Shown here: positions 1 to 64,000 of the stretch, piece after piece | Layout of the letters: the number at the start of each line of letters is the position of its first letter | How positions within the stretch are numbered: position 1 is the stretch's first letter | From: Patescibacteria group bacterium | GTDB lineage: Bacteria; Patescibacteriota; Microgenomatia; UBA8517 | DNA: 64,000 bases | Reading direction: 5' to 3' | NCBI GenBank assembly: GCA_038206135.1 | Contig: JBBRBD010000001.1 | Span: 1,919-65,918, forward strand | Notes under the pieces: generated by a model | The model's input: the letters and a program-made list of their open reading frames with translations, nothing else | Databases searched by the model: none | Told to the model about the DNA's origin: nothing | Program-made: the position numbers and the translations under genes

Positions 1-1004
1 TTGTAGATGATAATTCGCCTGATGGCACAGGAGAAGTTGTTAAAAAGGCTGCAAAGACACATAAAAATGTACATTTGCTTTCGGGCAAAAAAGAAGGACT
101 TGGAATGGCTTATGTACGAGGTATGAAATATGCGATCAAAGAATTGAACGCAGATGCCACTATCGAAATGGATGCAGATTTCCAACACAATCCAAAGTAT
201 GTTAAAGATTTGGTTGATGCATTTGTCGATGGTGCAGACTACGTGATCGGAAGCCGCTATGTTAAAGGAGGATCTATTCCAAAAGCATGGGCCTGGCACA
301 GACGCGCTGTTAGTTATTGGGGTAACATGTTTGCCAGAACTATTTTGTTTTTGCCTAAACTACACGACACGACAACTGGCTTTAGATTAACACGAGTTAA
401 AGGAGTATTAGATCATATTGACTTGGATCACTTGATGGAACTTCATAGATTCGCTTTCAAAGTTGATCTTTTTTATCAGTCAGTAATGCTTTCTAAAAAA
501 ACTGTTGAAGTTCCAATTGCATTTGGCACACGTAAAGAAGAAAAATCGAAATTTAGTTTGATGGAAATGGTATCAACATATAAAGTTGTTTTAATGCTGC
601 GACTGAAGGCAAGCGAAAAGCTTATTAAATTTGCCATTGTTGGTTTTGTTGGATTTGTAATCAATGCAGGAGCGCTGGCTTTTTTTTCAAACAGAGCTTT
701 TCCTGAGATTGCAAGTTGGGGGCTTTCTACAGAACTTGCAATTATTAGTAACTTTACCTTAAACAATATCTGGACATTTAGAGCTGAGAAAATCGAAGGA
801 TTATATATGCTTTTAAAGAAATTTTTCCAGTTTAATTTAACTTCCTCTGGTGCATTGATCATTCAAACAATTCTGGGTGCTCTCCTTGTAAGACTTTTTG
901 GTGATCACAGAACAATTTTTCTGTTTGTAATTGTTCTTTTAGTTGTGATGCCATACAACTATTTCATGTATAACTACTTCATTTGGAAAGGGAAGAAGAA
1001 GTAA
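1..1004 (+). CDS. 5'-truncated GT2 polyprenol-phosphate glycosyltransferase (Dpm1/GtrB-like) fused to a C-terminal GtrA-like multi-TM domain
   Basis: Frame 3 is open from the window edge and reads VDDNSPDGTGEVV, the GT2 DxD-type motif. Downstream motifs DADFQHNP and GSRY. The C-terminal ~120 aa are hydrophobic (FAIVGFVGFVINAGALAFF...) like GtrA-family domains. The ORF track lists only 75..1004 from an internal TTG. Confidence 0.75.
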   Translation, partial: VDDNSPDGTGEVVKKAAKTHKNVHLLSGKKEGLGMAYVRGMKYAIKELNADATIEMDADFQHNPKYVKDLVDAFVDGADYVIGSRYVKGGSIPKAWAWHRRAVSYWGNMFARTILFLPKLHDTTTGFRLTRVKGVLDHIDLDHLMELHRFAFKVDLFYQSVMLSKKTVEVPIAFGTRKEEKSKFSLMEMVSTYKVVLMLRLKASEKLIKFAIVGFVGFVINAGALAFFSNRAFPEIASWGLSTELAIISNFTLNNIWTFRAEKIEGLYMLLKKFFQFNLTSSGALIIQTILGALLVRLFGDHRTIFLFVIVLLVVMPYNYFMYNYFIWKGKKK

Positions 1005-1067
1005 CATTAGCCTCGACTAACCATTTTTTGTTGACAAATCCTCAATCCTCATAGATCATGTCACTTC

Positions 1068-2609
1068 ATGAGTCAAAAACACTCAGGATTCGCTCAGGTT
1101 GCAACAGTTTCAGCAATTGCTGTGTTTGCTAGCTTTTTGTTTTTTAATTCTAAACGTCTTTTTAGACAACATCCAAATCCATCTCCAACTGCGAGTCAAA
1201 CACCAATTTTTACAGAAATGCCCACTCCAACAATGAGTGGAATGCCTACATCGAACACAAACCCAACAGCATCCGCGAGCTCAACACCAACTGCAGCAGC
1301 TATTCCAAACGGATCAACCACAGCAATAATCGGCTTTGGAATCGGTTCTGGAGATGGACCTGAGGTTGGCATTAATTTAGCTGCATTCAACAAAGCGAAA
1401 GTAGATGCAGTAAATGGCGTTTATGCTCGCCTCTGTACTGCACAAGAGCATGACAAAGATATTTGGCATGGCTTAGTAAATCCTGTTGCAAAATGCCACT
1501 ACGATCATGAACATGGTGACGATCCAAATTATGTAAATGATATTTTTGGTACACCAGGCGCATGGTTTGATAAGTCCGGACAATCTATTTCATATCCGTG
1601 GCAAACATTTGCCCTCTCGTCAGACATGAGCGAAGCACAAGCGCTTACTCAGTCTGGTATTGAAGGACAAAAAGAAAACGATTTGAAGCATTATGGTTAT
1701 TATTGGGTTGTTAGACGCGGACAAACATGTGATGGAGGAAAATGGTGTATTACAGACTCACGTTTGCAATTCCATTTTATGTCTTCACACCACAATGAAG
1801 TAGGAGTCCGATTTCATTCATTTTCTTTCGAAGGAAGACTGTGTAAAGATCCAAAAGACGCTAGCACATGTGGGATCTATAGAACTGGCGGTTGGACAGA
1901 CCATGGACAGCTCTTTGTATCCTCAAGCGCGAATTCTTCAGGCTATTTAACACAACCGTGTTGGAATCTCCGCAATTCAGATCCGATACGTGGACAACTT
2001 GTTAATCTTTCATCAGACGGACAATTTTATCCATTAAATAATCAAGGTCTTATGGACGAGTTTAGATGTCACAAAATAATTACTGACTCAATCGTTAAAT
2101 CTATGCCAGATGGACTGGTGAATGAACCTGCTGCAGAATGGTGGACACACGGCGCATCAGATTTTAGATATGTAATTCGGGTGTTCGATCCAATAAGTAA
2201 TGTAGATACAACCTCTCCTACTGGAGTAACTACTCACAATATGCCATTTTGTACAGCAGGCGATGTAACCTGTCGCTGGAACAATTCAGTGATATCTGCT
2301 GGGCAAGGATATACAACACAAATTTACACAAGCTATGGTGGCGTTCGAGTTGATAGCAATAACGATAATAAAACGGACTTAACACAGGGTAAAGTCTATT
2401 TAAATAGATTTGGTAATACAAACAAGAATTGTACAGTTGGTGGGTTAGATTGTATCCCTTTAATCTTAACGAATGTGCAATTGAGTGATTCGCCTATTGG
2501 TGGAAATCAACGCTATTCAAACAAGCAATGTGAGAGCTGTGCAAAAATTGATCATGACATTACTCCAAAAGGTATCCCTTCTTGGATTCAATGGTATTTG
2601 AAGATGTAA
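1068..2609 (+). CDS. hypothetical membrane-anchored/secreted Cys-rich protein with Pro/Thr/Ser-rich linker
   Basis: N-terminal hydrophobic anchor (VATVSAIAVFASFLFF). About 60-aa low-complexity linker (PNPSPTASQTPIFTEMPTPTMSGMPTSNTNPTASASSTPTAAA). Then a ~400-aa domain with more than 20 Cys and a His/Asp cluster (HYDHEHGDDPNY). No recognisable family. Confidence 0.6.
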   Translation: MSQKHSGFAQVATVSAIAVFASFLFFNSKRLFRQHPNPSPTASQTPIFTEMPTPTMSGMPTSNTNPTASASSTPTAAAIPNGSTTAIIGFGIGSGDGPEVGINLAAFNKAKVDAVNGVYARLCTAQEHDKDIWHGLVNPVAKCHYDHEHGDDPNYVNDIFGTPGAWFDKSGQSISYPWQTFALSSDMSEAQALTQSGIEGQKENDLKHYGYYWVVRRGQTCDGGKWCITDSRLQFHFMSSHHNEVGVRFHSFSFEGRLCKDPKDASTCGIYRTGGWTDHGQLFVSSSANSSGYLTQPCWNLRNSDPIRGQLVNLSSDGQFYPLNNQGLMDEFRCHKIITDSIVKSMPDGLVNEPAAEWWTHGASDFRYVIRVFDPISNVDTTSPTGVTTHNMPFCTAGDVTCRWNNSVISAGQGYTTQIYTSYGGVRVDSNNDNKTDLTQGKVYLNRFGNTNKNCTVGGLDCIPLILTNVQLSDSPIGGNQRYSNKQCESCAKIDHDITPKGIPSWIQWYLKM

Positions 2610-2804
2610 CCGTTTTTGATTTGATATACTGCTTGTTACAGTTTTAGGGAATGAAAGGTACTCATTGTGATTAGGCTACTACTTTCAATATTAATGTCTT
2701 TTGCGGTAATTTGGTATTTGGTTGTTTGTCTCTTTGTAATAGTTCTAATATTCATCGTGACATACAACCCTTTCAGCGATAAGTTGAGAGGATGACACTC
2801 CTTT

Positions 2805-2840
2805 AAAAGGGCTGAAGACATTTCAGCCCTTTTGATTTAA
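2805..2840. terminator. putative intrinsic terminator hairpin (12-bp perfect stem AAAAGGGCTGAA / TTCAGCCCTTTT, 4-5 nt loop, followed by TTTTGATTT)
   Basis: Perfect inverted repeat 2805-2816 / 2822-2833 read directly from the sequence. It is followed by a T-rich run and is flanked by A-run and T-run. It sits at the end of a 240-nt non-coding gap after the 1068..2609 gene. Confidence 0.5.
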
Positions 2841-2850
2841 AATAACCCTT

Positions 2851-3546
2851 GTGGCAAAACGCAAACCAAATTTCTATAGAATTGAAGGTATTGAGTCTAG
2901 AGTTTTTCAGGGGGATCTTCCTAAACAAAGCTATGGAAGATTCCGTCATGCAAAACAAATTGCGGTAGACTTGGAGTATAAAACGATTGAGCAAAATAAG
3001 TTTGATTTCGACACAATCAAACTTGCTTCTGTTCAGGTCTCAAGCCCTGGGCTTGGAGCGATTATTATCAGAGTGCAAAACGGCGAACGACCTCTTTATC
3101 TAATTGAAGTACTTAAAAACCCTGATATTCAAAAGATATTTCACTTCGCATTTGGAGACTGTTCATTGATAACCAAAAATTGGGGAATTCGCGTCGAAAA
3201 TGTTGCTTGTACAAAAATTGCAGCAAAGGTTCTATTTTCAGATAATAATTCTAAAACCTCATTAATTGATTTACTGCCCAAATATCTTAATATTTCAGTA
3301 TCAAAAACTGAACAGCTTTCAGATTGGTTAATACAATCACTTACAATAGAGCAAATTACATATGCAACTCGGGACGTTTTATACCTTATTCCACTGTATG
3401 AAAAACTAGTGGAAGAACTCACTATCAAAGGAAAAATGCATGAAGTACAGAAAATCTGGGATAGTTTGCCAGATATCGTAGCTGATGAAGTTTCCGGTGA
3501 ACATAAAAAAGTAGGTTGGCATGACGCATTAATAGAATATAAATAA
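2851..3546 (+). CDS. 3'-5' exonuclease domain protein (DEDDy family, RNase D / DnaQ-like)
   Basis: Three exonuclease motifs in correct order: IAVDLEY (Exo I, D-x-E), HFAFGDCSLI (Exo II), YATRDVLYL (Exo III, Y-x3-D). GTG start at 2851 with no in-frame ATG near the N-terminus. Confidence 0.65.
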   Translation: MAKRKPNFYRIEGIESRVFQGDLPKQSYGRFRHAKQIAVDLEYKTIEQNKFDFDTIKLASVQVSSPGLGAIIIRVQNGERPLYLIEVLKNPDIQKIFHFAFGDCSLITKNWGIRVENVACTKIAAKVLFSDNNSKTSLIDLLPKYLNISVSKTEQLSDWLIQSLTIEQITYATRDVLYLIPLYEKLVEELTIKGKMHEVQKIWDSLPDIVADEVSGEHKKVGWHDALIEYK

Positions 3547-3547
3547 A

Positions 3548-3602
3548 AAGCCGCAAAGTTTATTTAACTAAACTAGTTGCGGCATCGATATTAGGCGGCT
3601 TT
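3548..3602. terminator. putative bidirectional terminator-like inverted repeat between convergent genes
   Basis: GCCGCAA (3550-3556) pairs with TTGCGGC (3577-3583). An outer pair AAGCCGC (3548-3554) / GCGGCTT (3596-3602) also exists. The region is flanked by an A-run and a T-run. It lies between the + exonuclease stop (3546) and the stop of the minus-strand small ORF (3591). Confidence 0.4.
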
Positions 3603-3755
3603 AGTACCTTCACTCTTGATGGGAAACTTTTTGAGAGTTTGACCATTATTTGGTGGAGATGGCCTATTTTGCAAACTAAGCTCACCATTTTCGTAACGAA
3701 CACCCTGCAGTCTATATCGTTGGGCCTTTAGCCTCCAGTGTCTTGCGAGTTGCAT
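3591..3755 (-). CDS. small basic protein (54 aa), not in the supplied ORF track
   Basis: Minus-strand ATG at 3755 preceded by AAGGAGT with a 5-nt spacer (strong SD). Reads MQLARHWRLKAQRYRLQGVRYENGELSLQNRPSPPNNGQTLKKFPIKSEGTKAA, stop TAA at 3591-3593. Arg/Lys-rich. The terminator-like hairpin overlaps its stop. Confidence 0.4.
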   Translation of the reverse strand: MQLARHWRLKAQRYRLQGVRYENGELSLQNRPSPPNNGQTLKKFPIKSEGTKAA

Positions 3756-3864
3756 GAACTACTCCTTATCTCTCTTCTTTATATTGTGCTGTAAGTGTGC
3801 TTTCAAAAGCTCTCAAATATACAAAAGTTTATGCTTTCGTCTAATTAGTTAGATACAATACAAT

Positions 3865-4737
3865 ATGCACGAGAGAACAGAAATTTCGGAATATAAACTA
3901 TATAGCGATAGCTGGCTTATTGATAGGTATTTCATGGCAGGCTCTGTAGATGAAGCACTACAAGACACCGAGGAGTATGTTCCATTTTCGTTTGCAGATA
4001 TGCATCGCAAATTGGAGAATGCTGGTATCATCAAGTCCGCCGGAAGACAGACTAGTTTGTCTGAAGCCCTTCATTTTTTTCGAGTAAAACAAATGGAACC
4101 AGGATCTCCGCTTGAATCTATTTATAAAGGAATGCCACTTAATTTTAAAACTTCGATCGCAACGCTTCATCGAATTTACAATCGTATTCTTGAGGCTAAG
4201 TTGAATGTGGTGACCAATAGGTATGCCACCGCATTAATAATCTCTGATGAAGAAAATATGAACAGTGTAATGGTTGGTACTGAACAATACTCCCGTTTGA
4301 AATATGGAAAATTATCTGGTCAACTTACTATTCCGCTTACTTTTTCTAAATTTAATGACACGCCGGGTCAAAGAGTTCTGCGCGTACTTCAGCAGGAAGT
4401 ATTCACAAATGAATCGATCGAGAAACGTTTCTCCGATAGGTCATTCGTGCAGATGCTTCTGTTAAATCTTTCAAATCCTTTTTTAAAATATCGTTTGCTT
4501 GATGTGGAAATTCAATGTTATTCAATTACTATTCCGAAGACGCTGTCAACTTTTTCAAGTTATAAGTTAAGCAACCACCATTTTGTAGAGAAAGAAGAAA
4601 TATTACATACAGTAGATGGATCGTATCGTGAGGGTATACAAGATATTATCAATTTTTCAATAAAACCTTTAATTAAATTGGCACAAACTCCAGTGATGGT
4701 TTCTAGCTTTAATATTTCACTTGAGAAAACGTCTTAA
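3865..4737 (+). CDS. hypothetical soluble protein (290 aa), no recognised family
   Basis: Long uninterrupted ORF of mixed composition with no TM segments and no obvious SD. A TACAAT -10-like hexamer lies 5 nt upstream of the ATG. Confidence 0.5.
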   Translation: MHERTEISEYKLYSDSWLIDRYFMAGSVDEALQDTEEYVPFSFADMHRKLENAGIIKSAGRQTSLSEALHFFRVKQMEPGSPLESIYKGMPLNFKTSIATLHRIYNRILEAKLNVVTNRYATALIISDEENMNSVMVGTEQYSRLKYGKLSGQLTIPLTFSKFNDTPGQRVLRVLQQEVFTNESIEKRFSDRSFVQMLLLNLSNPFLKYRLLDVEIQCYSITIPKTLSTFSSYKLSNHHFVEKEEILHTVDGSYREGIQDIINFSIKPLIKLAQTPVMVSSFNISLEKTS

Positions 4738-5888
4738 AGAAGCGGACCCCAATCTGAAATAGGCATGACATTATTTGAAATAAAAGCGAAACTAAACAGA
4801 AATATTGGAATTAAAATAATGATTGCTCCTACTAAAAACTCTCGTTTTACGAGTTCTTTTCTATAAGCAATTATGAGAAAAGGCACAATAGGAAGTGAAT
4901 ATCGAATTAAATCTCTGTGCGATACAAACAGTGTTGTTGTGTAAAATACTCCGACAAATGCTGAAAGTGCCCATTCTTTTTGAGAGACGAGTTTCATCAG
5001 TCCAATCGCACCGAGAAGATACACGAAAATAATTTCTTCAAGCCAGTGAGTATTCACCCAAGGTTGGGAGTAATTAAATATTTGAAATGGCGGAAAAAAC
5101 AGATGAATATTGTCTCCAGAATTAAAGTATGCAAAAAAGTTTCCAAACTGAATACTATATAAGTAAAATACTGCGATTAACGCTAATGGTATGAGTCCGA
5201 TGAAAACCACACTAGGGTGGATGGACTTGAGCCATTTTTTGTGGTCGTTCGTGATTGCCAAGCTATGAAGACGAGGAACTATAACAGCTACAATCAGCGC
5301 TGCAAAAATCAAAATTCCTGGAGACTTCGTAAACTGAGCAATTGCGCCAAATATTCCTGCGAGTAAATACTGACGTTTCCTGAAATAATACATACAAGCA
5401 ATTATTGCTCCAACAAACAATGGTTCAGGAGAGCCAACTGACCGGACAATAAGCCATCTCGCCGGGAACAAGGCGAATACAAGTGTTAGCCACAGCGCAT
5501 GGTGTTCTTCAACATATTCTTTAGCAAGCTTATAAAACATAAGATGTGCAAATACGCTGGTAACAAGTGTCGTAACAAGCATTCCCCATGGGTATCCGGT
5601 AACTGTGGCTATTATACGAATTAAAAGTGGAAAGAGTGGAAAGTGAGCAGCATAATATTCGTATGGAAGCGAAAATGAGAAATTTTGCAAAATGAGGTTC
5701 TTTTGATACAGCGTTTTAGCAACAACTAAATATAGTGGACCATCGTAATTTGATACAACGACTTGCATGCCTCCTTTTGCCAATGGAATTCCCCAAATAG
5801 CTGGCATCTGTAAATAAAAAGGTGCCCACAAAAGGAATGTAGGGACAATACTCATAAGTGCAACTAGAATGTATGAGCGGAACTTCAT
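4734..5888 (-). CDS. polytopic membrane protein, PIG-V/Gpi18-like mannosyltransferase-like (GT-C superfamily)
   Basis: Multi-TM protein. N-terminal loop motif VVSNYDGPLYLVVAKTLY also occurs in the paralog at 40499 (ANYDGEHYLTIAQFGY). TKSPG motif later in the protein. Only sizeable minus-strand gene in the window. Confidence 0.55.
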   Translation of the reverse strand: MKFRSYILVALMSIVPTFLLWAPFYLQMPAIWGIPLAKGGMQVVVSNYDGPLYLVVAKTLYQKNLILQNFSFSLPYEYYAAHFPLFPLLIRIIATVTGYPWGMLVTTLVTSVFAHLMFYKLAKEYVEEHHALWLTLVFALFPARWLIVRSVGSPEPLFVGAIIACMYYFRKRQYLLAGIFGAIAQFTKSPGILIFAALIVAVIVPRLHSLAITNDHKKWLKSIHPSVVFIGLIPLALIAVFYLYSIQFGNFFAYFNSGDNIHLFFPPFQIFNYSQPWVNTHWLEEIIFVYLLGAIGLMKLVSQKEWALSAFVGVFYTTTLFVSHRDLIRYSLPIVPFLIIAYRKELVKREFLVGAIIILIPIFLFSFAFISNNVMPISDWGPLL

Positions 5889-5939
5889 GCACCAATGGTA
5901 CCACGAGGGGTGTCTCGTATGCTAGACTAGCGTATTGAT

Positions 5940-6644
5940 ATGAAACTACCTGAATTGAGCGTGTTTTTTCCAGCTTACAACGAGGAGGGAAATATAACGG
6001 CAACCGTTGAGAAAGCGCTAAAAATTCTTCCAACCGTTGCAACTAAATGGGAACTTCTTGTTGTAAACGATGGCTCAAAGGATAAAACAGGAATGGTAAT
6101 TGATGCGCTATCAAAGCGACACAAAGGATTGAGAGCTATCCAGCACGAAATGAACAGGGGCTATGGTGCTGCAATTAAAAGTGGTCTTTATAATGCTAAA
6201 TACGACTGGATTGTATTTACTGATTCCGACGGTCAATTCGATTTTTCAGAAGTGACCAACTTCATTGATACTCAAGAAAAAACAAAAGCAGATTTGGTTG
6301 TTGGTTATTACAAAAAACGCCAAGTGAGTTTTTTTAAAATTCTCACAAGTAAAATGTGGGAAGTTGCTGTTTTTCTTTTGTTTGGACTTAAAGTCCATGA
6401 TATAGATTGTGGTTTTAAATTAATTAGTAAAAAAATGCTTGACAAAATTCCAGTGCTAGAAAGCGAGCGTGGAGCATTTGTTAGTAGTGAACTGCTTATA
6501 AAATCAAAGCGTTATGGTGCAAAAATTGTAGAAATTCCGATCACCCATTACCCTCGTGTGAAAGGCGAAGGAACTGGCCGTAACATTGATGTCATTATTG
6601 AAAGTTTTAAAGATTTACTAAAATTATGGTTAAAACTTCGCTAA
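5940..6644 (+). CDS. GT2 polyprenol-phosphate sugar synthase (Dpm1/ArnC/GtrB-like)
   Basis: LSVFFPAYNEEGNI, LLVVNDGSKDKT, NRGYGAAIKSG and FTDSDGQFD are canonical GT2 Dpm1-like motifs. It immediately precedes, and overlaps, a GT-C gene. Confidence 0.85.
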   Translation: MKLPELSVFFPAYNEEGNITATVEKALKILPTVATKWELLVVNDGSKDKTGMVIDALSKRHKGLRAIQHEMNRGYGAAIKSGLYNAKYDWIVFTDSDGQFDFSEVTNFIDTQEKTKADLVVGYYKKRQVSFFKILTSKMWEVAVFLLFGLKVHDIDCGFKLISKKMLDKIPVLESERGAFVSSELLIKSKRYGAKIVEIPITHYPRVKGEGTGRNIDVIIESFKDLLKLWLKLR

Positions 6645-8224
6645 TCAAAAACACTAATCTTTTACTGATTCAAACAAAAGAGTGGATTAAAGCTCACAAA
6701 GCTGAATTTGCTTTACTTGTATTTATATTAGTAGTTGCCTCGTTTATGCGTCTTTATAGAATTAGTGACTATATGACTTTCTTAGGGGATGAAGGGCGTG
6801 ATGTCATTATTGTAAAACGTTTCGTAACTCAAGGTGACATTATGCTCATCGGTCCAGGAACTTCAATTGGGAATATGTATTTAGGACCACTCTACTACTA
6901 TATGATGGCTCCTGCTCTACTTTTTGCTGGGTTTTCTCCTGTTGGTCCAGCTGTAATGGTTGCCTTATTGGGTATCGCAACTGTGTATTTAGTCTGGTTT
7001 TCGGTTCGTACTTGGTTTGGTAAAAAAGCTGCGGCTATTGCAAGTTTTTTATATGCAATTTCACCTACTATTATTATTTATAGTCACTCCAGTTGGAATC
7101 CGAATATTATGCCATTTTTCGCACTGCTTGCGGTTTGGGGAATTTGGAAAACTTGGAACGACAAACAATATTGGTGGCTTTTAGTTGTTGGCATTTGTAT
7201 CGCTGCGGCTTTGCAGTCACATTACTTGGCACTTTTGATAGTGCCCGTCCTTGGTTTGTTTTGGCTTTTTGCTTTTTGGCAGGCAAGAAAAGGAAAGAAC
7301 TTAAAGCGTATTGTTTTGTATTCACTCGGAGGTTTATTTCTCTTTTTGTTCCTGATGTCTCCACTTGCAATTTTCGATCTTCGACACAACTATATGAATT
7401 TCAATGCCTTGAAAGCATTTTTTACTGAAAGACAAACAACAGTATCCATTAAGCCGTGGAAAGCACTACCTGGAATGCTTCCACAACTTACACAAATCAC
7501 GACTCGTTTAATGGGTGGTTATGACACTACATTTGGCAATTGGATAGCATTAGGGGTAATTGCAAGCGTATTTATTGTAATAAAAAAAGGTTCATTGAAA
7601 GTGTGGAGTATTGAGCAAAAATCCGCGAGTTTGGTGTTGGTATGGCTCGGAACTGGTTTACTAGGACTTGCCCTCTATAAGCAACAAATTTATGATCATT
7701 ACTACGGCTTTTTGTTTCCGGTTCCATTTATTCTTATAGGAGGAGTACTTGGTACTATCAGTAATAAATATCGATTTAGAGGCCTATGGCTTATCATTAT
7801 TGTTCTCACATTACTTACCTGGGTGAGTTTGAAAGCAAGCCCATTGCAATATGCTCCAAACAAACAATATCCAAGATCAATTGATGTAGCAAATTCAATT
7901 TTGGACAAAAAGGGAAGTGACAACTTTAACTTCGCAGTGATTGCAGAGAGAAATTATGAGGGTGCATACCAGTACTTTTTACAAGATTCTACTAACTTTA
8001 AAGTAATAGACCCTCAAAACACGAAGGATACGATTACAAAACAACTGTTTGTTGTTTGTGAATTGCCTGTTGAAAAATGCGACCCTACCCATAATGCAAA
8101 AGCAGAAGTAGCAAACTTTGGTTGGAGTAAAATTGATGAAACGTGGCAGGTTGACGGAGTTAATATTTTCAAACTTACACATTCTCAGCCTCAGGCAACT
8201 TCATCCGCAAATCTCAAGAAATAA
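6626..8224 (+). CDS. GT-C membrane glycosyltransferase, PMT/ArnT-like (PMT_2-type)
   Basis: About 11 TM segments. First-loop motif FLGDEGRDVII followed by LIGPGTSIGNMYLGPLYYY. 19-nt overlap with the upstream GT2 gene. Confidence 0.8.
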   Translation: MVKTSLIKNTNLLLIQTKEWIKAHKAEFALLVFILVVASFMRLYRISDYMTFLGDEGRDVIIVKRFVTQGDIMLIGPGTSIGNMYLGPLYYYMMAPALLFAGFSPVGPAVMVALLGIATVYLVWFSVRTWFGKKAAAIASFLYAISPTIIIYSHSSWNPNIMPFFALLAVWGIWKTWNDKQYWWLLVVGICIAAALQSHYLALLIVPVLGLFWLFAFWQARKGKNLKRIVLYSLGGLFLFLFLMSPLAIFDLRHNYMNFNALKAFFTERQTTVSIKPWKALPGMLPQLTQITTRLMGGYDTTFGNWIALGVIASVFIVIKKGSLKVWSIEQKSASLVLVWLGTGLLGLALYKQQIYDHYYGFLFPVPFILIGGVLGTISNKYRFRGLWLIIIVLTLLTWVSLKASPLQYAPNKQYPRSIDVANSILDKKGSDNFNFAVIAERNYEGAYQYFLQDSTNFKVIDPQNTKDTITKQLFVVCELPVEKCDPTHNAKAEVANFGWSKIDETWQVDGVNIFKLTHSQPQATSSANLKK

Positions 8225-8225
8225 A

Positions 8226-9206
8226 ATGAATTATAAGGAATCTGCAGAAATACTTGAAAAAATAAAGGTTTCAAACAAAATTCTGTTGTCGTGTCATCAC
8301 CATCCAGATGCAGATACTGTTGGATGCGCGACCGTGCTTTCAGGAGTATTAACTGAAATGGGAAAGCAAACAAAAATTATTTGTCCAGATATTATTCCAG
8401 ATTTTTTAAAATTTATTGATGGAGCAGACAAAATTGAAACAGTACATTTCGAAGAATTTAATTTTGGTGAATATGACTTGTATATTGTTTGTGATACCTC
8501 TAGCTGGAAAAGACTGTTTATAGACCCCAACTTCACCAAACCAAATATCCCTGTAGTAGTTGTTGACAATCACACTTCAAATCAAGGTTTTGGGGCTATC
8601 GATTTACTCGATTATGAAACAAGTTCTGTTTGCGAAATGATTTGTAGTCTTTTTGAAGATTGGAGTATTGAGATTACAAAGTCTCGCGCAACAACCCTGT
8701 TGGCAGGAATTTTGGGAGATACAGGCTCGTTTCAATTTGAAGTTCACAAGAATACATTCTCAATTGCAGACAAGCTTATGAAGAATGGAGCTGATCGTGA
8801 GCTTGTAGCACTTAATTTATTTAATAATCTTCCCCTTGAATTGATTAAATTTTGGGGCTTGGTTATAGACAAACTTACGCTGGATAAAGCAGGGTTTGCT
8901 TATGTTGCGATATCTGAAGAAGAATATGCTCCGTACTTACACGTATATGGTACTCGAGAAACAGCAGCAAGCATGATTGTTTCAAAGGTAAAAGGCTCAT
9001 CATTTGGTTTTATTATGACCGGGGAATCGAACGGATGTTCAATTAGTTTTCGTTCTCGAGGAGGGGTAGATACATCAAAAATTGCAGTTGCACTCGGTGG
9101 AGGAGGTCACCCAGGGGCATCTGGCGCATGGATACGAAACAAATCTTTTGAGGAAACACTTGAAACAGTTTTGCAGTTATGCCGGGAAACAGCGAAAACT
9201 TCATGA
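8226..9206 (+). CDS. nrnA: DHH/DHHA1 phosphoesterase, NrnA-like (nanoRNase / pAp phosphatase)
   Basis: Motifs CHHHPDADTVGC (DHH motif I), VVVVDNHTSN (DHH), GILGDTGSFQF and GGGHPGASGA (DHHA1). Start moved to ATG 8226 right after the upstream stop. The ORF-track start at 8118 would overlap by 100 nt. Confidence 0.75.
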   Translation: MNYKESAEILEKIKVSNKILLSCHHHPDADTVGCATVLSGVLTEMGKQTKIICPDIIPDFLKFIDGADKIETVHFEEFNFGEYDLYIVCDTSSWKRLFIDPNFTKPNIPVVVVDNHTSNQGFGAIDLLDYETSSVCEMICSLFEDWSIEITKSRATTLLAGILGDTGSFQFEVHKNTFSIADKLMKNGADRELVALNLFNNLPLELIKFWGLVIDKLTLDKAGFAYVAISEEEYAPYLHVYGTRETAASMIVSKVKGSSFGFIMTGESNGCSISFRSRGGVDTSKIAVALGGGGHPGASGAWIRNKSFEETLETVLQLCRETAKTS

Positions 9207-10753
9207 GGCAGAAAAGAGGTATATCAAATCTTAGATCGCGCTTGTACCTAGAAATTAAGAGCCACATTTTTATATATTTAGCACTATTTGGTCTACTTCT
9301 CGAAGCAACTTTTTTAAGAGTCACTAGGACAAATCAAATATTAGGTTTTTACTTCGATCAGGGGCGAGATGCTTTAGTTATATCTGATTTGTTACAGCAT
9401 GGAAAATGGTTTTTGATCGGACCTACGACGGGTATTGCAGGAATATTTCGAGGACCGTTTTACTATTATCTGATTACACCTTTTTATTGGATAGGGCGAG
9501 GAAATCCAGTTTTTCCTGCCATTTTTCTTGCGCTTACTAGTGTTCTTGCTCTTTTACTTTTGTATTATTTGGCCAAAGAAGTTGCAGGACGTGGAGCAGG
9601 GCTTATCGCCGTTTGTATAGCAACATTTTCTTACTACTTGGTTTATGCAAGTCGTTGGCTAAGTAATCCCACACCAATGCTATTGTTGTCCCTCTTATTG
9701 TTTTGGATGATGGTTTTGATTCAAAAAGGGAAGTCTTGGGCTTGGATTGTGCTGTCCTTTATTGCCGGAAGCTCATTATTCCACTTTGGTTCATCAGGTG
9801 AGTTCTTTTATTTGCCCGCAATTCTAGTTTTTGCTTTGTGGCAATGGGGTGTATTTTCACTGAATTTTAAATTCCCTAAACTTGTTATTATTTTTGGCTC
9901 AATTCTTGCATTCATTTCGACTGCTGCACCACTTGTTATTTTTGACCTCAGACATGATAGGATTTTATCACACAATATTTTACAGTTTTTTGTTAAGGAC
10001 GGGAGCTTTAAAGCATCTTTCTGGGCAGTTGCACAAGCTAGAATTCAGTTTTTTGTAGAAGGTTTTTACAATAAAGTGTTTTTAAGCAGAGATGCATTAT
10101 CTACCTCACTTATGTGGGCGGCAATTATTGCAGGAGTGCTAAGTATTAAAATTTTCTGGACGAATGTTCATATTCGCGCCCTTATTCTTCTGCTCATTTC
10201 TCCGATAATTGGACTTATGTTTTTCCAGGGGAATCAAGGAAATATTTATGACTATTACTTAACCGGATATTATTTACCCTTCATTTTGTTTTTAAGCATA
10301 TGTGTATATCAGTTTTTGCGTGTTCGTCTTGTTGGTATATTATTTGTAATATTGTTTTTACTTATTTCGTATAAGGAAAACATTGAACCAAGCTGGTCAT
10401 TGACTCATAACCCTATTGATGGTCCGACAACTATTGCGTTTGGAAATGAGAGACAAGCTGTTTCTTGGGTATATGAAAACGCAAATGGGTCTGAATTTAA
10501 TGTAGACGAATATGTCCCTCCAGTCATTCCTTACACATACGATTATCTCTTTAGTTGGTATGGAAGAACACTAAATGGTAATGTGACAGAGAGGAAGGTT
10601 TCTCTTTTGTACACATTATATGAAGTAGACCCTCCCCATCCAGAAAGATTAAAAGCTTGGCTAGATCGGCAACAAGGTATTGGAATAGTTCAAGATGAGG
10701 TACACTTTGGGGGTATAACTGTTCAACGAAGAACGCGAATTACAATAAAATGA
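9203..10753 (+). CDS. GT-C membrane glycosyltransferase, PMT/ArnT-like
   Basis: Multi-TM. Loop motif FDQGRDALVISDL...LIGPTTGIAGIFRGPFYYY is paralogous to the 6626 and 10750 products. ATG 9203 overlaps the nrnA stop (ATGA). Confidence 0.75.
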   Translation: MRQKRGISNLRSRLYLEIKSHIFIYLALFGLLLEATFLRVTRTNQILGFYFDQGRDALVISDLLQHGKWFLIGPTTGIAGIFRGPFYYYLITPFYWIGRGNPVFPAIFLALTSVLALLLLYYLAKEVAGRGAGLIAVCIATFSYYLVYASRWLSNPTPMLLLSLLLFWMMVLIQKGKSWAWIVLSFIAGSSLFHFGSSGEFFYLPAILVFALWQWGVFSLNFKFPKLVIIFGSILAFISTAAPLVIFDLRHDRILSHNILQFFVKDGSFKASFWAVAQARIQFFVEGFYNKVFLSRDALSTSLMWAAIIAGVLSIKIFWTNVHIRALILLLISPIIGLMFFQGNQGNIYDYYLTGYYLPFILFLSICVYQFLRVRLVGILFVILFLLISYKENIEPSWSLTHNPIDGPTTIAFGNERQAVSWVYENANGSEFNVDEYVPPVIPYTYDYLFSWYGRTLNGNVTERKVSLLYTLYEVDPPHPERLKAWLDRQQGIGIVQDEVHFGGITVQRRTRITIK

Positions 10754-12228
10754 AAATAATTACTTTTATAAAGACACATAAACTACTTTTATTGGTATTA
10801 ATTTTAGGGTTGTTTTTTAGAGCGAGCAGAAGCCTTGAATTATTTGCGTATGGACACGATCAAGATCTTGCAGGCTGGTTTGTAAGAGATATAGTTGAAA
10901 ATCACCATCTACGCCTAATTGGGCAAGAAACATCAGTCCACGGGGTTTATATCGGTCCTGCATGGTATTACTCAATCGTGCCTTTTTATCTGTTGTTTCA
11001 TATGGCCCCGACTGCAGGTCTCGTTGTTTCTATATTCGCCGGATTAATTACTATTTTTAGTATTTGGTATGTTTTAAAAAGTATTTTTTCAAATAACGTA
11101 GGTCTCATCTCGTCATTTATATACGCTTGCTCCTTTGTGCTTGTTATGACCGACCGGGAAGTAGACCCTACAATCACAGTCGTATTGTGGTCAGTCTGGT
11201 TTTTGTATTCACTTCACCTTTTGATGAAGCAGAAAATACATAGAGGACTTGTTTTAAGTGCGTTTCTGTTCGCGTTTACTTGGCAAATTAATTTGGCACT
11301 CATAATTCTTGCGCCAGTTACAATCTTGACATTAATTTTTGCTAAAAAATGGCCACGCGTTTACGCGCTTCGAGATGCAATGATTGTAGGAGCATTAACA
11401 GTTAGTCCTTTCATGTTATTTGAAATAAAAAATGGTTTTTTACAAACAAGAGCAGTTTTAGGATCCGCAGTTGGTGGGGGAACACCAGTAAATTTTATTG
11501 AGAAGTTAGACAGAACAACGACGTTGTTATCTAAAAATATTCGTAATATATATTCTGGTGACATTATTTCAATGCCTGACAAGACTGCAATGCTTCTTAT
11601 GTTTGGTATCTTTTTCTTTTTAATACTCAGACGGAAAATTCGTTTGCAGTGGGCAATACTCTTTACGCTTTGGGTTTCGCTATATATTGTTTTTTTCAGT
11701 CATAATCCGCTAAATCTCTCCGAATACTATTTGAATGGGATGACGGTACTTTGGGTTCTTCTACCGTCCTTACTTTTGGAATCAATTCAAGAAAGTATTG
11801 TAGGAAAAGGTTTTGTCTTTATATTACTCACAACTTTTATTGTGGCTAACTTTATACGATTTGAAACAATACCTGTAAATAGAAGCGGATATGTTGATCG
11901 TATGAATCTAATTACTGAAATAAAACATGATTCTGCCATTCACAATTATCCTTGTGTCGCAGTAAGCTATATTACAACTCCAGGAAACAACTTAGGATAT
12001 AGATATTTGTTTTATTATCAAAATTTAGCAGTAAATTTACCAAAAACAGAGGCGCCTGTTTACACTATCGTATTCCCACATAGTTTAGTTGATAAAATTG
12101 ATGTCAGCTTCGGGGCACTTGGGCTAATTTATCCAGATTATAAAAAATACACTCCAGAAAGCGTGTCCAAAAGCTGTAGTTTCGGAAACCAAAATTTAAC
12201 TGAGCCATTATTTGGTTTTACTAACTGA
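10750..12228 (+). CDS. GT-C membrane glycosyltransferase, PMT/ArnT-like
   Basis: Multi-TM. GHDQDLAGWFVRDI...LIGQETSVHGVYIGPAWYY is the same subfamily as the 6626 and 9203 products. ATGA overlap with the upstream gene. Confidence 0.7.
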   Translation: MKIITFIKTHKLLLLVLILGLFFRASRSLELFAYGHDQDLAGWFVRDIVENHHLRLIGQETSVHGVYIGPAWYYSIVPFYLLFHMAPTAGLVVSIFAGLITIFSIWYVLKSIFSNNVGLISSFIYACSFVLVMTDREVDPTITVVLWSVWFLYSLHLLMKQKIHRGLVLSAFLFAFTWQINLALIILAPVTILTLIFAKKWPRVYALRDAMIVGALTVSPFMLFEIKNGFLQTRAVLGSAVGGGTPVNFIEKLDRTTTLLSKNIRNIYSGDIISMPDKTAMLLMFGIFFFLILRRKIRLQWAILFTLWVSLYIVFFSHNPLNLSEYYLNGMTVLWVLLPSLLLESIQESIVGKGFVFILLTTFIVANFIRFETIPVNRSGYVDRMNLITEIKHDSAIHNYPCVAVSYITTPGNNLGYRYLFYYQNLAVNLPKTEAPVYTIVFPHSLVDKIDVSFGALGLIYPDYKKYTPESVSKSCSFGNQNLTEPLFGFTN

Positions 12229-12247
12229 ATAGATATACAATACTCTC

Positions 12248-12994
12248 ATGAAATCTCCTTATTTATCTGTGGTTATACCCGCTTACCGAGAATCCGGAAA
12301 TATAAAGCGTGGAGTTTTGTCTAATGTGAATGAATATTTAAAAAAACAATCTTTTTCTTGGGAAGTAATTGTTGTTGATGACGGGTCTCCTGATAAAACA
12401 GCGGAAGAGATAGGTAAACAAATAAAAAAATATAAAAACTTTTCTCTCAAAAAAGAACCTCATCGAGGGAAGGGCGGAACGGTTATTGCAGGAATACTTT
12501 CTGCCAAGGGAGAAATCATTCTTTTTACAGATATGGATCAAGCTACCCCACTTTCAGAAATTCAGAAGTTCCTCCCGTACTTTTCGAAAGATTATGATGT
12601 TGTGATTGGTTCACGTTCAGGTCGCAAAGGGGAGCCACCTATAAGACAACTTATGGCATATGCCTTCATGTTTTTAAGAACTGCAATTCTTAGATTGCCA
12701 TACAAAGACACTCAATGCGGTTTCAAAGCCTTCAAAAGAGACGCTGCAAAAAAGATTTTTAGTAATATGAGAATTTTTACGTCTACTGGAACCGGAATGA
12801 CTGGTGTCACTGCAGCATTTGATCTAGAACTTTTATATATAGCGAGAAAATTGAATCTAAAAATCGCAGAAGTACCAGTAAACTGGGAACATGTGGGAAG
12901 TGTGCGCGTAAATCCACTTAAGGATTCTTGGCTCGGTTTTAAAGGGCTTATCCAAGTACGAATAAATGCACTCCGAGGGGTATATCGCGTTTAA
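12248..12994 (+). CDS. GT2 polyprenol-phosphate glucosyl/mannosyl-transferase (Alg5/GtrB-like)
   Basis: LSVVIPAYRESGNI, VIVVDDGSPDKT, HRGKGGTVIAG and FTDMDQATP are GT2 Dpm1/Alg5-like motifs. Confidence 0.85.
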   Translation: MKSPYLSVVIPAYRESGNIKRGVLSNVNEYLKKQSFSWEVIVVDDGSPDKTAEEIGKQIKKYKNFSLKKEPHRGKGGTVIAGILSAKGEIILFTDMDQATPLSEIQKFLPYFSKDYDVVIGSRSGRKGEPPIRQLMAYAFMFLRTAILRLPYKDTQCGFKAFKRDAAKKIFSNMRIFTSTGTGMTGVTAAFDLELLYIARKLNLKIAEVPVNWEHVGSVRVNPLKDSWLGFKGLIQVRINALRGVYRV

Positions 12995-12995
12995 T

Positions 12996-14531
12996 ATGTT
13001 GCAACTTAAAAAAAGTCATTGGTTAATGTTTGGAATACTTCTACTGCTTGTGGCAGTATTTGCATTTGCTATTCGAGTTCTAGGGATCACCAAAATCCCA
13101 GTTTTTGCAGATGAGGCAATTTATATACGATGGTCACAAGTTATGCGGGCTGAGCCAACGCTTCGCTTTTTACCTCTTTCAGACGGGAAACAGCCACTTT
13201 TTATGTGGATAGCAATTCCCTTCTTGAAGTTATTTTTGAATCCGCTTGTATCTGGACGAATGGTTTCCGTCTTATCAGGAGTAGGTACATTGCTGGGGAT
13301 TGCTTCATTAAGTTTTATTCTTTTGCGTTCTAAAAAGGCAGCACTTCTTTCCGCATTTTTGTACGCTTTGTCACCATTCACACTCTTTTTTGACAGAATG
13401 AGCTTAGTAGATTCTCTCCTTTCACTGACAGGCATATGGTTTTTTGTATTTCTCTTAATTTCTGTAAAAAAACTTAGGTGGGACTTTGCTATGCTCGCGG
13501 GATTTGCACTCGGAGCTGCTCTACTCACAAAGTCGCCGGGATTATTTTTTCTTATGATAGCTCCTCTTTCCATTCTCTTTGCACCATGGGGAACAAAACG
13601 ACCAGTTATTCTTTGTTTCCAAATTGTGGGATTGTGGCTCACAACCGCAATAATTGGATATGTAATGTCACAAATATTACGTCTTGGTCCGAATTTTCAA
13701 ATGATAGCAATCAGAAATCTTGATTATGTATTTCCTGTTTCACATATACTCACAAACGCCAAAGATCCTTTCATTTCTAATCTGGATCGTGCATTGCAAT
13801 GGATCATAGAAATGGCTCCATTTGAAGTAATAGTTATGGCAATATTCGGATACTTTGCATCTGTAAAAAAACTTAATATAAAGCTTCTTTTTCTTGTAGT
13901 TGCTTTTGCGTTTCCACTCCTTGTCGGGAGTATGTATTCAAAATCTTTTACTGCTCGCTATATATTATTTACGTTACCTCCATTATTTGTGCTTGCAGGG
14001 TTCACGACCCTTTTTAAAAAGAAATGGTATTTGGCGATTGTTTTTCTTTTTGCAATACATTCAATTTATTTTGATTTTTTACTTATTTCTAGCCCAGTTC
14101 AGGCACCAATCCCTGAATCTGAAAGAAGTGGATATTTTGAGGAATGGAGTTCAGGAACAGGAATCATAGAAGCTGCAAACTATATAAAACAGGAAGCCGC
14201 AACACACCCCGGTGAGCATATAATTGTTGGAACGGAGGGATATTTTGGAACGCTCCCAGATGGACTGCAAATGTATTTAGAAAAAATTCCAAATATAGTT
14301 GTGATTGGCACAGGTCTTGATTTTAAACAAATCCCCAATCAGTTGATTGAGGCTAAGAAATCTGGTGCAAAAACATATTTTGTGGTAAATTCGTCAAGGT
14401 TGGATAAAACATTTAAAACAAATGGACTGACGCTTCTGTATTCTGTTAAAAAAGAATTACGAATGCCAAATACCCATGAATATGTTCGATATGGGCCTCA
14501 GGAGACATTTTACTTCTTTGAGTTGAATTAA
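12996..14531 (+). CDS. GT-C membrane glycosyltransferase, ArnT/PMT-like
   Basis: Multi-TM. First-loop FADEAIYIRWSQ, later LLTKSPGLFFL. Start placed at ATG 12996 immediately after the GT2 stop. Confidence 0.75.
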   Translation: MLQLKKSHWLMFGILLLLVAVFAFAIRVLGITKIPVFADEAIYIRWSQVMRAEPTLRFLPLSDGKQPLFMWIAIPFLKLFLNPLVSGRMVSVLSGVGTLLGIASLSFILLRSKKAALLSAFLYALSPFTLFFDRMSLVDSLLSLTGIWFFVFLLISVKKLRWDFAMLAGFALGAALLTKSPGLFFLMIAPLSILFAPWGTKRPVILCFQIVGLWLTTAIIGYVMSQILRLGPNFQMIAIRNLDYVFPVSHILTNAKDPFISNLDRALQWIIEMAPFEVIVMAIFGYFASVKKLNIKLLFLVVAFAFPLLVGSMYSKSFTARYILFTLPPLFVLAGFTTLFKKKWYLAIVFLFAIHSIYFDFLLISSPVQAPIPESERSGYFEEWSSGTGIIEAANYIKQEAATHPGEHIIVGTEGYFGTLPDGLQMYLEKIPNIVVIGTGLDFKQIPNQLIEAKKSGAKTYFVVNSSRLDKTFKTNGLTLLYSVKKELRMPNTHEYVRYGPQETFYFFELN

Positions 14532-14546
14532 TTTATCAGTGGCCTA

Positions 14547-14570
14547 TACTTGTGACATCTGTATTTTAAT
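14547..14570 (+). promoter_or_regulatory. intergenic motif TACTTGTGACATCTGTATTTTAAT (copy 1 of a repeated 11-mer GTGACATCTGT)
   Basis: An identical 11-mer recurs at 50503-50513 in another intergenic gap. This copy lies directly 5' of the GGAGG RBS of the 14584 gene. Confidence 0.3.
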
Positions 14571-14583
14571 GGAGGATTAGAAG

Positions 14584-15033
14584 ATGGATCAGCAAGGATT
14601 CAAGTTTATCATTCCATTTAATGAGGGTGGAGTGTTGGTTCGTCGAATGGATGACATCGCATCGAATCATATACGTATAGAAAAGCATTTCCGAAAACGC
14701 TTTGGATATTTTGTCCCAATAGTAATTGGTCATTTCGAAATGACAGATGATCGATCGACGGGGATAGATATTCTAATTCACGAGCATACCAAAGTTCCAC
14801 TGGCTTTTTTTACATATTGGACGCCTGAATTCATTGGTAAATATCTAGGTGTTATTCTGGATGGACGCGGCAGTATCGGATTAGTCTGTTGCAGTGATAG
14901 TTTTGAAGAAGTTCAGAACGAAATTCATCCATATTGTAGTACTAAAGTGTCTTACCACGATTGTAAACACCAAACTTGGCTTGTGAAAAGTGGAACAGAC
15001 TTTGTGGAAGCTTTCATTACCGCTTGTTCATGA
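14584..15033 (+). CDS. hypothetical small soluble protein (149 aa)
   Basis: GGAGG SD 8 nt upstream of the ATG. No TM segments. Cys/His-containing (LVCCSDSFEE, CSTKVSYHDCKH). Its stop overlaps the downstream start (ATGA). Confidence 0.55.
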   Translation: MDQQGFKFIIPFNEGGVLVRRMDDIASNHIRIEKHFRKRFGYFVPIVIGHFEMTDDRSTGIDILIHEHTKVPLAFFTYWTPEFIGKYLGVILDGRGSIGLVCCSDSFEEVQNEIHPYCSTKVSYHDCKHQTWLVKSGTDFVEAFITACS

Positions 15034-16850
15034 GTACATTGCGCTGTACAGGGTTACCCTTACAGCGCATATTTGTGTTACCATTAGCGGTGAGGCTCTT
15101 TTCTCTTATCAAAAGAATTACTTCGAGTAAAAACTTTTTGCCATTAGTTGCAGTTCTCTTTTTTGCATGGCTTGCAGCTAAACCTCTATTTGCTGGTGGA
15201 TATTTTAATATGCACGACGATCTACAAATGATGCGTCAGCTTGAGATGGAAAAGTGCTTTGCGGATCTTCAAATTCCTTGTCGCTGGGTTCCTGACATGG
15301 GCTACGGCTTTGGATACCCACTTTTTAATTTCTATCCGCCACTTCCTTATTTAGTAGGACAGATATTTAGGGTTTTAGGATACTCATTCGTTGACACGGC
15401 AAAAGCATTGTTTATAACAGCCTTTTTTGCTTCAGCTGTAACCATGTATTTCTTTGCTAAACGCTTTTTTGGGAGGCTTGGCGGGGTACTTTCTTCAATT
15501 TTTTATGTTTGGGCTCCGTATCACGCTGTAGACATTTATGTTCGGGGAGCTATGAACGAAAGCTGGGGTATGATTTGGTTCCCTCTTATTCTTTTGTTTT
15601 CATATAACATCATTTCAAATAAAGACATCTCACTAAAGGGTACTAAAAATTCGATTTTTCAAAACCTTAAACTTGGACTCCCACTTGCACTTGCATGGGC
15701 TGCGCTTCTAACCTCTCATAATTTAATGGTAATTATATTTACACCGTTTTTTGCATTGTGGTGTGTAGCATGGCTTTTGTACTACAGAAACTGGAAGGTA
15801 CTTCCGCCCCTTGTTGTTTCAGGTCTGTGGGCTTTTGCGTTGGCCGCATTTTTCACACTTCCTGTGTTTTTAGAAAAAAATGTAGTACAAACTGATACTT
15901 TGGTACAGGGTTATTATGAATTTACAGCTCATTTTCCTAGTATCGGACAGCTGCTTATTAGTCGCTTTTGGGGATATGGTCCATCTGTTTGGGGTCTAAA
16001 TGATGAAATGTCATTCCAAGTTGGATGGTTCCATTGGATTATTCCCCTATTCTTTGTCCCACTTTTTACTTTACAGTTTTTGCGAAAACGAAAAGTCACG
16101 CCATTGATGGTAGCAGTGGGAAGCATGTTTACAGTCGGATGGGTTGCACTTTTTATGGCTCACCCTAAATCTACTCCAATTTGGGAACATCTTAAATTCT
16201 TGCAGTTTATTCAATTTCCATGGAGATACCTAACGATGATAATTCTTGGATTTTCATTTTGTATGGGTGCAATCGCTGCGATTTTGCCCAAAATTAGCAG
16301 GTACTTCGTATCAATTGTGCTAGTAATTGCAGTTCTTGCATATAGCTGGAATTTCTTCATGCCACAGAATGGCAAACTTGGACCGTTAACAGATGAACAA
16401 AAATTTACAGGTGCCGCATGGCAATTACAGCAGACTGCAGGTATTTATGATTATTTACCAAATACTTCACAGATGGCTCCGCAGGGTCCACGAAAAGTAC
16501 AAGCAGAGGTCTTAGTAGGGGAAGGTACAGTACTTACAGGACCATCAGGGACTAATTGGGAGCGATTCAATGTTGATGCCAAGAGTGACATAACTGTGAG
16601 AATTGGAGTTCTTGCTTTTCCTAATTGGAAAGTAACAGTAGATGGGAAGGATGTTGAAACTTTCATTCCAAAAACAGAAACTTGGGGGAGATTGTACGTT
16701 AACATTCCAACAGGTACTCATGAGGTTTATGCAAAGCTTATGGACACTCCAGCAAGATCAATAGGAAATATACTAACTATAATTGCATGGATTTTGCTTC
16801 TTGTTGTAGTCTTCAATAAACAGAAGGAGAACATAAAGAAATCTTCCTGA
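15030..16850 (+). CDS. polytopic membrane protein, YfhO-like GT-C glycosyltransferase candidate
   Basis: First-loop MHDDLQMMRQ...QIPCRWVPDMGYGFGYPLFNFY, then FTAHFPSIGQLLISRFWGYGPSVWG. Clear paralog of the 31927 product. C-terminal periplasmic-type domain then a final TM. ATG 15030 overlaps the upstream stop. Confidence 0.55.
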   Translation: MSTLRCTGLPLQRIFVLPLAVRLFSLIKRITSSKNFLPLVAVLFFAWLAAKPLFAGGYFNMHDDLQMMRQLEMEKCFADLQIPCRWVPDMGYGFGYPLFNFYPPLPYLVGQIFRVLGYSFVDTAKALFITAFFASAVTMYFFAKRFFGRLGGVLSSIFYVWAPYHAVDIYVRGAMNESWGMIWFPLILLFSYNIISNKDISLKGTKNSIFQNLKLGLPLALAWAALLTSHNLMVIIFTPFFALWCVAWLLYYRNWKVLPPLVVSGLWAFALAAFFTLPVFLEKNVVQTDTLVQGYYEFTAHFPSIGQLLISRFWGYGPSVWGLNDEMSFQVGWFHWIIPLFFVPLFTLQFLRKRKVTPLMVAVGSMFTVGWVALFMAHPKSTPIWEHLKFLQFIQFPWRYLTMIILGFSFCMGAIAAILPKISRYFVSIVLVIAVLAYSWNFFMPQNGKLGPLTDEQKFTGAAWQLQQTAGIYDYLPNTSQMAPQGPRKVQAEVLVGEGTVLTGPSGTNWERFNVDAKSDITVRIGVLAFPNWKVTVDGKDVETFIPKTETWGRLYVNIPTGTHEVYAKLMDTPARSIGNILTIIAWILLLVVVFNKQKENIKKSS

Positions 16851-16876
16851 AGATATCTGTATTATAGCAGTTCTAT

Positions 16877-16909
16877 CTTAACTTCTAAAGAGTTGTTTTT
16901 GCCTATAAT
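16877..16909 (+). promoter_or_regulatory. putative sigma70-type promoter (-10 TATAAT at 16904-16909) upstream of the ABC exporter gene
   Basis: A perfect TATAAT hexamer lies 19 nt upstream of the GGAGA RBS / ATG 16928 in a 77-nt gap. The -35 is poor (TTAACT/ACTTCT). Confidence 0.3.
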
Positions 16910-16927
16910 CAGGGATAATATTGGAGA

Positions 16928-18721
16928 ATGAAAAGCACAAAAGACTTCTTAAGGATTAGTATCGAAGTTTTTAAAATATACTTCCAAATCGCAAAGGGAC
17001 TTACGATCGGTGTGATTGTGACCAGTACTATAATGTCACTTCAATCACTAATAAATGCGTATGTTTTGTCTGTCCTTCTAGATAAACTTATAACTGCTGT
17101 ATCACTGAAACAAACAAATATATCAGAGTTATTTCCTATAATTTTTCTGTTTGGTTTAATAAATCTATTTATATTGGTAATTACAAATTTATATGATTAC
17201 TTTTTTACTTTACTCACGAGTCAGGATTCATACAAGCTACGCATTAAACAAATGGACTTTATGGTCGGTCTGGGAATTTCCCAGTTAGAGGATCCTGAGC
17301 TGACGAATAAATCGACGCGATATACGGAGTCTTATTCTAACTTGAGTAACCATTTGTCTACCTTAATTACACTTTTATCCAGTACAGTTTCAATTTTTAT
17401 TTCAGGAGCAATTCTTTTCAAGTTTAAACCTATCGTGATGATTTTATACTTTGTGTTATTTGTATTTAAATACATAAATAACTCTCGCTTCAGGACTCAA
17501 ATTTGGAGACTTATCCGAGAAAATACTGAAAACCGTAGAAATGCTTGGCAATCTGCAGCTTATCTCACAGACCCTTCTAGCGTGAAGGAAATGCTCATAT
17601 CGGGAGGGATAAAGTTTTTAAGAGCAAAGTTTTTTAACTATCAAGAATGGTATTACAAACAATATCGGAAAATACGAACCCGGTGGGCGGCATTTGAATT
17701 TACACACGCAGTTTTTGATATTTCATTATTAATCGTCGGTGTCTACTTCATTCTTGAAATGGGAGTGACAGGAGCAATTACAGTAGGGGCTATCGCGTTT
17801 TATTTAAATACGCTTAGAGGTTTTTCGGAGCAAATTGACAATCTTAGTTATAGAATAGGACGGGCAGTCGAGGTTAGTATTCGAGTTCAAGATTCTCTGG
17901 TTATGTTCGATGAGTACACACCGGAAATTGATGGTAGGAAAAAACTTTCAAATTCCACAAGACCATCTCTAATAACCGTAGAAAATTTAACTTTTTCATA
18001 TCCAAATTCCAATAGTCCAGTACTTCGAAACATCAACCTAACTGTTCACCCTGGTGAAAAAATTGCAATTGTAGGTGAAAATGGTGCAGGGAAAACGACA
18101 CTTATTAAAGTCATAAATCGGATTTACCGCCCTCAAAAGGGACGAGTTCTTTTGGATAATTTTGATATTCAAGATATCCGTATAAAATCTTGGTATCAGA
18201 AAATAGGAGTGCTTTTTCAAGACTACAATACATATCCTCATTTAAATGTTGAAGAAAATGTTGCGATTGGAAAAAATGCGATAGTAAGTATCAACAGAAA
18301 TAAGGTAGTTGAGTCTTTAACTAAAGCAGGAGTATATCCTGATATTGAGAAATACCCGAACCTTTTAAAACAGATATTGAGCGAAAAATATAAAGGGGGT
18401 ATACGTCCCTCTGGAGGACAATGGCAAAAGATTGCTATTGCACGTTTTTTTTACCGAAATGCTCCTATCCTAATTCTCGATGAGCCAACAGCTTCAATTG
18501 ATGCTATTTCTGAAGCACAGATATTTGGAAATATATACAAATTCATGAAAGGTAAGACTGTGATTATAATCTCACATCGCTTTAGCACGGTCAGAAATGC
18601 TGACCGAATATTGGTCCTCGATAAAGGTAAAATTATTGAAGACGGCTCACATGAGGAACTTTTGAAGCTTAACGGTAAGTATGCCCATTCATTTAAGCTT
18701 CAAGCAAAAGGGTATAGTTGA
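16928..18721 (+). CDS. ABC transporter, fused permease/ATPase exporter (MsbA-type, type I exporter)
   Basis: N-terminal 6-TM domain. Walker A GENGAGKTTL, signature SGGQWQKIAIARF, Walker B ILILDEPTASID, H-loop ISHR. Confidence 0.85.
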   Translation: MKSTKDFLRISIEVFKIYFQIAKGLTIGVIVTSTIMSLQSLINAYVLSVLLDKLITAVSLKQTNISELFPIIFLFGLINLFILVITNLYDYFFTLLTSQDSYKLRIKQMDFMVGLGISQLEDPELTNKSTRYTESYSNLSNHLSTLITLLSSTVSIFISGAILFKFKPIVMILYFVLFVFKYINNSRFRTQIWRLIRENTENRRNAWQSAAYLTDPSSVKEMLISGGIKFLRAKFFNYQEWYYKQYRKIRTRWAAFEFTHAVFDISLLIVGVYFILEMGVTGAITVGAIAFYLNTLRGFSEQIDNLSYRIGRAVEVSIRVQDSLVMFDEYTPEIDGRKKLSNSTRPSLITVENLTFSYPNSNSPVLRNINLTVHPGEKIAIVGENGAGKTTLIKVINRIYRPQKGRVLLDNFDIQDIRIKSWYQKIGVLFQDYNTYPHLNVEENVAIGKNAIVSINRNKVVESLTKAGVYPDIEKYPNLLKQILSEKYKGGIRPSGGQWQKIAIARFFYRNAPILILDEPTASIDAISEAQIFGNIYKFMKGKTVIIISHRFSTVRNADRILVLDKGKIIEDGSHEELLKLNGKYAHSFKLQAKGYS

Positions 18722-18748
18722 GGTTCAGTAAATGTTACAATTGAAGCT

Positions 18749-20254
18749 GTGAAACCGACAGCAGCCAAAGAATCAGTTGAAGTTCGAGACCCTGGTGAAA
18801 TTGAGATTGGTATTGAAGATGTAAAGGCGCGTTCTGTTCGTGGAATTGTGGTACTCACTGGTCGCACCTTTTTCTTGCAAATCATAGCTGTCGTTGCCTC
18901 AGGATTCATGTGGGCGTATTTGGGACCAAAAGAGCTTGGAATCTTTTTCATCCTTAATGCAGTAATTAACTTCTTAAATTATTTTTCTGACATCGGCTTG
19001 GCCGCAGCACTTATTCAAAAGAAAAATCACCCTACCGAGACTGATCTTAAAACAACTTTTTTTGTACAAGAACTCTTAGTTGTGGGAATTATTGGTATTG
19101 TAGTAGCATTTACACCTTATTTAACTCAACACTACTCTCTTGACCGTGATGGTGTGATTTTATTATATGCACTCGCGCTTTCGTTCTTCTTGTCATCACT
19201 GAAAAGTATTCCTTCCATTTTGCTTGAGCGAAAATTAGATTTTATCAAACTTACTTTCCCTCAGATTCTAGAACAAGTAGTGTATTACGTAATTTTAGTC
19301 ATTTTGGCGATACAAGGGTATGGCATTAGGAGTTTTACAATTGCTGTCATCGTTCGAGATATTGTTGGGTTAGTCAGTATTTATTGGTTGCAACCGTGGA
19401 AGCCTGGTTTCGCTTTTTCAAAAGAAACACTCAAGGATTTATTCAAATTTGGAATTCCTTATCAAGTAAACACTCTTTTAGCTGCGTTTAAAGACGATGG
19501 CATGACAATTATCTTGGGTGGGATATTAGGCCCTGCAGGCGTAGGTTTTTTGGGAACAGCCCAAAAATTTGCACGGTATCCACTTACTTTTTTCATGGAT
19601 ACTGTCACAAGAGTCACGTTTCCTGCATTTTCTCGTATGCAAGACTCACCTGATCATTTGGCACGAAGTGTAACTCGTTCCATATTCTTTATTTGTTTCC
19701 TGGTGTTCCCATCATTGGTTGGACTTGCAATACTTGCTCCATACATAGTGGAGCTCATTCCTCGATATAATCAATGGAAGCCGGCACTCATTGCGCTTAC
19801 GTTTGTATCAATTAACTTTATGTTTGCCGCAGCAACTACACAGCTTACAAATCTATTGAATGCAATTGGAAAAATAAAAATAACTTTTTTCTTGATGATT
19901 ATGTGGACAGCTCTTACCTGGGCTTTAATCCCATTCTTAGCAACAAAATTTGGAGCTGATGGTGCTGCTCTTGGATATGCACTTGTTGGTTCATCTTCAA
20001 TTGTAGCTATTTTTATAGCTAAGAAATACGTGGATTTTTCACTTTACCATTCTATTGGAAAGCCGCTACTCGGTACTGCAATAATGGCAACCGTAATGCT
20101 TATTATTAAAATGTTTTTGCCGGTAACCACGTACACAATGCTCATTTTGATGCTTGTTGGCGCAGTTGTATATGGAGTCGTAATGGTAGTAATTGTTGGG
20201 GCCTCACTTGTTGAAGATGCTAAAAAAAGTTTCAAAACAGTTATTGGGAAATAG
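18749..20254 (+). CDS. Wzx-type flippase / polysaccharide biosynthesis protein (MOP superfamily)
   Basis: Multi-TM with the N-terminal pattern of Wzx proteins (ASGFMWAYLGPKELGIFF). GTG start at 18749. Confidence 0.7.
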   Translation: MKPTAAKESVEVRDPGEIEIGIEDVKARSVRGIVVLTGRTFFLQIIAVVASGFMWAYLGPKELGIFFILNAVINFLNYFSDIGLAAALIQKKNHPTETDLKTTFFVQELLVVGIIGIVVAFTPYLTQHYSLDRDGVILLYALALSFFLSSLKSIPSILLERKLDFIKLTFPQILEQVVYYVILVILAIQGYGIRSFTIAVIVRDIVGLVSIYWLQPWKPGFAFSKETLKDLFKFGIPYQVNTLLAAFKDDGMTIILGGILGPAGVGFLGTAQKFARYPLTFFMDTVTRVTFPAFSRMQDSPDHLARSVTRSIFFICFLVFPSLVGLAILAPYIVELIPRYNQWKPALIALTFVSINFMFAAATTQLTNLLNAIGKIKITFFLMIMWTALTWALIPFLATKFGADGAALGYALVGSSSIVAIFIAKKYVDFSLYHSIGKPLLGTAIMATVMLIIKMFLPVTTYTMLILMLVGAVVYGVVMVVIVGASLVEDAKKSFKTVIGK

Positions 20255-21956
20255 AAATATTTTACTGCTCGTTTTAATTGGGAGTTTAAGTTGGATGATT
20301 ACGATGCTTAAAAACGGCTTGCCACTTCCTAATGGTGACTTGGGATATTGGGGAGCGAATGCACATGATGGTATTTGGCATTTGGCTCTCGCCGGTTCGC
20401 TCTCGAGAGGTTCGATTCTGATGCCAGTTTTTGCAGGAAGCGGGCTGCAAAATTATCATATCGGCTTCGACTTAATACTTGCATTGTTATATAAAGCTAC
20501 TTCAATTCCTATTTCATTTTGGTACTTTCAAATTATCCCAATAATTCTCGCAGTAGGTATTGGAATATTGACTTATAAATTTGTGCTTCTTTGGCAGAAA
20601 TCTAAAACAGCAGCATTTTGGAGTACTTTTTTTGTTTATTTTGGTGGTAGTTTTGGATATATTGTGACGTTTCTTCGAGGTGAAGGGATTGGAGGAGAAT
20701 CATTGTTTTGGAGTCAGCAGTCAATCTCAACGCTTATTAACCCGCCATTTGCTTTATCACTTATCATTCTTCTTGCTGCACTTATCTGTTTGATCGAATT
20801 CCAAAGGCTAAACTCCAAAAAATATTTTTTACTGAGCGTACTTTTGTTCTCGTCTCTATTATCTGTTAAAGCATATGCAGGCGTACTTGGTTTAACAACA
20901 TTATTCCTTGTAAGTGTTTATGTATTTATACAAACGAAAACGTTCAAAATATTGTTACTTTGGATTGTTTCATCTGTTGTATCTCTTATTTTATTTTTAC
21001 CTTTAAACAAAAGTGCAGGCCAGTTGGTGGTTTTTCAACCTGGATGGTTTTTGGAAACGATGTTAGCTTTATCAGATAGGTTTTATTGGCCAAAACTTTT
21101 TGAAGCTATTATTAATTGGAGAGCTGCACATATTTACTACAAAGCAGCAGTTGGATACTCTGTTGCATTTATTGTCTTTCTAATTGGTAATCTTGGATCA
21201 CGAGTTTTGTTTGTTCTTTTAATTGAACCGTCTACTTTAAAAATAAAATCTCTATTAAAATTGTCTACCGTTACTTTGTTTTTATTGCTTTTTGGATTAG
21301 GCGGAATTATTGCTCCAATGCTTTATTTGCAAACAGGTACTGCTTGGAACACAATTCAATTCTTTTATTATGCGTTGTTTGTTGGTGCATTGTTTTCGGG
21401 ACTTACCATAAGACGTTTTCTTGAAAGCGGTTACTCTCATGTATTTAAACGTAGTGTGATTTTTTTTATTATCTTGTTAACTATTCCAACATCAGTCTCA
21501 ACATTACTTCAAGTATATATTCCAGGAAGACCCCCAGCACGTCTCTCAATCTATGAGCAACAAGCATTAGCATTCCTAAAAACTCAACCTCAAGGTATCG
21601 TTCTGACTTTTCCATATGATCCACTCCTCGCTAAGGCTGCAATTTCAAATCCACCGAGACCTATCTATTTGTATGAGTCGACTGCCTATGTTTCTGCATA
21701 CGGTAATCATGACGTTTATTTAGAAGATGAAGTAAATCTTACAATTATGAATTACCAGTGGAAAGAAAGAAGAAAAGTACTTGATGACATTTACGCTTCA
21801 ACTGATCAAAGGAAAGTTTTTAATTTCTTTAGAGATAATAAGATTAGTTATGTTTATTGGGTAAAACCTCAATTTACGCAAATAGGTGATTTGCAGTTAC
21901 AGCTAAAAAATATTTTTGAAAATAAAGAAACAATAATTTTTGAAGTGATAAAATAG
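20193..21956 (+). CDS. large polytopic membrane protein, unclassified (GT-C/polymerase-like candidate)
   Basis: At least 12 TM segments, a loop with GANAHDGIWHLALAGSL, and a C-terminal soluble domain. Start uncertain: 20193 overlaps the upstream gene by 62 nt, and a TTG or ATG 20298 are alternatives. Confidence 0.5.
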   Translation: MLGPHLLKMLKKVSKQLLGNRNILLLVLIGSLSWMITMLKNGLPLPNGDLGYWGANAHDGIWHLALAGSLSRGSILMPVFAGSGLQNYHIGFDLILALLYKATSIPISFWYFQIIPIILAVGIGILTYKFVLLWQKSKTAAFWSTFFVYFGGSFGYIVTFLRGEGIGGESLFWSQQSISTLINPPFALSLIILLAALICLIEFQRLNSKKYFLLSVLLFSSLLSVKAYAGVLGLTTLFLVSVYVFIQTKTFKILLLWIVSSVVSLILFLPLNKSAGQLVVFQPGWFLETMLALSDRFYWPKLFEAIINWRAAHIYYKAAVGYSVAFIVFLIGNLGSRVLFVLLIEPSTLKIKSLLKLSTVTLFLLLFGLGGIIAPMLYLQTGTAWNTIQFFYYALFVGALFSGLTIRRFLESGYSHVFKRSVIFFIILLTIPTSVSTLLQVYIPGRPPARLSIYEQQALAFLKTQPQGIVLTFPYDPLLAKAAISNPPRPIYLYESTAYVSAYGNHDVYLEDEVNLTIMNYQWKERRKVLDDIYASTDQRKVFNFFRDNKISYVYWVKPQFTQIGDLQLQLKNIFENKETIIFEVIK

Positions 21957-21962
21957 TAATAT

Positions 21963-22859
21963 ATGAAAATCTCTGTAGTAATCAACACTTTGAATGAAGA
22001 ACAAAATATTGAACGTGCAATAAAATCTGTAAAAGGTTTTGCTACTGAAATTATCGTTGTTGATATGCAAAGTGTGGATAAAACAGTTAGTATCGCTAAA
22101 AAAATGGGTGCCAAAGTTTTTAAACACAAGCCCATGAATTATGTTGAACCTGCTCGTAATTTCGCAATATCTAAAACAAAAGGCGAGTGGATTTTCATAC
22201 TTGATGCGGACGAAGAAGCAACTTTAGAACTCATAAAAGAGTTACAACGAATTGTCGATTTAGATATTGCTGATTTCGTTCGAATTCCTCGTAAAAATCT
22301 TATTTTCGGTAAATGGATGATGTATGCTCGCTGGTGGCCTGACTATAATATACGCTTTTTTAAGAAAAACTCTGTTACATGGGAAGATGAAATTCATTCA
22401 ATTCCTATAACAGAAGGTAGAGAATACAATATTCTTGATCATGAGAAATTTGCATTGGTTCACCATCACTATGAAACTATTGAACAATACTTGGAGCGAA
22501 TGAATAGATATACGACAGTACAGTCACAAGAGCTTCTCTTAAGTGATAGGAAAGTTACACTTTCAGATTTAATTCGTAAACCAACAAATGAATTCTTGAG
22601 CAGATATTTTGCAGGTGAAGGATACCGAGACGGTATTCACGGTCTTGTCATCTCAAGTTTACAAGGTCTTTCTGAACTTGCAGTCTATGCTAAGCTTTGG
22701 CAATTACAAGGTTTTAAGGAAAAGCAGTTTACATTAAACGAAGTTATATTAGAAATCACTGAATCTCAAAAAGACACGAATTATTGGAAAGCTCATTCTC
22801 AGCTTCAAGAAAAATCGACTTTAAAAACAAGGCTAAAAAGAAAATTTAAATTACAATGA
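21963..22859 (+). CDS. GT2 glycosyltransferase (paralog group with W-W-P-D-Y motif)
   Basis: ISVVINTLNEEQNI, IIVVDMQSVDKT, ILDADEEAT, ARWWPDY. Paralogous to the 23769 and 38584 products. Confidence 0.8.
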   Translation: MKISVVINTLNEEQNIERAIKSVKGFATEIIVVDMQSVDKTVSIAKKMGAKVFKHKPMNYVEPARNFAISKTKGEWIFILDADEEATLELIKELQRIVDLDIADFVRIPRKNLIFGKWMMYARWWPDYNIRFFKKNSVTWEDEIHSIPITEGREYNILDHEKFALVHHHYETIEQYLERMNRYTTVQSQELLLSDRKVTLSDLIRKPTNEFLSRYFAGEGYRDGIHGLVISSLQGLSELAVYAKLWQLQGFKEKQFTLNEVILEITESQKDTNYWKAHSQLQEKSTLKTRLKRKFKLQ

Positions 22860-22860
22860 T

Positions 22861-23781
22861 ATGCCGAAAGTCTCAATTGTAATATTGAATTGGAATGGGT
22901 ATAAAGATACGATTGAACTTTTCAAGTCTGTAAAACTTCTAAATCACTCAAATTGCGAGATTAACACAATCATAGTAGACAATGCTTCAACAAATGAATC
23001 TATTACAAAAATAAAATCTGCAATTAGTTCTCAGAAAGCTTTCGAGCTTATTCAAAACCAAAGTAATTTTGGATTTGCAGGCGGAAATAATATTGGAATT
23101 AAGAAAGCGATATCTCTTGGAAGTGATTATGTCATGGTGTTAAATAACGATACTATTTTAGATTCAAATATTGTTTTTAACTTAGTATCGTTTATGGAAA
23201 ATAAACCTCAAGTAGGGGCCGCCTCACCCAAAATGTATTTCGCAAAAGGTTTTGAATTTCACAAAAATCGATATAATACAAATGAACTCGGAAAAGTGAT
23301 TTGGTATGCAGGTGGTGATATCGATTGGAAGAATATGTATGGGAGTAATCACGGAGTAGATCAATTTGATACAGGACAGTTTGATCAACCACTAGAAACA
23401 GAATTTGGTTCAGGAGCATGTCTGTTTCTGAGAAGTTCAGTTTTAAAGGATGTTGGATTGTTTAATGAAAAGTATTTTTTGTATTTGGAAGACACCGACC
23501 TGTGTATCCGAATACGACAACGTGGTTACCTGATATATTTTGTACCTTCAGCTATTTTGTGGCACAAAGTTTCACAGAGCTCAGGGATAGGGAGCTTATT
23601 AAATGATTATTTTATTACTCGCAATCGGTTGCTTTTTGCCTCAAAGTATGCCACGCTTCGAACAAACATAGCGTTATTTAAAGAAAGTATTCGCTTTTTG
23701 ATTAATGGTCGTGAATGGCAAAAGAAAGGAGTCATGGATTATTATCTTAAAAAATTTGGTAAAGGTTCATGGCAGAATTAA
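22861..23781 (+). CDS. GT2 glycosyltransferase (rhamnosyltransferase/WbbL-like subgroup)
   Basis: VSIVILNWNGYKDT, IIVDNASTNES, GFAGGNNIGI, LEDTDLCIR. Confidence 0.85.
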   Translation: MPKVSIVILNWNGYKDTIELFKSVKLLNHSNCEINTIIVDNASTNESITKIKSAISSQKAFELIQNQSNFGFAGGNNIGIKKAISLGSDYVMVLNNDTILDSNIVFNLVSFMENKPQVGAASPKMYFAKGFEFHKNRYNTNELGKVIWYAGGDIDWKNMYGSNHGVDQFDTGQFDQPLETEFGSGACLFLRSSVLKDVGLFNEKYFLYLEDTDLCIRIRQRGYLIYFVPSAILWHKVSQSSGIGSLLNDYFITRNRLLFASKYATLRTNIALFKESIRFLINGREWQKKGVMDYYLKKFGKGSWQN

Positions 23782-24554
23782 TGAAGAAAAACACAATAAG
23801 TGCAATTATCATTGTAAAAAATGAAGAAAAAATGTTACCTTCGTGCCTAAAAACGCTATTGTGGGTTGATGAAATATTAGTTATAGACACAGGTTCAACT
23901 GACAAAACGATTAAAATTGCAAAAAAACATGGTGCCCGGGTTGTTGAATACACAAACGGAAAATCATTTTCTGATTGGCGAAACTGTGGTTTGAAAGAGG
24001 CGAAAGGAAATTGGGTTTTCTATATCGATGCGGACGAAAGAATATCTGAAAAACTTAAAAATGAGATATCAATAATTGTCTCTAAGAATGGAGAACACGG
24101 AGTATTTGCAATACCTCGATCAAATATTATTTTTAAAAAGGAATTTCGCCACGGCGGCTGGTGGCCCGACTATGTAAAACGTTTCTATAAAAAAACTGCA
24201 TTACAAGGCTGGGTTGGTGATCTACATGAAGAACCTATTATTAATGAACCATTTATTCATCTTAAAAATCATTTGATACATGACAAGCACGAAACTGTTT
24301 TTGAGATGGTTGAGAAAACTAATATCTGGTCTGCAATAGAAGGAAGGCTTATGTATGATGCTAATCACCCTCAAATGAATATTTTAAGGTTCATCACTGC
24401 AATGTGGCGAGAATTCTGGAAACGTATGATTGTCGAACGTGCGTTCTTAGACGGGAAAGAAGGAATTGTAATGGCAATTTATCAGGTTTTCAGTAGATAC
24501 TGTTCATATGCTAAATTGTGGGAACTACAAATTTCAAACAACAAACAAAAATGA
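23769..24554 (+). CDS. GT2 glycosyltransferase (W-W-P-D-Y paralog group)
   Basis: ISAIIIVKNEEKML, ILVIDTGSTDKT, YIDADERIS, GGWWPDY. Confidence 0.8.
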   Translation: MAELMKKNTISAIIIVKNEEKMLPSCLKTLLWVDEILVIDTGSTDKTIKIAKKHGARVVEYTNGKSFSDWRNCGLKEAKGNWVFYIDADERISEKLKNEISIIVSKNGEHGVFAIPRSNIIFKKEFRHGGWWPDYVKRFYKKTALQGWVGDLHEEPIINEPFIHLKNHLIHDKHETVFEMVEKTNIWSAIEGRLMYDANHPQMNILRFITAMWREFWKRMIVERAFLDGKEGIVMAIYQVFSRYCSYAKLWELQISNNKQK

Positions 24555-25576
24555 GAGCAGCACTTTACACTCCTTACTTAGATACCCTCGGTGGTGGTGA
24601 GAGATACTTGCTATCAATTGCACGGGTTCTTTTGGAAGAGAAATGGAATGTAGATATTGAAACAAATGCTCCGGACTTGATACAAAAGGCTTCTCAAAGG
24701 TTTGGCTTTTCGCTAGATGGTTTAAAAGCTGTGCAATCTATAAATCGCGGTGAGGGATATGACCTCTGCATATGGCTTTCTGATGGAAGTATCCCGACTC
24801 TCAGATCGAGAAAAAACATTCTTCATTTTCAAAGACCTTTCCATGATGTTGATGGAAAATCACTTGTTTCAAGGATGAAATTTTTTAGAATATCAAATGT
24901 CATTGTAAACTCAGAATTTACAAAGAAATATATTGACGATGAATTCCCTAAACAGAGTATTGTATTGTACCCACCAGTTGATGTGACAGAATTCATAAGT
25001 AAGCCTAAAGAAAATTTAATATTATATGTAGGTCGTTTTAGTCAATTGGAGCAGGCAAAACGGCAAGATGTAGTTCTTACAGCTTTCTTGAAATTTTATA
25101 AGTTTCATTTGGGGAATTGGAAACTTGTTTTGGCAGGAAGTAGTGATATTGGACGGACAGACTCAGTCGATATTTTGAAAGAACATTCTAAAAAAGATTC
25201 AGTTGAAATACTTGAAAACCCGTCTTTCTCGAAAATCAAAAGTCTTTATGGAAAGGCATCATTTTTTTGGTCTGCTGCAGGCTATGGTGTAAATCAGAAG
25301 CTTGAACCTCAACGTTTAGAGCATTTTGGCATGACTGTAGTTGAGGCAATGGCCGCCGGATGTGTTCCAATCATCTACAATGGTGGAGGACATCGAGAAA
25401 CCGTTGTGAATGGTGTTAATGGATATTTGTGGGATAACCCACTGGACATGATTTCATATACAAAAAAATTAATTCAAGATAAAACACTTCAGAAAGTAGT
25501 ATCTGAGGAAGCTAAACTTAGTTCGAAGAAATATTCATATGAGGTTTTTAAAAAACATTTTCTTCAAATTATATGA
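24551..25576 (+). CDS. GT4 glycosyltransferase (group 1)
   Basis: GGGERY near the N-terminus and C-terminal EHFGMTVVEAMAAGCVPI (GT4 E-x7-E region). ATG 24551 overlaps the upstream stop (ATGA). Confidence 0.8.
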   Translation: MRAALYTPYLDTLGGGERYLLSIARVLLEEKWNVDIETNAPDLIQKASQRFGFSLDGLKAVQSINRGEGYDLCIWLSDGSIPTLRSRKNILHFQRPFHDVDGKSLVSRMKFFRISNVIVNSEFTKKYIDDEFPKQSIVLYPPVDVTEFISKPKENLILYVGRFSQLEQAKRQDVVLTAFLKFYKFHLGNWKLVLAGSSDIGRTDSVDILKEHSKKDSVEILENPSFSKIKSLYGKASFFWSAAGYGVNQKLEPQRLEHFGMTVVEAMAAGCVPIIYNGGGHRETVVNGVNGYLWDNPLDMISYTKKLIQDKTLQKVVSEEAKLSSKKYSYEVFKKHFLQII

Positions 25577-26481
25577 ACAAATTAACTGTCTCTATTATTA
25601 TTCCTAATTGGAACGGAAAACAGTTATTAGAAAAAAATCTACCTTTTGTTATCGAAGCATCTAAATCTAAAAAAAATTCAATATTAGAGATTATTGTTGT
25701 TGACGATGCTTCAACTGATGAATCATTTCAGTTTTTACAGAAAACATACAAAAGACAGATCCGAATAATCAAACATAAAAAAAACTCTGGATTTGCTTCT
25801 GCAGTTAACACGGGTGCAAGACATGCGAAAGGGACGCTACTTTGTCTATTGAATTCAGATGTAGTGCCATCGAAAAACTTCTTAGTAAATACCGTAAGTC
25901 ATTTTAATGAATCAAACATCTTTGCTGTAGTTTTACACGAAAGCTCATATGGACCGGCAACTGGTACATTTACAAATGGATATTTATCTCATAAAGGTAT
26001 GAAAGAATCGAACACGCAACAGTATTCATTTTGGGCAAGTGGTGGCAGTGCCGTTTTTAGTAGGAAACTCTGGTGGGAACTTGGTGGTCTCGACGCTGAT
26101 CTTTTTACACCTTTTTATTGGGAGGATGTTGATTTGGGATATCGAGCTTGGAAGCGAGGTTATAAGATTCTTTGGGAACCAAGTGCACATGTATCTCACG
26201 AACATGAAGGCACAATAAATACAAGCTCATTTCAAAAGCGATATATGGATCAAATAAAGGAACGGAATGAACTACTGTTTCTTTGGAAAAACATTACCAG
26301 CGAGAAAATGTTTCAAAAACATATTCTTGGAATGTTAAATAGATGTATACATCATCCCGGATATCTGAGAATAGTAATTATGGCTCTTAAAAAAGGATCG
26401 TCGGTATTGAAAAAAAGAAGAAAAGAAATAAAGGAAACAACAGTCTCAGATGAAGCAGTTTTTACATTGTTTAATTCATGA
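25573..26481 (+). CDS. GT2 glycosyltransferase
   Basis: VSIIIPNWNGKQLL, IIVVDDASTDES, GFASAVNTGA, WEDVDLGYR. ATGA overlap with the upstream gene. Confidence 0.85.
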   Translation: MNKLTVSIIIPNWNGKQLLEKNLPFVIEASKSKKNSILEIIVVDDASTDESFQFLQKTYKRQIRIIKHKKNSGFASAVNTGARHAKGTLLCLLNSDVVPSKNFLVNTVSHFNESNIFAVVLHESSYGPATGTFTNGYLSHKGMKESNTQQYSFWASGGSAVFSRKLWWELGGLDADLFTPFYWEDVDLGYRAWKRGYKILWEPSAHVSHEHEGTINTSSFQKRYMDQIKERNELLFLWKNITSEKMFQKHILGMLNRCIHHPGYLRIVIMALKKGSSVLKKRRKEIKETTVSDEAVFTLFNS

Positions 26482-27266
26482 AACTTTCAATTATTATTGT
26501 TTCATATAACACTTCAGAGTTTACTGTTTCTTGCATCCGTTCAATTGAGAAATTTTCTCCAAAATGTACATATGAAATTATTGTAGTTGATAACGCTTCT
26601 ACCGACAAAAGCGTTGAGAATTTAATGAAACTAGGTAGTAAGATTGTATTAATCCAAAATAGTGAAAATCTAGGGTTTTCTAAAGCCAATAATATTGGAA
26701 TTCGAAAATCAAAAGGAGAATATGTTTTCTTATTAAATTCAGACACAATACTTGTAGAACAAATTTTTGATGAGCTCATTGCAATTTCAGTAAGTGAAAA
26801 AAAAGCTGGAGTTGTTGCACCACAACTGTTAAATCTGGATAAATCAATACAATCATCCATTTATCGTTTACCAACAATTGTGAATGCTATGAAGCAATAT
26901 TGGTTTGGCATGAAAAATGTATTAGATAAATATGCAGTGAAGGCGGGAAAACCACTTATTGTAGAGTCTGTTGTAGGGGCTGCTTTTTTGATTACTCCTG
27001 AAGCTAGAAAGAAGGTGGGCTTATTAGATGAGAAATATTTTATGTATTTCGAGGATTTAGATTATTGTAGAGCTATCAATTCTTCTGGGTTATTTATATA
27101 TTATGTTCCCAATATTCACATTGTGCACATTCACGGTGCAAGTGGAACTAGTCGGGTGAATGATCTTCTTGTTGAATCTAGTAAAAAATATCTTGGATTT
27201 GGCTATTATTTTTACACTTTTGTGCTTTGGAGCGGACAAAAGTTACAACTTCTCAAATTAGTATGA
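26478..27266 (+). CDS. GT2 glycosyltransferase
   Basis: LSIIIVSYNTSEFT, IIVVDNASTDKS, GFSKANNIGI, FEDLDYCRA. ATGA overlap with the upstream gene. Confidence 0.85.
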   Translation: MKLSIIIVSYNTSEFTVSCIRSIEKFSPKCTYEIIVVDNASTDKSVENLMKLGSKIVLIQNSENLGFSKANNIGIRKSKGEYVFLLNSDTILVEQIFDELIAISVSEKKAGVVAPQLLNLDKSIQSSIYRLPTIVNAMKQYWFGMKNVLDKYAVKAGKPLIVESVVGAAFLITPEARKKVGLLDEKYFMYFEDLDYCRAINSSGLFIYYVPNIHIVHIHGASGTSRVNDLLVESSKKYLGFGYYFYTFVLWSGQKLQLLKLV

Positions 27267-29014
27267 AAATGCGGTATACTTTAAATGTGAAAAAAAGCAC
27301 AGTAATTTTATTGCTAATCCTGATTTTCGCTTCGTACTTGAGGCTTAATAAATTAGATAAAGTTCCTGTTTCCATGTTTGGTGATGAACTCGATGCTGGA
27401 TATCAAGCTTATTCTATTCTTAAGACTGGAAAAGATTACTCTGGAAACTTTATGCCAATTCATATGCAGAGTTTAGCCGAGTGGAGAACTTCACTCTACT
27501 TGTATTCAATTGTTCCAACTGTGGCTGTCTTTGGTATTACACCACTTGGTGTAAGACTTCCAGCTGCGCTATTCGGAATTCTCGGGGTTTGGGCACTTTA
27601 TTTACTTGTGAAAGAGCTTGTCGATCGTATAAATAAAAAGGAACTTCGATATCTCCCGATCGTCGCCGCATTTGTTTTAACAATATCTCCATGGCACATT
27701 GAATATTCAAGAGCAGGTTTTGAAGTAACTGAAATGATTTTCTGTTTACTTATTGGACTTGTCATTTTTTTGAGAAGCTTACGACTTAAAGGGAAATATT
27801 TATGGCTATCAGGTGTGTTTTTTATGTTAATACCTTGGATTTATAGTACAGGTAAACTTTTTGTACCAATGTTTTTGCTTCTGCTTTTTGTACTTTTTAT
27901 AAAAGACATTGTTAAACTTCCACGTAAACAATTACTCTTTGTCGTTGTGTCTATGCTTATTGTTGGTATTCCAATTTTGTACAGTACTTTATTTGGTGGT
28001 GGAACCGCGAGATTTAATTATATTTCTATTTTTGGAGATCCAACACTTGAGCCTGAAATAGGTACCGCCCGTGGAGAAGATGCTCTTTCACGCGGTGAGG
28101 AAGGGACAGGTCTCACTCCGACAATTATTGATAAGGCATATCACAATAAAGTTACTTACTTAGGAAGTGAAGTTATTGCTCACATGGTGATGCCATTTTC
28201 GACTGACTTTTTGTTCTTAACTGGAGATCCAAATCCTCGACATTCCATAGATGGAATGGGAGAACTTTACATTGTTGAAATTGTTTTTCTTTTAGCAGGA
28301 CTCTCCTTTTTCATTTCTAAATCAGATGCTCGTTTAAAGTTATTGATTGGTGGATGGCTTATTCTTGGAGTAATTCCCTCTGCATTAACTCGAGATGGAG
28401 GTAATCATGCGACGCGACTAATACTTATTTTACCACCACTGAGTTTCCTTGTTTCAATGGGGATACTTCAAATTGTAAATAATACTAAAAAATTCTTGAA
28501 GCCATTGGCCGTTGCATTTATTGTTGGAGGATATTTACTTTCATTTACTTCATATCAACACCTTTATTGGATACATAATCCATTACAATCTGAACGGTGG
28601 TGGCATTTTGGATGGGAGCAAGCAATAGGAGACATGAAAGCGGTAGAAAGCCAGTATGATCAAGTATTTATTACGACTAGAGATGAGCCACCTTGGGTCT
28701 TCTTTGCCGCTTGGTCTCAGTATGATCCAAATCTGTGGCACTCAGGATATCCATTTAAAGAACACACGGTAGAAGGGTTTGGAAAAATGAGCTACATTGG
28801 TAAATATTCGTTTGGAAGTCCTGAAAAACTCGCAATGTATGATTGGGGAAAAATTCTTACCCCAAAGATGCTTTTTGTAGCAAGCGCAAAAGAAGTGAAT
28901 GTGAATTTGATCAAGGAACCAAATAGAACACCACCAGATTTAAAGCTAATTAATTCAGTTGCATATCCATCCGGAGAACCCGCTTTTTACTTATTTACTA
29001 AAATAGACAAATGA
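27263..29014 (+). CDS. GT-C membrane glycosyltransferase, PMT/ArnT-like (tandem paralog 1 of 5)
   Basis: MFGDELDAGYQAYSILKTGKDYSGN first-loop motif, multi-TM, C-terminal soluble domain. ATG 27263 overlaps the upstream stop (ATGA). Confidence 0.8.
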   Translation: MKMRYTLNVKKSTVILLLILIFASYLRLNKLDKVPVSMFGDELDAGYQAYSILKTGKDYSGNFMPIHMQSLAEWRTSLYLYSIVPTVAVFGITPLGVRLPAALFGILGVWALYLLVKELVDRINKKELRYLPIVAAFVLTISPWHIEYSRAGFEVTEMIFCLLIGLVIFLRSLRLKGKYLWLSGVFFMLIPWIYSTGKLFVPMFLLLLFVLFIKDIVKLPRKQLLFVVVSMLIVGIPILYSTLFGGGTARFNYISIFGDPTLEPEIGTARGEDALSRGEEGTGLTPTIIDKAYHNKVTYLGSEVIAHMVMPFSTDFLFLTGDPNPRHSIDGMGELYIVEIVFLLAGLSFFISKSDARLKLLIGGWLILGVIPSALTRDGGNHATRLILILPPLSFLVSMGILQIVNNTKKFLKPLAVAFIVGGYLLSFTSYQHLYWIHNPLQSERWWHFGWEQAIGDMKAVESQYDQVFITTRDEPPWVFFAAWSQYDPNLWHSGYPFKEHTVEGFGKMSYIGKYSFGSPEKLAMYDWGKILTPKMLFVASAKEVNVNLIKEPNRTPPDLKLINSVAYPSGEPAFYLFTKIDK

Positions 29015-30270
29015 ACTGGAAATTGGTGAGTATTCTTTTTTTTGGGTTGCTTTTTAGAATATTTCTCATTCCAGTTGCCAGACATGGAGATATAAACAAC
29101 AACACCTCATGGGGCCAACTTCTTCTTACTCGCGGGCCAAATGGCTTTTATGAGCAAGAAAATTGGACATATTCTGCACCAAATCAACCACCACTTTACC
29201 TCGTTTTATTTGGATCAACAGCGTTTTTTCAAAACACGATTAATACTAGTATCCATTGGGCAAATGATCACATTTCAGTATTTCCTTCGAAAACAATTTG
29301 GTGGTTTGATAGTTGGGGGGAGTTGTATATTGCAAAGCTTCCAGGTATTTTTGCAGATCTCGGAATAGCATTTGTTATTTACAAACTTATAAAAGCGAAG
29401 AAAGGATTGATACTCGCAACCGTATGGCTTCTAAATCCAGTTTCTTGGTATAACTCTGCCATTTGGGGAGGAACAGACAGTATTGTTAATTTAATTGGAT
29501 TGGTTTCATTGAGTTTCTTATATAAAAAGAAATTAGAGTCGTCGGCAGTTTTTTTCACTTTGAGTGTTCTGTTCAAGGGCTCACTTCTAATCTTTGCGCC
29601 GTTTTGGCTTTTAGTGGCATTCAGGCAAAAATTTACTATGCGAGAATGGAAAAACACGATACTAATGTGTCTTTTAGTTTTTCTTCTGTTTTCACTTCCT
29701 TTTCACTTTTCGTTAAATATGCCTATTTGGTTCTTTAACCTCTATACTCAACGTTTTCTTCCAGGTGAAATTGGTACTGTTACCGCAAATGCATTCAATT
29801 TTTGGTGGATGGCGAGTCCCTCAAATGTACTGGATAACGTGACAACCTTTGGAATAAGTATGCGAATTATTGGACTCGCGATAACAATAGTTCTTGCAAT
29901 ACCGCTTATTAAACGGATATTAAAATCACCCGTTAAAATTAATCAATTTATTATCTTCGCAGTGCTGTCATTTGTATCATTCTTTTTTATGACCCGTATT
30001 CATGAACGATATTTGTATCCTTTTTTTCCGCTCGCAACAGTGTCACTAGCTTTCTTCCCGTGGCTTTGGGTACCATATGTACTGTTGTCTCTCTCTCATC
30101 TTCTAAATCTTTACAATCTATTCTGGGCACCGGGGATACCATCACTTGAGTCGATTTACACAAATCCGTCACTTCCCCAAGCACTTTCAATTCTTAATGG
30201 TGTAATTCTTTTAGTTGTTTTTGTGTTTTTACTTGTTTCTAAAAAAAATACCGCATCACATGGTAAATAG
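29011..30270 (+). CDS. polytopic membrane protein, Gpi18/PIG-V-like mannosyltransferase-like (GT-C superfamily candidate)
   Basis: At least 10 TM. N-terminal loop VARHGDINNNTSWGQ. Later TRIHERYLYPFFPL. ATGA overlap with the upstream gene. Family assignment is tentative. Confidence 0.5.
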   Translation: MNWKLVSILFFGLLFRIFLIPVARHGDINNNTSWGQLLLTRGPNGFYEQENWTYSAPNQPPLYLVLFGSTAFFQNTINTSIHWANDHISVFPSKTIWWFDSWGELYIAKLPGIFADLGIAFVIYKLIKAKKGLILATVWLLNPVSWYNSAIWGGTDSIVNLIGLVSLSFLYKKKLESSAVFFTLSVLFKGSLLIFAPFWLLVAFRQKFTMREWKNTILMCLLVFLLFSLPFHFSLNMPIWFFNLYTQRFLPGEIGTVTANAFNFWWMASPSNVLDNVTTFGISMRIIGLAITIVLAIPLIKRILKSPVKINQFIIFAVLSFVSFFFMTRIHERYLYPFFPLATVSLAFFPWLWVPYVLLSLSHLLNLYNLFWAPGIPSLESIYTNPSLPQALSILNGVILLVVFVFLLVSKKNTASHGK

Positions 30271-30292
30271 AGGAGTTGCCACGTATACTTAA

Positions 30293-31930
30293 GTGAATAT
30301 GCAGCGGATGATTGTACTGGGAATTGTGCTTCTCGCGTTTGTTGTGAGATTGGTTGGGCTATCGAACCATCCAGGAGGTTTCACCCCTGATGAAGCTTCT
30401 TTTGGGTATGATGCCTATTCGATTTTAAAGACTGGTAAAGACCAATGGGGAAATACATTTCCTCTCACCTTCAAATCATTTGGCGACTATAAATTACCGG
30501 TTTATACGTATATTGCGATACCTTCAGTAGCATTATTTGGTTTAAATGAAGCAGCTGTTCGATTGCCAAATGCTATTCTTGGGTCTTTGGCAGTTTTAGC
30601 AACATATTTACTGGCATTTGAATTCTGTCATGAAGACAAAAGCAAACAAAAAATTGTCCCACTATTTGCGGCGCTTTTCCTGGCACTTTCTTATTGGCAT
30701 ATTACATTGTCTAGAGGTGCATTTGAAGCAAACCTTACGACTTTTTTCATGACGGCTGGTGTTTGGCTGTTCTTAAAAGCTAGAAAAAAAAAGTGGTTAA
30801 TATTTCTTTCTATGTTTTTATTTGGTTTTAACCTCTTTACTTACCACGCTTCACGGTTAGTTACTCCAGTAGTTGTTGTTACATTAATGTGGATATATAG
30901 GGATGCTTTTCCAAAAGGAAAAGCACATCTGCTTGCTAAGTTCATATTTGTGGGTTTCTTTGTAGCAAGTGCCTTGAGTCTTGTCTCTGGCTCTGGAATA
31001 CGAGCTGCTACCGCCACCATTTTTTCACAAAACTTAGGATCAGGAGTTATCAGAGCGTCAGTCGTAAATGCTGGTATGCCTTTAGTTCTTGGAAAGGCAC
31101 TGTATAACGAACCGTCATTTAAGTTTAGTAAAATTGTTTCAAACTATATTTCATATTTTTCACCCCAGTTCCTAATTACAGAAGGAGCTCGTGAGGCAAG
31201 TTATGGAATGATCCCTGGTGTTGGTTTAATAACAGTTGTTGAATTTACTGGTTTGTTGTTTTTTGTTTGGATTCTCACAAAACAAAAGTCAAAATATTTA
31301 TTGTTGTTAAGTATTTGGATTCTTGTCGCCCCGTTTCCAGCAGCTGTTTCTGTGGGTCCAGGTGGCGCTGCAAATAGAGCAGCAATACTGATGCCAGCGC
31401 TTGAGATTGCTGCTAGTTTTGGTGTTTATTATGCAGTAAATTTGCTAAAGAAAAAGTGGCAGTTTATGAGTTATTCCTTTTTAATATTATTAACATGTAT
31501 TCTTGGGCTTTTTGCTTACACCAAATATATATATGAACAACCAGTCTATGCAAGCAATGGAATGATGTATGGAATGTCTTCGTTATTTGAGTATTTAAAT
31601 GAATATCCTACAAAGAAAATTATCATAAGTCGTGCACTTTCAGAACCTCACATGTATGCTGCATTTTATGATCAAATTGACCCATCGCTATATCAACAAG
31701 CAACCATTAATTGGAATTTTCAAAAAAAAGGACTAAATTGGGTTGACCAGCAAGAAGGGTATTCTGTCGGAAGATATACTATTGGTTCGATAGACAAAAT
31801 TCGCGATTTTCAGTTTGATAATACATATGTAGTAGGAAGCCCTGAAGATATGCCTCTAAAAGTGCACATAGTTAAAACTATATATTCTGCAGATCAGAAA
31901 CCACTTTGGGTTGTTGCAGAAAAGCCATGA
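30293..31930 (+). CDS. GT-C membrane glycosyltransferase, PMT/ArnT-like (tandem paralog 2 of 5)
   Basis: FTPDEASFGYDAYSILKTGKDQWGN, WHITLSRGAFEANL, multi-TM. Confidence 0.8.
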   Translation: MNMQRMIVLGIVLLAFVVRLVGLSNHPGGFTPDEASFGYDAYSILKTGKDQWGNTFPLTFKSFGDYKLPVYTYIAIPSVALFGLNEAAVRLPNAILGSLAVLATYLLAFEFCHEDKSKQKIVPLFAALFLALSYWHITLSRGAFEANLTTFFMTAGVWLFLKARKKKWLIFLSMFLFGFNLFTYHASRLVTPVVVVTLMWIYRDAFPKGKAHLLAKFIFVGFFVASALSLVSGSGIRAATATIFSQNLGSGVIRASVVNAGMPLVLGKALYNEPSFKFSKIVSNYISYFSPQFLITEGAREASYGMIPGVGLITVVEFTGLLFFVWILTKQKSKYLLLLSIWILVAPFPAAVSVGPGGAANRAAILMPALEIAASFGVYYAVNLLKKKWQFMSYSFLILLTCILGLFAYTKYIYEQPVYASNGMMYGMSSLFEYLNEYPTKKIIISRALSEPHMYAAFYDQIDPSLYQQATINWNFQKKGLNWVDQQEGYSVGRYTIGSIDKIRDFQFDNTYVVGSPEDMPLKVHIVKTIYSADQKPLWVVAEKP

Positions 31931-33597
31931 AAAATATCTTACGAAAGAGACCAATAACACTTTCCGCAGTTTCATTTGCTTTGTTTTTTATACTATTAAT
32001 ACCAACATTTAGTAGAATGCTGCGACCGGGGATATACAGCATGCAGGATTTTCCTTACTTTAGACTTGTTGAATATACTCAGTGTCTAAAAGACGGCCAA
32101 ATTCCGTGTCGTTGGGCAGCAGATGCTGGATTGGGTTTTGGAGAACCAGTCTTTAACTTCTATTCTCATGTCCCATTCTTTTTTGGTGCACTGTTAGTTC
32201 AAATTGGTATTAGTGCTATATCTTCTTTGAAATTATTGTTTGCATTCTCTATTGTTGCCTCTGGATTTACTATGTATTTACTTTCAAAAGAATTGTGGAA
32301 AAGTAAATATTCTGCGTTTGTTTCAGGAATACTTTATGTCTATGCTCCGTATCGCGCCGTGAATGTTTGGGTGAGAGGTGCGTTGCCCGAATCATTTGCA
32401 TTTATCTTTTTACCACTTATTTTGTTTTTTTTCGAAAAGTATCTTATAAATAAAAATAAAAAGTATTTGTTAGGTTTTATTAGTTCATTTACGGCTCTCA
32501 TCCTCACTCACAATCTATCTGTTCTATTATTTTTCCCTATTATTTTATTTTATATTTTCACACGACTTATCCAAATGAGATCGTTGCCATTATTGGTATC
32601 ATTTTTCCTTGGGTTTTTATGTTCTGTTCTACTTGCTTCATTTTATATATTCCCAACTGTTTTTGAATCAAGTCTAGTAAATCTACAAACAACTACCCAA
32701 GGATATTTTGATTTTAGAGCACATTTCGTAACGATTCCTCAATTGCTTTTTTCTCGTTTCTGGGGGTATGGCGGTTCGACATGGGGTGATCAAGATGGGT
32801 TAAGTCTAGCTCTCGGTCAAGTTCAGTGGATTGTCGCTCTATTTCTAATAATCGGATTATTACTCAAATCTTTAAGGAAGAAGCTGACGTATATAGATAT
32901 TTTAGCAGCATTATTAATTTTCCTAAGTATGTTGTTTTTATTCTTTACTCACAATAAATCTGCATTTATATGGGAAGAGTTCTCTACAGTTATGAAATAT
33001 ATTCAATTTCCGTGGAGATTTTTGGGAGTAACTTTATTTACAATTTCACTTGCTGGAGGGTATTTGCCGCTTTTATTTTCAAAGTTCAGAGTAATAATCT
33101 CTGTTTTAATTGTTTTTACAGCAATATTTTTTAACTACTCGTATTATCACGAAGATATCTGGAATGTGACTTCTGATAACGAAATGCAATCAGGTAAAAA
33201 TTGGGTAGAACAATCAAGAGCATCAATAGGTGATTATTGGCCAAAATATGGAGTAATTCCTCATGATTTCCAATCACAGTCGTTTCCAAACTTACAACCA
33301 CTTGTCAAAAAAAGTAATTCACAAGTATTTACAGTTAATGTCTTAAATCAAAGTCCTGTTGTTTTTCCCGTAACATATTTCCCAGGGTGGAGTGGTTCAA
33401 GTAGTCTTGGAAATATTTCAATTTTACCAAACAAAGATGGGTTAATATCAACATTACTTCCTATTGGTAAACAAACCATTAATTTGAGTTTCAACAATTC
33501 GCCAGTCCGTACATATTCAAACATGGTTTCATTTATAACATTTACTGCGCTTTGTCTTTGGTTTACATTTTCAAATAAAATAAAGAAATTCAAATGA
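31927..33597 (+). CDS. polytopic membrane protein, YfhO-like GT-C candidate (paralog of the 15030 product)
   Basis: MQDFPYFRLVEYTQCLKDGQIPCRWAADAGLGFGEPVFNFY and FRAHFVTIPQLLFSRFWGYGGSTWG align with the 15030 protein. ATG 31927 overlaps the upstream stop. Confidence 0.55.
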   Translation: MKNILRKRPITLSAVSFALFFILLIPTFSRMLRPGIYSMQDFPYFRLVEYTQCLKDGQIPCRWAADAGLGFGEPVFNFYSHVPFFFGALLVQIGISAISSLKLLFAFSIVASGFTMYLLSKELWKSKYSAFVSGILYVYAPYRAVNVWVRGALPESFAFIFLPLILFFFEKYLINKNKKYLLGFISSFTALILTHNLSVLLFFPIILFYIFTRLIQMRSLPLLVSFFLGFLCSVLLASFYIFPTVFESSLVNLQTTTQGYFDFRAHFVTIPQLLFSRFWGYGGSTWGDQDGLSLALGQVQWIVALFLIIGLLLKSLRKKLTYIDILAALLIFLSMLFLFFTHNKSAFIWEEFSTVMKYIQFPWRFLGVTLFTISLAGGYLPLLFSKFRVIISVLIVFTAIFFNYSYYHEDIWNVTSDNEMQSGKNWVEQSRASIGDYWPKYGVIPHDFQSQSFPNLQPLVKKSNSQVFTVNVLNQSPVVFPVTYFPGWSGSSSLGNISILPNKDGLISTLLPIGKQTINLSFNNSPVRTYSNMVSFITFTALCLWFTFSNKIKKFK

Positions 33598-35261
33598 TAA
33601 AAAAATATTCATTATTAATTTTAGTAATTATAATTTTACTTGGTGCTTTACTCCGATTAGTAAATTTAAGCACAATGCCGCCTTCACTAAACTGGGACGA
33701 AATTTCTCATGGGTATAACGCATACTCAATTTTGAGAACTGGTATGGATGAATGGGGTGTACATTTTCCAGTAGCGAACTTCAGGGCGTATGGTGACTAC
33801 CCACTAACCTTAAATTTATATTTAACAGTACCCTTCGTTTGGGCTTTCGGCTTGACTGCTTTTGCGATTCGTTTTCCACATGCGCTTTTAGGAATAGGTA
33901 CTATCATTGTTAGTTACTTACTTTCATATGGAGTAACCAAGAAGAAAGGTGTCAGTTTGGTCGTAGCTTTTTTGGTTTCAGTAGATCCTTGGTATGTTTT
34001 TACCTCTCGGTTTGTCTTGCAGAGCAATTTATCAGTATTTCTACTTACCGCAGGTATGGCTGCATTTGTTCATCGTAAATCGAACAAATATTTGTTGCCA
34101 ATTAGCACATTTTTATTAGGTCTTACACTTTTTTCTTATCATACGACAAGAATATTTACCCCGCTTCTTTTAGTCTCAATCGCGATAATATTTAGAAAAG
34201 AATTTTTCACTAAACTAAATATTTTTATTGCCGTTTTATTTCTTTTACCTCTGCCTTTTATTTTATTAAATCCCAATGCCAGAGCTCGTTCTGCTGAAGT
34301 ATTTCTAATAAATGATGGTTCAGTTGCAGCAATTGAGTATACTAGAAACAACTCATCCCTTCCTGCACTATTCTCAAAGATAATCTACAACAGACCTGCT
34401 TATCTAATTGAACAATCGTTACTACATTATGTTGATTATTTTTCTCCCCAATTTCTTTTTTTAAGGGGAGGAACTCAGTATCAGTTTAGCGTTCCAGATC
34501 AAGGGCTTCTGTATTTGTTCAGCGCGCCATTTTTTTATATTGGATTTATATTGTTAATATACAGAGCAACACGAAAAAAAGACAAACTTTCTCAAATTCT
34601 GCTCATATGGATTCTCTTAGCACCAATTCCTGCAAGTATTACGACAGAACGGTTTGCAGTTCTACGTTCATCTAGTATGTTACCAATACCTGAAGTTCTA
34701 ACTTCGATGGGGTTATATGAAATTGTCGAATTACTACGTAGTAGAAAACTTAAATTATTTTCGTTTCTTGTACCTTCATTTATATTGTTAACATTATTAG
34801 GACTTATACATTACATTTCTATATATACAGAAAGTTATAAGACAAATTATTCATGGGCTTGGCAGTATGGTTACTCACAGGTAGTGCAGTTTTCTCAGAG
34901 TCACTATAATGAATTCGATCAGTTTATTATTACGAAAAAGTTTGGAGAGCCACACGAGTATGTTTTGTTTTATACTGCTTGGAGCCCTAATAAGTATATG
35001 AATGACACTAACTTAGTTCGTTATACGCAATCAAATTGGTGGTGGGTCGATTCTTTTGATAAATATGTGTTTGTAAACGATTGGCAAATTCCAAAGATTG
35101 GGGAGAAGTTTGTTACTGAGCGTAAAGCAATTACTGACTGTGCTACTTTAAAATGTGCACTTATAACATCTGAAGGAAATGCACCTGAAGGTTGGAAAAA
35201 AATTCAAACTATACTATTTTTAGATGGAAAAACGGCATTTGAGATATATGAAAATAAATAA
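33594..35261 (+). CDS. GT-C membrane glycosyltransferase, PMT/ArnT-like (tandem paralog 3 of 5)
   Basis: LNWDEISHGYNAYSILRTGMDEWG, multi-TM. ATGA overlap with the upstream gene. Confidence 0.8.
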   Translation: MIKKYSLLILVIIILLGALLRLVNLSTMPPSLNWDEISHGYNAYSILRTGMDEWGVHFPVANFRAYGDYPLTLNLYLTVPFVWAFGLTAFAIRFPHALLGIGTIIVSYLLSYGVTKKKGVSLVVAFLVSVDPWYVFTSRFVLQSNLSVFLLTAGMAAFVHRKSNKYLLPISTFLLGLTLFSYHTTRIFTPLLLVSIAIIFRKEFFTKLNIFIAVLFLLPLPFILLNPNARARSAEVFLINDGSVAAIEYTRNNSSLPALFSKIIYNRPAYLIEQSLLHYVDYFSPQFLFLRGGTQYQFSVPDQGLLYLFSAPFFYIGFILLIYRATRKKDKLSQILLIWILLAPIPASITTERFAVLRSSSMLPIPEVLTSMGLYEIVELLRSRKLKLFSFLVPSFILLTLLGLIHYISIYTESYKTNYSWAWQYGYSQVVQFSQSHYNEFDQFIITKKFGEPHEYVLFYTAWSPNKYMNDTNLVRYTQSNWWWVDSFDKYVFVNDWQIPKIGEKFVTERKAITDCATLKCALITSEGNAPEGWKKIQTILFLDGKTAFEIYENK

Positions 35262-36921
35262 GATAACCTTACATTCATTGATATTGATTTTCATAATTAC
35301 CATTGCGGCTGCTATTAGGCTCTATAACTTATCGAATGTCCCTCCCCATTTAACTGCAGACGAGGCTGCTCTCGGCTATAATGCATATTCTATTTTGAAA
35401 ACTGGACGAGACGAACATGGAGTACTTCTTCCGATAATTTTCAAATCCTTCGGAGATTATAAGCCTGGTTTATATGTATATCTTACAGTCCCTTTTGTTG
35501 CAATTTTTGGATTAAATGAATTTTCGTCTCGAATTGCAGGTGCACTTTTTGGAATATTAGCGGTATATATATTATATAAAGTTGTTGGACTTTTGTTTGC
35601 AGAAGAAAAACAGAAGCATTTATCACTCATTTCAGCTTTTCTTTTAGCTCTTTGTCCTTGGCATATATTGTTTAGTAGAGGGGCCTGGGAAGTTGATGTT
35701 GCGCTCACCTTTACACTAATCGGTATATATTTCTTTTTAAAATCTTTTAAATCATCAAAAAATCTTCTTTTCTCTGCATTCTTTTTCGCGTTAACATTAG
35801 CAACATATCAAGGAGCAAAACTTTCTACAGCTATTGTTGTAGTAATACTTTTAATTTCATTTAGAAAGCAGTTTTTCAATCTTCCTAAGAAGTCTATTTT
35901 TACGGCAGGTATAGTCGGTCTTCTCATGTCACTACCAATAGTTCTTTCGTTGTTTAATGGCCAAGCGGGGAGACTCCAAGTTTTTAGTGTGTTTTCAGCA
36001 CCCAGACCTGAAGCGTATCTACAGAACTTTTTAAGCGAAGGTAGCGAACAGGTAGGAACGATAGGATATTATGCATTTCACCCCGAAGGTCTTAATTTTT
36101 TAAGAGGAATAATGGGGAGGTGGTTTAATCATTTTTCTGGCCGCTTTTTATTTTTTGAAGGGGATTGGCAAAATCCCCGTCATTCTGCTCCATATGTCGG
36201 AATGCTAAATTTTCTTGATTTACCACTTTTGTTAGTTGGTATTGTCGTACTCATAAAAACAAAAAATAGAGAGGCATCAACATTTATTTTTCTTTGGTTA
36301 TTATTTGCAAGTTTACCAGCAATTCTCTCTAGAGATCAGGTTCATGCAGTTCGAAGTTTAAATATGCTGGTGCCCCTCGTCCTAATAGAAGCACTTGGAT
36401 TTTCTTCAATTGTGACAAAAATTTCGGTTAAACGAAGCGTACTTTTTATCGGCGGTGCAATTTATCTTATCTTTTTCGTGTATTACCTTGACGCTTACTT
36501 TGTTCACTTGCCCAAGTTAAACTCACAATATTGGGAGTATGGGTTTAAACAGGCAGTTCAGACTATCTCTCCTATTCAAAATCAATACAAAACTATTATA
36601 TTCCAACAAAGTTACTCACAACCTTATATTTATTTCTTGTTTTATGAGAAATATGATCCAAAGACATACCAATCGCAAAGCGCTAACCACTTTATTGCCA
36701 GTAAATATGGAGATGTAGGCCAGGTAAGTAATCTAGACAACATACAGTTTAAAGGTATTGATTGGCAGGTATTGCGTGGCCAAACAGGTACACTTGTAGT
36801 AGGTGACAGCGAACGTATACCAGTTGGGGATTCTCAAGAAGGTACAGCATTTCATGTAATCAAAGAAATTCCGTATTTAAACGGAAAATCTATTTCGCTT
36901 CGAATTATTGATATCAAATAA
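35248..36921 (+). CDS. GT-C membrane glycosyltransferase, PMT/ArnT-like (tandem paralog 4 of 5)
   Basis: LTADEAALGYNAYSILKTGRDEHG, WHILFSRGAWEVDV, multi-TM. Start could be 35224 or 35248. Confidence 0.8.
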   Translation: MKINKITLHSLILIFIITIAAAIRLYNLSNVPPHLTADEAALGYNAYSILKTGRDEHGVLLPIIFKSFGDYKPGLYVYLTVPFVAIFGLNEFSSRIAGALFGILAVYILYKVVGLLFAEEKQKHLSLISAFLLALCPWHILFSRGAWEVDVALTFTLIGIYFFLKSFKSSKNLLFSAFFFALTLATYQGAKLSTAIVVVILLISFRKQFFNLPKKSIFTAGIVGLLMSLPIVLSLFNGQAGRLQVFSVFSAPRPEAYLQNFLSEGSEQVGTIGYYAFHPEGLNFLRGIMGRWFNHFSGRFLFFEGDWQNPRHSAPYVGMLNFLDLPLLLVGIVVLIKTKNREASTFIFLWLLFASLPAILSRDQVHAVRSLNMLVPLVLIEALGFSSIVTKISVKRSVLFIGGAIYLIFFVYYLDAYFVHLPKLNSQYWEYGFKQAVQTISPIQNQYKTIIFQQSYSQPYIYFLFYEKYDPKTYQSQSANHFIASKYGDVGQVSNLDNIQFKGIDWQVLRGQTGTLVVGDSERIPVGDSQEGTAFHVIKEIPYLNGKSISLRIIDIK

Positions 36922-36923
36922 CT

Positions 36924-38579
36924 ATGAATTTTTTAAATAAACACAAAATAGCAATTATCTTGTTTTTGGTAGTTATTCTTGGAAGTATCTTGAGACTTTA
37001 TCAATTAGGGCAAACACCAGCATTGAACGCGGATGAGGCTGCGTTGGGATATAATGCATTTTCTCTCCTAAAAACAGGTAAAGATGAACATGGTAATTCT
37101 TGGCCTTTGTATTTCCAGTCATTCAATGATTATAAGCCGGGTCTTACAGTATATTTGATCCTACCTATGGTGTATTTCTTTGGATTAACTGAATGGAGTG
37201 TTCGGCTTTTACCCGCCATTATTGGAATACTTACAATTCCGTTGTTGTACTTTTTAGTGAAGGAAATCATAAAAGGGACGAAAGACAAAAATATTGAAAA
37301 ATATGTACCTTTAGTTGCAGCTTTTGTACTATCTGTCTCTCCTTGGCATATACATTTTAGTAGAGGAGCTTGGGAAGTAAATATTGCTACCTTCTTTATG
37401 TGTCTAGGTTCTTTGTTTTTTATGCGAATGAGGACAAATTCAAGAGCAATTGTTATTTCAGCCATCTTTTTTGTGTTATCACTCTACACATACCACGCTG
37501 CACGGATTACTTCACCACTTTTAGCAATTACACTCGCAGTTATCTACCGCAAAGATTTAATAGAGAATAAAAAGTACCTAATAGTCTCGATTGTTGTAGG
37601 CTTTGTTCTTTGTGTACCACTGCTACTTTCATTGAGAGGACCTGCAGGTCTTGCTCGTGCTGACGGTGTTGCTATTTGGTCTGATTCAGGCCCCGAAAAC
37701 AGAGTGAACGAACTTAGAGGGGACTACAGTAATTTAAATGGTATTGTTCCGAAAGTTTTACATAATAAACCCGTAGCGTATTCACTCGCTATTGCAAGTA
37801 ACTGGGCTAAACACTATTGGGGTGAGTTCTTGTTTCTTTCAGGTGACGATATTCAAAGGAACAAAGTCCCTGAAACAGGACAAATGCATTTAATTGAAAT
37901 AGTTTCTGTGTGCGTTGGTATGTTCGAAGTTATTAAACGTTCAAACAAAAAATGGATATTTGTATTAGTTTGGCTTGCAATTGCTCCAATTCCGGCAGCC
38001 ATCACATTTCAAGCTCCACATGCACTTCGTGCTGAAAGCATGGTAATTCCTTTAACTATCATTGCCGCATTTGGTCTTGTGAAGTTCATACAATATTTTA
38101 AGAAATATCGGATACTACAAGTATTCATTATTATATTAACCGGACTTTTATACACTGTAATTGTTGCTCGCTACGTACATATGTATTATGTACACATGGC
38201 AAAAGAATATCCATTTTCATCTCAATATGGTATTAAAGAATTAGTAAATTTTGTAGGGCCGATTCATCAGAATTACACAAACGTAATTATCACAGACAGA
38301 TATGATCAGCCATATATTCTGTTTTTGTTTTATATGAAATATGATCCTGCTACATTTCAACAAGAGCACACACTCACGCCACGAGATTTATACGGCTTTT
38401 CGACAGTACGATCATTCAGCAATTTTAGGTTTGAATCAATTCCGTTTGAAGTATTCAAAAACAAGTATCCAGGTAGTCTTATAATCGGCACAGATAAAGA
38501 AATTTTAAGTGGAGCAAACATTACTAAAGATATATATGGAATTAATGGTTACCGTTATTTTAGAGTTGTTTTAAATTAA
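36924..38579 (+). CDS. GT-C membrane glycosyltransferase, PMT/ArnT-like (tandem paralog 5 of 5)
   Basis: LNADEAALGYNAFSLLKTGKDEHGN, WHIHFSRGAWEVNI, multi-TM. Confidence 0.8.
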   Translation: MNFLNKHKIAIILFLVVILGSILRLYQLGQTPALNADEAALGYNAFSLLKTGKDEHGNSWPLYFQSFNDYKPGLTVYLILPMVYFFGLTEWSVRLLPAIIGILTIPLLYFLVKEIIKGTKDKNIEKYVPLVAAFVLSVSPWHIHFSRGAWEVNIATFFMCLGSLFFMRMRTNSRAIVISAIFFVLSLYTYHAARITSPLLAITLAVIYRKDLIENKKYLIVSIVVGFVLCVPLLLSLRGPAGLARADGVAIWSDSGPENRVNELRGDYSNLNGIVPKVLHNKPVAYSLAIASNWAKHYWGEFLFLSGDDIQRNKVPETGQMHLIEIVSVCVGMFEVIKRSNKKWIFVLVWLAIAPIPAAITFQAPHALRAESMVIPLTIIAAFGLVKFIQYFKKYRILQVFIIILTGLLYTVIVARYVHMYYVHMAKEYPFSSQYGIKELVNFVGPIHQNYTNVIITDRYDQPYILFLFYMKYDPATFQQEHTLTPRDLYGFSTVRSFSNFRFESIPFEVFKNKYPGSLIIGTDKEILSGANITKDIYGINGYRYFRVVLN

Positions 38580-38583
38580 TTTT

Positions 38584-39450
38584 ATGAAATTATCAATTGT
38601 GCTCGCTACGAGAAACGAAGAATCAAATATTTACAACTGTCTTTTTGCTATAAAAAGTATAGCCGACGAAATAATCATTTTTGACGAACACTCTACTGAT
38701 AAAACAATTGAAATTGCTAGAAAATTTGGCGCATCCGTTTTTGATACGAATCATAATGATAATTTTCATGTAACAAAACAGAAAGCAATAAATAAAGCAA
38801 AGGGTGAATGGATATTGCAACTCGACGCTGACGAGATTGTAACAAAACAGCTTTCTAATGAAATATCGGAAGTTATTAAAATGACTAACGAAGAAATACA
38901 TAATAGAGTTCCCAAAAACAAAAAGGATGCATTACTTTTTGAAAGGCATCTTGCACTTCTTAATAAGCGCGATGGTCAACCCAAAAATAATTTTGGAGAA
39001 GTTGTTGCATTTTTTATTCCTCGAGTAAACATGTTCTTAGGAAAACCACTTATACATGGAGGTGTTTATCCTGATGGTGTTATTCGTTTAATTAAAAATG
39101 GTCGGGCGCATTTACCAGCTAAGTCAGTCCATGAACAAATGCAAATAAATGGCGCCGTTGCATGGCTTTACAACCCTTTGGAACATTGGGATTCTCCTAC
39201 ATTAATGAGATATATTATGCGATTAAATCGTTATACAAGTCTGCAGTCCGTTGATATATCAAAAAAGGGTGTTTCTAAGTCACTTTTGAATTTAATACGG
39301 TATTCGTCATTTGAACCGGCAAAGGTTTTTATCGATCGATTTGTAGTTCATCGAGGATATCTCGATGGAATGTATGGGTTTATCTGGGCATTGTTCTCGG
39401 CTTGGCATTATCCAATCGCATATTATAAATTTTTTGTAAATACACCATGA
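38584..39450 (+). CDS. GT2 glycosyltransferase (W-W-P-D-Y paralog group, third member)
   Basis: LSIVLATRNEESNI, IIIFDEHSTDKT, LQLDADEIVT, GGVYPDG. Confidence 0.8.
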   Translation: MKLSIVLATRNEESNIYNCLFAIKSIADEIIIFDEHSTDKTIEIARKFGASVFDTNHNDNFHVTKQKAINKAKGEWILQLDADEIVTKQLSNEISEVIKMTNEEIHNRVPKNKKDALLFERHLALLNKRDGQPKNNFGEVVAFFIPRVNMFLGKPLIHGGVYPDGVIRLIKNGRAHLPAKSVHEQMQINGAVAWLYNPLEHWDSPTLMRYIMRLNRYTSLQSVDISKKGVSKSLLNLIRYSSFEPAKVFIDRFVVHRGYLDGMYGFIWALFSAWHYPIAYYKFFVNTP

Positions 39451-40502
39451 GAATTGCAATAGATGCAGGTCCACTTTCCGATGGGAACTCTGGTCGTGGA
39501 ATTGGAGTATACACAAAATTACTTTCAGAAGCGCTTATTACAATTGCTTCGAATCACAGAAGCAATATTGATTTAATTGATATTCATAATGCACAAGACC
39601 TTTCAATATATGATGTAGTTCACTATCCTTACTTTGATTTTTTTAAAAACACGCTTAAAGTTCCACAACGCACACCAGTTATAGTAACAATACACGACGC
39701 AATTCCACTTATTTATCCAAAACAATATCCTTTAGGTGTGAAAGGCACTATAAATTTATTTCGGCAAAAAAACACGCTTAAACGTGCAAAAATTGTTATC
39801 ACTGATTCTAATACTAGTAAAAAAGATATTGTTCGTTTTCTGAATATTAAAGAAAATATGATAGTACCTATTTATTTAGGAACGACGATTTTGGGTGTTC
39901 AACCTGCTATTGATGTAAAAAAATTGCTTATAAAACACGGAATAGAGTTTCCATATGTTCTGTACATAGGTGACGTAAATTGGAATAAAAATTTGGTATC
40001 ATTGGCAGAAGCGTGTGAAAGTGCAAAGCTCCACTTAGTAATTATTGGAAAGAAGGCTATATCAACAAATTTCGATAAAAACCATATAGAAAATATGCCT
40101 TTATTAGAACTACAATCCAAATATGGAAACAGCGAGTACATCCATCGAATAGGATTCATTCTTGATGAGGAACTTCCAGTTTTAATAAAAAAGGCAATAC
40201 TTTTGTGTCAACCATCATACTACGAAGGATTTGGACTAAGTGTGCTGGACGCTATGTCACTAGGTACACCTACTGTTTGTGCTCGGACACAAGCTTTAGT
40301 AGAAATATATGGTGATTCAACCGTTTATTTCGATCCATACAATATCTCTGAAATGTCCTCTGTCTTGAAATCAGTATTTACGAGTAAAAATTTGCAGTCA
40401 AAGTTATCAAAAAAAGGTGAAACATTATCTCAAAAATTTAGTTGGGAGAAAACAGCACAGAAAACTTTTGAAATATATCAAAAGGTATTAAACACAAAAT
40501 GA
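39447..40502 (+). CDS. GT4 glycosyltransferase (group 1)
   Basis: MRIAIDAGPL N-terminus and C-terminal EGFGLSVLDAMSLGTPTV. ATGA overlap with the upstream gene. Confidence 0.8.
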   Translation: MRIAIDAGPLSDGNSGRGIGVYTKLLSEALITIASNHRSNIDLIDIHNAQDLSIYDVVHYPYFDFFKNTLKVPQRTPVIVTIHDAIPLIYPKQYPLGVKGTINLFRQKNTLKRAKIVITDSNTSKKDIVRFLNIKENMIVPIYLGTTILGVQPAIDVKKLLIKHGIEFPYVLYIGDVNWNKNLVSLAEACESAKLHLVIIGKKAISTNFDKNHIENMPLLELQSKYGNSEYIHRIGFILDEELPVLIKKAILLCQPSYYEGFGLSVLDAMSLGTPTVCARTQALVEIYGDSTVYFDPYNISEMSSVLKSVFTSKNLQSKLSKKGETLSQKFSWEKTAQKTFEIYQKVLNTK

Positions 40503-41635
40503 ATAACCAAAGGAAATCTTTTATCTTTGGACTCTTACTTTGGCAAGTATTGATTCTTCTTTTTTTTTACCTAGGCTTACAATATCTACCCCTTCAACAG
40601 AATTCTCTAGGAGGGAGTAGTAATTTTCAAAGAGCTTCCCTAATGTGGGCGCATGCGAACTATGATGGTGAACATTATCTGACGATTGCGCAATTTGGCT
40701 ATAGCCCATTACATTACTTTTTCTTTCCACTATACCCAATAATGATTCGTTTTTTGGCACAATATTTACATTATTTCCAATTTCCACTTCCTATTGCTGG
40801 AATTTTAATTTCATTAACCGCCTTTTTTATAGGATTTGTAACTTTATATAAACTTCTACGATTGGATTATTCAAATAAAGTTACACAGTTCACATTACTA
40901 TTAATACTATTGTGTCCGACGAGCTTTTACTTCACAGGTGTGTATACCGAATCATTGTTTTTTTGCCTGTGTGTATCCTGCTTTTATTTTGCCAGAAAAC
41001 AAAATTTTATTGCTGCCGGGATTTTTGGATTTTTTGCTTCAGCAACACGTATTGTTGGGCTAGTATTGTTTATATCAATTTTTCTTGAATGGTGGCAATT
41101 ATATAAAAAGAAAGAAACAGGCTTGATGAATTTAATCCCTACTTTTGTAATCCCGTTTGGTCTTGTTTCATATATGTGGTATTTAAACTACACAACAGGA
41201 GATTTTTTAGCTTTTTTTCACAATTTAAATAATTTTGGAGGACAGCGTTCTGATCATTTTGTATTATTGCCTCAGGTCTTTTATAGATATATTTTTAAGA
41301 TTTTGCCAAACTTACCTCAATATCTCCCCGTTGTTTTGACAACAATACTCGAATTTTTTACAGGCAGTCTATTTCTTATCATCTCAATTCTTTCTTTTTT
41401 TAAACTTAGAAAAAGCTATGCTGTTTTTGTAAGTCTTGGATATTTAATTCCAACACTAACTGGCAGCTTTTCATCTCTACCGAGATATGTTCTGGTTTTA
41501 TTTCCAGCCTTTTTATTAATCGCACTTTATTTCGAGAAATGGAAAAGGAAATATCAATATTTTGTACTCGGATTGTCAACAATTCTTTTAGCTGTTTTTA
41601 CCATGATGTTTGTTGTAGGATATTGGGTATCATAG
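40499..41635 (+). CDS. polytopic membrane protein, PIG-V/Gpi18-like mannosyltransferase-like
   Basis: ANYDGEHYLTIAQFGY loop motif shared with the minus-strand 4734..5888 product. About 9 TM. ATGA overlap with the upstream gene. Confidence 0.55.
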   Translation: MNNQRKSFIFGLLLWQVLILLFFYLGLQYLPLQQNSLGGSSNFQRASLMWAHANYDGEHYLTIAQFGYSPLHYFFFPLYPIMIRFLAQYLHYFQFPLPIAGILISLTAFFIGFVTLYKLLRLDYSNKVTQFTLLLILLCPTSFYFTGVYTESLFFCLCVSCFYFARKQNFIAAGIFGFFASATRIVGLVLFISIFLEWWQLYKKKETGLMNLIPTFVIPFGLVSYMWYLNYTTGDFLAFFHNLNNFGGQRSDHFVLLPQVFYRYIFKILPNLPQYLPVVLTTILEFFTGSLFLIISILSFFKLRKSYAVFVSLGYLIPTLTGSFSSLPRYVLVLFPAFLLIALYFEKWKRKYQYFVLGLSTILLAVFTMMFVVGYWVS

Positions 41636-41638
41636 AGT

Positions 41639-42910
41639 ATGCAAAAGCTTTTAACTCAGATCAAAAAGGCTACTTACACAGCAACTTTACGACAATCAAG
41701 CGTTACTTTAATAGGTACCTTCCTGAATGGAATTATAGGTGTTGCCTTTTACATTGTAGTTGCTCGTTCACTTGGGCCATATGACTTTGGTATATTTTCA
41801 TTTGTAACTGTTACTATTGCCTTGCTCTCATCAATTGCAAACGCAGGTACTGACACTGGCATTACAAAATTCGTTTCTAAGTATTTTTTATCAGACAAAC
41901 TTAAGGCATTACGGTTTCTTAAAGAGGGTTTGTTACTGAAATTTATTGGTTGGGGAATCGTTATTTTAATCGGATTTCTATTTAGTAATCAGATCGCACA
42001 TCTTATATTGAAAAAGAATGAACTTCTTTATCCATTTAAAATAGCTGTTATTGGTGTGGGAGGTAGTATGTTGTTTTCGTTCGGGTGCGCGGCTTTACAG
42101 TCGTTACAAAAGTTTTGGCAATGGAGCTTTGTAAATGTCTTTGGAAATTCGCTGCGACTTCTCTTATTCATATTTCTACTGTTTTTTGGAATCAAAACTG
42201 CTGAGTCTTCAATTCTACTATTTATAATTATCCCATTTGTCGCGTTTTTTGTGTCGCTTTTATTTTTACCTAAGTTTTTAAACATAGCTGTAAGAAAATC
42301 GGATTTTAATGAATTGTTTCACTTCAACAAATGGGTAGCTGTTACTACGGTGATAGTAGCGTTATCAAGTAGACTTGACAGTTTATTTAGTGCGAGATAT
42401 TTAAACTTAACTGAGGTAGGGTATTACGCGGTGGCAGTTAGTTTGTCAGGATTCATATCACAAATAGTTCTTGCTTTGGGTACTGTCGCTGCACCTAAAT
42501 TTGCTTCAATGGATAATAAAAAAGCAGCCAAGGAATATTTCTTCAAATTTGAGGCTTTTGTACTTATATTATCTATTATTGGTGCGCCTATCGGTATTTT
42601 TATAGCACATTTCTTCGTACCGTTACTCTATGGTGAAGTATTTACTGCTTCAATTGCACCTCTTTCGATCTTGATCATTGCCTATGCAGTATTTCTTATG
42701 ACAATGCCAATAAATGATGCTTTACTTTATTATTTCTCAAACTCAAAATTCTTTGTATGGCTTTCGATTGCAGGACTTTTGATCGCTGTGCTGTCTGGTG
42801 TGTTTCTCATCCCGCAATATGGAATGATTGGTGCAGCATACTCTGTACTTATAGGAAACATATTTGATCTAGTCGTTCCTGCAGTTTATTTGTATTTTCT
42901 TTTTAAATGA
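41639..42910 (+). CDS. Wzx-type flippase / polysaccharide biosynthesis protein (MOP superfamily)
   Basis: N-terminal VARSLGPYDFGIFSF pattern typical of Wzx. About 12 TM. Confidence 0.7.
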   Translation: MQKLLTQIKKATYTATLRQSSVTLIGTFLNGIIGVAFYIVVARSLGPYDFGIFSFVTVTIALLSSIANAGTDTGITKFVSKYFLSDKLKALRFLKEGLLLKFIGWGIVILIGFLFSNQIAHLILKKNELLYPFKIAVIGVGGSMLFSFGCAALQSLQKFWQWSFVNVFGNSLRLLLFIFLLFFGIKTAESSILLFIIIPFVAFFVSLLFLPKFLNIAVRKSDFNELFHFNKWVAVTTVIVALSSRLDSLFSARYLNLTEVGYYAVAVSLSGFISQIVLALGTVAAPKFASMDNKKAAKEYFFKFEAFVLILSIIGAPIGIFIAHFFVPLLYGEVFTASIAPLSILIIAYAVFLMTMPINDALLYYFSNSKFFVWLSIAGLLIAVLSGVFLIPQYGMIGAAYSVLIGNIFDLVVPAVYLYFLFK

Positions 42911-44181
42911 AAAAAATAAAAGCGCTCGTTTCAAAGAATCCACTTCTCTCAGGAAGTTTCATAATGCTTATAGGGAGTAATATTGCAAATATATTTGCTT
43001 ATATTTACCATCCTATTTTTGGCAGAATATTGGGTAAGGATTCATATGGAGAACTTGCAGCATTTTTATCACTACTTGGGTTTCTCGCCTCATTTTATTC
43101 ATTCTTAGGACTACTAATCACTAAATATGCATCTAAACATAAAACAAAATCTGAATCGCTAAATCATTTTTTTGCTTTTTTAGATTACTTTAATAAACCT
43201 GTAGTTGTAATTTCTTTAATAATTTTAATTACGACTCCAATATTTGCGTCACTTTTAAAGATTTCATTATTGAATTATGCACTGATTAGCCCTGTGTTTT
43301 ATATTTCTTTTGTAATATTTTTCTATAAATCATACCTACAGGGACGACTTTCTTTCACTCGTATTAGCATTTATACAGTATATGAAGTTATGGGCAGACT
43401 ACTGTTTGGTGTCCTACTTTTTTACATGGGTTTTGGTGTAACAGGTGCAGTATTAGGCTTGCTAATTACTATATTAATAGAATTATCTATTCTTAGACGA
43501 GATATAAGACGACCCAAAGCGGAGCTTAAACCCCTTAATACTTCAAGTTTTGTAAGAGATGGCTTACCAGTGCTTATAACTACTTTCGCTACAACGGCCT
43601 TTTTTTCAATGGATGTACTCTTAGTTCGCAGATTTTTTGGAAATAGTGAAGCAGGTAGTTTTGCAGCAGCTTCTGTTCTTGGTAAAATAATACTTTTTGC
43701 AACTGCTCCAATAACGGCAGTACTTTTTCCACTTATTTCTAAAAAACATGCAGGTGGTGAAACGGGTTCATCAGTTTTTCTCACAAGTTTTGTAATTACG
43801 TTACTGCTCGGAGGCTGTTTTACATTATTATTTTATTTTTTTCCGAGCATCGTGGTACTCCCATTTGGAAGTCAATTTAGTACTTCGATTCCATTACTAT
43901 TTCCTTATAGTACTTTTATTTATCTTCTCGTTTTATCGCTAGTAATTGTAAATTACTACTTACCTCGTGAAAAATATTTTACAATAAAATGCCTTGGTGC
44001 CGCGGCATTTTTACAAAGTGTTGGAATAATAATGTTTCATCAAAGTTTGATTTCCATTATATATGTCTCAATAGCCGTCACTTTCACCCTTTTATTAGTT
44101 TTATTGATATACTTTGTGCATGAAGACGAACAAATTCGAAAAATCCTCAGTAACGCTTTCGGTAGTAATCCCCGCATATAA
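42907..44181 (+). CDS. Wzx-like MOP-superfamily membrane protein (second flippase paralog)
   Basis: FGRILGKDSYGELAAF and about 12 TM. ATGA overlap with the upstream flippase gene. Confidence 0.65.
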   Translation: MKKIKALVSKNPLLSGSFIMLIGSNIANIFAYIYHPIFGRILGKDSYGELAAFLSLLGFLASFYSFLGLLITKYASKHKTKSESLNHFFAFLDYFNKPVVVISLIILITTPIFASLLKISLLNYALISPVFYISFVIFFYKSYLQGRLSFTRISIYTVYEVMGRLLFGVLLFYMGFGVTGAVLGLLITILIELSILRRDIRRPKAELKPLNTSSFVRDGLPVLITTFATTAFFSMDVLLVRRFFGNSEAGSFAAASVLGKIILFATAPITAVLFPLISKKHAGGETGSSVFLTSFVITLLLGGCFTLLFYFFPSIVVLPFGSQFSTSIPLLFPYSTFIYLLVLSLVIVNYYLPREKYFTIKCLGAAAFLQSVGIIMFHQSLISIIYVSIAVTFTLLLVLLIYFVHEDEQIRKILSNAFGSNPRI

Positions 44182-44944
44182 ATCAGAAAGGTTTATTGAA
44201 AAGAGCCTTACAAAGGTTTATTCAGTATTAAATGAAGGAAGATATGCTTTTGAACTTATTTGTGTTGTCGATGGAAAAGTTGATGGTACATATAAAAAGG
44301 CTAGGAAAATAGCTCGATCACTTCCTAATCTACGAGTGTTAGGATATAAAAGTAATAAAGGTAAAGGATATGCTGTGAGATACGGAATGTCTCGCGCAAA
44401 CGGAAAAATCGTAGGTTTTATCGATGCTGGTGTGGAATTGAATATTAATGGTATGGCGATGGTGTTAGAGCATTTTGAATGGTATAAGGCAGACATTATA
44501 GTTGGAAGTAAACGACATCCTGCTTCAAAAGTTATTTACCCTTGGCAACGCACAATAATGTCTGTTTGCTACCAGATTTTAGTCAAAATTCTGTTTGGTC
44601 TTAATTTGAGAGACACACAAGTTGGAATGAAGTTTTTCCGTAAAGAAGTACTAGAAAAGACTCTTCCACGACTTCTAGTTAAAAAATTTGCATTCGATAT
44701 CGAAATGCTAGCTGTTGCCAACTATCTGGGTTTCACGCGCATTTACGAAGCACCAGTGGCACTAAAAATGAAATTTAATGGAGAGTCTACTATTGTAAGT
44801 AAAAAGTTTTTTAATGTAGTTTTCTATATGGTTTGGGATACTATCGCTGTTTTTTATCGTCTTCGTATCCTACATTATTACGATTACAAAAATAGAAAAG
44901 CCTGGGAATCTAATGATATACAAGTACTAGCAAAAACAGAATGA
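44120..44944 (+). CDS. GT2 polyprenol-phosphate sugar synthase-like glycosyltransferase
   Basis: LSVVIPAYKSERFI, LICVVDGKVDGT, KGKGYAVRYGM, FIDAGVEL. Whichever of ATG 44114 or 44120 is used, the gene overlaps the upstream gene by about 60-70 nt. Confidence 0.75.
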   Translation: MKTNKFEKSSVTLSVVIPAYKSERFIEKSLTKVYSVLNEGRYAFELICVVDGKVDGTYKKARKIARSLPNLRVLGYKSNKGKGYAVRYGMSRANGKIVGFIDAGVELNINGMAMVLEHFEWYKADIIVGSKRHPASKVIYPWQRTIMSVCYQILVKILFGLNLRDTQVGMKFFRKEVLEKTLPRLLVKKFAFDIEMLAVANYLGFTRIYEAPVALKMKFNGESTIVSKKFFNVVFYMVWDTIAVFYRLRILHYYDYKNRKAWESNDIQVLAKTE

Positions 44945-46059
44945 ATATTTTAATTTTGAGTTGGAGAGGACCCGGTCATCCACATGAAGGAGGTGCCGAG
45001 TTGGTAACACAGGAATATGCTCGAGCATGGATTAAAGCTGGACACCATGTCACATTATTTACTTCAATGTATGTGGGAGGCCAAAAAAATGAAAAAATAG
45101 ATGGAGTGAATGTTATAAGAAAAGGTGGATATGCCTTTGGCGTTAAAATACATGCATTTTTATGGTACATTACCCAGGCTAAAAATTTTGATTTGATTGT
45201 AGATCATTTTCACGGTATTCCCTTCTTTACACCGCTGTATGTGCGTGTTCACAAAATAGGCTTTATTCATGAAACAGCTCAAGAAGTTTGGAGCCTTAAC
45301 ACATGGCGATTCCCTTTAAACCTGATTCCTACTGTAATTGGAAGAATTGGTGAACCTTTTGTTTTTTTACTTTATAAGGGAATACCATTCATTACCGTAT
45401 CTAAGTCGACTAAAAATAATTTAATTAATTTTGGATTACGGAAAAATAATATTACTGTCATAAATAATGGTGTAAGAATCTTGAAATCCACAGAATCAAA
45501 AAATAAAAATCTGACAATTATGTTTTTGGGTGCTATTGCAAAAGATAAAGGAGTTGAGGATGCAATAGAATGTTTTAAAAAAGTATTTTCTCTGAATAAA
45601 AATTCTGAACTGTATATTGTTGGTAAGGGTAGCCCAACATATCTAACTTTACTAAAAGATAAAATTATAAAATTAGGACTTTCAAAGAAAATTACATTAT
45701 TTGGATTTGTAAGTGATCAAAAAAAATTCGATTTATTAAAGCGCTCACATATTTTTGTAAACCCTTCTGTTCATGAAGGTTGGGGACTCGTAAATATTGA
45801 AGCAAATAGTCAAGGATTGCCAGTTATCGGTTATGATGTGTCAGGCACAAGAGATTCTGTTGTGAGTGGTAAAACAGGTATCCTTGTTAAAACACATGAT
45901 ATTGACGGGTTTGCGAAAGCGATTTTGTTATTGGCCCAAGACTCAAAATTATATGAAAAATACTCAACAGAGGCTATCTTACACTCGAGAGAGTATACTT
46001 GGAAAGCTGCAGCTCAAAGAAGTTTGATAGTGATTAACAAAATATGTCAAAAAAAATAG
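44941..46059 (+). CDS. GT4 glycosyltransferase (group 1)
   Basis: HEGGAELV and C-terminal EGWGLVNIEANSQGLPVIGYDVSGTRD. ATGA overlap with the upstream gene. Confidence 0.8.
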   Translation: MNILILSWRGPGHPHEGGAELVTQEYARAWIKAGHHVTLFTSMYVGGQKNEKIDGVNVIRKGGYAFGVKIHAFLWYITQAKNFDLIVDHFHGIPFFTPLYVRVHKIGFIHETAQEVWSLNTWRFPLNLIPTVIGRIGEPFVFLLYKGIPFITVSKSTKNNLINFGLRKNNITVINNGVRILKSTESKNKNLTIMFLGAIAKDKGVEDAIECFKKVFSLNKNSELYIVGKGSPTYLTLLKDKIIKLGLSKKITLFGFVSDQKKFDLLKRSHIFVNPSVHEGWGLVNIEANSQGLPVIGYDVSGTRDSVVSGKTGILVKTHDIDGFAKAILLLAQDSKLYEKYSTEAILHSREYTWKAAAQRSLIVINKICQKK

Positions 46060-46820
46060 CATTAATTTCTGGCTCAAACTCTCGTCTTGGACGGTATATT
46101 GTTGCCTATTTTCTTCAGAAAAAATATATTGTTTACGCAGGACTTCATTCTAAACAAAAAACGTCATTGTTTATGAACAAAAATGCGATTGAAATATCAC
46201 TTGATGTTACGAATGACAAAAGTATTAAATATGTTATAGCGAGTATTAAAAAAAAGCACAAAACCCTTGATGTATTAGTAAATAATGCTGCGTTGAGTCT
46301 ATCAGGTGATTTTAAAGATATGGATGTTGATCAATTTGAGAAAATAATCTCTGTAAATCAAATTGGTCCGTTTAGTTTAATAAAAGAAGCAATCCCGATT
46401 ATGAAAACAAAGTCAAATATTATTAATATTGCCTCTTTAAATTCTATCTTGCCACTCCCTAGATATCCGTTATATGTCTCAACAAAATTTGCGCTGCTAG
46501 GCTTTTCCCGGGCATTATATTATGAAATGTACAATAAGATTTTTGTTACAGCAATCGCACCAGGAGCAATTGAGTTTCCTGACCAAACAATTACAAGTAC
46601 AAGTCGTGGAGCTAGAGATAAAATGCACTTTTTGAAATTACTATTTCCATTTACAAAACCTAATGAAGTAATTTCTACAATTAATAAGGTACTGGAATCC
46701 CAAAACCCTCCTTCTCAAGTTTTTGTTGGATCTGATACGACAATTGTTTCATTTCTTTTAAAGGTACTACCTCAGAGATTAGTAGATAAGGCGATTCTAT
46801 ACGTATGGCACACAAAGTAG
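46044..46820 (+). CDS. SDR-family oxidoreductase (short-chain dehydrogenase/reductase)
   Basis: Gly-rich ALISGSNSRLG, NNAALS, and catalytic YVSTK (Y-x3-K). Confidence 0.8.
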   Translation: MSKKIALISGSNSRLGRYIVAYFLQKKYIVYAGLHSKQKTSLFMNKNAIEISLDVTNDKSIKYVIASIKKKHKTLDVLVNNAALSLSGDFKDMDVDQFEKIISVNQIGPFSLIKEAIPIMKTKSNIINIASLNSILPLPRYPLYVSTKFALLGFSRALYYEMYNKIFVTAIAPGAIEFPDQTITSTSRGARDKMHFLKLLFPFTKPNEVISTINKVLESQNPPSQVFVGSDTTIVSFLLKVLPQRLVDKAILYVWHTK

Positions 46821-47836
46821 CATTACTTCCCACAATCTCTGTTTGTATTGCAACTTATAATTCAGATTCAACTTTAGAGCGATGCTTACAAACTATTAGA
46901 TCACAAGACTATCCGCAATCTAAAATTGAAATAATCCTGGGTGATGGAGGATCCACTGACAAAACTGCAATAATAGCAAAAAGGTACCGATCTAAAGTAG
47001 TTTTAGTACCAAGAGATAAACAACATGCTGAATACAATAGAGGTGTAGCCTTTAATGCAGCGAAGAGTGAATTAGTGTTAATTCTTGATCACGACAACTT
47101 TTTACCTAATAAATCATGGTTACATTCAATGGTATTACCTCTTTTGGAAAACAAAGAAATTTTGGCAAGTAGCACCTGTTATTATGATTACAATAAAAAA
47201 TATGATCTAATGGATAGATATTTTGCTTTATTCGGAACAAGTGAACCGTTACCATTCTACCTACACAAGGCTGACAGATTGCCACAAACAGATAAGATCT
47301 GGACGCTATCAGGTAATTCGATAGATAAAGGGAACTACTTTGAGGTAAGTTTTTCCAAGAATCCTAGAGAATTTCCTTCCGTAGGATCAAATGGTTGTTT
47401 AATGCGTAGGGAAATTGTATTAAATTGTGCAAAAGCAGATCCAGACCATCATTACCCCATAGATGTATTGTTTGATTGCGTTAAAAAGGGACACAACAAG
47501 TTTGCATTTGTAAAAATATCGATCATTCATTTAACACATTCTCGCGGCTTAATTCAATTTATTAGACGTCGTGTCAAATTTGTAAATAAGTATCAATTTG
47601 ACGAACAAAGTAAACGAAGATGGAGTGTTGTAATGAAAGGTGATGAAAAAATGTTAGCAATATACATTTTATATAGTCTTACCGTTGTTAAACCTACCTG
47701 GGATGCGTTAAGAGGTTACATAAAAATTCATGACGCCGCTTGGTTTGTCCATCCAATTATGTGTTTAGTCACAACACTCCTTTATGGATATACAACTGTT
47801 TTACATATGATTAGTAGAAAAAGTATAACTATATGA
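46805..47836 (+). CDS. GT2 glycosyltransferase
   Basis: ISVCIATYNSDSTL, IILGDGGSTDKT, ILDHDN. Confidence 0.8.
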   Translation: MAHKVALLPTISVCIATYNSDSTLERCLQTIRSQDYPQSKIEIILGDGGSTDKTAIIAKRYRSKVVLVPRDKQHAEYNRGVAFNAAKSELVLILDHDNFLPNKSWLHSMVLPLLENKEILASSTCYYDYNKKYDLMDRYFALFGTSEPLPFYLHKADRLPQTDKIWTLSGNSIDKGNYFEVSFSKNPREFPSVGSNGCLMRREIVLNCAKADPDHHYPIDVLFDCVKKGHNKFAFVKISIIHLTHSRGLIQFIRRRVKFVNKYQFDEQSKRRWSVVMKGDEKMLAIYILYSLTVVKPTWDALRGYIKIHDAAWFVHPIMCLVTTLLYGYTTVLHMISRKSITI

Positions 47837-48963
47837 ATAGGCAAGTACTATTAGTTTCTATCGGTTTTTCTCCAAATGTGGGAGGAATAGAAACACATTT
47901 TGATGATTTAGTTGACGGATTGAAAATGCATAACTGGATTGTTACAGTTCTCACTTATCAACCCTTAACAAGCAATATAAAGGCTCCATATTTTGAGTAT
48001 TCAAAAAGTCTCTCTGTTTTTAGATTACCTATTCTAAAAGGTATTTTTTATAAATTTGTTAAATATCCAGTTTTGGAATTTCTTTTCTTGACTCCCGGTT
48101 TGTTTCTGTTTTTACCCTTTATATTACTGAATAATAGAAAAATAAAAGTAGTACATAGCCACGGCATTATTGCCGGTTTTGTTAGTCTTTTTTGGGGTAA
48201 AATCTTTAACATCAAAGTTATTACTACCACTCACTCAATTTACAATTTTCCGAAATCAGGTCTGTATCGTAATTTAGCTTCATTTATATTTAAAAACTCT
48301 GACTCAGTTTTGTGCTTATCCGATCAATCACTTAGAGAAGTCAAAGGATTAGGAGTACCTGCGTCAAAAATAAAACGTTTTACCTATTGGATAAATTTAA
48401 AAAAATTTTCACATGTACCGAATGCAAAATCAAAATTAAATTTAAAAAGATATTTTGTAGTTTTATTTGTCGGCCGTTTAATTCAGGAAAAAGGATTAAA
48501 AATTCTTTTGAATTCATTAAAATCATGGCCTAAGAACACTGAACTTCTTATAGCAGGAATTGGTCCACTTGAAAAATTGGTTCAAAGTTGTGAAATCAAT
48601 AGTAAGTATAATGTTAGATACTTGGGAAATGTTTCACAGAATAAACTCCCACTTTATTATTCTGCGGCTGATCTGCTTATTGTCCCTTCTATACATGAAG
48701 AAGGTTTTGGACGCGTTATAATAGAATCGTTAGCCTGTGGTACCCCTGTTGTTGGCGCAAATAGAGGTGCTATCCCTGAAGCTATGAATTCTAGCGTAGG
48801 AAAACTCATTACTATTTCCGAAGAGTCTATTTCTAAATCAATAAAACAGCTGTCAGTAGATATGGAATTGATGAGATCACTTAAAAATGCAAGTAGGCCA
48901 TATGCTGTGAAAAATTATTCGAATCAGAACCTAAACATAATTATCGATCAGTATAAATCATGA
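47833..48963 (+). CDS. GT4 glycosyltransferase (group 1)
   Basis: GGIETHF and C-terminal EGFGRVIIESLACGTPVVGANRGAIPE. ATGA overlap with the upstream gene. Confidence 0.8.
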   Translation: MNRQVLLVSIGFSPNVGGIETHFDDLVDGLKMHNWIVTVLTYQPLTSNIKAPYFEYSKSLSVFRLPILKGIFYKFVKYPVLEFLFLTPGLFLFLPFILLNNRKIKVVHSHGIIAGFVSLFWGKIFNIKVITTTHSIYNFPKSGLYRNLASFIFKNSDSVLCLSDQSLREVKGLGVPASKIKRFTYWINLKKFSHVPNAKSKLNLKRYFVVLFVGRLIQEKGLKILLNSLKSWPKNTELLIAGIGPLEKLVQSCEINSKYNVRYLGNVSQNKLPLYYSAADLLIVPSIHEEGFGRVIIESLACGTPVVGANRGAIPEAMNSSVGKLITISEESISKSIKQLSVDMELMRSLKNASRPYAVKNYSNQNLNIIIDQYKS

Positions 48964-49661
48964 GAATAAGACATAACAGTACTCCATCGGAAAATCTAAA
49001 TGGTTTTCACTACAAAGCGTTTAAACTTGTTTCAAAAAAAAGCATCGTCAATAAAAATATTCTGAACGTTGGGTGTGGTTTTGGATGGTTCGAGATGTTT
49101 GCACTTAAATTAAACCCAAATAAATTAGTAGGTATCGATATTGATAAAGATGCATTAAATATTGCTAAGCAAATTAAAAGTAAAAAGTTAACTTTCTTAG
49201 AAGGAAGTGCAATAAATATCGTGTTTAAGAAAAATACTTTCGATACTGTTGTTAGTTGGGAAGTACTTGAACACATAACACCGGGAAGCGAACAATTAAT
49301 GTTTGATGAAATCTTTAGAGTGCTAAAGCCAGATGGCTATTTGTATTTGTCTACACAACACAATAACGTGTTTTCAATGGTTACAGATCCCGCTTGGTGG
49401 CTTACTGGTCATAGACACTATTCTGTATCAAAAATACGTAGTTTATCCGTAAATAGCGGCTTCAATGTTCACAGTTTAGAAACACATGGTGGGTTTATAA
49501 CGCTTATATATATTCTTAATATGTATTTTTCTAAGTGGGTATTGAATAGAGAACCATTCTTTAATAGCTACTTTGTAAGAAAAACAACAACTGAGTACTT
49601 GAATAAGAGTGGTTTTCATAATATCTTTCTAATATGCAACAAGCCCAAAAAACAAAACTAA
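48960..49661 (+). CDS. class I SAM-dependent methyltransferase
   Basis: Motif I ILNVGCGFGWF, VGIDIDKDAL, SWEVLEHI, LKPDGYLYLST. ATGA overlap with the upstream gene. Confidence 0.8.
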   Translation: MRIRHNSTPSENLNGFHYKAFKLVSKKSIVNKNILNVGCGFGWFEMFALKLNPNKLVGIDIDKDALNIAKQIKSKKLTFLEGSAINIVFKKNTFDTVVSWEVLEHITPGSEQLMFDEIFRVLKPDGYLYLSTQHNNVFSMVTDPAWWLTGHRHYSVSKIRSLSVNSGFNVHSLETHGGFITLIYILNMYFSKWVLNREPFFNSYFVRKTTTEYLNKSGFHNIFLICNKPKKQN

Positions 49662-50473
49662 ATTTACTTCTTCAAAATACTGCTGATATAGCTCTTAGGC
49701 GACGAGCTCGAAAAATTATTGAAGAAATTAATCCCAAGCCTAATGATAAGATTCTTGAGATCGGTTGTGGTGATGGATATTATTTGAACATTTTGTTCTT
49801 ATTAGAAAATAAGGCTAAATATTCAGGAGTAGATATAGATAAAAACTCGTTATCTTCTGCAAAGCGAAATTTAAAAGGAAAAAATATAAATTTATACAAA
49901 GCAGATCTTATGAAAAAACTACCGTTTGTAAAAAACTCATTTGATAAAGTTATAATGAGCGAAGTTGCAGAACATTTATCAGATGACGCAAAAGGTATTA
50001 GAGAGGCAAGACGAGTATTGAAGCCAAATGGTTTAATTTGTATTTCAGTCCCGAGCGCAAATTACCCATTTTTGTGGGATCCTGTGAATTGGGTTATTGA
50101 ACATCTAACTGGACATCACATTAAAAGTGGTTTTTGGGCGGGTATATGGAATCAGCATTTAAGACTTTATAAACCTGAGCATATAAGAAACTTAGTAAAC
50201 GATTCTGGCTTTAAAGTTAAAAAAACTTTTGCAATAACCCAATGGTCGCTTCCTTTTAATCATAATATTATTAATTTAGGCGCTCGAATGCTTGCGAGAG
50301 GTGCAAGAGACTCGTCGCTTATTGCAGGAGCAAATAAGTTTTCAGTTGATTCAAAAAAGTCTGGTATTATGAAATTTTATTACGGTATTTCAAATTTCGT
50401 AGATAAATTGAATGATAGAGATCAATCAAAGGGTTCAGGAGTCTCGAACTTAGTTGTGGCTGAGAAGATATAA
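49634..50473 (+). CDS. class I SAM-dependent methyltransferase
   Basis: ILEIGCGDGYY, GVDIDKNSL, MSEVAEHL, LKPNGLICISVP. Confidence 0.8.
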   Translation: MQQAQKTKLNLLLQNTADIALRRRARKIIEEINPKPNDKILEIGCGDGYYLNILFLLENKAKYSGVDIDKNSLSSAKRNLKGKNINLYKADLMKKLPFVKNSFDKVIMSEVAEHLSDDAKGIREARRVLKPNGLICISVPSANYPFLWDPVNWVIEHLTGHHIKSGFWAGIWNQHLRLYKPEHIRNLVNDSGFKVKKTFAITQWSLPFNHNIINLGARMLARGARDSSLIAGANKFSVDSKKSGIMKFYYGISNFVDKLNDRDQSKGSGVSNLVVAEKI

Positions 50474-50498
50474 AAGTAGTATATAATTCAGCTATGTG

Positions 50499-50520
50499 TA
50501 TAGTGACATCTGTGTTTATA
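50499..50520 (+). promoter_or_regulatory. intergenic motif TATAGTGACATCTGTGTTTATA (copy 2 of the 11-mer GTGACATCTGT)
   Basis: Same 11-mer as at 14552-14562. Lies in the 109-nt gap between the methyltransferase gene and the wecB-like gene. A TATAAT-containing stretch (gtagtatataattc) lies just upstream. Confidence 0.3.
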
Positions 50521-50582
50521 TTTGACGTTTTTGAACTTCGAAAGTTTTTTTTCATTATTAATCGGGTAAATACTAATTATTA

Positions 50583-51683
50583 ATGAAAAAGTTTTATTTC
50601 TTCATAGGTACTACAGCTGAATTAATCAAAATTGCACCTGTCATGTCAGAGTTTGAAAAACGGAATATAGAATATAATGTTATTGCCTCAAATCAAAATA
50701 CGCTAAGATTTGAAGAAGTAGAGTCAATTGTGAAAAGAAAGTCTGCAGATTATACTCTTAGAATTCCTCATATAAACGAAAATCTAAATATTTATCTCAA
50801 ATTTATAGTATGGCTAATTAAGACAACAGCTAACTATTATTTATATTTTAGAAGGGAATTTAAAAATTTCAATAAAAAAAATGTCTATTTTATAGTCCAC
50901 GGAGATACTATCTCAGCATTACTTGGCTCAGTAGTATCTAAAATAAACGGTGTTAAAGTAGTTCATGTGGAGGCAGGTTTAAGATCCTTCAATTTTTTTG
51001 AACCCTTCCCTGAAGAATTGTGTAGATATATTATTTCCTCTATTTCCGACATTCATTTTTCTCCAAATTCGTGGGCTATAAAAAATTTGAAGAATAAAAA
51101 AGGAGTAAAGATTAATACATTCAGTAATACAAACTACGAAAGCGTTACAAATGCGTTAAAAGTATTAAATATAACTCCCAAAGATAAAATTACAAAAAGT
51201 AAGTACTTCATATTAGTAATACACAGACAGGAACATATCCTTTTCAACAAACAAATCACTCAAAATATAATCAATACATTTATTCATAATATTAACTCCA
51301 ATTTAAAATGTGTTTTTATTATGCATCCTCTGACTAAAAATTACCTCGTTAATGTAGGAATGTATGAAAAAATATTGCAAAACAAAAATATTGTAATTGT
51401 CGAGAGACTACCTTATATTAATTTTATTGATTTGCTTTCAAAATCTGAATTTATTGCAACAGATGGTGGTAGTAATCAGGAAGATGCATTTTATCTTGGT
51501 AAGCCTTGTTTAGTACTTAGGAAAAGAACTGAGAGAATAGAAGGATTAAAGCAGAATGTTGTTATTGGGGGAAATAATATCGCAAAAATTAACAAATTCA
51601 TAAATGAATATAAAAAATATAAAATTAAATTGCCAAAATATGAACTACTTGCGTCCACAATTATTGTTGACAATCTCACATGA
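50583..51683 (+). CDS. wecB: UDP-N-acetylglucosamine 2-epimerase (WecB/MnaA-like)
   Basis: GTTAELIKIAP (compare GTRPEAIKMAP), VHGDTISALLG, HVEAGLRS (the HVEAGLRT signature), HFSPNS, TDGGSNQEDAFYLGKPCLVLRKRTERIE (compare [28 protein letters not shown]). Confidence 0.8.
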   Translation: MKKFYFFIGTTAELIKIAPVMSEFEKRNIEYNVIASNQNTLRFEEVESIVKRKSADYTLRIPHINENLNIYLKFIVWLIKTTANYYLYFRREFKNFNKKNVYFIVHGDTISALLGSVVSKINGVKVVHVEAGLRSFNFFEPFPEELCRYIISSISDIHFSPNSWAIKNLKNKKGVKINTFSNTNYESVTNALKVLNITPKDKITKSKYFILVIHRQEHILFNKQITQNIINTFIHNINSNLKCVFIMHPLTKNYLVNVGMYEKILQNKNIVIVERLPYINFIDLLSKSEFIATDGGSNQEDAFYLGKPCLVLRKRTERIEGLKQNVVIGGNNIAKINKFINEYKKYKIKLPKYELLASTIIVDNLT

Positions 51684-52729
51684 ACAGAAAAAATATACTA
51701 TTGTCAGTTATAATTGCAACGTATAATTCTGAAAAAACACTTACCAAAGTATTAGATTCTGTTCAAAGTCAGACGCTTTCTAGCGAAAAATTTGAAATAC
51801 TAATCGTTGACGGTGGTTCATCTGATTCAACTCTTAATATTGCAAAAGATCATAAGTGTAAGATTTTTAAGAATACAGAGACTAATCCAGTCGCTGGGAA
51901 ACTATTGGGTTATCAGAAGGCTCAAGGAAAATATATTATGTATCTTGATCATGACGAATTAATTGACAAGAATACTAGTTTAGAAGTTAAATTAAGTGCA
52001 TTATCCTCTAACCCTAACGTGAAGGCCGTAGCTGGAGGTAACTACGTAAATCCTCCTAACTATCCATTTATAAATCAATATATCAACGAGTTCGGAGATC
52101 CTTTTTCTTTCTTCATGTATAGGATTTCTAAAAGAAACCGTATTTTTTATGAAAACATGAAAGAAAGATACGATTGTGACAAAGAAACGAATAAGTATGG
52201 AATTTTTTCTTTTATATATGTTATAAATTATCCGATTATAGAACTAGTCGCAGGTGGAAGTATGTTTGATGCTGAATTTTTAAAAAGGAAATATCCGAAC
52301 ACACTTAATACACAAAGCTTACTTCCACACCTGTTTTATCTCATTTGTAAGACCAATCCGTTTTTAGTTGTATTGAAGAACGACCCGTATATTCATTATT
52401 CTTCTGATTCATTTAAAAGGTATATTCGTAAAATATCTTGGAGAGTACGGAATAATATCTATCTTAAAGATTCATTGGGATCATCTGGTTACACGGGAAG
52501 AGAAGAATACTCTGGCAATTTTTGGAAATTCAAAAAATATTTATTTATACCATATTCACTTTTAATATTACCTGTTTTATCAGACGCGCTATATTTATCT
52601 TTTAAGCGTAAAGATTCAAGATATCTTTTACATATATTATTAAGTATTATTACTGCTGCAATGATTATTTACCATGCAATATTAAATATATCTGGCGCGA
52701 AGTTTAATTTAAAAGTATATGGTAGTTAG
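51680..52729 (+). CDS. GT2 glycosyltransferase
   Basis: LSVIIATYNSEKTL, ILIVDGGSSDST, YLDHDE. ATGA overlap with the upstream gene. Confidence 0.8.
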   Translation: MNRKNILLSVIIATYNSEKTLTKVLDSVQSQTLSSEKFEILIVDGGSSDSTLNIAKDHKCKIFKNTETNPVAGKLLGYQKAQGKYIMYLDHDELIDKNTSLEVKLSALSSNPNVKAVAGGNYVNPPNYPFINQYINEFGDPFSFFMYRISKRNRIFYENMKERYDCDKETNKYGIFSFIYVINYPIIELVAGGSMFDAEFLKRKYPNTLNTQSLLPHLFYLICKTNPFLVVLKNDPYIHYSSDSFKRYIRKISWRVRNNIYLKDSLGSSGYTGREEYSGNFWKFKKYLFIPYSLLILPVLSDALYLSFKRKDSRYLLHILLSIITAAMIIYHAILNISGAKFNLKVYGS

Positions 52730-52732
52730 ATT

Positions 52733-54739
52733 ATGTTTGTCACCAATTATATGAACAAAATAATTTTGTCATCATTTTTATATTATTCTAGGAAGATAAA
52801 AGGTCACTTCATAATTATATTTTTTATAATACTATCAGTTATTCTTGTACAGGCATGGTTTTCGCATCACAATTTAATCGCGACAGGTGAGGAAGGGTTA
52901 ATGTTTTATAATCCTCAAATTTTACTGTCTAAATTTGGTTCAAGTTGGATAGATACAGGTCTAGGAGCCCCAAACCCCGGTTTTATTCCAAGAATTCCTT
53001 TTTTTTGGTTACTTTCAGCTCTCAACAGTTTATTCCCGTCATGGATTAGTGAGTTAATTGTATTTGCAACTTTACTTTCAGTAGGTGGAATTGGCACCTA
53101 CTATTTGGGTAGTAAATATATATGGAGTAATAGGATGTCAAACTTTATTGCAGCCAACTTCTACATTTTAAATTTGTATACTCAAACACAAATTTTTAAC
53201 AGATTTCTTACACCATCAATGTTTGCTTGGAGCTTTTTACCATGGTTTATATACCTTTGGCTAAACTGGATAAAGATTGGAAAATTAAAGCAAATTATTT
53301 ACTTTGTTCTCTGCTGTTTACTTTTTTCAAATATGTATTCATCGCCGGCGAATGTAATCACTATGTGGCTGCCAGCAGCAATTCTTTCATTATCTTTATT
53401 CAAAAAATCTGAATGGAAGGTTTATTTATTTCGATTTACTTTAGGCATTTTTTTGTGGTTACTTGCGAATTTGTGGTGGCTATATCCGATTATAACAATA
53501 GGAAGTGATACATTTTCTGAGGTTTTTACACTAAAATATAATATAGACTCGCTCTCAAGTGTATCGAGTCAGTTCGATTGGTGGCATTACCTTGTTTTCT
53601 ATCATTGGTTGTATATGTCGCCAACTGGACCTTGGGGAATATTATATACATTGCCTCATCGCATATTTATTTCCTTCATTCCGCTGTTTTTTCTACCCGT
53701 AGGCTTAATTAAAACACCAAGGAGTAATATTAAATATTTCTTAATAATTTTATTACTTCTGTCATGGTTTATTATAAAAGGAACAAATCCACCTCTAGGA
53801 ACTCGCTTTTACACTTTATTATTTTCTGCATCTAGTTTGTTTGAGGTATTTAGAAATCCATTTGAAAAATTTGGAATAGTCTGGTTACTGATATATTCAT
53901 TTTTCTTTGGGGCAGGGTTATCATGGTTTATTGCTAAAAATTCAAACACTCTAAAAAAGATTATTGGATATACTTCAATGTTTATAGTTTTTTATATAGT
54001 AGTGAAACCTATGTGGAATGGACAAATATATCAAGTTAATACGAAAGTTACAGTGCCTAGTTATTACACAAATTTAAACGAATTTTTAAAAAACACAAAA
54101 AATGATAGTAGGGTGGTGCTTTTGCCATTAATTGGAGGAGATTCAGTTAAATATAATTGGGGTTATCAGGGCATAGATGCATCTGATGTACTTATACAAA
54201 AAGAATCGCTCTCAAGAGTATTACCACAAACACTGGCAGACGTAGAACGATCAAAGTTCAAAGTTAGTTTTAATAGTGGTAAAGATTTTAGGAAAGAGCT
54301 GGAGGACATGAATATTGAATATCTTCTTGTTCAAAATGATTTAGATTATGTAACTAGTGATGCAAGTTCATCTGCATCAGTTTCAAAACGATTAATATCA
54401 TCAGCATTACAGAAAGTTACCTCTATTGGACCAATCGATATATATAAATACGAACAAACTAATCCTGGGCTCTTTGTAATTGAAAATGGCGAAAAATCTG
54501 TAGTTAGCTACACTAAATTGTCGAATACACACTATCGTGTTTATGTAAAAAACGCTAACAGTGAAGCTATCCTAGTATTTCGAGAAACTTATCACAAAAA
54601 TTGGCATGCTACATTGAATGATAAATTAATATCAGATCACTATATTTGGGAAGGTTATGGAAACAGCTGGAAATTACATAATAGCGGAGATTATGCAGTT
54701 GAAGTAACATTTCCTACAATGCCATGGAATCATTTGTAA
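52733..54739 (+). CDS. large polytopic membrane protein, DUF3367/AftD-like (arabinofuranosyltransferase-like GT-C candidate)
   Basis: 668 aa. N-terminal LIATGEEGLMFYNPQ...SSWIDTGLGAPNPGFIPRIPFFW, more than 12 TM, and a large C-terminal soluble domain. Paralog of the partial gene at 63236. Confidence 0.5.
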   Translation: MFVTNYMNKIILSSFLYYSRKIKGHFIIIFFIILSVILVQAWFSHHNLIATGEEGLMFYNPQILLSKFGSSWIDTGLGAPNPGFIPRIPFFWLLSALNSLFPSWISELIVFATLLSVGGIGTYYLGSKYIWSNRMSNFIAANFYILNLYTQTQIFNRFLTPSMFAWSFLPWFIYLWLNWIKIGKLKQIIYFVLCCLLFSNMYSSPANVITMWLPAAILSLSLFKKSEWKVYLFRFTLGIFLWLLANLWWLYPIITIGSDTFSEVFTLKYNIDSLSSVSSQFDWWHYLVFYHWLYMSPTGPWGILYTLPHRIFISFIPLFFLPVGLIKTPRSNIKYFLIILLLLSWFIIKGTNPPLGTRFYTLLFSASSLFEVFRNPFEKFGIVWLLIYSFFFGAGLSWFIAKNSNTLKKIIGYTSMFIVFYIVVKPMWNGQIYQVNTKVTVPSYYTNLNEFLKNTKNDSRVVLLPLIGGDSVKYNWGYQGIDASDVLIQKESLSRVLPQTLADVERSKFKVSFNSGKDFRKELEDMNIEYLLVQNDLDYVTSDASSSASVSKRLISSALQKVTSIGPIDIYKYEQTNPGLFVIENGEKSVVSYTKLSNTHYRVYVKNANSEAILVFRETYHKNWHATLNDKLISDHYIWEGYGNSWKLHNSGDYAVEVTFPTMPWNHL

Positions 54740-56244
54740 AGTCTAGAAAGTTCGATTTTCTTGTCGTAGTTATACTAATCGGAATTACCTTTTACTTTCT
54801 TCGAGGATTTCTAAAATTTGGAATTTGCTGCGACGATTATTTTTTGTTATATGCAGTAAAAAACAAACTTACATATAACCCATGGATGATAACTGATTAC
54901 ATAGTTGGCCCATACTCTGGTCAATACATCCTTATAGGTGTATTGAATAAAGTAGTACATTACAATTCCTATTATTACTTCTTCACTTCTATCTTGTTGA
55001 GAGCTTGTGTGTCAATTTCCCTGTACTTACTAACTAAGTATATTACGACAAATAAAGTTCTAGCGTTTATTGCTGGAGTATTATTTTCTATTCAATATGC
55101 AGGTATACAAACAACTGAAGCAGTGGTTAATTCAAGTAACTATGTATCTTTATTTTTTTGGATAATATCCTTTCAATTTTTGTTAAGATATTATTTTGAT
55201 TCAAAAAGATACTACTTAAACTTTTTTTATTTTTTATTATTTGCATCAATTTCATTAATAGTAGCTACTTCTAGAGCAAACGGCATTATTTTTGTATTTT
55301 TTATTTTAGAATTTATTTTTTTGATTTTTAAAAAAACAACATATAAATTATCAGCGTTAAGATTATTCTTCTTTTTTACTCTACTTTATTTAATAAAGAT
55401 AATCGGTTTTTTTAAACCAGTTGGAAGTGCAAATGTAAATCCCTTGTTAAGTATGGAGAAATCAATAAATTCATTGTTTGCCGCAAAACTATGGTTATCA
55501 TATTTTGTAAAAAACATTGTAGAGATTATAGTTCCTCCACGATATTCAAGTGCTGTAAATATATGGGTGTTTTGTGTCCTTATATCTCTAATATTATTTT
55601 ATACTTATGTACGCTCCAATGAGAAATATCGAATTGTCCTATTAGTTTCAATTAGTTGGTTCTTCGCCTTTATGCTGGCACCATATACTTATTATCCAAA
55701 TTCTTATAATGAAGTAACTTCTCGATATCTGCTTTTCCCTTCAATTGGCATTTTAATTATTATATCTTTATTTTTAGAGACACTTTTTAAAGAAAAATTG
55801 TTGTTTTATAAGATATCAGCAGTAAGTATTTGTGCATTGCTATTAATTATAAACACAGTAAGTATTAACAATTTTATATCCGATGTAAGTGTATATCGTA
55901 ATAATGAGAAAATCGAAGCTATCTTTAAAGTTATGAATGCTGAAGTCTCAAAAAGCATTGGTACGAAAAGACCACTTATATATATACAATCTGATGATTC
56001 CACATTTGTTTATTTTGCTGTGCTTTATGGCGGTCAGGAGCGATTTTCTTTGAGAAATCAATATTTTGATACTGCATACTTTCCATTCATTATTACTGAT
56101 AGACTTTCAATACCTGATGAGATTATTAAAAATAATATATCTGTCAATGATTTTTATTCATTTAATATAGTGTCTGGGAATGCAATATCTAGTACTGTAG
56201 AGGAAAGGAAAAAATATTTTTATGAAACTACTAGATTACATTAA
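54724..56244 (+). CDS. polytopic membrane protein, unclassified (GT-C-like candidate, DD loop motif)
   Basis: About 12 TM. First loop GICCDDYFLLYAVKN. Paralogous to the 56222 product. Confidence 0.5.
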   Translation: MESFVKSRKFDFLVVVILIGITFYFLRGFLKFGICCDDYFLLYAVKNKLTYNPWMITDYIVGPYSGQYILIGVLNKVVHYNSYYYFFTSILLRACVSISLYLLTKYITTNKVLAFIAGVLFSIQYAGIQTTEAVVNSSNYVSLFFWIISFQFLLRYYFDSKRYYLNFFYFLLFASISLIVATSRANGIIFVFFILEFIFLIFKKTTYKLSALRLFFFFTLLYLIKIIGFFKPVGSANVNPLLSMEKSINSLFAAKLWLSYFVKNIVEIIVPPRYSSAVNIWVFCVLISLILFYTYVRSNEKYRIVLLVSISWFFAFMLAPYTYYPNSYNEVTSRYLLFPSIGILIIISLFLETLFKEKLLFYKISAVSICALLLIINTVSINNFISDVSVYRNNEKIEAIFKVMNAEVSKSIGTKRPLIYIQSDDSTFVYFAVLYGGQERFSLRNQYFDTAYFPFIITDRLSIPDEIIKNNISVNDFYSFNIVSGNAISSTVEERKKYFYETTRLH

Positions 56245-58090
56245 TAGGAAAAAACGTTTGGCATTTACATGTTTTTGTTTGATTGTCGTTTTGTCGTTTT
56301 TAAGTTGTTACAAATCCTTTAGATACGGCTTTTGGAGAGATGACTGGGTACTTATATGGCAAGCGTTGTATGATAGGGCTAATTTTCTAAAGTGGATATT
56401 GGGAATTAGACATCCCGGTGAAATATTCAACACATATGCCTTGGCCCCAATCTTTGGTCAACAGGTACTACTTTGGCAATATTTCGGTTTTATATTGAAA
56501 GTACTTGTTAGTTTAGTAAGCAGCTTTGTCCTTTATTCTTTAATAGGTTCAAAAAAAGGTGCATTCATTTCATCATTACTAATTGCTTCAAGCTTTATCG
56601 GATTGGAAGGGTATAACTGGATTAGCGCAAGATTAAACGTATATGTCCTTCTAGTTTGTCTCATTGCAACTTTGTTTTATATTGAGAGTAAAAAAATGTC
56701 TTCAATTAAATATTATATCTATAGTTTGATTTTTCTAATATTTGGTATGTTCATGGAGCCGGGAAGGGTTATATTTCTACCATTCGTTCTAATATCTTGG
56801 GAAATAACTGTTGGACGGATAGAAAATAGCATATTTAAATTTATAAATTTGATTAGAATGGTTTTTATTATTATAGCTACACTTGCTGGAGCCTTAACTA
56901 CAAGCTATGGAAGAACATTACTTTATGGTGGTACGTCTGGCTATATTCAAAATCTTCAGAAGGATAATAGTGCTTTCTTGCGTTTTTTCTACTCGCTTTC
57001 AAATTTAATTCTTATATATATAAAAGGGATACGTGAATCTGCGGGATTGTCAACTGGGTTTAATCGTTTTGATGCATATATCGGTCTATTATTAGTTGTA
57101 TTATTGATATTAAGCGGTTTATTCATGTTTGTTAAAAAAGAAAAGAATTTACCGGTTTTTGTGGTATCTAGCCTGTGGTTACTTTTATTCTTTGCACCTG
57201 GATGGATATCAGACATGTCAGTTTCTTTAAGTGAAAGCTCTCGATTCTTTACAATTAGTTCAGTTGGATTTACATGGATTTTAACTCTGATTGTATTAAA
57301 ATTTTCACCAAAAATTTGTATTGTAGTTACAATACTACTTATATTTACGAATCTTTTGTTTTCAAACAAAATACAATCTTCAAATTACAACATCAGAAGC
57401 TTTGAAATTGCGAATAATTTTTACAGAACGCAACAAAAGTATGTGTCTGGTTTAGGTACACCTCTGATTTTTATAGTCACTGGTGATAACATTCTAAAAG
57501 GTTATATTTTTGATTGGGGAACTGACGGTTCTGTACAATTTTCCTATGCTAGAAGTATTAAGCAAATTGAGAAAATTCCTATATATGGTATAGATTATAA
57601 ATTGGCTGCCAAATTGATTTGCGAGAAGAATGTAAATAGACCATTTATAAATGAATGGGGGTTACAAACTGATAAAGTTACGATAGATGAAGTGTATGGT
57701 TGGAATTTAAACAAAGATGGCAACTTAGATCAAACTATAGATAAAACAAGAATCAAGGTTGCACATGAAGGCGATTGTTTATTTCGAAATATTGACAAGA
57801 CTTTTAATAATCGACAATTGATAATCAAATCATACTTTCTTCTTAAGCATCCATATAATGACGTAGTCAATTCGGTTAGTAGTTTTAAGGTAATAAATAT
57901 TGTCAAGAATGCATTCGAAGTAAATGTTTTACTCTACGAAAAAGGAAAATTAATCACAAAATATATGCAAAAAGTAGATCAGATATCAAGTGTCGGTGAA
58001 TATTATATTTACATTCGGCACCCTGTAATTAATATTCCAGATAAAGCAGTTTTTATTTACGAAAATCAGAGTAAAGTAATAAGTATATGA
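56222..58090 (+). CDS. polytopic membrane protein, unclassified (paralog of the 54724 product, with C-terminal soluble domain)
   Basis: First loop FWRDDWVLIWQALYD, about 11 TM, then a ~220-aa soluble C-terminal domain. Confidence 0.5.
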   Translation: MKLLDYINRKKRLAFTCFCLIVVLSFLSCYKSFRYGFWRDDWVLIWQALYDRANFLKWILGIRHPGEIFNTYALAPIFGQQVLLWQYFGFILKVLVSLVSSFVLYSLIGSKKGAFISSLLIASSFIGLEGYNWISARLNVYVLLVCLIATLFYIESKKMSSIKYYIYSLIFLIFGMFMEPGRVIFLPFVLISWEITVGRIENSIFKFINLIRMVFIIIATLAGALTTSYGRTLLYGGTSGYIQNLQKDNSAFLRFFYSLSNLILIYIKGIRESAGLSTGFNRFDAYIGLLLVVLLILSGLFMFVKKEKNLPVFVVSSLWLLLFFAPGWISDMSVSLSESSRFFTISSVGFTWILTLIVLKFSPKICIVVTILLIFTNLLFSNKIQSSNYNIRSFEIANNFYRTQQKYVSGLGTPLIFIVTGDNILKGYIFDWGTDGSVQFSYARSIKQIEKIPIYGIDYKLAAKLICEKNVNRPFINEWGLQTDKVTIDEVYGWNLNKDGNLDQTIDKTRIKVAHEGDCLFRNIDKTFNNRQLIIKSYFLLKHPYNDVVNSVSSFKVINIVKNAFEVNVLLYEKGKLITKYMQKVDQISSVGEYYIYIRHPVINIPDKAVFIYENQSKVISI

Positions 58091-59286
58091 AAGAACACAA
58101 ACTAACAATTCATATCTTTTCATTGGCAGTAGAAGGTGTAGGTATTTCAGGAGGAGATAAAATTTTTATTGAATTTGCAAGAAACTGGAAAAATACTGAA
58201 AACGTGATTATACATACGTGGGATGCAGGTGTTCAAATGATGGATAAACAGGGATTATCTGAAGGTAAATCATTAAATATAATAAATTATAATGCCACTC
58301 GCATTTCGAAATTCGGAAAAATACCTTTTTACATTTTTCGAATAATACTTGGCGCGTTTAAAGCATGTTTATTGCGTACCGAAAACAGCAAATATACCGT
58401 TTTTTATAGCTCATCTGAATTTCTGATCGATGTTGTGCCCACCTTAATTTTAAAATTTCGATACCCTAAATCTATTTGGGTTGCATCTTGGTATCAAACA
58501 GCCCCAAACCCATTGGTAGGATTCGGCGATTCTTCTAGAGATCAAAAACATAGATTCAAAGCGTTATTATATTGGCTATCTCAAATACCAACTCGACCTC
58601 TGATTTCTTTATTTTCTAATTTTGTTTTGGTTAACAATAACGATGAAATGAATGAATTTCCTAAGCACAACAAACTAAAAAAAGTTGGTGTTGTATTAGG
58701 TGCAGTAGATATAAGTAAAATTGAAATTTGGAAAAACAAACTAACCTCACAAGCAAAATATAAAGCGGTTTTCCAAGGTCGGTTCCATCCTCAAAAAGGT
58801 GTATCAGAACTAATTGATATTTGGAAGCTAGTAGTTAATCAAATCCCTTCTGCAAAATTAGTAATGATAGGAGATGGTCCTGAGATGCAAACAGTTATTA
58901 AAAAAATAGAAAAATATCATCTAGAGAAAAATATCGAATTAAAAGGATACTTATTCGATGGTGAGGAAAAATATCAGATTTTTGTAAATTCAGAAATAGT
59001 TGTACATCCCTCATATTTTGATTCAGGTGGAATGGCTTCTGCTGAAGCGGCGGCGTTTGGATTGCCAATAGTTGGTTTTAATCTACCTGCTTATAAATAC
59101 TATTATCCCAAGGGTATGTTGAAGGTTCCTATTGGGAATAAAACAGCTTTTGCTAAAGCTGTGATATATTTACTAGTAAACTCAAAAGAAAGAAGAAAAA
59201 TCGGGAAAGAAGCAATGTTAAGTATTCACAAAAATTTTGATTGGAAGGTAAGAGCAAAGGAAACATTGAATTTAATAAAAAGATAA
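58087..59286 (+). CDS. GT4-like glycosyltransferase (GT-B fold)
   Basis: C-terminal GRFHPQKGV...VMIGDGPE...VHPSYFDSGGMASAEAAAFGLPIVGFN is typical of GT4. ATGA overlap with the upstream gene. Confidence 0.65.
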   Translation: MKEHKLTIHIFSLAVEGVGISGGDKIFIEFARNWKNTENVIIHTWDAGVQMMDKQGLSEGKSLNIINYNATRISKFGKIPFYIFRIILGAFKACLLRTENSKYTVFYSSSEFLIDVVPTLILKFRYPKSIWVASWYQTAPNPLVGFGDSSRDQKHRFKALLYWLSQIPTRPLISLFSNFVLVNNNDEMNEFPKHNKLKKVGVVLGAVDISKIEIWKNKLTSQAKYKAVFQGRFHPQKGVSELIDIWKLVVNQIPSAKLVMIGDGPEMQTVIKKIEKYHLEKNIELKGYLFDGEEKYQIFVNSEIVVHPSYFDSGGMASAEAAAFGLPIVGFNLPAYKYYYPKGMLKVPIGNKTAFAKAVIYLLVNSKERRKIGKEAMLSIHKNFDWKVRAKETLNLIKR

Positions 59287-60035
59287 TGAATAACAAACAA
59301 ATAATTGTAGAAAAAAAATTAGGTATTCCAGCAGATTATCAATATAAAGCAATTCGTAGTAAAAACTTTTTACAAAGAAATTGGCATAAAAATAAATTGA
59401 TAGTTGTAAATGAATTGCTAAACTTCAGTAAAGAAAGTTCTGTGCTTGATTTAGGGCCAGGTTCAGGGAATTTTGAACTTCAGTACTGTAAAAAGGTCTC
59501 TAATATAGTTGCCATTGATTATAACAACGAAGCGATCAATTTCTTGTATAAGAAAATAAAACAACGAAAAATCAAAAATATAACACTAAAAGTACTAGAT
59601 GTTCGAAATTTATCTCGATATAAAACTACACAAAAGTTTGATTTTATTGTAATGATAGATGTTATTGAGCATATTAAGATAAATGAAGCAGAGCAAGTTG
59701 TGAAAGAAATGAATAGGCTTCTAAAAAAAGGAGGAAGAGCCTGCATTATAACTCCAAACTACAAAAGTTTTTGGGTGTATATTGAAAGAATTCTAGATCT
59801 ACTTACCATTGTTCCAAAATTTGATAATCAGCAACACCTGGCTAAGTTTCACAAACAAAATCTAATTCAAATGTTTGAGAAAAGAGGTTTTAAAACAAAC
59901 TATATAGGATCCTTTAATTTATTTGCTTTCTTTTTCCCAAAATCAAATTTGAGTCAAACAATTACTAAATTTGAATTAAATTCAATTGGAACAATCGGTA
60001 ATCTACTAGTCGGTGTATTTGAGAAGAAAAAGTAA
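59286..60035 (+). CDS. class I SAM-dependent methyltransferase
   Basis: VLDLGPGSGNF, AIDYNNEAI, MIDVIEHI, LKKGGRACIITPN. ATG 59286 overlaps the upstream TAA. Confidence 0.75.
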   Translation: MNNKQIIVEKKLGIPADYQYKAIRSKNFLQRNWHKNKLIVVNELLNFSKESSVLDLGPGSGNFELQYCKKVSNIVAIDYNNEAINFLYKKIKQRKIKNITLKVLDVRNLSRYKTTQKFDFIVMIDVIEHIKINEAEQVVKEMNRLLKKGGRACIITPNYKSFWVYIERILDLLTIVPKFDNQQHLAKFHKQNLIQMFEKRGFKTNYIGSFNLFAFFFPKSNLSQTITKFELNSIGTIGNLLVGVFEKKK

Positions 60036-60053
60036 GTAAATCATGTTTTTTAT

Positions 60054-60926
60054 ATGAAATCAAAACTAATAAAAGTGGTTGCAGTAGTTCCTACGTTTCA
60101 GAGTTATGTAACTTTGATAGCATGTGTAAATTCACTCCTCGAACAAAACTTCAAATTGAGTGAGATCGTTATCGTAGATAATAATACTAAATCTAAAAAA
60201 CTTAAATTTAAATCAAATATTGTGAAAGTTGTAACACCAGGAAAAAATTTAGGTGTTTCAGGCGGTAGAAATAAAGGACTAGATTCAATTTCTGGAAAGT
60301 ACGAATATGTCCTCTTTTTTGACCACGATATGGTGGCAGACGTGAATATGGTTAAGTGTCTTCTAGAAACGGCCAAACGTATTACAAAAGCGGGAATTAT
60401 AACACCAAAGATTTATTATTGGGAGCAGAAAAAAATCATTTGGGCAGCAGGAACTGAAATAGACACATTAAGTGGACAAGTTTTGTTTCGAGGCGGAAAT
60501 GATACTGGCCAATATGACGAGGAACAGGAGGTTCAAGTTGCACCCGCAGCTATATTTGTAAAAAAGATCGTAATTAACAAAATAAAATGTTTTGATGAGC
60601 GTTATTTTGCTACATATGAAGATACTGATTTCTGTTTTAGAGCAAAAAGCGTTGGTTATTCGACCATGTACGCACCTGATGCAATTGCCTATCATAAAAT
60701 TCCATATGATGAAAAAAAATCAAATTTAAAGCTACTTTCGAGAAGTTATTATGTTGCAAAAAATAGAATTATTTTTATGAAGAAATATGGACAAAATTTT
60801 CTACTTTTCTGCTTATTTTTCATTCCTGTCTATGCCTGTTATTATCTAATATTGTCCCTTAAATATAATAGACTTAGTGAATACAAGAATTATCTAAAAG
60901 GAACTATAGCGGGATTAACTAATTAA
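60054..60926 (+). CDS. GT2 glycosyltransferase
   Basis: VAVVPTFQSY, IVIVDNNTKS, FFDHDM, YEDTDFCFR. Confidence 0.8.
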   Translation: MKSKLIKVVAVVPTFQSYVTLIACVNSLLEQNFKLSEIVIVDNNTKSKKLKFKSNIVKVVTPGKNLGVSGGRNKGLDSISGKYEYVLFFDHDMVADVNMVKCLLETAKRITKAGIITPKIYYWEQKKIIWAAGTEIDTLSGQVLFRGGNDTGQYDEEQEVQVAPAAIFVKKIVINKIKCFDERYFATYEDTDFCFRAKSVGYSTMYAPDAIAYHKIPYDEKKSNLKLLSRSYYVAKNRIIFMKKYGQNFLLFCLFFIPVYACYYLILSLKYNRLSEYKNYLKGTIAGLTN

Positions 60927-60927
60927 G

Positions 60928-61569
60928 ATGTTATTTCCTTTTTCTTATCATTGGATCCTTTTGAAATCAATCTCAAATGCAGATAGTATATTGGATATTG
61001 GATGTGGTGAAGGATCATTAATGAAAGATTTAATTCAATACAGACCTTTATGGAAGGTAACGGGGATAGAGCTATATGAGGATTCTTTAAAAAACGCTCG
61101 TGAGAAAAACATATATACAAAAGTATTAAAAGGAAATGTTGTACATATTGAAAATAGATTTAAGAGTAAATCTGTAGACGTTGTGTTTAGTTCACAAGTA
61201 GTAGAACATCTAAAGAAGGATGAAGCGATTAAAGCTTTAAAAGAGTGGGAACATTTTGCAAAAAAAAGAATAGTCATCACGACAATAGTGGGTTTCTTTG
61301 AATATAATCCAATAGAAAAAGAAAAAGATAAGAACCCTCTTCAAGCTCACAAAAGTGCCTGGTCAATAGAAGAGTTTAAGCAAATGGGATACAAGGTTCA
61401 TGGTCAAGGATTGAAATATATATATGGAGAAAAAGGCATTGCACACAAATACCCATTTTTTCTGCATTGGTTTACTTATATTGCGTTCTGTTTTGCACCT
61501 ATCTGTTATTTTTTTCCTTCACTATCAACATATATGATTGCAGTTAAAGAGATTAAAAATGAATATTGA
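60928..61569 (+). CDS. class I SAM-dependent methyltransferase
   Basis: ILDIGCGEGSL, GIELYEDSL, SSQVVEHL. Confidence 0.75.
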   Translation: MLFPFSYHWILLKSISNADSILDIGCGEGSLMKDLIQYRPLWKVTGIELYEDSLKNAREKNIYTKVLKGNVVHIENRFKSKSVDVVFSSQVVEHLKKDEAIKALKEWEHFAKKRIVITTIVGFFEYNPIEKEKDKNPLQAHKSAWSIEEFKQMGYKVHGQGLKYIYGEKGIAHKYPFFLHWFTYIAFCFAPICYFFPSLSTYMIAVKEIKNEY

Positions 61570-62215
61570 AACTATTCTCAAATATGTGCCATTTTCGATT
61601 ATTTGGGTACATCGTAAGGCAATCGGCGAACCAAACACACTGCTCGATCTTGGAAGCGGTGATGGTACATTCACAAAGTCAATAAAGCTTGATTCTGATT
61701 GGATTATAACAGCAGCTGACATATACCCCAAGATTGTTAAAGATGCACTGAGAAATGACTTATACAAAAAAGTAATAAATGGAGATGTAAATACTATTGT
61801 CAACGATTTAATTAAGAAAAAGCAGAAGTATAATGTTGTTTTACTGTCTCAAGTTATTGAACATTTGAATAAAAATGAAGGCAAAAAATTATTAAAAGCT
61901 GTTGAAAAAATTGCAACCAACCGTATTGTAGTTGGTACACCGCGTGGATATCTGTCACAGGAAGATGTGTTTGTAGATGAAAATCCATTTCAAAAACACA
62001 AATCTGGTTGGACAACTGAGGAGTTTCAAGAAATGGGATATGTGGTAAGAGGTGTTGGTTTAAATATAGTATGGAAAGAAAAAGGGCCAGGGAGATCAGG
62101 TAATATGTTAAAAGTTTTAATCTTTAGACTATTTTCGTTGCTTTGTTCACCGATGGTATATTATCACCCAGAATATGCCTCTGGCCTTGTTTGTTATAAA
62201 GAAATGCATGATTGA
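61559..62215 (+). CDS. class I SAM-dependent methyltransferase (paralog of the 60928 product)
   Basis: LLDLGSGDGTF, LSQVIEHL, and QKHKSGWTTEEFQEMGY parallel to QAHKSAWSIEEFKQMGY in the upstream paralog. Confidence 0.75.
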   Translation: MNIETILKYVPFSIIWVHRKAIGEPNTLLDLGSGDGTFTKSIKLDSDWIITAADIYPKIVKDALRNDLYKKVINGDVNTIVNDLIKKKQKYNVVLLSQVIEHLNKNEGKKLLKAVEKIATNRIVVGTPRGYLSQEDVFVDENPFQKHKSGWTTEEFQEMGYVVRGVGLNIVWKEKGPGRSGNMLKVLIFRLFSLLCSPMVYYHPEYASGLVCYKEMHD

Positions 62216-63233
62216 ACATCCATTTGCGTCTATTGTAATTGCAAACTATAACGGGGAAAAACACCTAGAACGATGTTTGAAAAGCGTTTTAAAACAGAAT
62301 TATAAAAATTTCGATTTAATAATTGTAGACGATGGTTCCACAGATAATAGTCAAAAAATTATTAGGAAATATTTACAGAGTGATAAAAGAATTAAACTTA
62401 TTAGTAACAAGTCTAACCTTGGCGCTGCAGCATCGAGAAACAATGCAATAAAGATCTCAAATTCAGAAATACTCGTTTTCCTTGATAACGATACTGCGGT
62501 CGAAAAAAATTGGCTTAAAGAATTAATAATAGTTTTAACATCAAATTCAAACATTGGTGCAACTCAATCTTTGATTCTAGATATGGAAAAAGGTGATTTG
62601 ATTCAAATGGCAGGAGGGAAGTTAATTGCTCAAACGGCCTGGCTTATTCCTAGATTACAGTGGAAGAGTTATCGACGTTTCAAAAATTCTCTAAAGAATA
62701 CGCAGATAATCGCAATTTCAGCTTCACTTGCTGTAAAGTCTAGCGTTTTTAAACATATAGGTTTTTTTGATGAAAAGGAAGCTGTAACGACCGAAGATAT
62801 TGATTTAAGTTGGCGAGTATGGATTGCAGGTTACAAAATATTGCTAGCTCCTAAATCCATTGTTTATCACGAGACAAAATCAGTTGAAGCCAGAAAATAT
62901 ATGAATGTTAATTATCAAAAGGTTTATTTTCACTTAGCAAAGAACTCTTTTCGTTCAATTTTGAAAAATTATGAGGCGATAAATTCGTTTAGATATTTGT
63001 TTATGAGTATATTCATAAACATCACTCGAGCATGTATTGTTATCCCGAAAGTAGGTTTTTCTGCAATGAATGGTACTATTGCAGCTATTTTGTGGAATAT
63101 TTTTAATATAAGAGACACTCTTTTAGAGAGAAAAAAGGTTCAGCTCATAAGGCATACCACTGATCATGAATTATTGACAGCAGTTTTTGATGGCAGAAGT
63201 ATATGGCAGATTTATTTGCAATATTTTCGTTAA
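62208..63233 (+). CDS. GT2 glycosyltransferase
   Basis: ASIVIANYNGEKHL, LIIVDDGSTDNS, FLDNDT, TEDIDLSWR. ATG 62208 placed just upstream of the previous gene's stop. Confidence 0.8.
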   Translation: MIEHPFASIVIANYNGEKHLERCLKSVLKQNYKNFDLIIVDDGSTDNSQKIIRKYLQSDKRIKLISNKSNLGAAASRNNAIKISNSEILVFLDNDTAVEKNWLKELIIVLTSNSNIGATQSLILDMEKGDLIQMAGGKLIAQTAWLIPRLQWKSYRRFKNSLKNTQIIAISASLAVKSSVFKHIGFFDEKEAVTTEDIDLSWRVWIAGYKILLAPKSIVYHETKSVEARKYMNVNYQKVYFHLAKNSFRSILKNYEAINSFRYLFMSIFINITRACIVIPKVGFSAMNGTIAAILWNIFNIRDTLLERKKVQLIRHTTDHELLTAVFDGRSIWQIYLQYFR

Positions 63234-63235
63234 AA

Positions 63236-64000
63236 ATGAAAAAATTAATATTTTTTACTTCAATTCTACTTGTCGTTATATGGTTTAGATCAGGAAATCT
63301 AATGGGGACAGGAGAGTCAGGATTACCGTTTTATAATATTAGTCTCGAGGCAAATATAACTCGACACTCGTGGACAGATGTCTTTCTGGGTTTTCCTACA
63401 ACTGCTAGTGTTGGCACCTATCCTTTATATAAGGTCTTCACCGTAATAGAGCAAACGTTTAGCTTGAAAGGTTACCAAACAGAAGCATTATTTATATTTA
63501 TTGTTTTGATTATTTCCGGATTTTCTATCGATTTATTAGTTTGTTATATTTTTCCAAATACAAAGTTAATAAATAGATACACAGGTGTATTGTTTTATTG
63601 GTTTAATCCGTTTGCGGCCGTAAATATATGGAATCGATTTCTTTATAATTACATGCTTTTTTATGCAATCTTGCCGCTTCTTTTGTATGTCTATTACAAA
63701 GGAATTAATGAACGCAGAATAGAGTACGCATTTGGAATAGGAATATTAGTATTTATATTTTCCTATGCAATTATAAATGTGCCGTTTATTTTACTGATGT
63801 TGGGCTTGTTCTTATTAACCACTATTTACTTTTCGAACAAAAGAACAATCCTTTTTAATATTAAATTTTATGCAATTGCTGTTACCTCGATTATTGCAAT
63901 AAATTTCTGGTGGATTGCTCAACTTTTTATTTATACGCATTCGAGTGATTTTAAGGTTTCTGTAAGTTCTTTTTTTACAATCGAGGGAAATGTATCTAAT
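63236..64000 (+). CDS. 3'-truncated large membrane protein, DUF3367/AftD-like (paralog of 52733..54739)
   Basis: ATG 63236 overlaps the upstream TAA. LMGTGESGLPFYN and NIWNRFLYNYMLFYAILPLL align with LIATGEEGLMFYN and QIFNRFLTPSMFAWSFLPWF of the 52733 protein. Open to the window end. Confidence 0.5.
   Translation, partial: MKKLIFFTSILLVVIWFRSGNLMGTGESGLPFYNISLEANITRHSWTDVFLGFPTTASVGTYPLYKVFTVIEQTFSLKGYQTEALFIFIVLIISGFSIDLLVCYIFPNTKLINRYTGVLFYWFNPFAAVNIWNRFLYNYMLFYAILPLLLYVYYKGINERRIEYAFGIGILVFIFSYAIINVPFILLMLGLFLLTTIYFSNKRTILFNIKFYAIAVTSIIAINFWWIAQLFIYTHSSDFKVSVSSFFTIEGNVSN

Follow-up and report, generated by a model that had tools for sequence, protein, structure and literature searches.

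In actinobacteria, Pmt enzymes add O-linked mannose to Pro/Thr-rich regions of proteins exported by Sec, and Mycobacterium tuberculosis Apa, with Rv1002c, is an example of a substrate of such a Pmt (GT39). The components of three-component teichoic-acid glycosylation are of the CsbB/GtcA/YfhO type. Systems made up of a GT2, a GtrA-type flippase and a GT-C protein glycosylate teichoic acids (PMC5836110). In C. bescii, the GT39 gene Cbes_1864 is near celA and is required for glycosylating secreted cellulases, whose Thr/Pro linkers are predicted O-glycosylation sites (PMC6151902). Modular carbohydrate-active enzymes include alginate lyases that bear CBM96, an alginate-binding module (PMC9971899).

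The locus considered here is in the window (the whole 64-kb stretch of Patescibacteria DNA that was analysed) and resembles each of these systems in part. Its 513-aa protein shares with actinobacterial Pmt substrates a disordered Pro/Thr-rich region and a gene for a polyprenol-phosphate-sugar synthase-like GT2, and like them it may be exported by Sec. However, the phylum is a different one, the GT-C genes of the window are not established as GT39 orthologues and its GT2-GtrA protein is far below the cut-offs of curated polyprenol-phosphate-sugar synthase families (22–30 bits vs 325–500). As with CelA and other multidomain exo-enzymes of C. bescii, the protein is likely secreted, there is a Pro/Thr(/Ser) linker and a PMT-like GT-C gene in the genomic vicinity, and each system implies a lipid-phosphate donor for the sugar. 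Unlike CelA, its globular domain matches no known glycoside hydrolase or CBM, and where C. bescii has a single GT39 gene (PMC6151902) the window has eight divergent GT-C paralogues in a glycopolymer-type locus. With a GtrA-bearing GT2, numerous GT-C membrane proteins and flippases, the locus has the gene repertoire of the teichoic-acid system, though there wall polymers and not proteins are modified, and the 513-aa protein would be uninvolved (PMC5836110). As in modular CAZymes and cellulosome dockerin enzymes, homologues join the domain to CBM96, PA14, LysM, CHB_HEX_C, a CE1-type esterase or dockerin, and a membrane-anchored cohesin adjoins homologues, as in surface-displayed polymer-degrading enzymes. 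The protein of the window differs in carrying anchor and linker only, without CBM or dockerin, and its domain has no sequence or Foldseek relative in the structured GH, PL, CE and AA families.

The preferred reading, to which a probability of about 0.5 is given, is that this is a membrane-tethered surface protein whose domain is an extracellular enzyme that depends on a metal and has glycans or cell-envelope polymers as substrate; it is the metal, the catalysis and the class of substrate that we infer. The N-terminal hydrophobic segment would insert into the membrane via the Sec pathway, and a disordered Pro/Thr/Ser spacer of ~50 residues would hold the remainder of the protein off the membrane. 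A globular domain of ~420 residues would be stabilised by seven sequence-local disulfides, with H134, H147, H149, H208, H236, H250 and H128, together with E203, E255, K207, R232 and R248, forming a metal-dependent active site on its N-terminal half. The substrate would be a glycan or a cell-envelope polymer. O-glycosylation of the linker may occur as well, outside this core explanation. The features concerned are the following.

75–1004: GT2+GtrA gene, directly upstream of the 513-aa ORF.
1031–1059, plus strand: promoter-like site, TTGACA-17 nt-GATCAT, a consensus match (10/12).
1068–2609, plus strand: protein-coding ORF, 513 aa; P0001 (160-kb NCBI contig; Logan contig) is identical to its product.
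1089–1145, plus strand: N-terminal hydrophobic segment, residues 8–26, FAQVATVSAIAVFASFLFF, Kyte-Doolittle 2.0 over 19 residues.
1167–1325, plus strand: disordered Pro/Thr/Ser-rich linker, residues 34–86, in which 30/53 residues are P, T or S.
1350–2606, plus strand: conserved globular domain, residues ~95–513, mostly beta, with seven predicted disulfides, delimited by homologues and a model with pLDDT ~88.
1425–1937, plus strand: most conserved core, residues ~120–290, to which distant matches align (query 120–290).
1494–1526, plus strand: family signature C-H-Y-D-H-E-H-G-D-D-P, residues 143–153, from the alignment of 253 homologues.
2352–2378, plus strand: Asp/Asn-rich loop DSNNDNKTD, residues 429–437; family consensus D.D.DG..D.
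2667–2795, plus strand: putative small hydrophobic ORF, 42 aa, GTG start, between gene and terminator.
2803–2835, plus strand: hairpin followed by a U-rich tail, UUUUGAUUU, −21.5 kcal/mol, z = −6.2, with 0/200 shuffles as stable.

The ORF at 1068–2609 is real. Its 513-aa product has one strongly hydrophobic segment on the Kyte-Doolittle scale, F8–F26, and no second; an equivalent N-terminal segment is present in 203/231 family members. The anchor proposed in the sequence-only reading is thus borne out as a hydrophobic segment, and the absence of a signal or anchor, which would have spoken against that reading, was not what was found. From its sequence, the segment at 8–26 would be a signal anchor, or else a signal peptide that is not cleaved. 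For an N-in/C-out orientation, the flanking charges (K4 before; K29, R30 and R33 after) are opposite to what the positive-inside rule expects. Classical signal peptides are seen in relatives (P0006, ...LHA|AD; P0018, ...AAA|QS). A type IV pilin-like (class III) signal peptide was considered and rejected: the N-terminus reads KHSG-FAQVA, with Ala at +5, and the motif G/F-x-x-x-E needs Glu. The string SGFAQ is common only to this protein and its closest relative, P0002.

The linker that follows has 10 Pro, 12 Thr and 8 Ser in its 53 residues (57% P/T/S), and pLDDT is below 50 across residues 1–85 of the AlphaFold2 model, pointing to disorder. A linker of ~60 residues had been claimed; the Pro/Thr/Ser linker does exist, though its length is ~50 residues (the string quoted earlier is residues 36–85). 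It is read as a spacer and a possible O-glycosylation region. No other ORF in the 64-kb window has a P/T/S-rich segment.

Conservation was scored on an alignment of 253 sequences, with identity down to ~28%. At least 93% conserved are seven histidines, H128 (kept in 94%), H134, H147, H149, H208, H236 and H250, as well as E203, E255, K207, R232, R248, W178 and W358. The core residues are H128, H134, C143, H147, H149, E203, K207, H208, R232, H236, R248, H250 and E255, and the C-terminal end of the core is a five-stranded antiparallel beta-meander (residues 211–285). The signature is a candidate HxH element for metal binding, and C143, H147, H149 and P153 are invariant in it across the 253 homologues. 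The His/Asp-rich stretch of the sequence-only reading, HYDHEHGDDPNY, was located here, at residues 144–155. Such a pattern of invariant His, Glu, Arg and Lys is typical of an active site and not of a structural or S-layer protein. Further on, the Asp/Asn-rich loop at 429–437 is, judged by its letters, a possible Ca2+-binding loop, with weak matches to EF-hand (S100, E=0.095) and TSP3_bac (E=2.1).

More than 20 cysteines had been counted earlier; there are 14. They form seven pairs that co-occur across the 253 homologues: C123 and C143 are both nearly invariant, and for the others phi is 0.75 (221–227), 0.88 (259–268), 0.98 (298–334), 0.94 (395–402), 1.0 (455–462) and 1.0 (488–491). This co-occurrence is consistent with an oxidising extracytoplasmic location and, with the N-terminal hydrophobic segment, fits the earlier claim of export and anchoring. 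The AlphaFold2 models of the window protein (pLDDT ~88 over residues 90–513, pTM 0.79) and of the 357-aa relative P0163 (pLDDT 85.4, pTM 0.85) are both confident, compact and beta-rich.

The domain is an unnamed, uncharacterised family common to Patescibacteria and Chloroflexota, where it is also frequent among free-living filamentous members. Homologue matches numbered 136 (36–70% identity, covering the C-terminal ~80% of the protein), and an exhaustive search placed the domain family at 332 clusters at 50% identity. A neighbour-joining tree suggests repeated transfers of the domain between Patescibacteria and Chloroflexota. The sequence-only reading had seen no recognisable family, and the searches agree: the 513-aa protein gave zero matches to Pfam, NCBIfam and PDB sequences at E<=10 and to PADLOC and PHROGs at E<=1, no weak Pfam family recurred across 40 diverse members at E<=10, and Foldseek, with two models against PDB and one against BFVD, returned nothing at E<=0.001, with best TM-scores below 0.15. 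Neither homology nor structure searches assigned the protein to an intracellular enzyme family, the other outcome that would have told against a surface role. PDB phmmer and profile matches proved to be fused modules or short loops only, namely AaBglC (N-terminal, non-core), VEGF and S100 (the Asp-rich loop). Metallo-beta-lactamase (HxHxD), cupin, M23/LAS peptidase and the HxH of alpha-carbonic anhydrase were considered and set aside, as neither a profile nor a fold match supports any of them. Searches of the literature turned up nothing on the family, and the source names of homologues are all "hypothetical" or drawn from fused modules, with none characterised.

What the domain is fused to in other genomes gives some indication of its role. 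CBM96 is attached in P0002, which is 70% identical to the window protein; other partners are PA14/GLEYA, LysM, CHB_HEX_C_1 with Fn3_assoc, cohesin with dockerin (both carried by the Chloroflexota homologue P0049), a PF00756 (CE1-type) esterase with PKD, and long CarboxypepD_reg/SdrD_B stalks. The support is indirect because adhesins and proteases, too, can have carbohydrate-binding and stalk modules. The gene next door in 26 Anaerolineae loci encodes a protein with a signal peptide, a cohesin and a C-terminal TM segment (as beside L021), which indicates surface display there via cohesin-dockerin pairing. The window protein has neither a dockerin nor a neighbouring cohesin, and has membrane anchor and linker instead. 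Besides the Anaerolineae cohesin protein, no neighbour is conserved across the 62 loci compared. The Patescibacteria loci have unrelated neighbours on sequence reading (P-type ATPase, restriction-modification-type enzymes, nuclease, MurG), and neighbourhoods outside Anaerolineae, including that of the distant member P0163, gave no functional hint.

In the window itself the 513-aa gene looks like its own transcription unit, with a promoter-like site and a strong terminator. The former ends 8 nt before the ATG, so that the mRNA leader may be very short or missing; promoter-like sites are no more numerous in the region than in shuffles. The hairpin at 2803–2835 is a likely intrinsic terminator, ~200 nt downstream of the gene. 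The intervening 42-aa putative ORF, which may be co-transcribed, was found in no contig but that of this genome. The closest Pfam PMT_2 gene begins at 6626, 4 kb downstream of the 513-aa gene, beyond genes for a 3′-5′ exonuclease, a hypothetical protein, a membrane protein (minus strand) and a GT2. Matches to Pfam PMT_2/PMT at E<=1e-3 are found in eight window ORFs, five of them above a gathering score.

The sequence-only reading linked the protein to this PMT-like array, and its fullest form would make it above all an acceptor for the neighbouring GT-C enzymes, a glycoprotein part of a surface layer: GT2-GtrA would make a polyprenol-phosphate sugar, and a GT-C paralogue would move the sugar onto Thr/Ser of the linker. 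That linker is disordered, 57% P/T/S and the sole such segment of the window, GT2+GtrA is directly upstream and there are the eight PMT_2/PMT-matching ORFs. O-mannosylation of Pro/Thr-rich regions by actinobacterial Pmt enzymes also speaks for it. O-glycosylation of the linker is plausible by analogy, with Cbes_1864 near celA in C. bescii as the GT39/CelA precedent from outside the actinobacteria (PMC6151902). Against a role chiefly as acceptor, only 44/231 family members have a comparably P/T/S-rich stretch, the gene is apparently its own transcription unit and unrelated genes stand before the array. The link rests on position: homologues of the window neighbours (GT2-GtrA, three PMT_2, GT2, exonuclease, DHH) are absent within ±8 kb of all 62 homologues elsewhere, and among close relatives with retrievable contexts there is no PMT neighbour near P0004 (65% identical) or P0006 (58%). 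Linkage conserved between acceptor and transferase would lend support to such a role and does not define it. The GT-C paralogues are marginal matches, four narrowly over the gathering score of Pfam PMT (26–28 bits vs 22.7) and four passing PMT_2; the PDB sequences include no relative of theirs, and NCBIfam, with its curated protein-glycosylation families, gives them no match over cut-off. A Wzx-like flippase and an ABC transporter are also in the array, as in glycopolymer loci, and systems of GT2, GtrA-type flippase and GT-C also glycosylate teichoic acids (PMC5836110); the paralogues could equally decorate wall polymers. As to a surface layer, Pfam and NCBIfam give zero domains at E<=10, which leaves no known anchoring module (SLH, for instance), and the conservation pattern is enzyme-like; the S-layer suggestion is not upheld. 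A role chiefly as acceptor is judged unlikely.

Two alternatives concern the domain itself. It could be a non-catalytic adhesin or ligand-binding module for attachment to a host cell or extracellular polymers, with the conserved His, Trp and Arg as binding site, which would be relevant to the episymbiotic lifestyle of Patescibacteria. Some homologues do carry it at the tip of long CarboxypepD_reg/SdrD_B/SpaA stalks (P0167, 1623 aa), fusion to PA14/GLEYA modules is typical of adhesins, several Trp residues are conserved and P0006 is encoded near a sortase and a Laminin_G_3 protein. However, seven invariant His, two Glu, two Arg and one Lys in 253 sequences are more typical of catalysis, a second binding domain is less economical where CBM96, LysM or PA14 is already present, as in several homologues, and the family is common also in free-living filamentous Chloroflexota. 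Such a non-catalytic role is judged unlikely. The other possibility is a copper or iron redox metalloenzyme of new fold, with an HxH strand and further His, loosely like lysyl oxidase or copper amine oxidase. Lysyl oxidases have a copper site of the pattern H-x-x-H-x-H-x-H, and C-H-Y-D-H-E-H in the signature is similar to it, though this is no more than a lead; seven histidines are conserved, and the non-significant Foldseek matches repeatedly include copper amine oxidases. These amine oxidase matches (E 0.58–6.5, TM-score up to 0.14, rmsd >24 Å) are noise, LOXL2 is absent from the Foldseek lists, Pfam Lysyl_oxidase and Cu_amine_oxid give no match at E<=10, and some members have H, F or W in place of Y145, which speaks against a cofactor derived from Tyr. 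A redox enzyme of this kind is very unlikely.

The metal-dependent surface enzyme preferred here can be extended, tentatively and with the odds against it, to the proposal that the domain is the first of a class of extracellular multi-histidine metalloenzymes with a new fold, largely confined to Patescibacteria and Chloroflexota and repeatedly exchanged between them, displayed by cohesin-dockerin pairing in Anaerolineae and here by an anchor and a GT-C-glycosylated linker. Members might, for example, be lyases, hydrolases or oxidases of polysaccharides, with extracellular polysaccharide or cell-wall glycans as substrate. The genomes of Patescibacteria are tiny and the cells rely on others, which makes the few surface proteins that they conserve prime candidates for nutrient gain or attachment. 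This family is conserved and has enzyme-like invariant residues, with no Pfam model, solved relative or detectable fold neighbour; it is shared with abundant sludge and sediment Chloroflexota, where it is part of cohesin-dockerin display in a setting other than the classical cellulosome. Knowledge of its activity would yield a new catalytic or binding domain for extracellular polymer processing. The gene is also a convenient and specific test substrate for whether it is proteins or wall polymers that the many PMT_2-type GT-C paralogues in Patescibacteria glycosylate.

The GC richness noticed by eye is real: at 0.405 the GC content of the ORF is the highest among the 49 window ORFs of at least 150 aa (mean 0.340, sd 0.028). 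Recent horizontal acquisition, which this might bring to mind, was rejected on account of an ordinary GC3 (0.278, against a window-ORF mean of 0.265, sd 0.030). The surplus sits at codon position 2 (0.465), with a linker GC of 0.46, and is an effect of amino-acid composition, not a signal of foreign DNA.

The plus-strand open reading frame at 1068..2609 is genuine and encodes 513 amino acids; an identical protein is known from a 160-kb NCBI contig and a Logan contig. Its N-terminal half includes the following.

residues F8-F26, strongly hydrophobic segment, the sole one in the protein
residues 34-86, Pro/Thr/Ser-rich stretch after the hydrophobic segment (30 of 53 residues)
residues 144-155, HYDHEHGDDPNY

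The linker string quoted in the sequence-only reading is residues 36-85. In an AlphaFold2 model built on a 36-sequence alignment, residues 1-85 are disordered, in keeping with the linker described there, and residues ~90-513 are confident and compact (block pLDDT mostly 85-98, pTM 0.79). Cysteines number 14, not the more than 20 reported earlier. Anchor, linker and globular ectodomain make an ordinary overall design, and the protein is the minimal version of its family: membrane anchor, spacer and domain. An N-terminal hydrophobic segment occurs in 203 of 231 family members and relatives have textbook signal peptides, which supports the earlier proposal of secretion, with the caveat on topology that positive charges follow the segment here instead of preceding it.

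The C-terminal ~420 residues are strongly conserved. Relatives at 36-70% identity number 136, a profile search gave 233 hits, and an exhaustive 50%-identity library holds 332 family clusters. The protein has no match in Pfam, NCBIfam, PADLOC, PHROGs or PDB sequences, Pfam domains are likewise lacking over the core of every relative, and none of the sources supplies a functional name. The earlier description as secreted and of no recognisable family stands; its suggestion of an S-layer-type protein found no support, there being no Pfam match in the protein.

Contigs representing one genome per species contain 62 family loci. Fifty are from Chloroflexota (Anaerolineae, Aggregatilineales, Ardenticatenaceae, Promineifilaceae and others) and nine from Patescibacteria (Woesebacteria, Saccharibacteria, Dojkabacteria, Daviesbacteria); the last three are from a Gaiella, a 'Bacteroidetes' and an unclassified MAG. 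The nearest, at 58% identity, is in a Woesebacteria MAG. Since Patescibacteria sequences fall at about six separate places among Chloroflexota in a neighbour-joining tree (which has no support values), repeated exchange between the two phyla, or old paralogy, is suggested. Some Chloroflexota genomes have tandem duplicate copies (L053 656-3168; L057 6046-9206; L062 5748-8992).

Confidence is high as well for a model of P0163, a relative of 357 aa (pLDDT 85.4, pTM 0.85), and both models are rich in beta structure. Conservation is highest over residues 120-290, a stretch that finishes with a five-stranded antiparallel meander (strands 211-216, 227-236, 249-259, 268-278 and 281-285). In a 253-sequence alignment C143, H147, H149, P153, G161, E203, H208, R232, H236, H250 and W358 show no variation, to two decimals, and conservation reaches at least 93% at H128, H134, K207, R248, E255, W178 and other positions. 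Seven sequence-local pairs account for the 14 cysteines, and the members of a pair co-vary in presence across homologues (phi 0.75 for 221-227, 0.88 for 259-268, 0.98 for 298-334, 0.94 for 395-402 and 1.0 for both 455-462 and 488-491; C123 and C143 are each near-invariant), the signature expected of extracytoplasmic disulfides. An Asp/Asn loop at 429-437 (family consensus D.D.DG..D) resembles Ca2+-binding loops, though matches are weak. Foldseek gave no hit at E<=0.001 for both models against PDB or the first against BFVD (best E values 2.0, 0.37 and 0.49; TM-scores <0.15).

The domain is fused to CBM96, an alginate-specific module (PMC9971899), in the 70% identical P0002, and elsewhere to PA14/GLEYA, LysM, CHB_HEX_C_1 with Fn3_assoc, a PF00756 esterase with PKD, long CarboxypepD_reg/SdrD_B/SpaA stalks, or cohesin plus dockerin. 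Architectures of this kind belong to surface-displayed polymer-active enzymes. The gene beside a dockerin-bearing family member in 26 Anaerolineae loci (at L021, 5139-5984) encodes a signal peptide, a single cohesin (Pfam E = 1e-10) and a TM helix at the C-terminus, which points to display of the dockerin-bearing protein on the cell surface; the conserved pairing would be a Chloroflexota cohesin-dockerin display system beyond the classical cellulosome context. Given the fusions and the invariant His/Glu/Arg/Lys set, the domain may be a metal-dependent enzyme that works outside the cell on glycans or cell-envelope polymers (probability about 0.5). The ectodomain is an unnamed family without detectable relative, with enzyme-like conservation and mainly in two phyla. 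It merits biochemical follow-up, yet these lineages have many surface domains that are uncharacterised.

The frame lies near a very large envelope-glycan locus (5940-36921). Downstream, genes for a 3'-5' exonuclease, a hypothetical protein, a minus-strand membrane protein and a GT2 enzyme separate the frame from the first PMT_2 gene.

75-1004, GT2+GtrA gene upstream, whose 5' end probably lies outside the window since its Pfam match begins at profile position 62
4734-5888, minus strand, polytopic membrane protein of 384 aa, the sole large minus-strand ORF, with a sub-threshold NCBIfam match (43 bits, cut-off 150) to 'AZOBR_p60025 family cell surface glycopolymer formation protein'
starts 6626, 9179, 10750, 12966, 27227, 30293, 31906 and 33594, eight ORFs matching Pfam PMT_2/PMT at E<=1e-3, five above a gathering score
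16928-18721, ABC transporter among these
18749-20254, Wzx-like flippase among these

Several GT2 genes are interspersed. ORFs of 420-620 aa starting at 14976, 20193 and 29011 have no Pfam match, and a further one starts at 35224. The GT-C paralogues are divergent (Pfam PMT scores of 26-28 bits, cut-off 22.7), with no PDB sequence relatives and only sub-threshold NCBIfam matches, to Agl23-type models.

That the neighbouring PMTs O-glycosylate the linker is plausible: it has the features expected of an acceptor, and there is precedent outside actinobacteria in C. bescii, where secreted cellulases have Thr/Pro linkers as predicted O-glycosylation sites and deletion of the GT39 gene Cbes_1864, near celA, abolishes their glycosylation (PMC6151902). 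However, what ties the protein to the array is position alone. None of the 62 homologues has a relative of any window neighbour inside +/-8 kb, the contexts of P0004 and P0006 (65% and 58% identical) are without PMT genes, and just 44 of 231 family members have a comparably P/T/S-rich stretch. The array could equally glycosylate wall polymers, as GT2/GtrA-type flippase/GT-C systems do teichoic acids (PMC5836110).

The remaining homologue neighbourhoods bear no relation to one another. Some Patescibacteria homologues adjoin what read as P-type ATPase-like and restriction-modification-type proteins (L004 10339-15824; L036 9728-12169; L037 6241-8166), neighbours that would suggest a variable genomic region; an ATPase-like ORF cluster is common to L003 and L004.

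The region had been thought GC-rich, and the frame indeed has the highest GC (0.405) of the 49 window ORFs of at least 150 aa (mean 0.340, sd 0.028), because its product is rich in Ser/Thr/Pro/Gly/Ala/Cys. Foreign origin is rejected as the cause, the surplus being at codon position 2 (0.465) and GC3 ordinary (0.278 against 0.265 +/- 0.030). GC in the window is about 0.37-0.40 over the first 20 kb and has dropped to about 0.27-0.32 past 50 kb (about 0.28 in ORFs 50583-51683 and 54724-56244). Of the 49 ORFs 48 are on the plus strand, and cumulative GC skew climbs steadily.

The frame looks like a separate transcription unit, having a promoter-like site 5' and a strong hairpin with U-rich tail 3'. 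No Shine-Dalgarno sequence is visible ahead of its start codon, and the mRNA may be leaderless.

1031-1068 region, plus strand, promoter-like TTGACA-17-GATCAT, the best in the region, ending 8 nt 5' of the ATG
within 2667-2835, plus strand, very hydrophobic 42-aa small ORF, MIRLLLSILMSFAVIWYLVVCLFVIVLIFIVTYNPFSDKLRG, preceded by a GAAAGG element and followed by the terminator hairpin
2803-2835, plus strand, hairpin and U-rich tail (-21.5 kcal/mol, z = -6.2), the likely terminator

The small ORF was not found near family homologues of other genomes; in its place, public annotation has an opposite-strand 61-aa gene at 2636-2821.

Follow-up and report, generated by a model that had tools for sequence, protein, structure and literature searches.

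A GT-C-rich, operon-like cluster for cell-envelope glycan biosynthesis in a Woesebacteria genome

Gene content and extent of the cluster

The host is an ultra-small candidate-phyla bacterium belonging to Woesebacteria (Microgenomates, CPR), in agreement with the origin proposed in the initial annotation. Within the window (the whole 64,000-nucleotide stretch analysed), positions 5,940–64,000 contain an unbroken series of 49 genes, all on the + strand (ORF listing and Pfam scans; Table 1). On the opposite strand, ORFs of 100 aa or more occur there only inside + strand genes, none of them with a family match. Adjacent genes lie a median of −4 nt and never more than 109 nt apart, and the series forms an operon-like cluster for cell-envelope glycan biosynthesis. 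Their co-orientation greatly exceeds the expectation from random strand choice; as GC skew is positive over the entire window, co-orientation with replication probably contributes to it. The cluster continues for at least 6 kb beyond the window end, where contig L093 holds the complete gene for G49 (1,100 aa) and one further AftD-like/GT-C-like gene (G50), and in total it spans at least 58 kb, gap-free and in a single direction. The GC content is 0.36–0.39 and drops to 0.28–0.33 towards the 3' end.

Table 1. Genes of the cluster and its upstream neighbours, with window coordinates and the evidence for each assignment
Gene	Assignment	Position	Strand	Evidence and remarks
U1	GT2 with GtrA/DPMS TM domain	3..1004	+	Glycos_transf_2 3e-18; GtrA_DPMS_TM 8e-16; N-terminus missing at window edge
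U5	Polytopic GT-C, PIG-V-like family	4734..5888	-	G28 paralogue
G1	Short soluble GT2, ArnC/GtrB/DPMS-type	5940..6644	+	Pfam
G2	GT-C, PMT_2 (family B)	6626..8224	+	PMT_2 43.7 bits, PMT 28.4 bits, both above gathering score; 9 TM segments
G3	DHH/DHHA1 phosphoesterase (NrnA-like)	8118..9206	+	Pfam
G4	GT-C, PMT_2 (family B)	9179..10753	+	PMT_2 34 bits
G5	GT-C, PMT_2 (family B)	10750..12228	+	PMT_2 38.2 bits
G6	Short GT2, ArnC/GtrB/DPMS-type	12248..12994	+	Pfam; 31% identity to G1, 216 aa
G7	GT-C, PMT_2/PMT (family B)	12966..14531	+	PMT_2 37.9 bits
G8	149-aa soluble protein	14584..15033	+	No Pfam match; no TM segment
G9	GT-C, family C (PTPS_related-like)	14976..16850	+	30% identity to G22, 536 aa
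G10	ABC half-transporter, MsbA/PglK-type architecture	16928..18721	+	ABC_tran 3e-34, residues 366-522
G11	Wzx-type (MOP) flippase	18749..20254	+	Polysacc_synt_3 2.6e-56
G12	Polytopic, probable GT-C	20193..21956	+	Profile-profile (family profile A4)
G13	GT2, cytoplasmic	21963..22859	+	Pfam Glycos_transf_2
G14	GT2, cytoplasmic	22861..23781	+	Pfam Glycos_transf_2
G15	GT2, cytoplasmic	23769..24554	+	Pfam Glycos_transf_2
G16	GT4	24518..25576	+	Glycos_transf_1 1.4e-22
G17, G18	Two GT2; core begins	25573..27266	+	Pfam, synteny
G19	GT-C, family A (PMT-like paralogue)	27227..29014	+	BLASTP to G25 1e-77
G20	GT-C, ALG6/PIG-M-like	29011..30270	+	Orthologue profile A2 vs PDB
G21	GT-C, family A	30293..31930	+	PMT 28 bits, PMT_2 28.4 bits
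G22	GT-C, family C, paralogue of G9	31906..33597	+	BLASTP; hhalign vs A1 68%
G23	GT-C, family A	33594..35261	+	PMT 28.6 bits
G24	GT-C, family A; best-conserved member, structure modelled	35224..36921	+	PMT/PMT_2 above gathering score
G25	GT-C, family A	36924..38579	+	PMT 32.5 bits
G26, G27	GT2, GT4; core	38584..40502	+	Pfam
G28	GT-C, PIG-V-like family E	40499..41635	+	Orthologue alignment A3
G29, G30	Two Wzx-type (MOP) flippases	41639..44181	+	Polysacc_synt 1e-19 each
G31	GT2, ArnC/GtrB/DPMS-type	44114..44944	+	BLASTP to G1 1e-19, to G6 3e-18
G32	GT4; core ends	44941..46059	+	Glycos_transf_1 3e-34
G33–G39	SDR, GT2, GT4, two methyltransferases (G36, G37), UDP-GlcNAc 2-epimerase-type (G38), GT2	46044..52729	+	Pfam
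G40	GT-C, AftD-like	52733..54739	+	GT-C_AftD 68 bits vs cutoff 26
G41	GT-C, rare family without Pfam model, distant G42 paralogue	54724..56244	+	hhalign
G42	GT-C, rare family without Pfam model	56222..58090	+	AF2 model, Foldseek
G43–G48	GT4, methyltransferase, GT2, two methyltransferases (G46, G47), GT2	58087..63233	+	Pfam
G49	AftD-like GT-C, clipped by window end	63236..64000	+	BLASTP to G40 1e-11

The initial annotation had described the single-strand run correctly and called nearly all of its genes glycan-related, which holds except for G3 and G8, the latter without a family. Pfam gave counts identical to those reported earlier for GT4 (five), SAM methyltransferases (five), SDR (one) and WecB-type epimerase (one Epimerase_2), as well as for the export genes, with three Polysacc_synt (Wzx-type) proteins and one ABC half-transporter, G10, in which six N-terminal TM segments are followed by a nucleotide-binding domain. 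The claimed minimum of 14 GT2 is reached only if the upstream U1 is added to the 13 within 5,940–64,000.

Four GT2, namely U1, G1, G6 and G31, form one subgroup in BLASTP comparisons, U1 being linked to G1 and G6. The top PDB matches of G1 are ArnC (4e-13) and GtrB (9e-13; residues 5–212), and by such similarity U1 and G1 are candidate polyprenyl-phosphate sugar synthases, although hydropathy shows no counterpart of the C-terminal TM helices of ArnC and GtrB in G1, G6 and G31. Synthase and GT-C genes are neighbours in the pairs G1–G2 and G6–G7, and G31 is the most conserved of the core genes, with a median identity of 53% across genomes. The gene adjoining U1 encodes U2, which is secreted and has a linker rich in Pro, Thr and Ser. 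Pfam detected in the window neither an initiating phosphoglycosyltransferase (WecA/MraY-type or WbaP/PglC-type) nor a Wzy_C/O-antigen ligase, chain-length regulator or LCP ligase. The initial and final steps of the pathway are therefore either missing from it or encoded in another part of the genome.

Assignment of the membrane proteins to the GT-C superfamily

Hydropathy distinguished 18 polytopic non-transporter proteins in the run (G2, G4, G5, G7, G9, G12, G19–G25, G28, G40, G41, G42 and G49), and U5 on the minus strand is a nineteenth; by summed coordinates they correspond to ~28.6 of 58.1 kb, or about half. All 19 link to the GT-C superfamily by Pfam, profile–profile comparison or predicted fold, consistent with the roughly 20 GT-C-type transferases proposed earlier, and we have high confidence in a glycan cluster dominated by GT-C enzymes. 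PMT or PMT_2 exceeded the Pfam gathering score in eight proteins (G2, G4, G5, G7, G21, G23, G24 and G25); G19, whose PMT_2 score of 20 bits lies below that threshold, is paralogous to them over its full length (BLASTP 1e-38 to 1e-77), and the PMT-like proteins therefore number nine, as originally counted. The two AftD-like proteins were also recovered, G40 directly and G49 as its paralogue.

Other family labels required revision. G9 and G22 had been called YfhO-like, but gave no YfhO match and only sub-threshold PTPS_related and PMT_2 matches; the G22 orthologue in contig L002 contains PTPS_related, and the G9 family profile (A5) aligned with profiles A1 and A6 at hhalign probabilities of 73% and 96%. 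The PIG-V-like pair G28 and U5 (26% identity, 346 aa, E 1.5e-12 in BLASTP) had no Pfam match in the window proteins themselves, and the label is supported through their orthologues: among the 41 members of alignment A3 (G28, U5 and 39 orthologues), 12 match PF04188 (best 3e-13) and 11 PMT_2, and the consensus includes N-F-D-G-E-H-Y. U5 also scored 43 bits, below the cutoff, against NCBIfam NF046093 'cell surface glycopolymer formation'. The profile of G20 and its orthologues matched GPI mannosyltransferase 1 (PIG-M; 3.8e-9) and ALG6 (6e-8) in PDB, and members of the family match Alg6_Alg8, PIG-U, GT87 and ALG3. G12, whose family has no match in Pfam or among PDB sequences, is probably a GT-C but the least well supported of the 19, its profile aligning with A6 at 89% and with A5 at 49% probability.

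The AT-richer 3' third is home to rare GT-C families without a Pfam model. A word-indexed search with G41 returned nothing but G41 itself, and its alignment with the G42 family reached 99.8% in hhalign (E 1.5e-28). G42 has 174 relatives among 1.84 billion representative proteins; its family aligned with family A at 97.6% probability, and G40 aligned with family C at 97.2%. The best Foldseek matches of the G42 AF2 model (pLDDT 89) are PglB, AglB, ALG12, Pmt4 and STT3. The predicted fold of G24 is equally close to ALG12, AglB, STT3, Pmt4 and ArnT, and is uninformative on the acceptor: AglB, STT3 and Pmt4 modify proteins, ArnT modifies lipid A and ALG12 works on lipid-linked oligosaccharide. A conserved Asp opens the first outside helix, directly behind TM1 (D46–E47 in G24, D27 in G20, D56 in G28 and D40–D41 in G42); it is invariant in G20 and nearly so in G42, and the D–E motif of loop 1 is invariant in family A. 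The catalytic Asp of PimE, ALG6, ArnT and PglB occupies the same position (PMC12041525).

Conserved core and variable flanks

The cluster is a composite of a class-wide core and more variable flanks; this structure and the extension past the window are new relative to the initial annotation. Eight GT-C genes belong to the core, G17–G32, whose gene order and strand are conserved in 80 species-level Microgenomates genomes; at a median identity of 38–53%, order and orthology are common to Woese-, Blackburn-, Shapiro-, Ames- and Daviesbacteria. The neighbour pairs G23–G24, G24–G25 and G25–G26 are kept in 68, 76 and 65 of the 80 species genomes, respectively, and the median number of GT-C-like genes per 21.7 kb is 8. 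As first claimed, the GT-C density is greater than in a normal O-antigen or capsule cluster.

The five PMT-like paralogues of family A (G19, G21, G23, G24 and G25) each fall in their own clade, and their sequences indicate separate ancient orthogroups. They share 25–34% identity with one another versus a median of 38–47% with their orthologues elsewhere, which argues for an assembly line and not for redundant copies. Around the core, other genomes have differing insertions and additional paralogues, and G3, G8 and G10 are missing from the syntenic contig L086. The product of the core would be common to the whole class, and elaborations particular to a lineage or strain probably come from the flanks, the 5' block and its AT-richer 3' counterpart.

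Proposed assembly and alternative explanations

The reading that we favour, with a probability of roughly 0.55, is that GT-C enzymes acting outside the cell extend a lipid- or wall-linked glycan step by step, a pathway whose donors, acceptor, step order and product we infer. The epimerase and SDR would tailor nucleotide sugars, from which GT2 and GT4 enzymes would build an oligosaccharide primer on polyprenyl (pyro)phosphate at the cytoplasmic face, and the flippases G11, G29 and G30, perhaps with the half-transporter G10, would move it across the membrane. U1, G1, G6 and G31 would charge polyprenyl phosphate with single sugars, and using such lipid-linked donors the ~19–20 GT-C enzymes would each contribute a single defined residue or linkage to the glycan, which the five methyltransferases may cap or modify. 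The same logic underlies the eukaryotic ALG (dolichol) pathway and, in mycobacteria, the synthesis of PIM/LM/LAM and of arabinogalactan.

A possible but clearly less probable explanation is protein O-glycosylation, with the PMT/ArnT-like GT-Cs modifying different secreted, S-layer and pilin proteins and the cytoplasmic GTs serving a separate polysaccharide; eukaryotic PMT1–6, TMTC1–4 and TMEM260 are a parallel for such a many-enzyme system. The PMT/PMT_2 matches and the D–E motif fit protein O-mannosyltransferases equally well, U2 beside the DPMS-like U1 points the same way, and pilin glycosylation has been proposed in CPR (PMC11623550). However, MIR and TPR domains are absent from all PMT/ArnT-like GT-Cs (Pfam), the structural matches to ALG12, ArnT and AftA/AftD are equally good, and the GT-C genes are tightly co-conserved in a single block with those for GT4, GT2 and Wzx, as is more typical of one-glycan synthesis. 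In Actinobacteria, where PMT-type O-mannosylation is proven, a single Pmt suffices, which also counts against this explanation. We consider it unlikely that the locus is an oversized, horizontally exchanged surface-antigen locus (O-antigen, capsule or teichoic-acid type), in which one Wzx-dependent polymer would receive alternative Gtr/YfhO-type decorations (GT2 synthase, flippase, GT-C) for phage or host evasion. The conserved order and orthology of the eight-GT-C core across five Microgenomates groups are the opposite of a hypervariable locus and the window lacks Wzy, Wzz and an initiating transferase, although the GC drop, the scarcity of relatives of G41 and G42, the gene content varying between genomes and the resemblance of the G1–G2 and G6–G7 pairs to Gtr modules would all fit.

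Far less probable still is an artefact, either an assembly or binning chimera or a set of permeases and transporters mistaken for transferases. The window originates from a metagenome-assembled genome, and Logan contigs break at ~7.76, 16.3, 24.6, 32.9, 50.1 and 55.25 kb, leaving the junctions unbridged. Nevertheless, seven Logan contigs (run SRR19962010), each abutting the next or sharing at most 28 nt with it, tile 303–64,000 with 100% identity, and other genomes have the same gene order at four of the six breaks (7.76, 16.3, 24.6 and 32.9 kb, not 50.1 and 55.25 kb), the comparisons spanning G2–G18 (L086), G13–G27 (L079) and G17–G32 (L002); the tiling and the shared order indicate a non-chimeric locus. 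Fold and profile searches returned GT-C enzymes, and the transporter assignment was rejected, as transporters appeared only at Foldseek probabilities of at most 0.15 and none of the 19 proteins resembles one.

The initial annotation had also referred to a GT-C/PMT expansion already reported for CPR; we found no such report in the literature, and for a complete Microgenomates genome 29 glycosyltransferase genes were merely noted (PMC7143001). Its overall reading survives in the CPR host, the intact locus and the GT-C density, without the YfhO label and the prior report and with PIG-V through orthologues only. The genome would devote this cluster, with its core conserved across the class and about half of its length in GT-C genes, to a surface sugar polymer.

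Organization and gene content of the cluster

The window contains 61 open reading frames of at least 100 aa, and 49 of these, here called G1 to G49, form an unbroken plus-strand series from 5,940 to 64,000; the few minus-strand frames within that interval are all nested inside plus-strand genes. The spacing of the series is operon-like, with a median of -4 nt (the ATGA overlap), a widest gap of 109 nt (G37/G38), and just four more gaps above 20 nt. GC skew is positive over the entire window and GC content declines steadily along it from ~0.39 to ~0.30, the genes themselves passing from 0.36-0.39 (G1-G11) to 0.28-0.33 (G33-G49). The AT-rich 3' third of the window is also where a rare family, that of G41 and G42, is found. 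No tRNA genes or Rfam families were detected within the window. In three scanned stretches, the numbers of promoter-like sites were 58, 58, and 95 (66, 78, and 105 in shuffled sequence) and those of terminator-like sites 17, 15, and 12 (12, 11, and 8); we took neither class to stand above shuffled sequence, and the scans are thus uninformative on transcription units.

Between 5,940 and 64,000, Pfam searches identified 13 GT2 glycosyltransferases (a 14th, U1, lies upstream of G1), 5 GT4 enzymes, 5 SAM methyltransferases, 1 short-chain dehydrogenase, 1 UDP-GlcNAc 2-epimerase-type enzyme, and 3 Polysacc_synt (Wzx/MOP) flippases; the locus also has one ABC half-transporter with six N-terminal transmembrane (TM) segments. 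These counts, supported by hydropathy, agree almost item by item with the initial annotation, which had described a glycosylation super-locus. By hydropathy, the locus further encodes 18 polytopic proteins, whose genes take up ~28.6 of the 58.1 kb, and one more, U5, is encoded upstream on the minus strand. Two genes, G3 and G8, are unrelated to glycans. They look, together with the ABC half-transporter gene G10, like lineage-specific insertions, as all three are missing from an otherwise syntenic metagenome contig (L086).

Upstream of the series, U2 encodes an N-terminal TM or signal segment, a Pro/Thr/Ser-rich linker (approximately residues 35-85), and a Cys-rich body that matched no Pfam family; from its sequence it could be an O-glycosylated surface protein. 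U3 and U4 stand between U1/U2 and the main cluster, and the widest intergenic gaps of the window, 241 and 318 nt, are found here. Some gene starts need care. G3, G9, G12, and G31 have TTG or GTG starts and overlap their upstream neighbors by 40-107 nt, and translation of these probably begins further downstream; the true start of G41 is uncertain, as the NCBI protein has 452 aa against 506 aa in the open reading frame (89% coverage).

Features of the cluster and of compared loci (window positions unless a locus is named)
Feature	Description	Position	Strand	Context
U2	513-aa protein	1068..2609	+	directly after DPMS-like U1
U3	stand-alone 3'-5' exonuclease (DNA_pol_A_exo1)	2851..3546		
U4	290-aa protein, unknown family	3865..4737		
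U5	polytopic protein	4734..5888	-	upstream of G1
G3	DHH/DHHA1 phosphoesterase	8118..9206	+	within glycan operon
G8	149-aa protein, unknown family	14584..15033	+	within glycan operon
G10	ABC half-transporter	16928..18721	+	within glycan operon
G41	polytopic protein	54724..56244	+	3' third of window
LigT-like gene	LigT/2',5'-RNA-ligase-like, 222 aa	L004:9336-10004		between G23 and G24 orthologues
Oxidoreductase gene	FAD/DAO-type, 425 aa	L004:13456-14733		between G25 and G26 orthologues
L087	other expansion (Ga0209515_10000053)	L087:81-13648		another organism
L093	Logan contig	L093:7959-14023		runs past window end

Seven contigs that Logan assembled independently from run SRR19962010 together cover positions 303-64,000 at 100% identity. 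Their ends fall at ~7.76, 16.3, 24.6, 32.9, 50.1, and 55.25 kb, and none of these points is bridged by them. The first four are bridged by gene order in other organisms: L086 has the order G2-G4-G5-G6-G6-G7-G9-G11-G12-...-G13-G18, and two other loci span G13-G27 (L079) and G17-G32 (L002). For the last two junctions, at 50.1 and 55.25 kb, the support is that of the original assembly. A chimera, a possibility raised in the initial annotation, is very unlikely, and we rejected it on the tiling and on the gene order found elsewhere over four of the six breakpoints. One Logan contig runs 5.3 kb past the window; it gives G49 a full length of 1,100 aa and contains, after a 500-nt gap, a further gene (G50), whose product has at least 754 aa and nine TM segments and weakly resembles G40. 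The cluster is thus at least ~64 kb long and has at least 20 GT-C-like genes, U5 included.

Polytopic proteins and the GT-C superfamily

Membership of the GT-C fold, that of polytopic glycosyltransferases using lipid-linked sugars, was judged by the presence of 8-13 TM segments and of a conserved catalytic Asp or Glu in the outside loop or juxtamembrane helix after the first TM segment. Hydropathy gave 7-10 segments in all 18 locus proteins bar the truncated G49 (4), and 6 in U5. All-against-all BLASTP grouped the proteins into families A (G19, G21, G23, G24, and G25), B (G2, G4, G5, and G7), C (G9 and G22), D (G40 and G49), and E (G28 and U5), with G12, G20, G41, and G42 as singletons; the window paralogues of family A are 25-34% identical over their full length. 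In every aligned family, a conserved Asp lies just past the first TM segment, where the first outside helix begins. The acidic residues of this loop are D46-E47 in G24, D27 in G20, D56 in G28, and D40-D41 in G42, the D-E motif being invariant within family A, and the catalytic Asp of PimE, ALG6, ArnT, and PglB occupies the same position (PMC12041525).

The gathering scores of PMT (PF02366) or PMT_2 (PF13231) were exceeded by eight proteins (G2, G4, G5, G7, G21, G23, G24, and G25), although such a match does not fix strict GT39 membership, as PMT_2 also covers ArnT-type lipid glycosyltransferases. G19 and G22 scored below the threshold, and G19 is a clear paralogue of families A and B, which brings the total to the nine PMT/ArnT-like proteins originally proposed. 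The two DUF3367/AftD-like proteins were likewise recovered, G40 with 68.2 bits for GT-C_AftD (PF11847, formerly DUF3367; cutoff 26) and G49 as its paralogue. No protein had a MIR domain in Pfam searches at E up to 0.01. A profile of 36 G20 orthologues from related genomes matched GPI mannosyltransferase 1 (3.8e-9) and ALG6 (6e-8) in PDB. Two earlier labels found no direct match in the window proteins. For the PIG-V label, G28 and U5 themselves gave no Pfam match, PF04188 included, whereas 12 of the 41 members of their alignment (A3: G28, U5, and 39 orthologues) match PF04188 (Mannosyl_trans2/PIG-V; best 3e-13) and 11 match PMT_2; the G28 family profile found no PDB sequence match. The YfhO-like label of G9 and G22 was dropped: neither matched YfhO even at E up to 10, and their scores were 16 and 12 bits for PTPS_related, a domain carried by a G22 orthologue, and 22 bits for PMT_2.

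The other proteins are more divergent. Relaxed-threshold Pfam and NCBIfam searches returned nothing for G12, G41, G42, and G28, single-sequence PDB searches with G12, G42, and G24 gave noise only, and PDB profile searches with the G12, G9/G22, and G42 families gave nothing useful; the G24 family profile matched ArnT only, at E 0.05. Word-indexed homologue searches with G41 and G42 retrieved the query alone, and exhaustive HMMER found 174 relatives of G42 among 1.84 billion representative proteins. Single-sequence hhalign comparisons with family profiles were too weak for G12, G41, and G42, which were classified from profile-profile comparison. This made G41 a distant paralogue of G42 (99.8%, E 1.5e-28) and connected the G42 family to families A (97.6%) and C (96.1%), G40 to family C (97.2%), the G20 family to families A (89%) and E (91%), and the G12 family to the G42 family (89% probability over 123 columns). 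G12, with no Pfam or PDB sequence match even for its family profile, is probably a GT-C member and the weakest case of the set.

The three-dimensional comparisons show resemblance to solved GT-C enzymes, not to transporters. The G42 model (pLDDT 89) matches the folds of PglB, AglB, ALG12, Pmt4, STT3, and DPY19, and the structural matches of G24 include AftA, AftB, AftD, PimE, and Emb, with ArnT giving the highest TM-score in Foldseek (0.53/0.55). Transporters appeared in the fold searches at probability 0.15 or less only, and we rejected the reading of the polytopic proteins as transporters, the other doubt attached to the original claim. An oligosaccharyltransferase (STT3/PglB/AglB) reading was also rejected: none of the 19 polytopic proteins has a WW[DE] or W[WY]D[YFW]G motif, and the similarity is at the fold level only.

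Conservation across Microgenomates

Using the G24 alignment as query, we scanned one GTDB genome per species, confirmed at least 515 relatives, and kept 80 loci, from Woese-, Blackburn-, Shapiro-, Ames-, and Daviesbacteria and from unnamed Microgenomates; each open reading frame in them was assigned to its best-matching window protein. Order and strand are preserved from locus to locus in one recurrent block: G17-G18-G19-G20-G21-(G22)-G23-G24-G25-G26-G27-G28-G30-G31-G32. This core consists of two GT2 genes, seven tandem GT-C genes, one GT2 and one GT4 gene, a PIG-V-like GT-C, a pair of MOP flippases, a DPM1-like synthase, and another GT4. The neighbor pairs G23-G24, G24-G25, and G25-G26 were found in 68, 76, and 65 of the 80 loci, respectively, and the 41 fully flanked loci contained a median of 8 GT-C-like genes per 21.7 kb (range 3-9).

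At the median, family A orthologues are 38-47% identical to the corresponding window protein and those of G31 53%. When 97 family A sequences drawn from 18 genomes were placed in a neighbor-joining tree, the five orthogroups each occupied a clade of their own. Since the orthogroups are separate and orthologues are more similar than the window paralogues, the duplications of family A are older than the radiation of the class, and every copy has been retained. Such a pattern would be expected of enzymes that each form a linkage of their own and not of redundant or fast-turnover antigen genes. Outside the core, the 5' block G2-G18 is syntenic in L086 at 35-50% identity, and the 3' block, with its higher AT content and the rare G41/G42 family, looks like the variable part.

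Homologues of G24 with 55-70% identity are labeled, for example, Candidatus Woesebacteria, Microgenomates, or Patescibacteria group bacterium, and are annotated as "glycosyltransferase family 39 protein" or "ArnT family glycosyltransferase." The G24 protein of the window itself is present in NCBI, where its contig measures 160 kb. Dozens of GTDB records with this block (L008, L010, L011, L013, and others) are titled "uncultured Gammaproteobacteria bacterium," one Clostridia, and one Chitinophagaceae; such titles are evidently placeholders or binning errors. The LigT-like and oxidoreductase genes listed for L004 are found at the same places in many Woesebacteria loci, with a Y1 transposase nearby, and all three are missing from this window.

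A possible pathway and its alternatives

We put the probability that the locus is a GT-C-dominated envelope glycan cluster at about 0.9. The data establish membership by family and fold, the conserved acidic residue, gene order, and conservation. As to the specific mechanism, we lean slightly toward a lipid-linked assembly line driven by GT-C enzymes, whose donor sugars, acceptor, step order, and product we infer. GT2 and GT4 enzymes would make a lipid-linked primer inside the cell, MOP flippases would turn it to the outside, and GT-C enzymes would lengthen it there, one linkage each, from polyprenyl-phosphate sugars. Family membership and four GT2 genes of ArnC/GtrB/DPMS type (U1, G1, G6, and G31) suggest these sugars, used on the outer face of the membrane, as the putative donor. 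The four cluster together as one GT2 subgroup and are the candidate synthases. The best PDB matches of G1 are ArnC and GtrB (~1e-12), enzymes that load sugar onto undecaprenyl phosphate. U1 carries a GtrA/DPMS TM domain; G1, G6, and G31 have no TM segment, whereas the ArnC/GtrB/DPMS type includes a C-terminal membrane anchor. The remaining GT2 and GT4 enzymes are soluble transferases of the nucleotide-sugar type. The first and last steps of the pathway are not accounted for by window genes: Pfam found no initiating phosphoglycosyltransferase (Bac_transf, Glycos_transf_4), Wzy or ligase (Wzy_C), chain-length regulator (Wzz), or LCP enzyme in the window, and a Wzx/Wzy-dependent cluster is not what the three Polysacc_synt proteins form here, as Wzy, Wzz, and the initiating transferase are missing.

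Several narrower or rival readings can be weighed against this evidence. That many PMT-like enzymes O-glycosylate proteins would fit the Pfam families, the D-E motif, the fold of G24, which lies no farther from GT-Cs that modify proteins than from those acting on lipids or glycans, and the secreted U2 with its Pro/Thr/Ser-rich linker next to DPMS-like U1; NCBI, too, labels the homologues as family 39. Compared with the GT39 enzymes of fungi and animals and actinobacterial Pmt, however, the MIR domain that eukaryotic PMTs have in their large luminal loop is missing here, the PDB profile search with the G24 family found only ArnT, and nine paralogues stand in one cluster against one gene per genome. 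We regard this reading as unlikely. A variable antigen or decoration locus seems more improbable still; it agrees with the flanks but not with the core. Within the assembly-line reading, we propose only tentatively, and with some doubt, that the class-wide core makes one defined complex glycan, a hallmark of the Microgenomates envelope, by a bacterial counterpart of ALG- or LAM-type lipid-linked synthesis. One would then expect as its product a lipoglycan, a polysaccharide of the wall, or an oligosaccharide linked to protein, which could matter for envelope integrity or host attachment in ultra-small, probably symbiotic cells. In addition, at least two GT-C families of the cluster, G41/G42 and the less firmly placed G12, are not represented by any Pfam model.

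The genes of the mycobacterial PIM/LM/LAM and arabinogalactan pathways (GT4 PimA/B; GT2 Ppm1; GT-C PimE, MptA/B/C, EmbA/B/C, and AftA-D) are dispersed over a 4.4-Mb genome, whereas here ~20 GT-C genes stand together in a single co-directional cluster, in a lineage whose complete genomes measure only 0.6-0.9 Mb. LAM-type synthesis proceeds by cytoplasmic GT4 and GT2 steps, flipping, and then many GT-C enzymes adding one linkage each, with the polyprenyl-phosphate sugar donor made by a DPMS-type GT2 (PMC12041525). The AftD match of G40 and its paralogue G49 and the mycobacterial structural matches of G24 recall this system, but G40 is half the size of AftD, sequence orthology is absent beyond the superfamily, and there is no sign of phosphatidylinositol or arabinan chemistry. 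The dolichol-linked ALG/GPI pathways of eukaryotes and archaea (ALG1/2/11, DPM1/ALG5, RFT1, ALG3/9/12/6/8/10, PIG-M, PIG-V, and STT3) share the parts list of the core, namely cytoplasmic GT4 and GT2, DPM1-like G31, MOP flippases, and several different GT-C enzymes, and the G20 family matches PIG-M and ALG6, while part of the G28 family matches PIG-V. Identities are 7-17%, with no sign that the whole pathway, as opposed to enzyme superfamilies, shares descent, and the missing STT3/PglB-type WWDYG motif means that en-bloc transfer to Asn is not indicated.

In G1-G2 and in G6-G7, an ArnC/GtrB-like GT2 gene lies directly upstream of a PMT_2 GT-C gene, an arrangement that resembles three-component systems (GtrA/GtrB/Gtr*, ArnC/ArnT, and CsbB/GtcA/YfhO); ArnT also gave G24 its top Foldseek score. 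Unlike those systems, the cluster has no separate small GtrA-type flippase gene, the GtrA/DPMS domain occurring only as a fusion in U1, GT-C genes far outnumber synthases (~19 to 4), and Pfam gave no YfhO match. To our knowledge, CPR bacteria are regarded as lacking LPS, which makes lipid A an unlikely acceptor.

CPR/Patescibacteria have tiny genomes and have lost many pathways, and numerous glycosyltransferases in them are no surprise in themselves. At least 58 kb are here spent on one glycan cluster, ~6-9% of the genome if it is similar in size to its relatives; the size of this investment and the class-wide conservation of the core argue that the product is central to building the cell surface and, by extension, may matter for interaction with hosts, phages, and the environment. 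We know of no CPR bacterium with a characterized surface glycan. Glycosylation in Saccharibacteria has been called unexplored (PMC11623550), and 29 glycosyltransferase genes were counted in one complete Microgenomates genome (PMC7143001). Searches of the literature outside subscription journals for CPR with GT-C, GT39, ArnT, mannosyltransferase, or dolichyl-phosphate-mannose gave nothing relevant, and no paper describing a conserved GT-C array in CPR was found there, though earlier mentions are possible. Every component comes from a known superfamily and the genes are in public databases under generic names. New are the unusually many GT-C genes for so small a genome, including families that Pfam does not model, and their compaction into one operon-like cluster conserved over a CPR class, which would be a lipid-linked GT-C assembly line if the mechanism that we narrowly favor holds. 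With its compact operon, its five clean orthogroups, and its two GT-C families not modeled in Pfam, the cluster offers a concrete, testable gene set, with possible uses in glycobiology, in structural biology, and in the search for marker glycans or lectin probes with which to follow uncultivated Microgenomates.

The same GT-C families have expanded differently in another organism (L087), where a tandem array of four G9-like genes is followed by a Wzx gene and then by two G12-like genes; a long N-terminal extension is present in one member of the G12-like pair.

Follow-up and report, generated by a model that had tools for sequence, protein, structure and literature searches.

An apparently ancient set of five paralogous GT-C glycosyltransferases in a predicted operon of a Microgenomates bacterium

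An uncultured, ultra-small bacterium of the CPR (Microgenomates) carries five membrane GT-C genes in a single predicted operon, located in a stretch of 64,000 nucleotides that was analysed as a whole and is referred to here as the window. Judged from the sequences of related genomes, the five genes appear to be an ancient, fixed set from old duplications rather than the product of ongoing or lineage-specific diversification. The reading we prefer, with a probability of roughly 55%, is that the five paralogs catalyze five non-redundant extracytoplasmic, lipid-phosphate-sugar-dependent steps in one surface-glycan pathway. We infer that lipid-phosphate-sugars are the donors, that the paralogs divide the work step by step, and that the acceptor is more likely a lipid-linked or wall glycan than a protein that is O-glycosylated directly. 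The occurrence of the same set in the same order across Microgenomates points to a fixed multi-step cell-surface glycan pathway.

The five paralogs and their motifs

The five open reading frames (named here by their first nucleotide) are all on the + strand and encode products of 545–583 aa. Orthogroup sizes and bootstrap values refer to the comparison of related loci described below.

27263–29014, + strand: paralog 1, GT-C enzyme, 583 aa (another possible start further upstream, TTG 27227); orthogroup with 63 members in 55 loci, bootstrap 81
30293–31930, + strand: paralog 2, 545 aa, GTG start; orthogroup with 38 members in 37 loci, bootstrap 90
33594–35261, + strand: paralog 3, 555 aa; orthogroup with 44 members in 43 loci, bootstrap 98
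35248–36921, + strand: paralog 4, the modelled protein, 557 aa (565 aa from the alternative start ATG 35224, which is used in an identical public protein); orthogroup with 36 members in 35 loci, bootstrap 84
36924–38579, + strand: paralog 5, 551 aa; orthogroup with 31 members in 30 loci, bootstrap 92

In pairwise BLASTP comparisons the proteins are 25–34% identical over ~470–566 aligned residues (E 3.6e-38 to 2.6e-105), and the five-way protein alignment contains 50 invariant columns that extend from residue 15 through residue 489. The similarity is thus not confined to a short stretch. At the DNA level only patches of 32–179 bp near the motifs can be matched (68–84% identity), and therefore the genes do not represent a recent repeat. 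The preliminary description, which had considered them true paralogs and not a nucleotide repeat, was right in this respect. Its gene coordinates are correct, and it was also right about the nearly identical first loop (motif 1, DE-x3-GY-x-A(Y/F)S), for which its five quoted sequences are exact: in a six-frame translation of the 64-kb window the pattern DE...GY.A[YF] has exactly five matches, one per paralog.

nt 27383–27430, + strand: motif 1 of 27263, sequence DELDAGYQAYSILKTG
nt 30389–30436, + strand: motif 1 of 30293
nt 33696–33743, + strand: motif 1 of 33594
nt 35359–35406, + strand: motif 1 of 35248
nt 37032–37079, + strand: motif 1 of 36924
nt 27692–27724, + strand: motif 2 of 27263, variant WHIEYSRAGFE
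nt 30695–30727, + strand: motif 2 of 30293, WHITLSRGAFE, strict fit
nt 33990–34022, + strand: motif 2 of 33594, divergent WYVFTSRFVLQ
within 35248, + strand: motif 2, WHILFSRGAWE, strict fit
nt 37344–37376, + strand: motif 2 of 36924, WHIHFSRGAWE, strict fit

A second motif, W-H-I-x-F/L-SRGA-x-E, said to be shared by all five, is found in its strict form in 30293, 35248 and 36924; 27263 and 33594 deviate from it, and the core common to all five is W-x4-S-R.

Fold, topology and active face

[quoted passage not shown] The model superposes on solved GT-C enzymes and is about equally close to ALG12, AglB/STT3, ArnT and Pmt. D38-E39 (numbering of 35248) lies within the first outward loop, which is placed outside by the positive-inside bias of the short loops (15 K+R among 61 residues on the cytoplasmic side vs 4 among 51 on the outer side). 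For GT-C enzymes of the Pmt/ArnT type, a DE in loop 1 is the catalytic signature (PMC8698208). D38-E39 is invariant in the five paralogs and in 39 homologs and reaches a conservation of at least 85% in each of the five orthogroups. Altogether, 19 residues reach this level in every orthogroup (212 sequences), among them D38, E39, D55, S143, R144, R242 and R369, and 13 of the 19 are in outward loops. With these active-face residues kept, none of the five paralogs looks like a pseudo-enzyme, as far as can be judged from sequence.

The 13 strongest orthogroup-specific positions are all in outward loops or in the C-terminal domain, none in TM segments, and each orthogroup has its own signature around the DE and in other outward loops. 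That the paralogs may differ in acceptor specificity, as had been proposed, is compatible with this location: the residues that distinguish them are on the predicted extracytoplasmic face and would fit differing acceptor or linkage specificities. The C-terminal domain, previously thought to be variable, is homologous across all five paralogs and is not a variable add-on.

Family assignment

The five genes are best described as encoding putative enzymes of GT-C fold, in the GT-C(A) class, with a PMT_2/ArnT-type N-terminal module, forming a distinct subfamily. The earlier term PMT-like holds for the GT-C fold, for the DE in the first extracytoplasmic loop and for the N-terminal module; in the sense of GT39 it is not supported. 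The gathering score of Pfam PMT (PF02366; 22.7 bits) is exceeded by 30293 (28.0), 33594 (28.6) and 36924 (32.5); 27263 and 35248 have no match to Pfam PMT, and 27263 scores 20.5 with PMT_2 (cut-off 26.1). The PMT matches span only the N-terminal 130–170 residues, none of the five has a Pfam match to PMT_4TMC or MIR with E ≤ 0.01, and a profile search found no Pmt in the PDB. Orthologs are publicly annotated as "glycosyltransferase family 39"; an identity as GT39 protein mannosyltransferases is not demonstrable, and Pmt is neither the nearest structure nor the nearest sequence relative. Besides lacking PMT_4TMC and MIR, the paralogs differ from GT39 enzymes (yeast Pmt1/2/4, actinobacterial Pmt) by the additional soluble C-terminal domain.

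The closest solved structure by sequence is ArnT (5EZM), with E 0.056 and over profile positions 72–232 only, and NCBIfam ArnT matches none of the five, whose best NCBIfam match is Agl23 (TIGR03663; 22–42 bits vs a cut-off of 126). Membership in the ArnT family (GT83) thus lacks a significant sequence match. ArnT, the undecaprenyl-phosphate-L-Ara4N:lipid A transferase (PDB 5EZM/5F15), has 13 TM helices, more than the 11 of the model, and the GY-x-AYS-ILKTG loop and the W-x4-SR motif are specific to the five-paralog family. Lipid A is an unlikely acceptor in a CPR bacterium.

The operon and its neighbouring genes

Intergenic distances range from −37 to +22 nt, with overlaps of 4 nt predominating, and no terminator signal above that of a shuffled control was found. 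The GC content across the island drops from ~0.38 to 0.30. The array is accompanied by the following genes:

21963–27266, + strand: six soluble cytoplasmic glycosyltransferases (five GT2, one GT4), directly upstream of the array, tightly packed or overlapping, without predicted TM segments; order kept in related genomes
29011–30270, + strand: interleaved polytopic protein, 419 aa, ~8 TM, 4-nt overlap with its upstream neighbour
31927–33597, + strand: interleaved GT-C from another family, 556 aa
38584–40502, + strand: GT2 (paralog of 21963), then GT4, directly downstream; both conserved in related arrays
40499–41635, + strand: PIG-V/Gpi18-like GT-C, 378 aa, ~7 TM, the eighth GT-C of the conserved block
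41639–44181, + strand: two Wzx-type (Polysacc_synt) flippase genes, in the same position in the related loci L001 and L002

The interleaving of other GT-C genes stands, based on hhalign comparisons with the five-paralog family; the labels Gpi18-like and YfhO-like that had been given to them do not. Gene 29011 has no Pfam match, and among 15 of its orthologs GT87, PIG-U and EpsG are matched once each and Mannosyl_trans2 never. Its ortholog profile aligns to the N-terminal module of the five-paralog family with a probability of 93.6%, and orthologs occupy the same position in many related loci; it is, by profile comparison, a putative remote GT-C without an assignable family. The PIG-V-like gene is 40499, just outside the array: Mannosyl_trans2 is matched by 7 of 13 orthologs (best E 3.2e-13), and the gene is kept downstream of the array. 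Gene 31927 is a paralog of 14976–16850 (30% identity, E 6e-76) and is missing from some related arrays; it has no Pfam YfhO match and only a weak one to PMT_2 (21.9 bits), the L001 ortholog matches PF10131 (PTPS_related), and the hhalign probability against the five-paralog family is 84%. Its motif PYRAV(N/D)VWVRGALPE aligns to motif 2 of the five paralogs. A second PIG-V-like gene is located at 4734–5888 on the minus strand.

Orthogroups and gene order

Related Microgenomates loci (82) were compared; retrieval patterns were derived from the motif itself and, out of at least 574, the best 80 were retained, a sampling that is skewed to close relatives. Orthogroups were taken from a neighbour-joining tree with p-distance-type distances, not from a maximum-likelihood tree. 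Within this sample of the best 80 of at least 574, each paralog forms its own orthogroup with about one copy per locus (bootstrap 81–98), the gene order is that of the window in 21 of the 22 loci with at least four orthogroups, and 15 of the 17 loci with both flanks visible contain 5–7 copies of the family. Identities are 38–45% inside orthogroups and 27–33% between them. Woese-, Shapiro-, Ames-, Collier- and Daviesbacteria are among the lineages represented. Certain lineages are without one orthogroup (e.g., 30293 or 27263) and have kept the others; Gottesman-, Curtiss- and Chisholmbacteria have 4–7 copies that are not assignable to the five orthogroups; and related genomes have further copies that fit none of the orthogroups, part of them on the opposite strand. 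It is the single-copy orthogroups and the order conserved across Microgenomates lineages that argue for an ancient, fixed set. The alignment and phylogeny that had been suggested thus bear out old duplications, and of the proposed gene-family expansion this part stands; an ongoing or lineage-specific expansion is not what the colinear, single-copy orthogroups indicate.

Candidate donor supply

In the established scheme of extracytoplasmic glycosylation a GT-C enzyme acts together with a lipid-phosphate-sugar synthase (GT2) and a flippase (PMC11127046). Candidates for the synthase are present in the island:

1–1004, + strand: 3′ portion of a gene truncated where the window begins, encoding a fusion of a GT2 domain with a GtrA/DPMS TM domain; candidate polyprenol-phosphate-sugar synthase for donor supply
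5940–6644, + strand: small GT2, 234 aa, overlapping the start of GT-C gene 6626
12248–12994, + strand: small GT2, 248 aa, overlapping the start of GT-C gene 12966

The best NCBIfam matches are the polyprenol-phosphate glycosyltransferases ArnC, Dol-P-hexose transferase and PpgS for 5940, all far under cut-off, and PgfS and Dol-P-hexose transferase for 12248, also under cut-off. In a third overlapping GT2–GT-C pair (51680/52733, besides 5940/6626 and 12248/12966) the GT2 has two C-terminal TM helices; like the GT2-GtrA/DPMS fusion, it too is far under the NCBIfam cut-offs. These pairs and the GT2-GtrA/DPMS fusion resemble the known three-component systems (GtrA/GtrB/GtrC, CsbB/YfhO, PgfS/PgfM, GT136). 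The five paralogs, in contrast, have no adjacent dedicated synthase or GtrA gene and make up a conserved array of several enzymes instead of one accessory module. Among the points against five steps of one glycan pathway are that the candidate synthases are paired with other GT-C genes and none adjoins the five, and that an initiating phosphoglycosyltransferase, a polymerase, a ligase and an LCP enzyme were looked for among the genes of the window and not recognised.

Proposed pathway and alternatives

In the proposed pathway 11 TM helices would anchor each enzyme in the cytoplasmic membrane, with the N-terminus inside; exposed on the outer face would be the first loop (D-E, then GY-x-AYS-ILKTG-x-D), the short W-x4-S-R loop, conserved arginines and the C-terminal alpha/beta domain. 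The donor would be a polyprenol-phosphate-sugar, built on the cytoplasmic side by GT2 synthases of the island and then flipped; the Asp of loop 1 would act as catalytic base, and the sugar would be passed to the acceptor outside the membrane. Each paralog would perform a different step (position, linkage or sugar) in a conserved Microgenomates cell-surface glycoconjugate pathway, with the GT-Cs 29011, 31927 and 40499, about eight cytoplasmic GT2/GT4 enzymes and the Wzx-type flippases as operon partners. More tentatively, and less likely than not, the block 21963–44181 may be what bacteria have in place of the ER-lumenal ALG pathway (ALG12, ALG9, ALG3, ALG6) or a counterpart of the mycobacterial arabinomannan assembly line with its arabinan/mannan GT-Cs (AftA/B/D, Emb, PimE): a lipid-linked oligosaccharide would be begun inside, flipped and extended outside by eight dedicated GT-C steps. 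If true, this would be a lineage-defining Microgenomates surface glycan, and plausibly what the ultra-small episymbionts show their hosts.

It is unlikely, in our estimate, that the paralogs are instead PMT-like protein O-glycosyltransferases, each transferring hexose from polyprenol-phosphate-hexose directly to Ser/Thr of its own set of secreted or surface proteins (S-layer, pilins, anchored proteins), in line with the earlier suggestion of different protein targets. The DE in loop 1 and the 11 TM helices, both of which bacterial and eukaryotic Pmt share (PMC8698208), would agree with such a function, and so would the three Pfam PMT matches above the gathering score, the public family 39 annotation and an N-terminally anchored membrane protein of the island (1068–2609) with a 50-aa linker of 60% Ser/Thr/Pro, the sole such segment in the window. 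However, the Pfam matches are N-terminal only, with PMT_4TMC undetected, Pmt is absent from the PDB profile search, and five separately conserved enzymes plus three GT-Cs, about eight cytoplasmic glycosyltransferases and Wzx, all within a single conserved operon, resemble the assembly of a complex glycan more than the attachment of single sugars to proteins. The protein and glycan readings could both apply, one paralog initiating on a protein and the rest extending.

Two further explanations concern the number of genes. Obligate hetero-dimers or -oligomers, as in Pmt1-Pmt2 or EmbA-EmbB, would make the set a matter of stoichiometry and not of five steps. Co-conservation, fixed order and translational coupling via the 4-nt overlaps agree with this, as does the fact that the solved Pmt1-Pmt2, Pmt4 and Emb proteins are dimers according to their PDB entry titles; we nevertheless consider it quite improbable, the active-face residues being complete in all five, so that no non-catalytic partner is apparent, and single orthogroups being dropped by some lineages that retain the others. 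Least probable is a fast-evolving, strain-variable set of Gtr-like seroconversion modules that decorates a surface polymer against phage or host recognition, the role that GT-Cs with lipid-phosphate-sugar donors have in Shigella and Salmonella (PMC11127046). The extra unassignable copies would fit it, and the fall in GC hints that the distal part of the island may be more mobile. Yet no DNA-level repeats or mobile-element genes were found in 21–44 kb, the nearly single-copy orthogroups keep their order across distinct Microgenomates candidate phyla, and orthologs are 40–70% identical as compared with 25–34% for paralogs.

The five paralogs

The preliminary description had named five GT-C genes sharing one loop motif, and all five open reading frames are found where it had placed them, with the quoted loop sequences being exact. 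The genes are called here by their start positions.

Open reading frames of the five paralogs (products within the range of 545–583 amino acids)
27263–29014, + strand, GT-C paralog
30293–31930, + strand, GT-C paralog
33594–35261, + strand, GT-C paralog
35248–36921, + strand, GT-C paralog
36924–38579, + strand, GT-C paralog

A six-frame translation of the whole window contains the motif DE-x3-GY-x-A-[YF] of the first outward loop five times, with one copy in each gene. Homology extends well beyond it: in BLASTP comparisons the proteins are 25–34% identical over essentially their full length (E 3.6e-38 to 2.6e-105), and in the five-way alignment 50 columns, spread from the N-terminus to residue 489, are invariant. 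The array had been thought not to be a recent nucleotide-level repeat; indeed, DNA identity is left only in patches of 32–179 bp (68–84%) around the motifs, which rules out a recent tandem duplication or an assembly artefact. The five genes are old paralogs at the protein level. The second motif, W-H-I-x-[FL]-SRGA-x-E, is less general than had been proposed: it is present in 30293, 35248 and 36924, but 27263 has WHIEYSRAGFE and 33594 has WYVFTSRFVLQ at this place, and the core common to all five is W-x4-S-R.

Fold and family placement

In Pfam the five paralogs give only marginal PMT/PMT_2 matches (20–38 bits, N-terminal part) and in NCBIfam only sub-threshold matches to Agl23 and LA_3751. A PDB search with a single sequence gave no relevant match; with a profile, the only match among all PDB sequences was ArnT (E 0.056). 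For the 35248 protein, AlphaFold2 with 39 homologs gave a confident model (pLDDT 88, pTM 0.89). It has 11 TM helices, a first loop of 65 residues bearing D38-E39, motif 2 on a short loop, a TM7-TM8 loop of 87 residues and a C-terminal alpha/beta domain of approximately 130 residues. Lys plus Arg amount to 15/61 in the short loops on the predicted cytoplasmic side versus 4/51 outside. This bias places the N-terminus inside and, therefore, the DE loop, motif 2 and the C-terminal domain outside.

The model is about equally close to ALG12, AglB/STT3, ArnT and Pmt, and Foldseek returned the same families. Since both comparisons agree, the assignment of the modelled fold to GT-C, class A, is secure, and none of the characterised families stands out as the closest. 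The name "PMT-like" used in the preliminary description is appropriate insofar as the DE in loop 1, the 11 TM helices and the PMT_2 module are hallmarks of the Pmt/ArnT clan (PMC8698208, PMC7801869). Membership in GT39 is, however, undemonstrated because the five paralogs have neither a PMT_4TMC nor a MIR domain, carry a C-terminal domain that is extra with respect to GT39 Pmt, and do not have Pmt as their closest structure. The comparison shows that the public blanket labels "GT39" and "ArnT family" are imprecise for this family.

Orthogroups and gene order across Microgenomates

More than 2,600 homologs of the 35248 protein were found among 8,000 scored candidates. The best non-self matches are 55–70% identical, which is far above any paralog. 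Those with a named source belong to Patescibacteria, Woesebacteria or Microgenomates, with "glycosyltransferase family 39" or "ArnT family" as annotation. On the contigs that carry two of these orthologs the neighbourhood is the same gene for gene. When GTDB species genomes were scanned with motif-derived patterns, at least 574 relatives were confirmed, the best 78 loci of which are all from Microgenomates-type MAGs. Along 82 loci the best hits recur in the order 27263 - 29011 - 30293 - (31927) - 33594 - 35248 - 36924 - 38584, and the upstream cytoplasmic glycosyltransferases (21963...26478) as well as 39447, 40499 and the flippases downstream are often part of the same order strings.

A phylogeny including the second PMT_2 subfamily of the window had been suggested earlier. 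In a neighbour-joining tree of 312 family members, with that subfamily as outgroup, five orthogroups are resolved, each with about one member per locus.

Orthogroups of the five paralogs (bootstrap values refer to slightly smaller nested clades; the largest possible clades have a low exact-clade bootstrap of 10–25% as a few rogue sequences sit at their margins)
27263: 63 sequences from 55 loci, bootstrap 81
30293: 38 sequences from 37 loci, bootstrap 90
33594: 44 sequences from 43 loci, bootstrap 98
35248: 36 sequences from 35 loci, bootstrap 84
36924: 31 sequences from 30 loci, bootstrap 92

Mean identity is 38–45% within orthogroups versus 27–33% between them, and the genomes contributing to them include ones named Woese-, Shapiro-, Ames-, Collier- and Daviesbacteria. 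Colinearity with the window is seen in 21 of the 22 loci having at least four orthogroups, and 15 of the 17 loci with both flanks visible hold 5–7 family copies. The five-paralog array is an ancient, fixed set. The more distant Gottesman-, Curtiss- and Chisholmbacteria have arrays of 4–7 copies that can be assigned to none of the five orthogroups and that are either independent expansions or the result of deeper divergence. Extra family copies are found in several related genomes (loci L003/L004, at 2025–3728 on the minus strand, L008, L009, L032 and L053; also L062, L067, L074, L078, L080 and L081), some of them on the opposite strand between the orthologs of 27263 and 29011. The family is large: against 1.84 billion proteins, a profile of the five paralogs matched 5,877 representatives (50% identity clusters) at E <= 1e-30. 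It is wholly uncharacterised, and none of the solved structures is close to it.

Conserved and orthogroup-specific residues

A dN/dS ratio, which had been proposed as a check, would be meaningless here because synonymous sites are saturated (the nearest orthologs are 70% identical in protein sequence, the paralogs 25–34%). Conservation was therefore judged by orthogroup-wise column analysis. In all five orthogroups, conservation is at least 85% at 19 residues (numbering of the 35248 protein): R24, D38, E39, G43, Y44, D55, G58, G88, R95, P137, S143, R144, Y187, R242, R369, G384, Y417, P471 and F501. Of these, 13 are in outward loops. Accordingly, neither the presumed catalytic base nor several arginines with a possible role in donor-phosphate binding, by analogy with R138 of Pmt1 and with ArnT (PMC8698208), have been lost in any of the five proteins. 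From its sequence none of the five looks like a pseudo-enzyme.

The top 13 orthogroup-specific positions (36, 37, 41, 147, 188, 245, 312, 363, 368, 457, 458, 460 and 490) are all in outward loops or the C-terminal domain and none is in a TM segment. Examples of the signatures around the DE are F-g-DE, T-p-DE, N-W-DE, t-w-DE and N-a-DE, and signatures specific to each orthogroup are found where the TM7-TM8 loop ends, too. Such a distribution is expected if the five share chemistry and donor type and differ in acceptor, position or linkage. It is supportive rather than decisive because the outward loops are the most conserved regions overall. Together with the 19 conserved residues, the signatures give experiments on expression, mutagenesis and structure well-defined targets.

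Operon and interleaved genes

Intergenic spacing from 21963 to 44181 is −37 to +22 nt, mostly 4-nt overlaps, and a promoter/terminator scan of 21–40.9 kb gave no excess over shuffled sequences. Tight spacing and the lack of a terminator signal above these controls fit a single operon. Both genes interleaved with the paralogs are GT-Cs, as had been noted, but the family names given to them are not supported. For gene 29011, a remote GT-C matching the N-terminal module with an hhalign probability of 93.6%, the label Gpi18-like finds no backing: the gene has no Pfam family, and 15 orthologs gave only scattered GT87, PIG-U and EpsG matches. Gene 31927 does not match the YfhO Pfam model; its ortholog carries PF10131 (PTPS_related). 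The gene (31927–33597) belongs to a second GT-C family together with 14976–16850, to which it is 30% identical and paralogous over the full length. Both have the motif PYRAV(N/D)VWVRGALPE, which lines up with motif 2 of the array paralogs; this suggests that the SR/VR-G-A-x-E element is more widespread among GT-Cs. The first loop of this pair has two invariant cysteines, C53 and C61.

The actual PIG-V/Gpi18-like GT-C is 40499–41635 (+), which lies a short way downstream of the array and is conserved there; 7 of 13 orthologs match Mannosyl_trans2. A second copy of this type (Mannosyl_trans2, hhalign 99%) is 4734–5888 (−), the only sizeable minus-strand gene in the window. The paralogous GT2 genes 21963–22859 and 38584–39450 flank the conserved block on both sides; their weak best matches, far below the cut-off, are SunS-type peptide S-glycosyltransferases.

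The wider glycan island

The array is part of a glycan-biosynthesis island of at least 57 kb (5940–63233) in a window that is nearly all one co-directional (+) block of tightly packed genes, 15 of them recognisable as GT-C genes.

Further genes of the window
6626, 9179, 10750 and 12966: four PMT_2 genes, second subfamily
52733: AftD-like GT-C (AftD N-terminal GT-C domain, E 4.8e-19)
Around the GT-C genes: approximately 14 GT2 and 6 GT4 genes
18749, 41639 and 42907: three Wzx-type flippases
16928: ABC exporter
Also around them: five methyltransferases, UDP-GlcNAc 2-epimerase, SDR
20193–21956, 54724–56244 and 56222–58090: polytopic proteins, 9–12 predicted TM segments
1–1004 (cut by the window start): candidate polyprenol-phosphate-sugar synthase, GT2 fused to a GtrA/DPMS TM domain
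5940 and 12248: candidate polyprenol-phosphate-sugar synthases, small GT2s overlapping the starts of GT-C genes 6626 and 12966
51680: candidate polyprenol-phosphate-sugar synthase, GT2 bearing two TM helices at its C-terminus, located immediately before 52733

Gene 1–1004 has the architecture of a DPMS-type polyprenol-phosphate-sugar synthase. The overlapping or abutting pairs of a GT2 followed by a GT-C (5940/6626, 12248/12966, 51680/52733) resemble pairs of a synthase and a transferase such as ArnC/ArnT, GtrB/GtrC and PgfS/PgfM. An initiating phosphoglycosyltransferase, a polymerase and a ligase were not recognised in the window. The three polytopic proteins, which have no Pfam match, are candidates for polymerase, ligase or further GT-C functions. 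Against the five-paralog profile hhalign was uninformative, at probabilities of 2–15%, for four queries, 20193, 54724, 56222 and the 40499 family; the first three have no detectable relation to the profile and are left unassigned. A DHH/DHHA1 phosphoesterase gene (8118–9206) lies between the GT-C genes 6626 and 9179. GC content falls along the window from approximately 0.39 to 0.30, being 0.29–0.32 at 46000–64000 versus 0.34–0.39 upstream; in view of this drop, greater variability or another origin may distinguish the distal island from its conserved 21–46 kb core.

Proposed function and significance

We favour, with a probability of roughly 0.55, that each of the five paralogs is responsible for a non-redundant extracytoplasmic GT-C step of its own, all of them acting on one conserved glycoconjugate of the surface, with donor, acceptor and order of action being presumed. 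Each would use a flipped polyprenol-phosphate-sugar and would have as partners, in the same operon, three other GT-Cs, cytoplasmic glycosyltransferases and flippases. Such a pathway would be similar to the lumenal ALG pathway or to mycobacterial arabinan/mannan assembly and would follow the general three-component logic (PMC11127046).

The Pmt-like topology would speak for direct protein O-glycosylation, as would a plausible acceptor encoded in the island: the protein of 1068–2609 (513 amino acids) is anchored by one N-terminal TM segment, has a linker of 50 residues (amino acids 36–85) that is 60% Ser/Thr/Pro, and contains a 14-Cys domain without Pfam match. We regard this as rather unlikely, although it could coexist with stepwise assembly of a glycoconjugate. 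That the paralogs function only as obligate hetero-oligomers with each other seems less probable still, and that they are Gtr-like variable antigen modules is highly improbable, being contradicted by orthology and colinearity.

CPR/Patescibacteria have little biosynthetic capacity and genomes of approximately 1 Mb, and an island of at least 57 kb would take up a very large part of such a genome. We know of no chemical information on their cell surface. Composition and order of the array have been kept across several Microgenomates lineages, which implies that a specific complex surface glycoconjugate has long been under strong selection. The array is a firm starting point for work on the surface chemistry of this major CPR lineage, but its mechanism is not a surprise and it is no new class of system. 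In the searchable literature we found no description of this array or of GT-C expansions in CPR bacteria, nor of the distinct subfamily with its loop signature or of a five-orthogroup array of fixed order in an eight-GT-C operon across Microgenomates. GT-C enzymes as such are a well-known kind, and public databases already list these genes, with generic names. The records of array-bearing Microgenomates-type MAGs are often titled "uncultured Gammaproteobacteria" or "Pseudomonadales" (L007–L010, L021, L023–L026 and others), which is apparently a taxonomic mislabelling.
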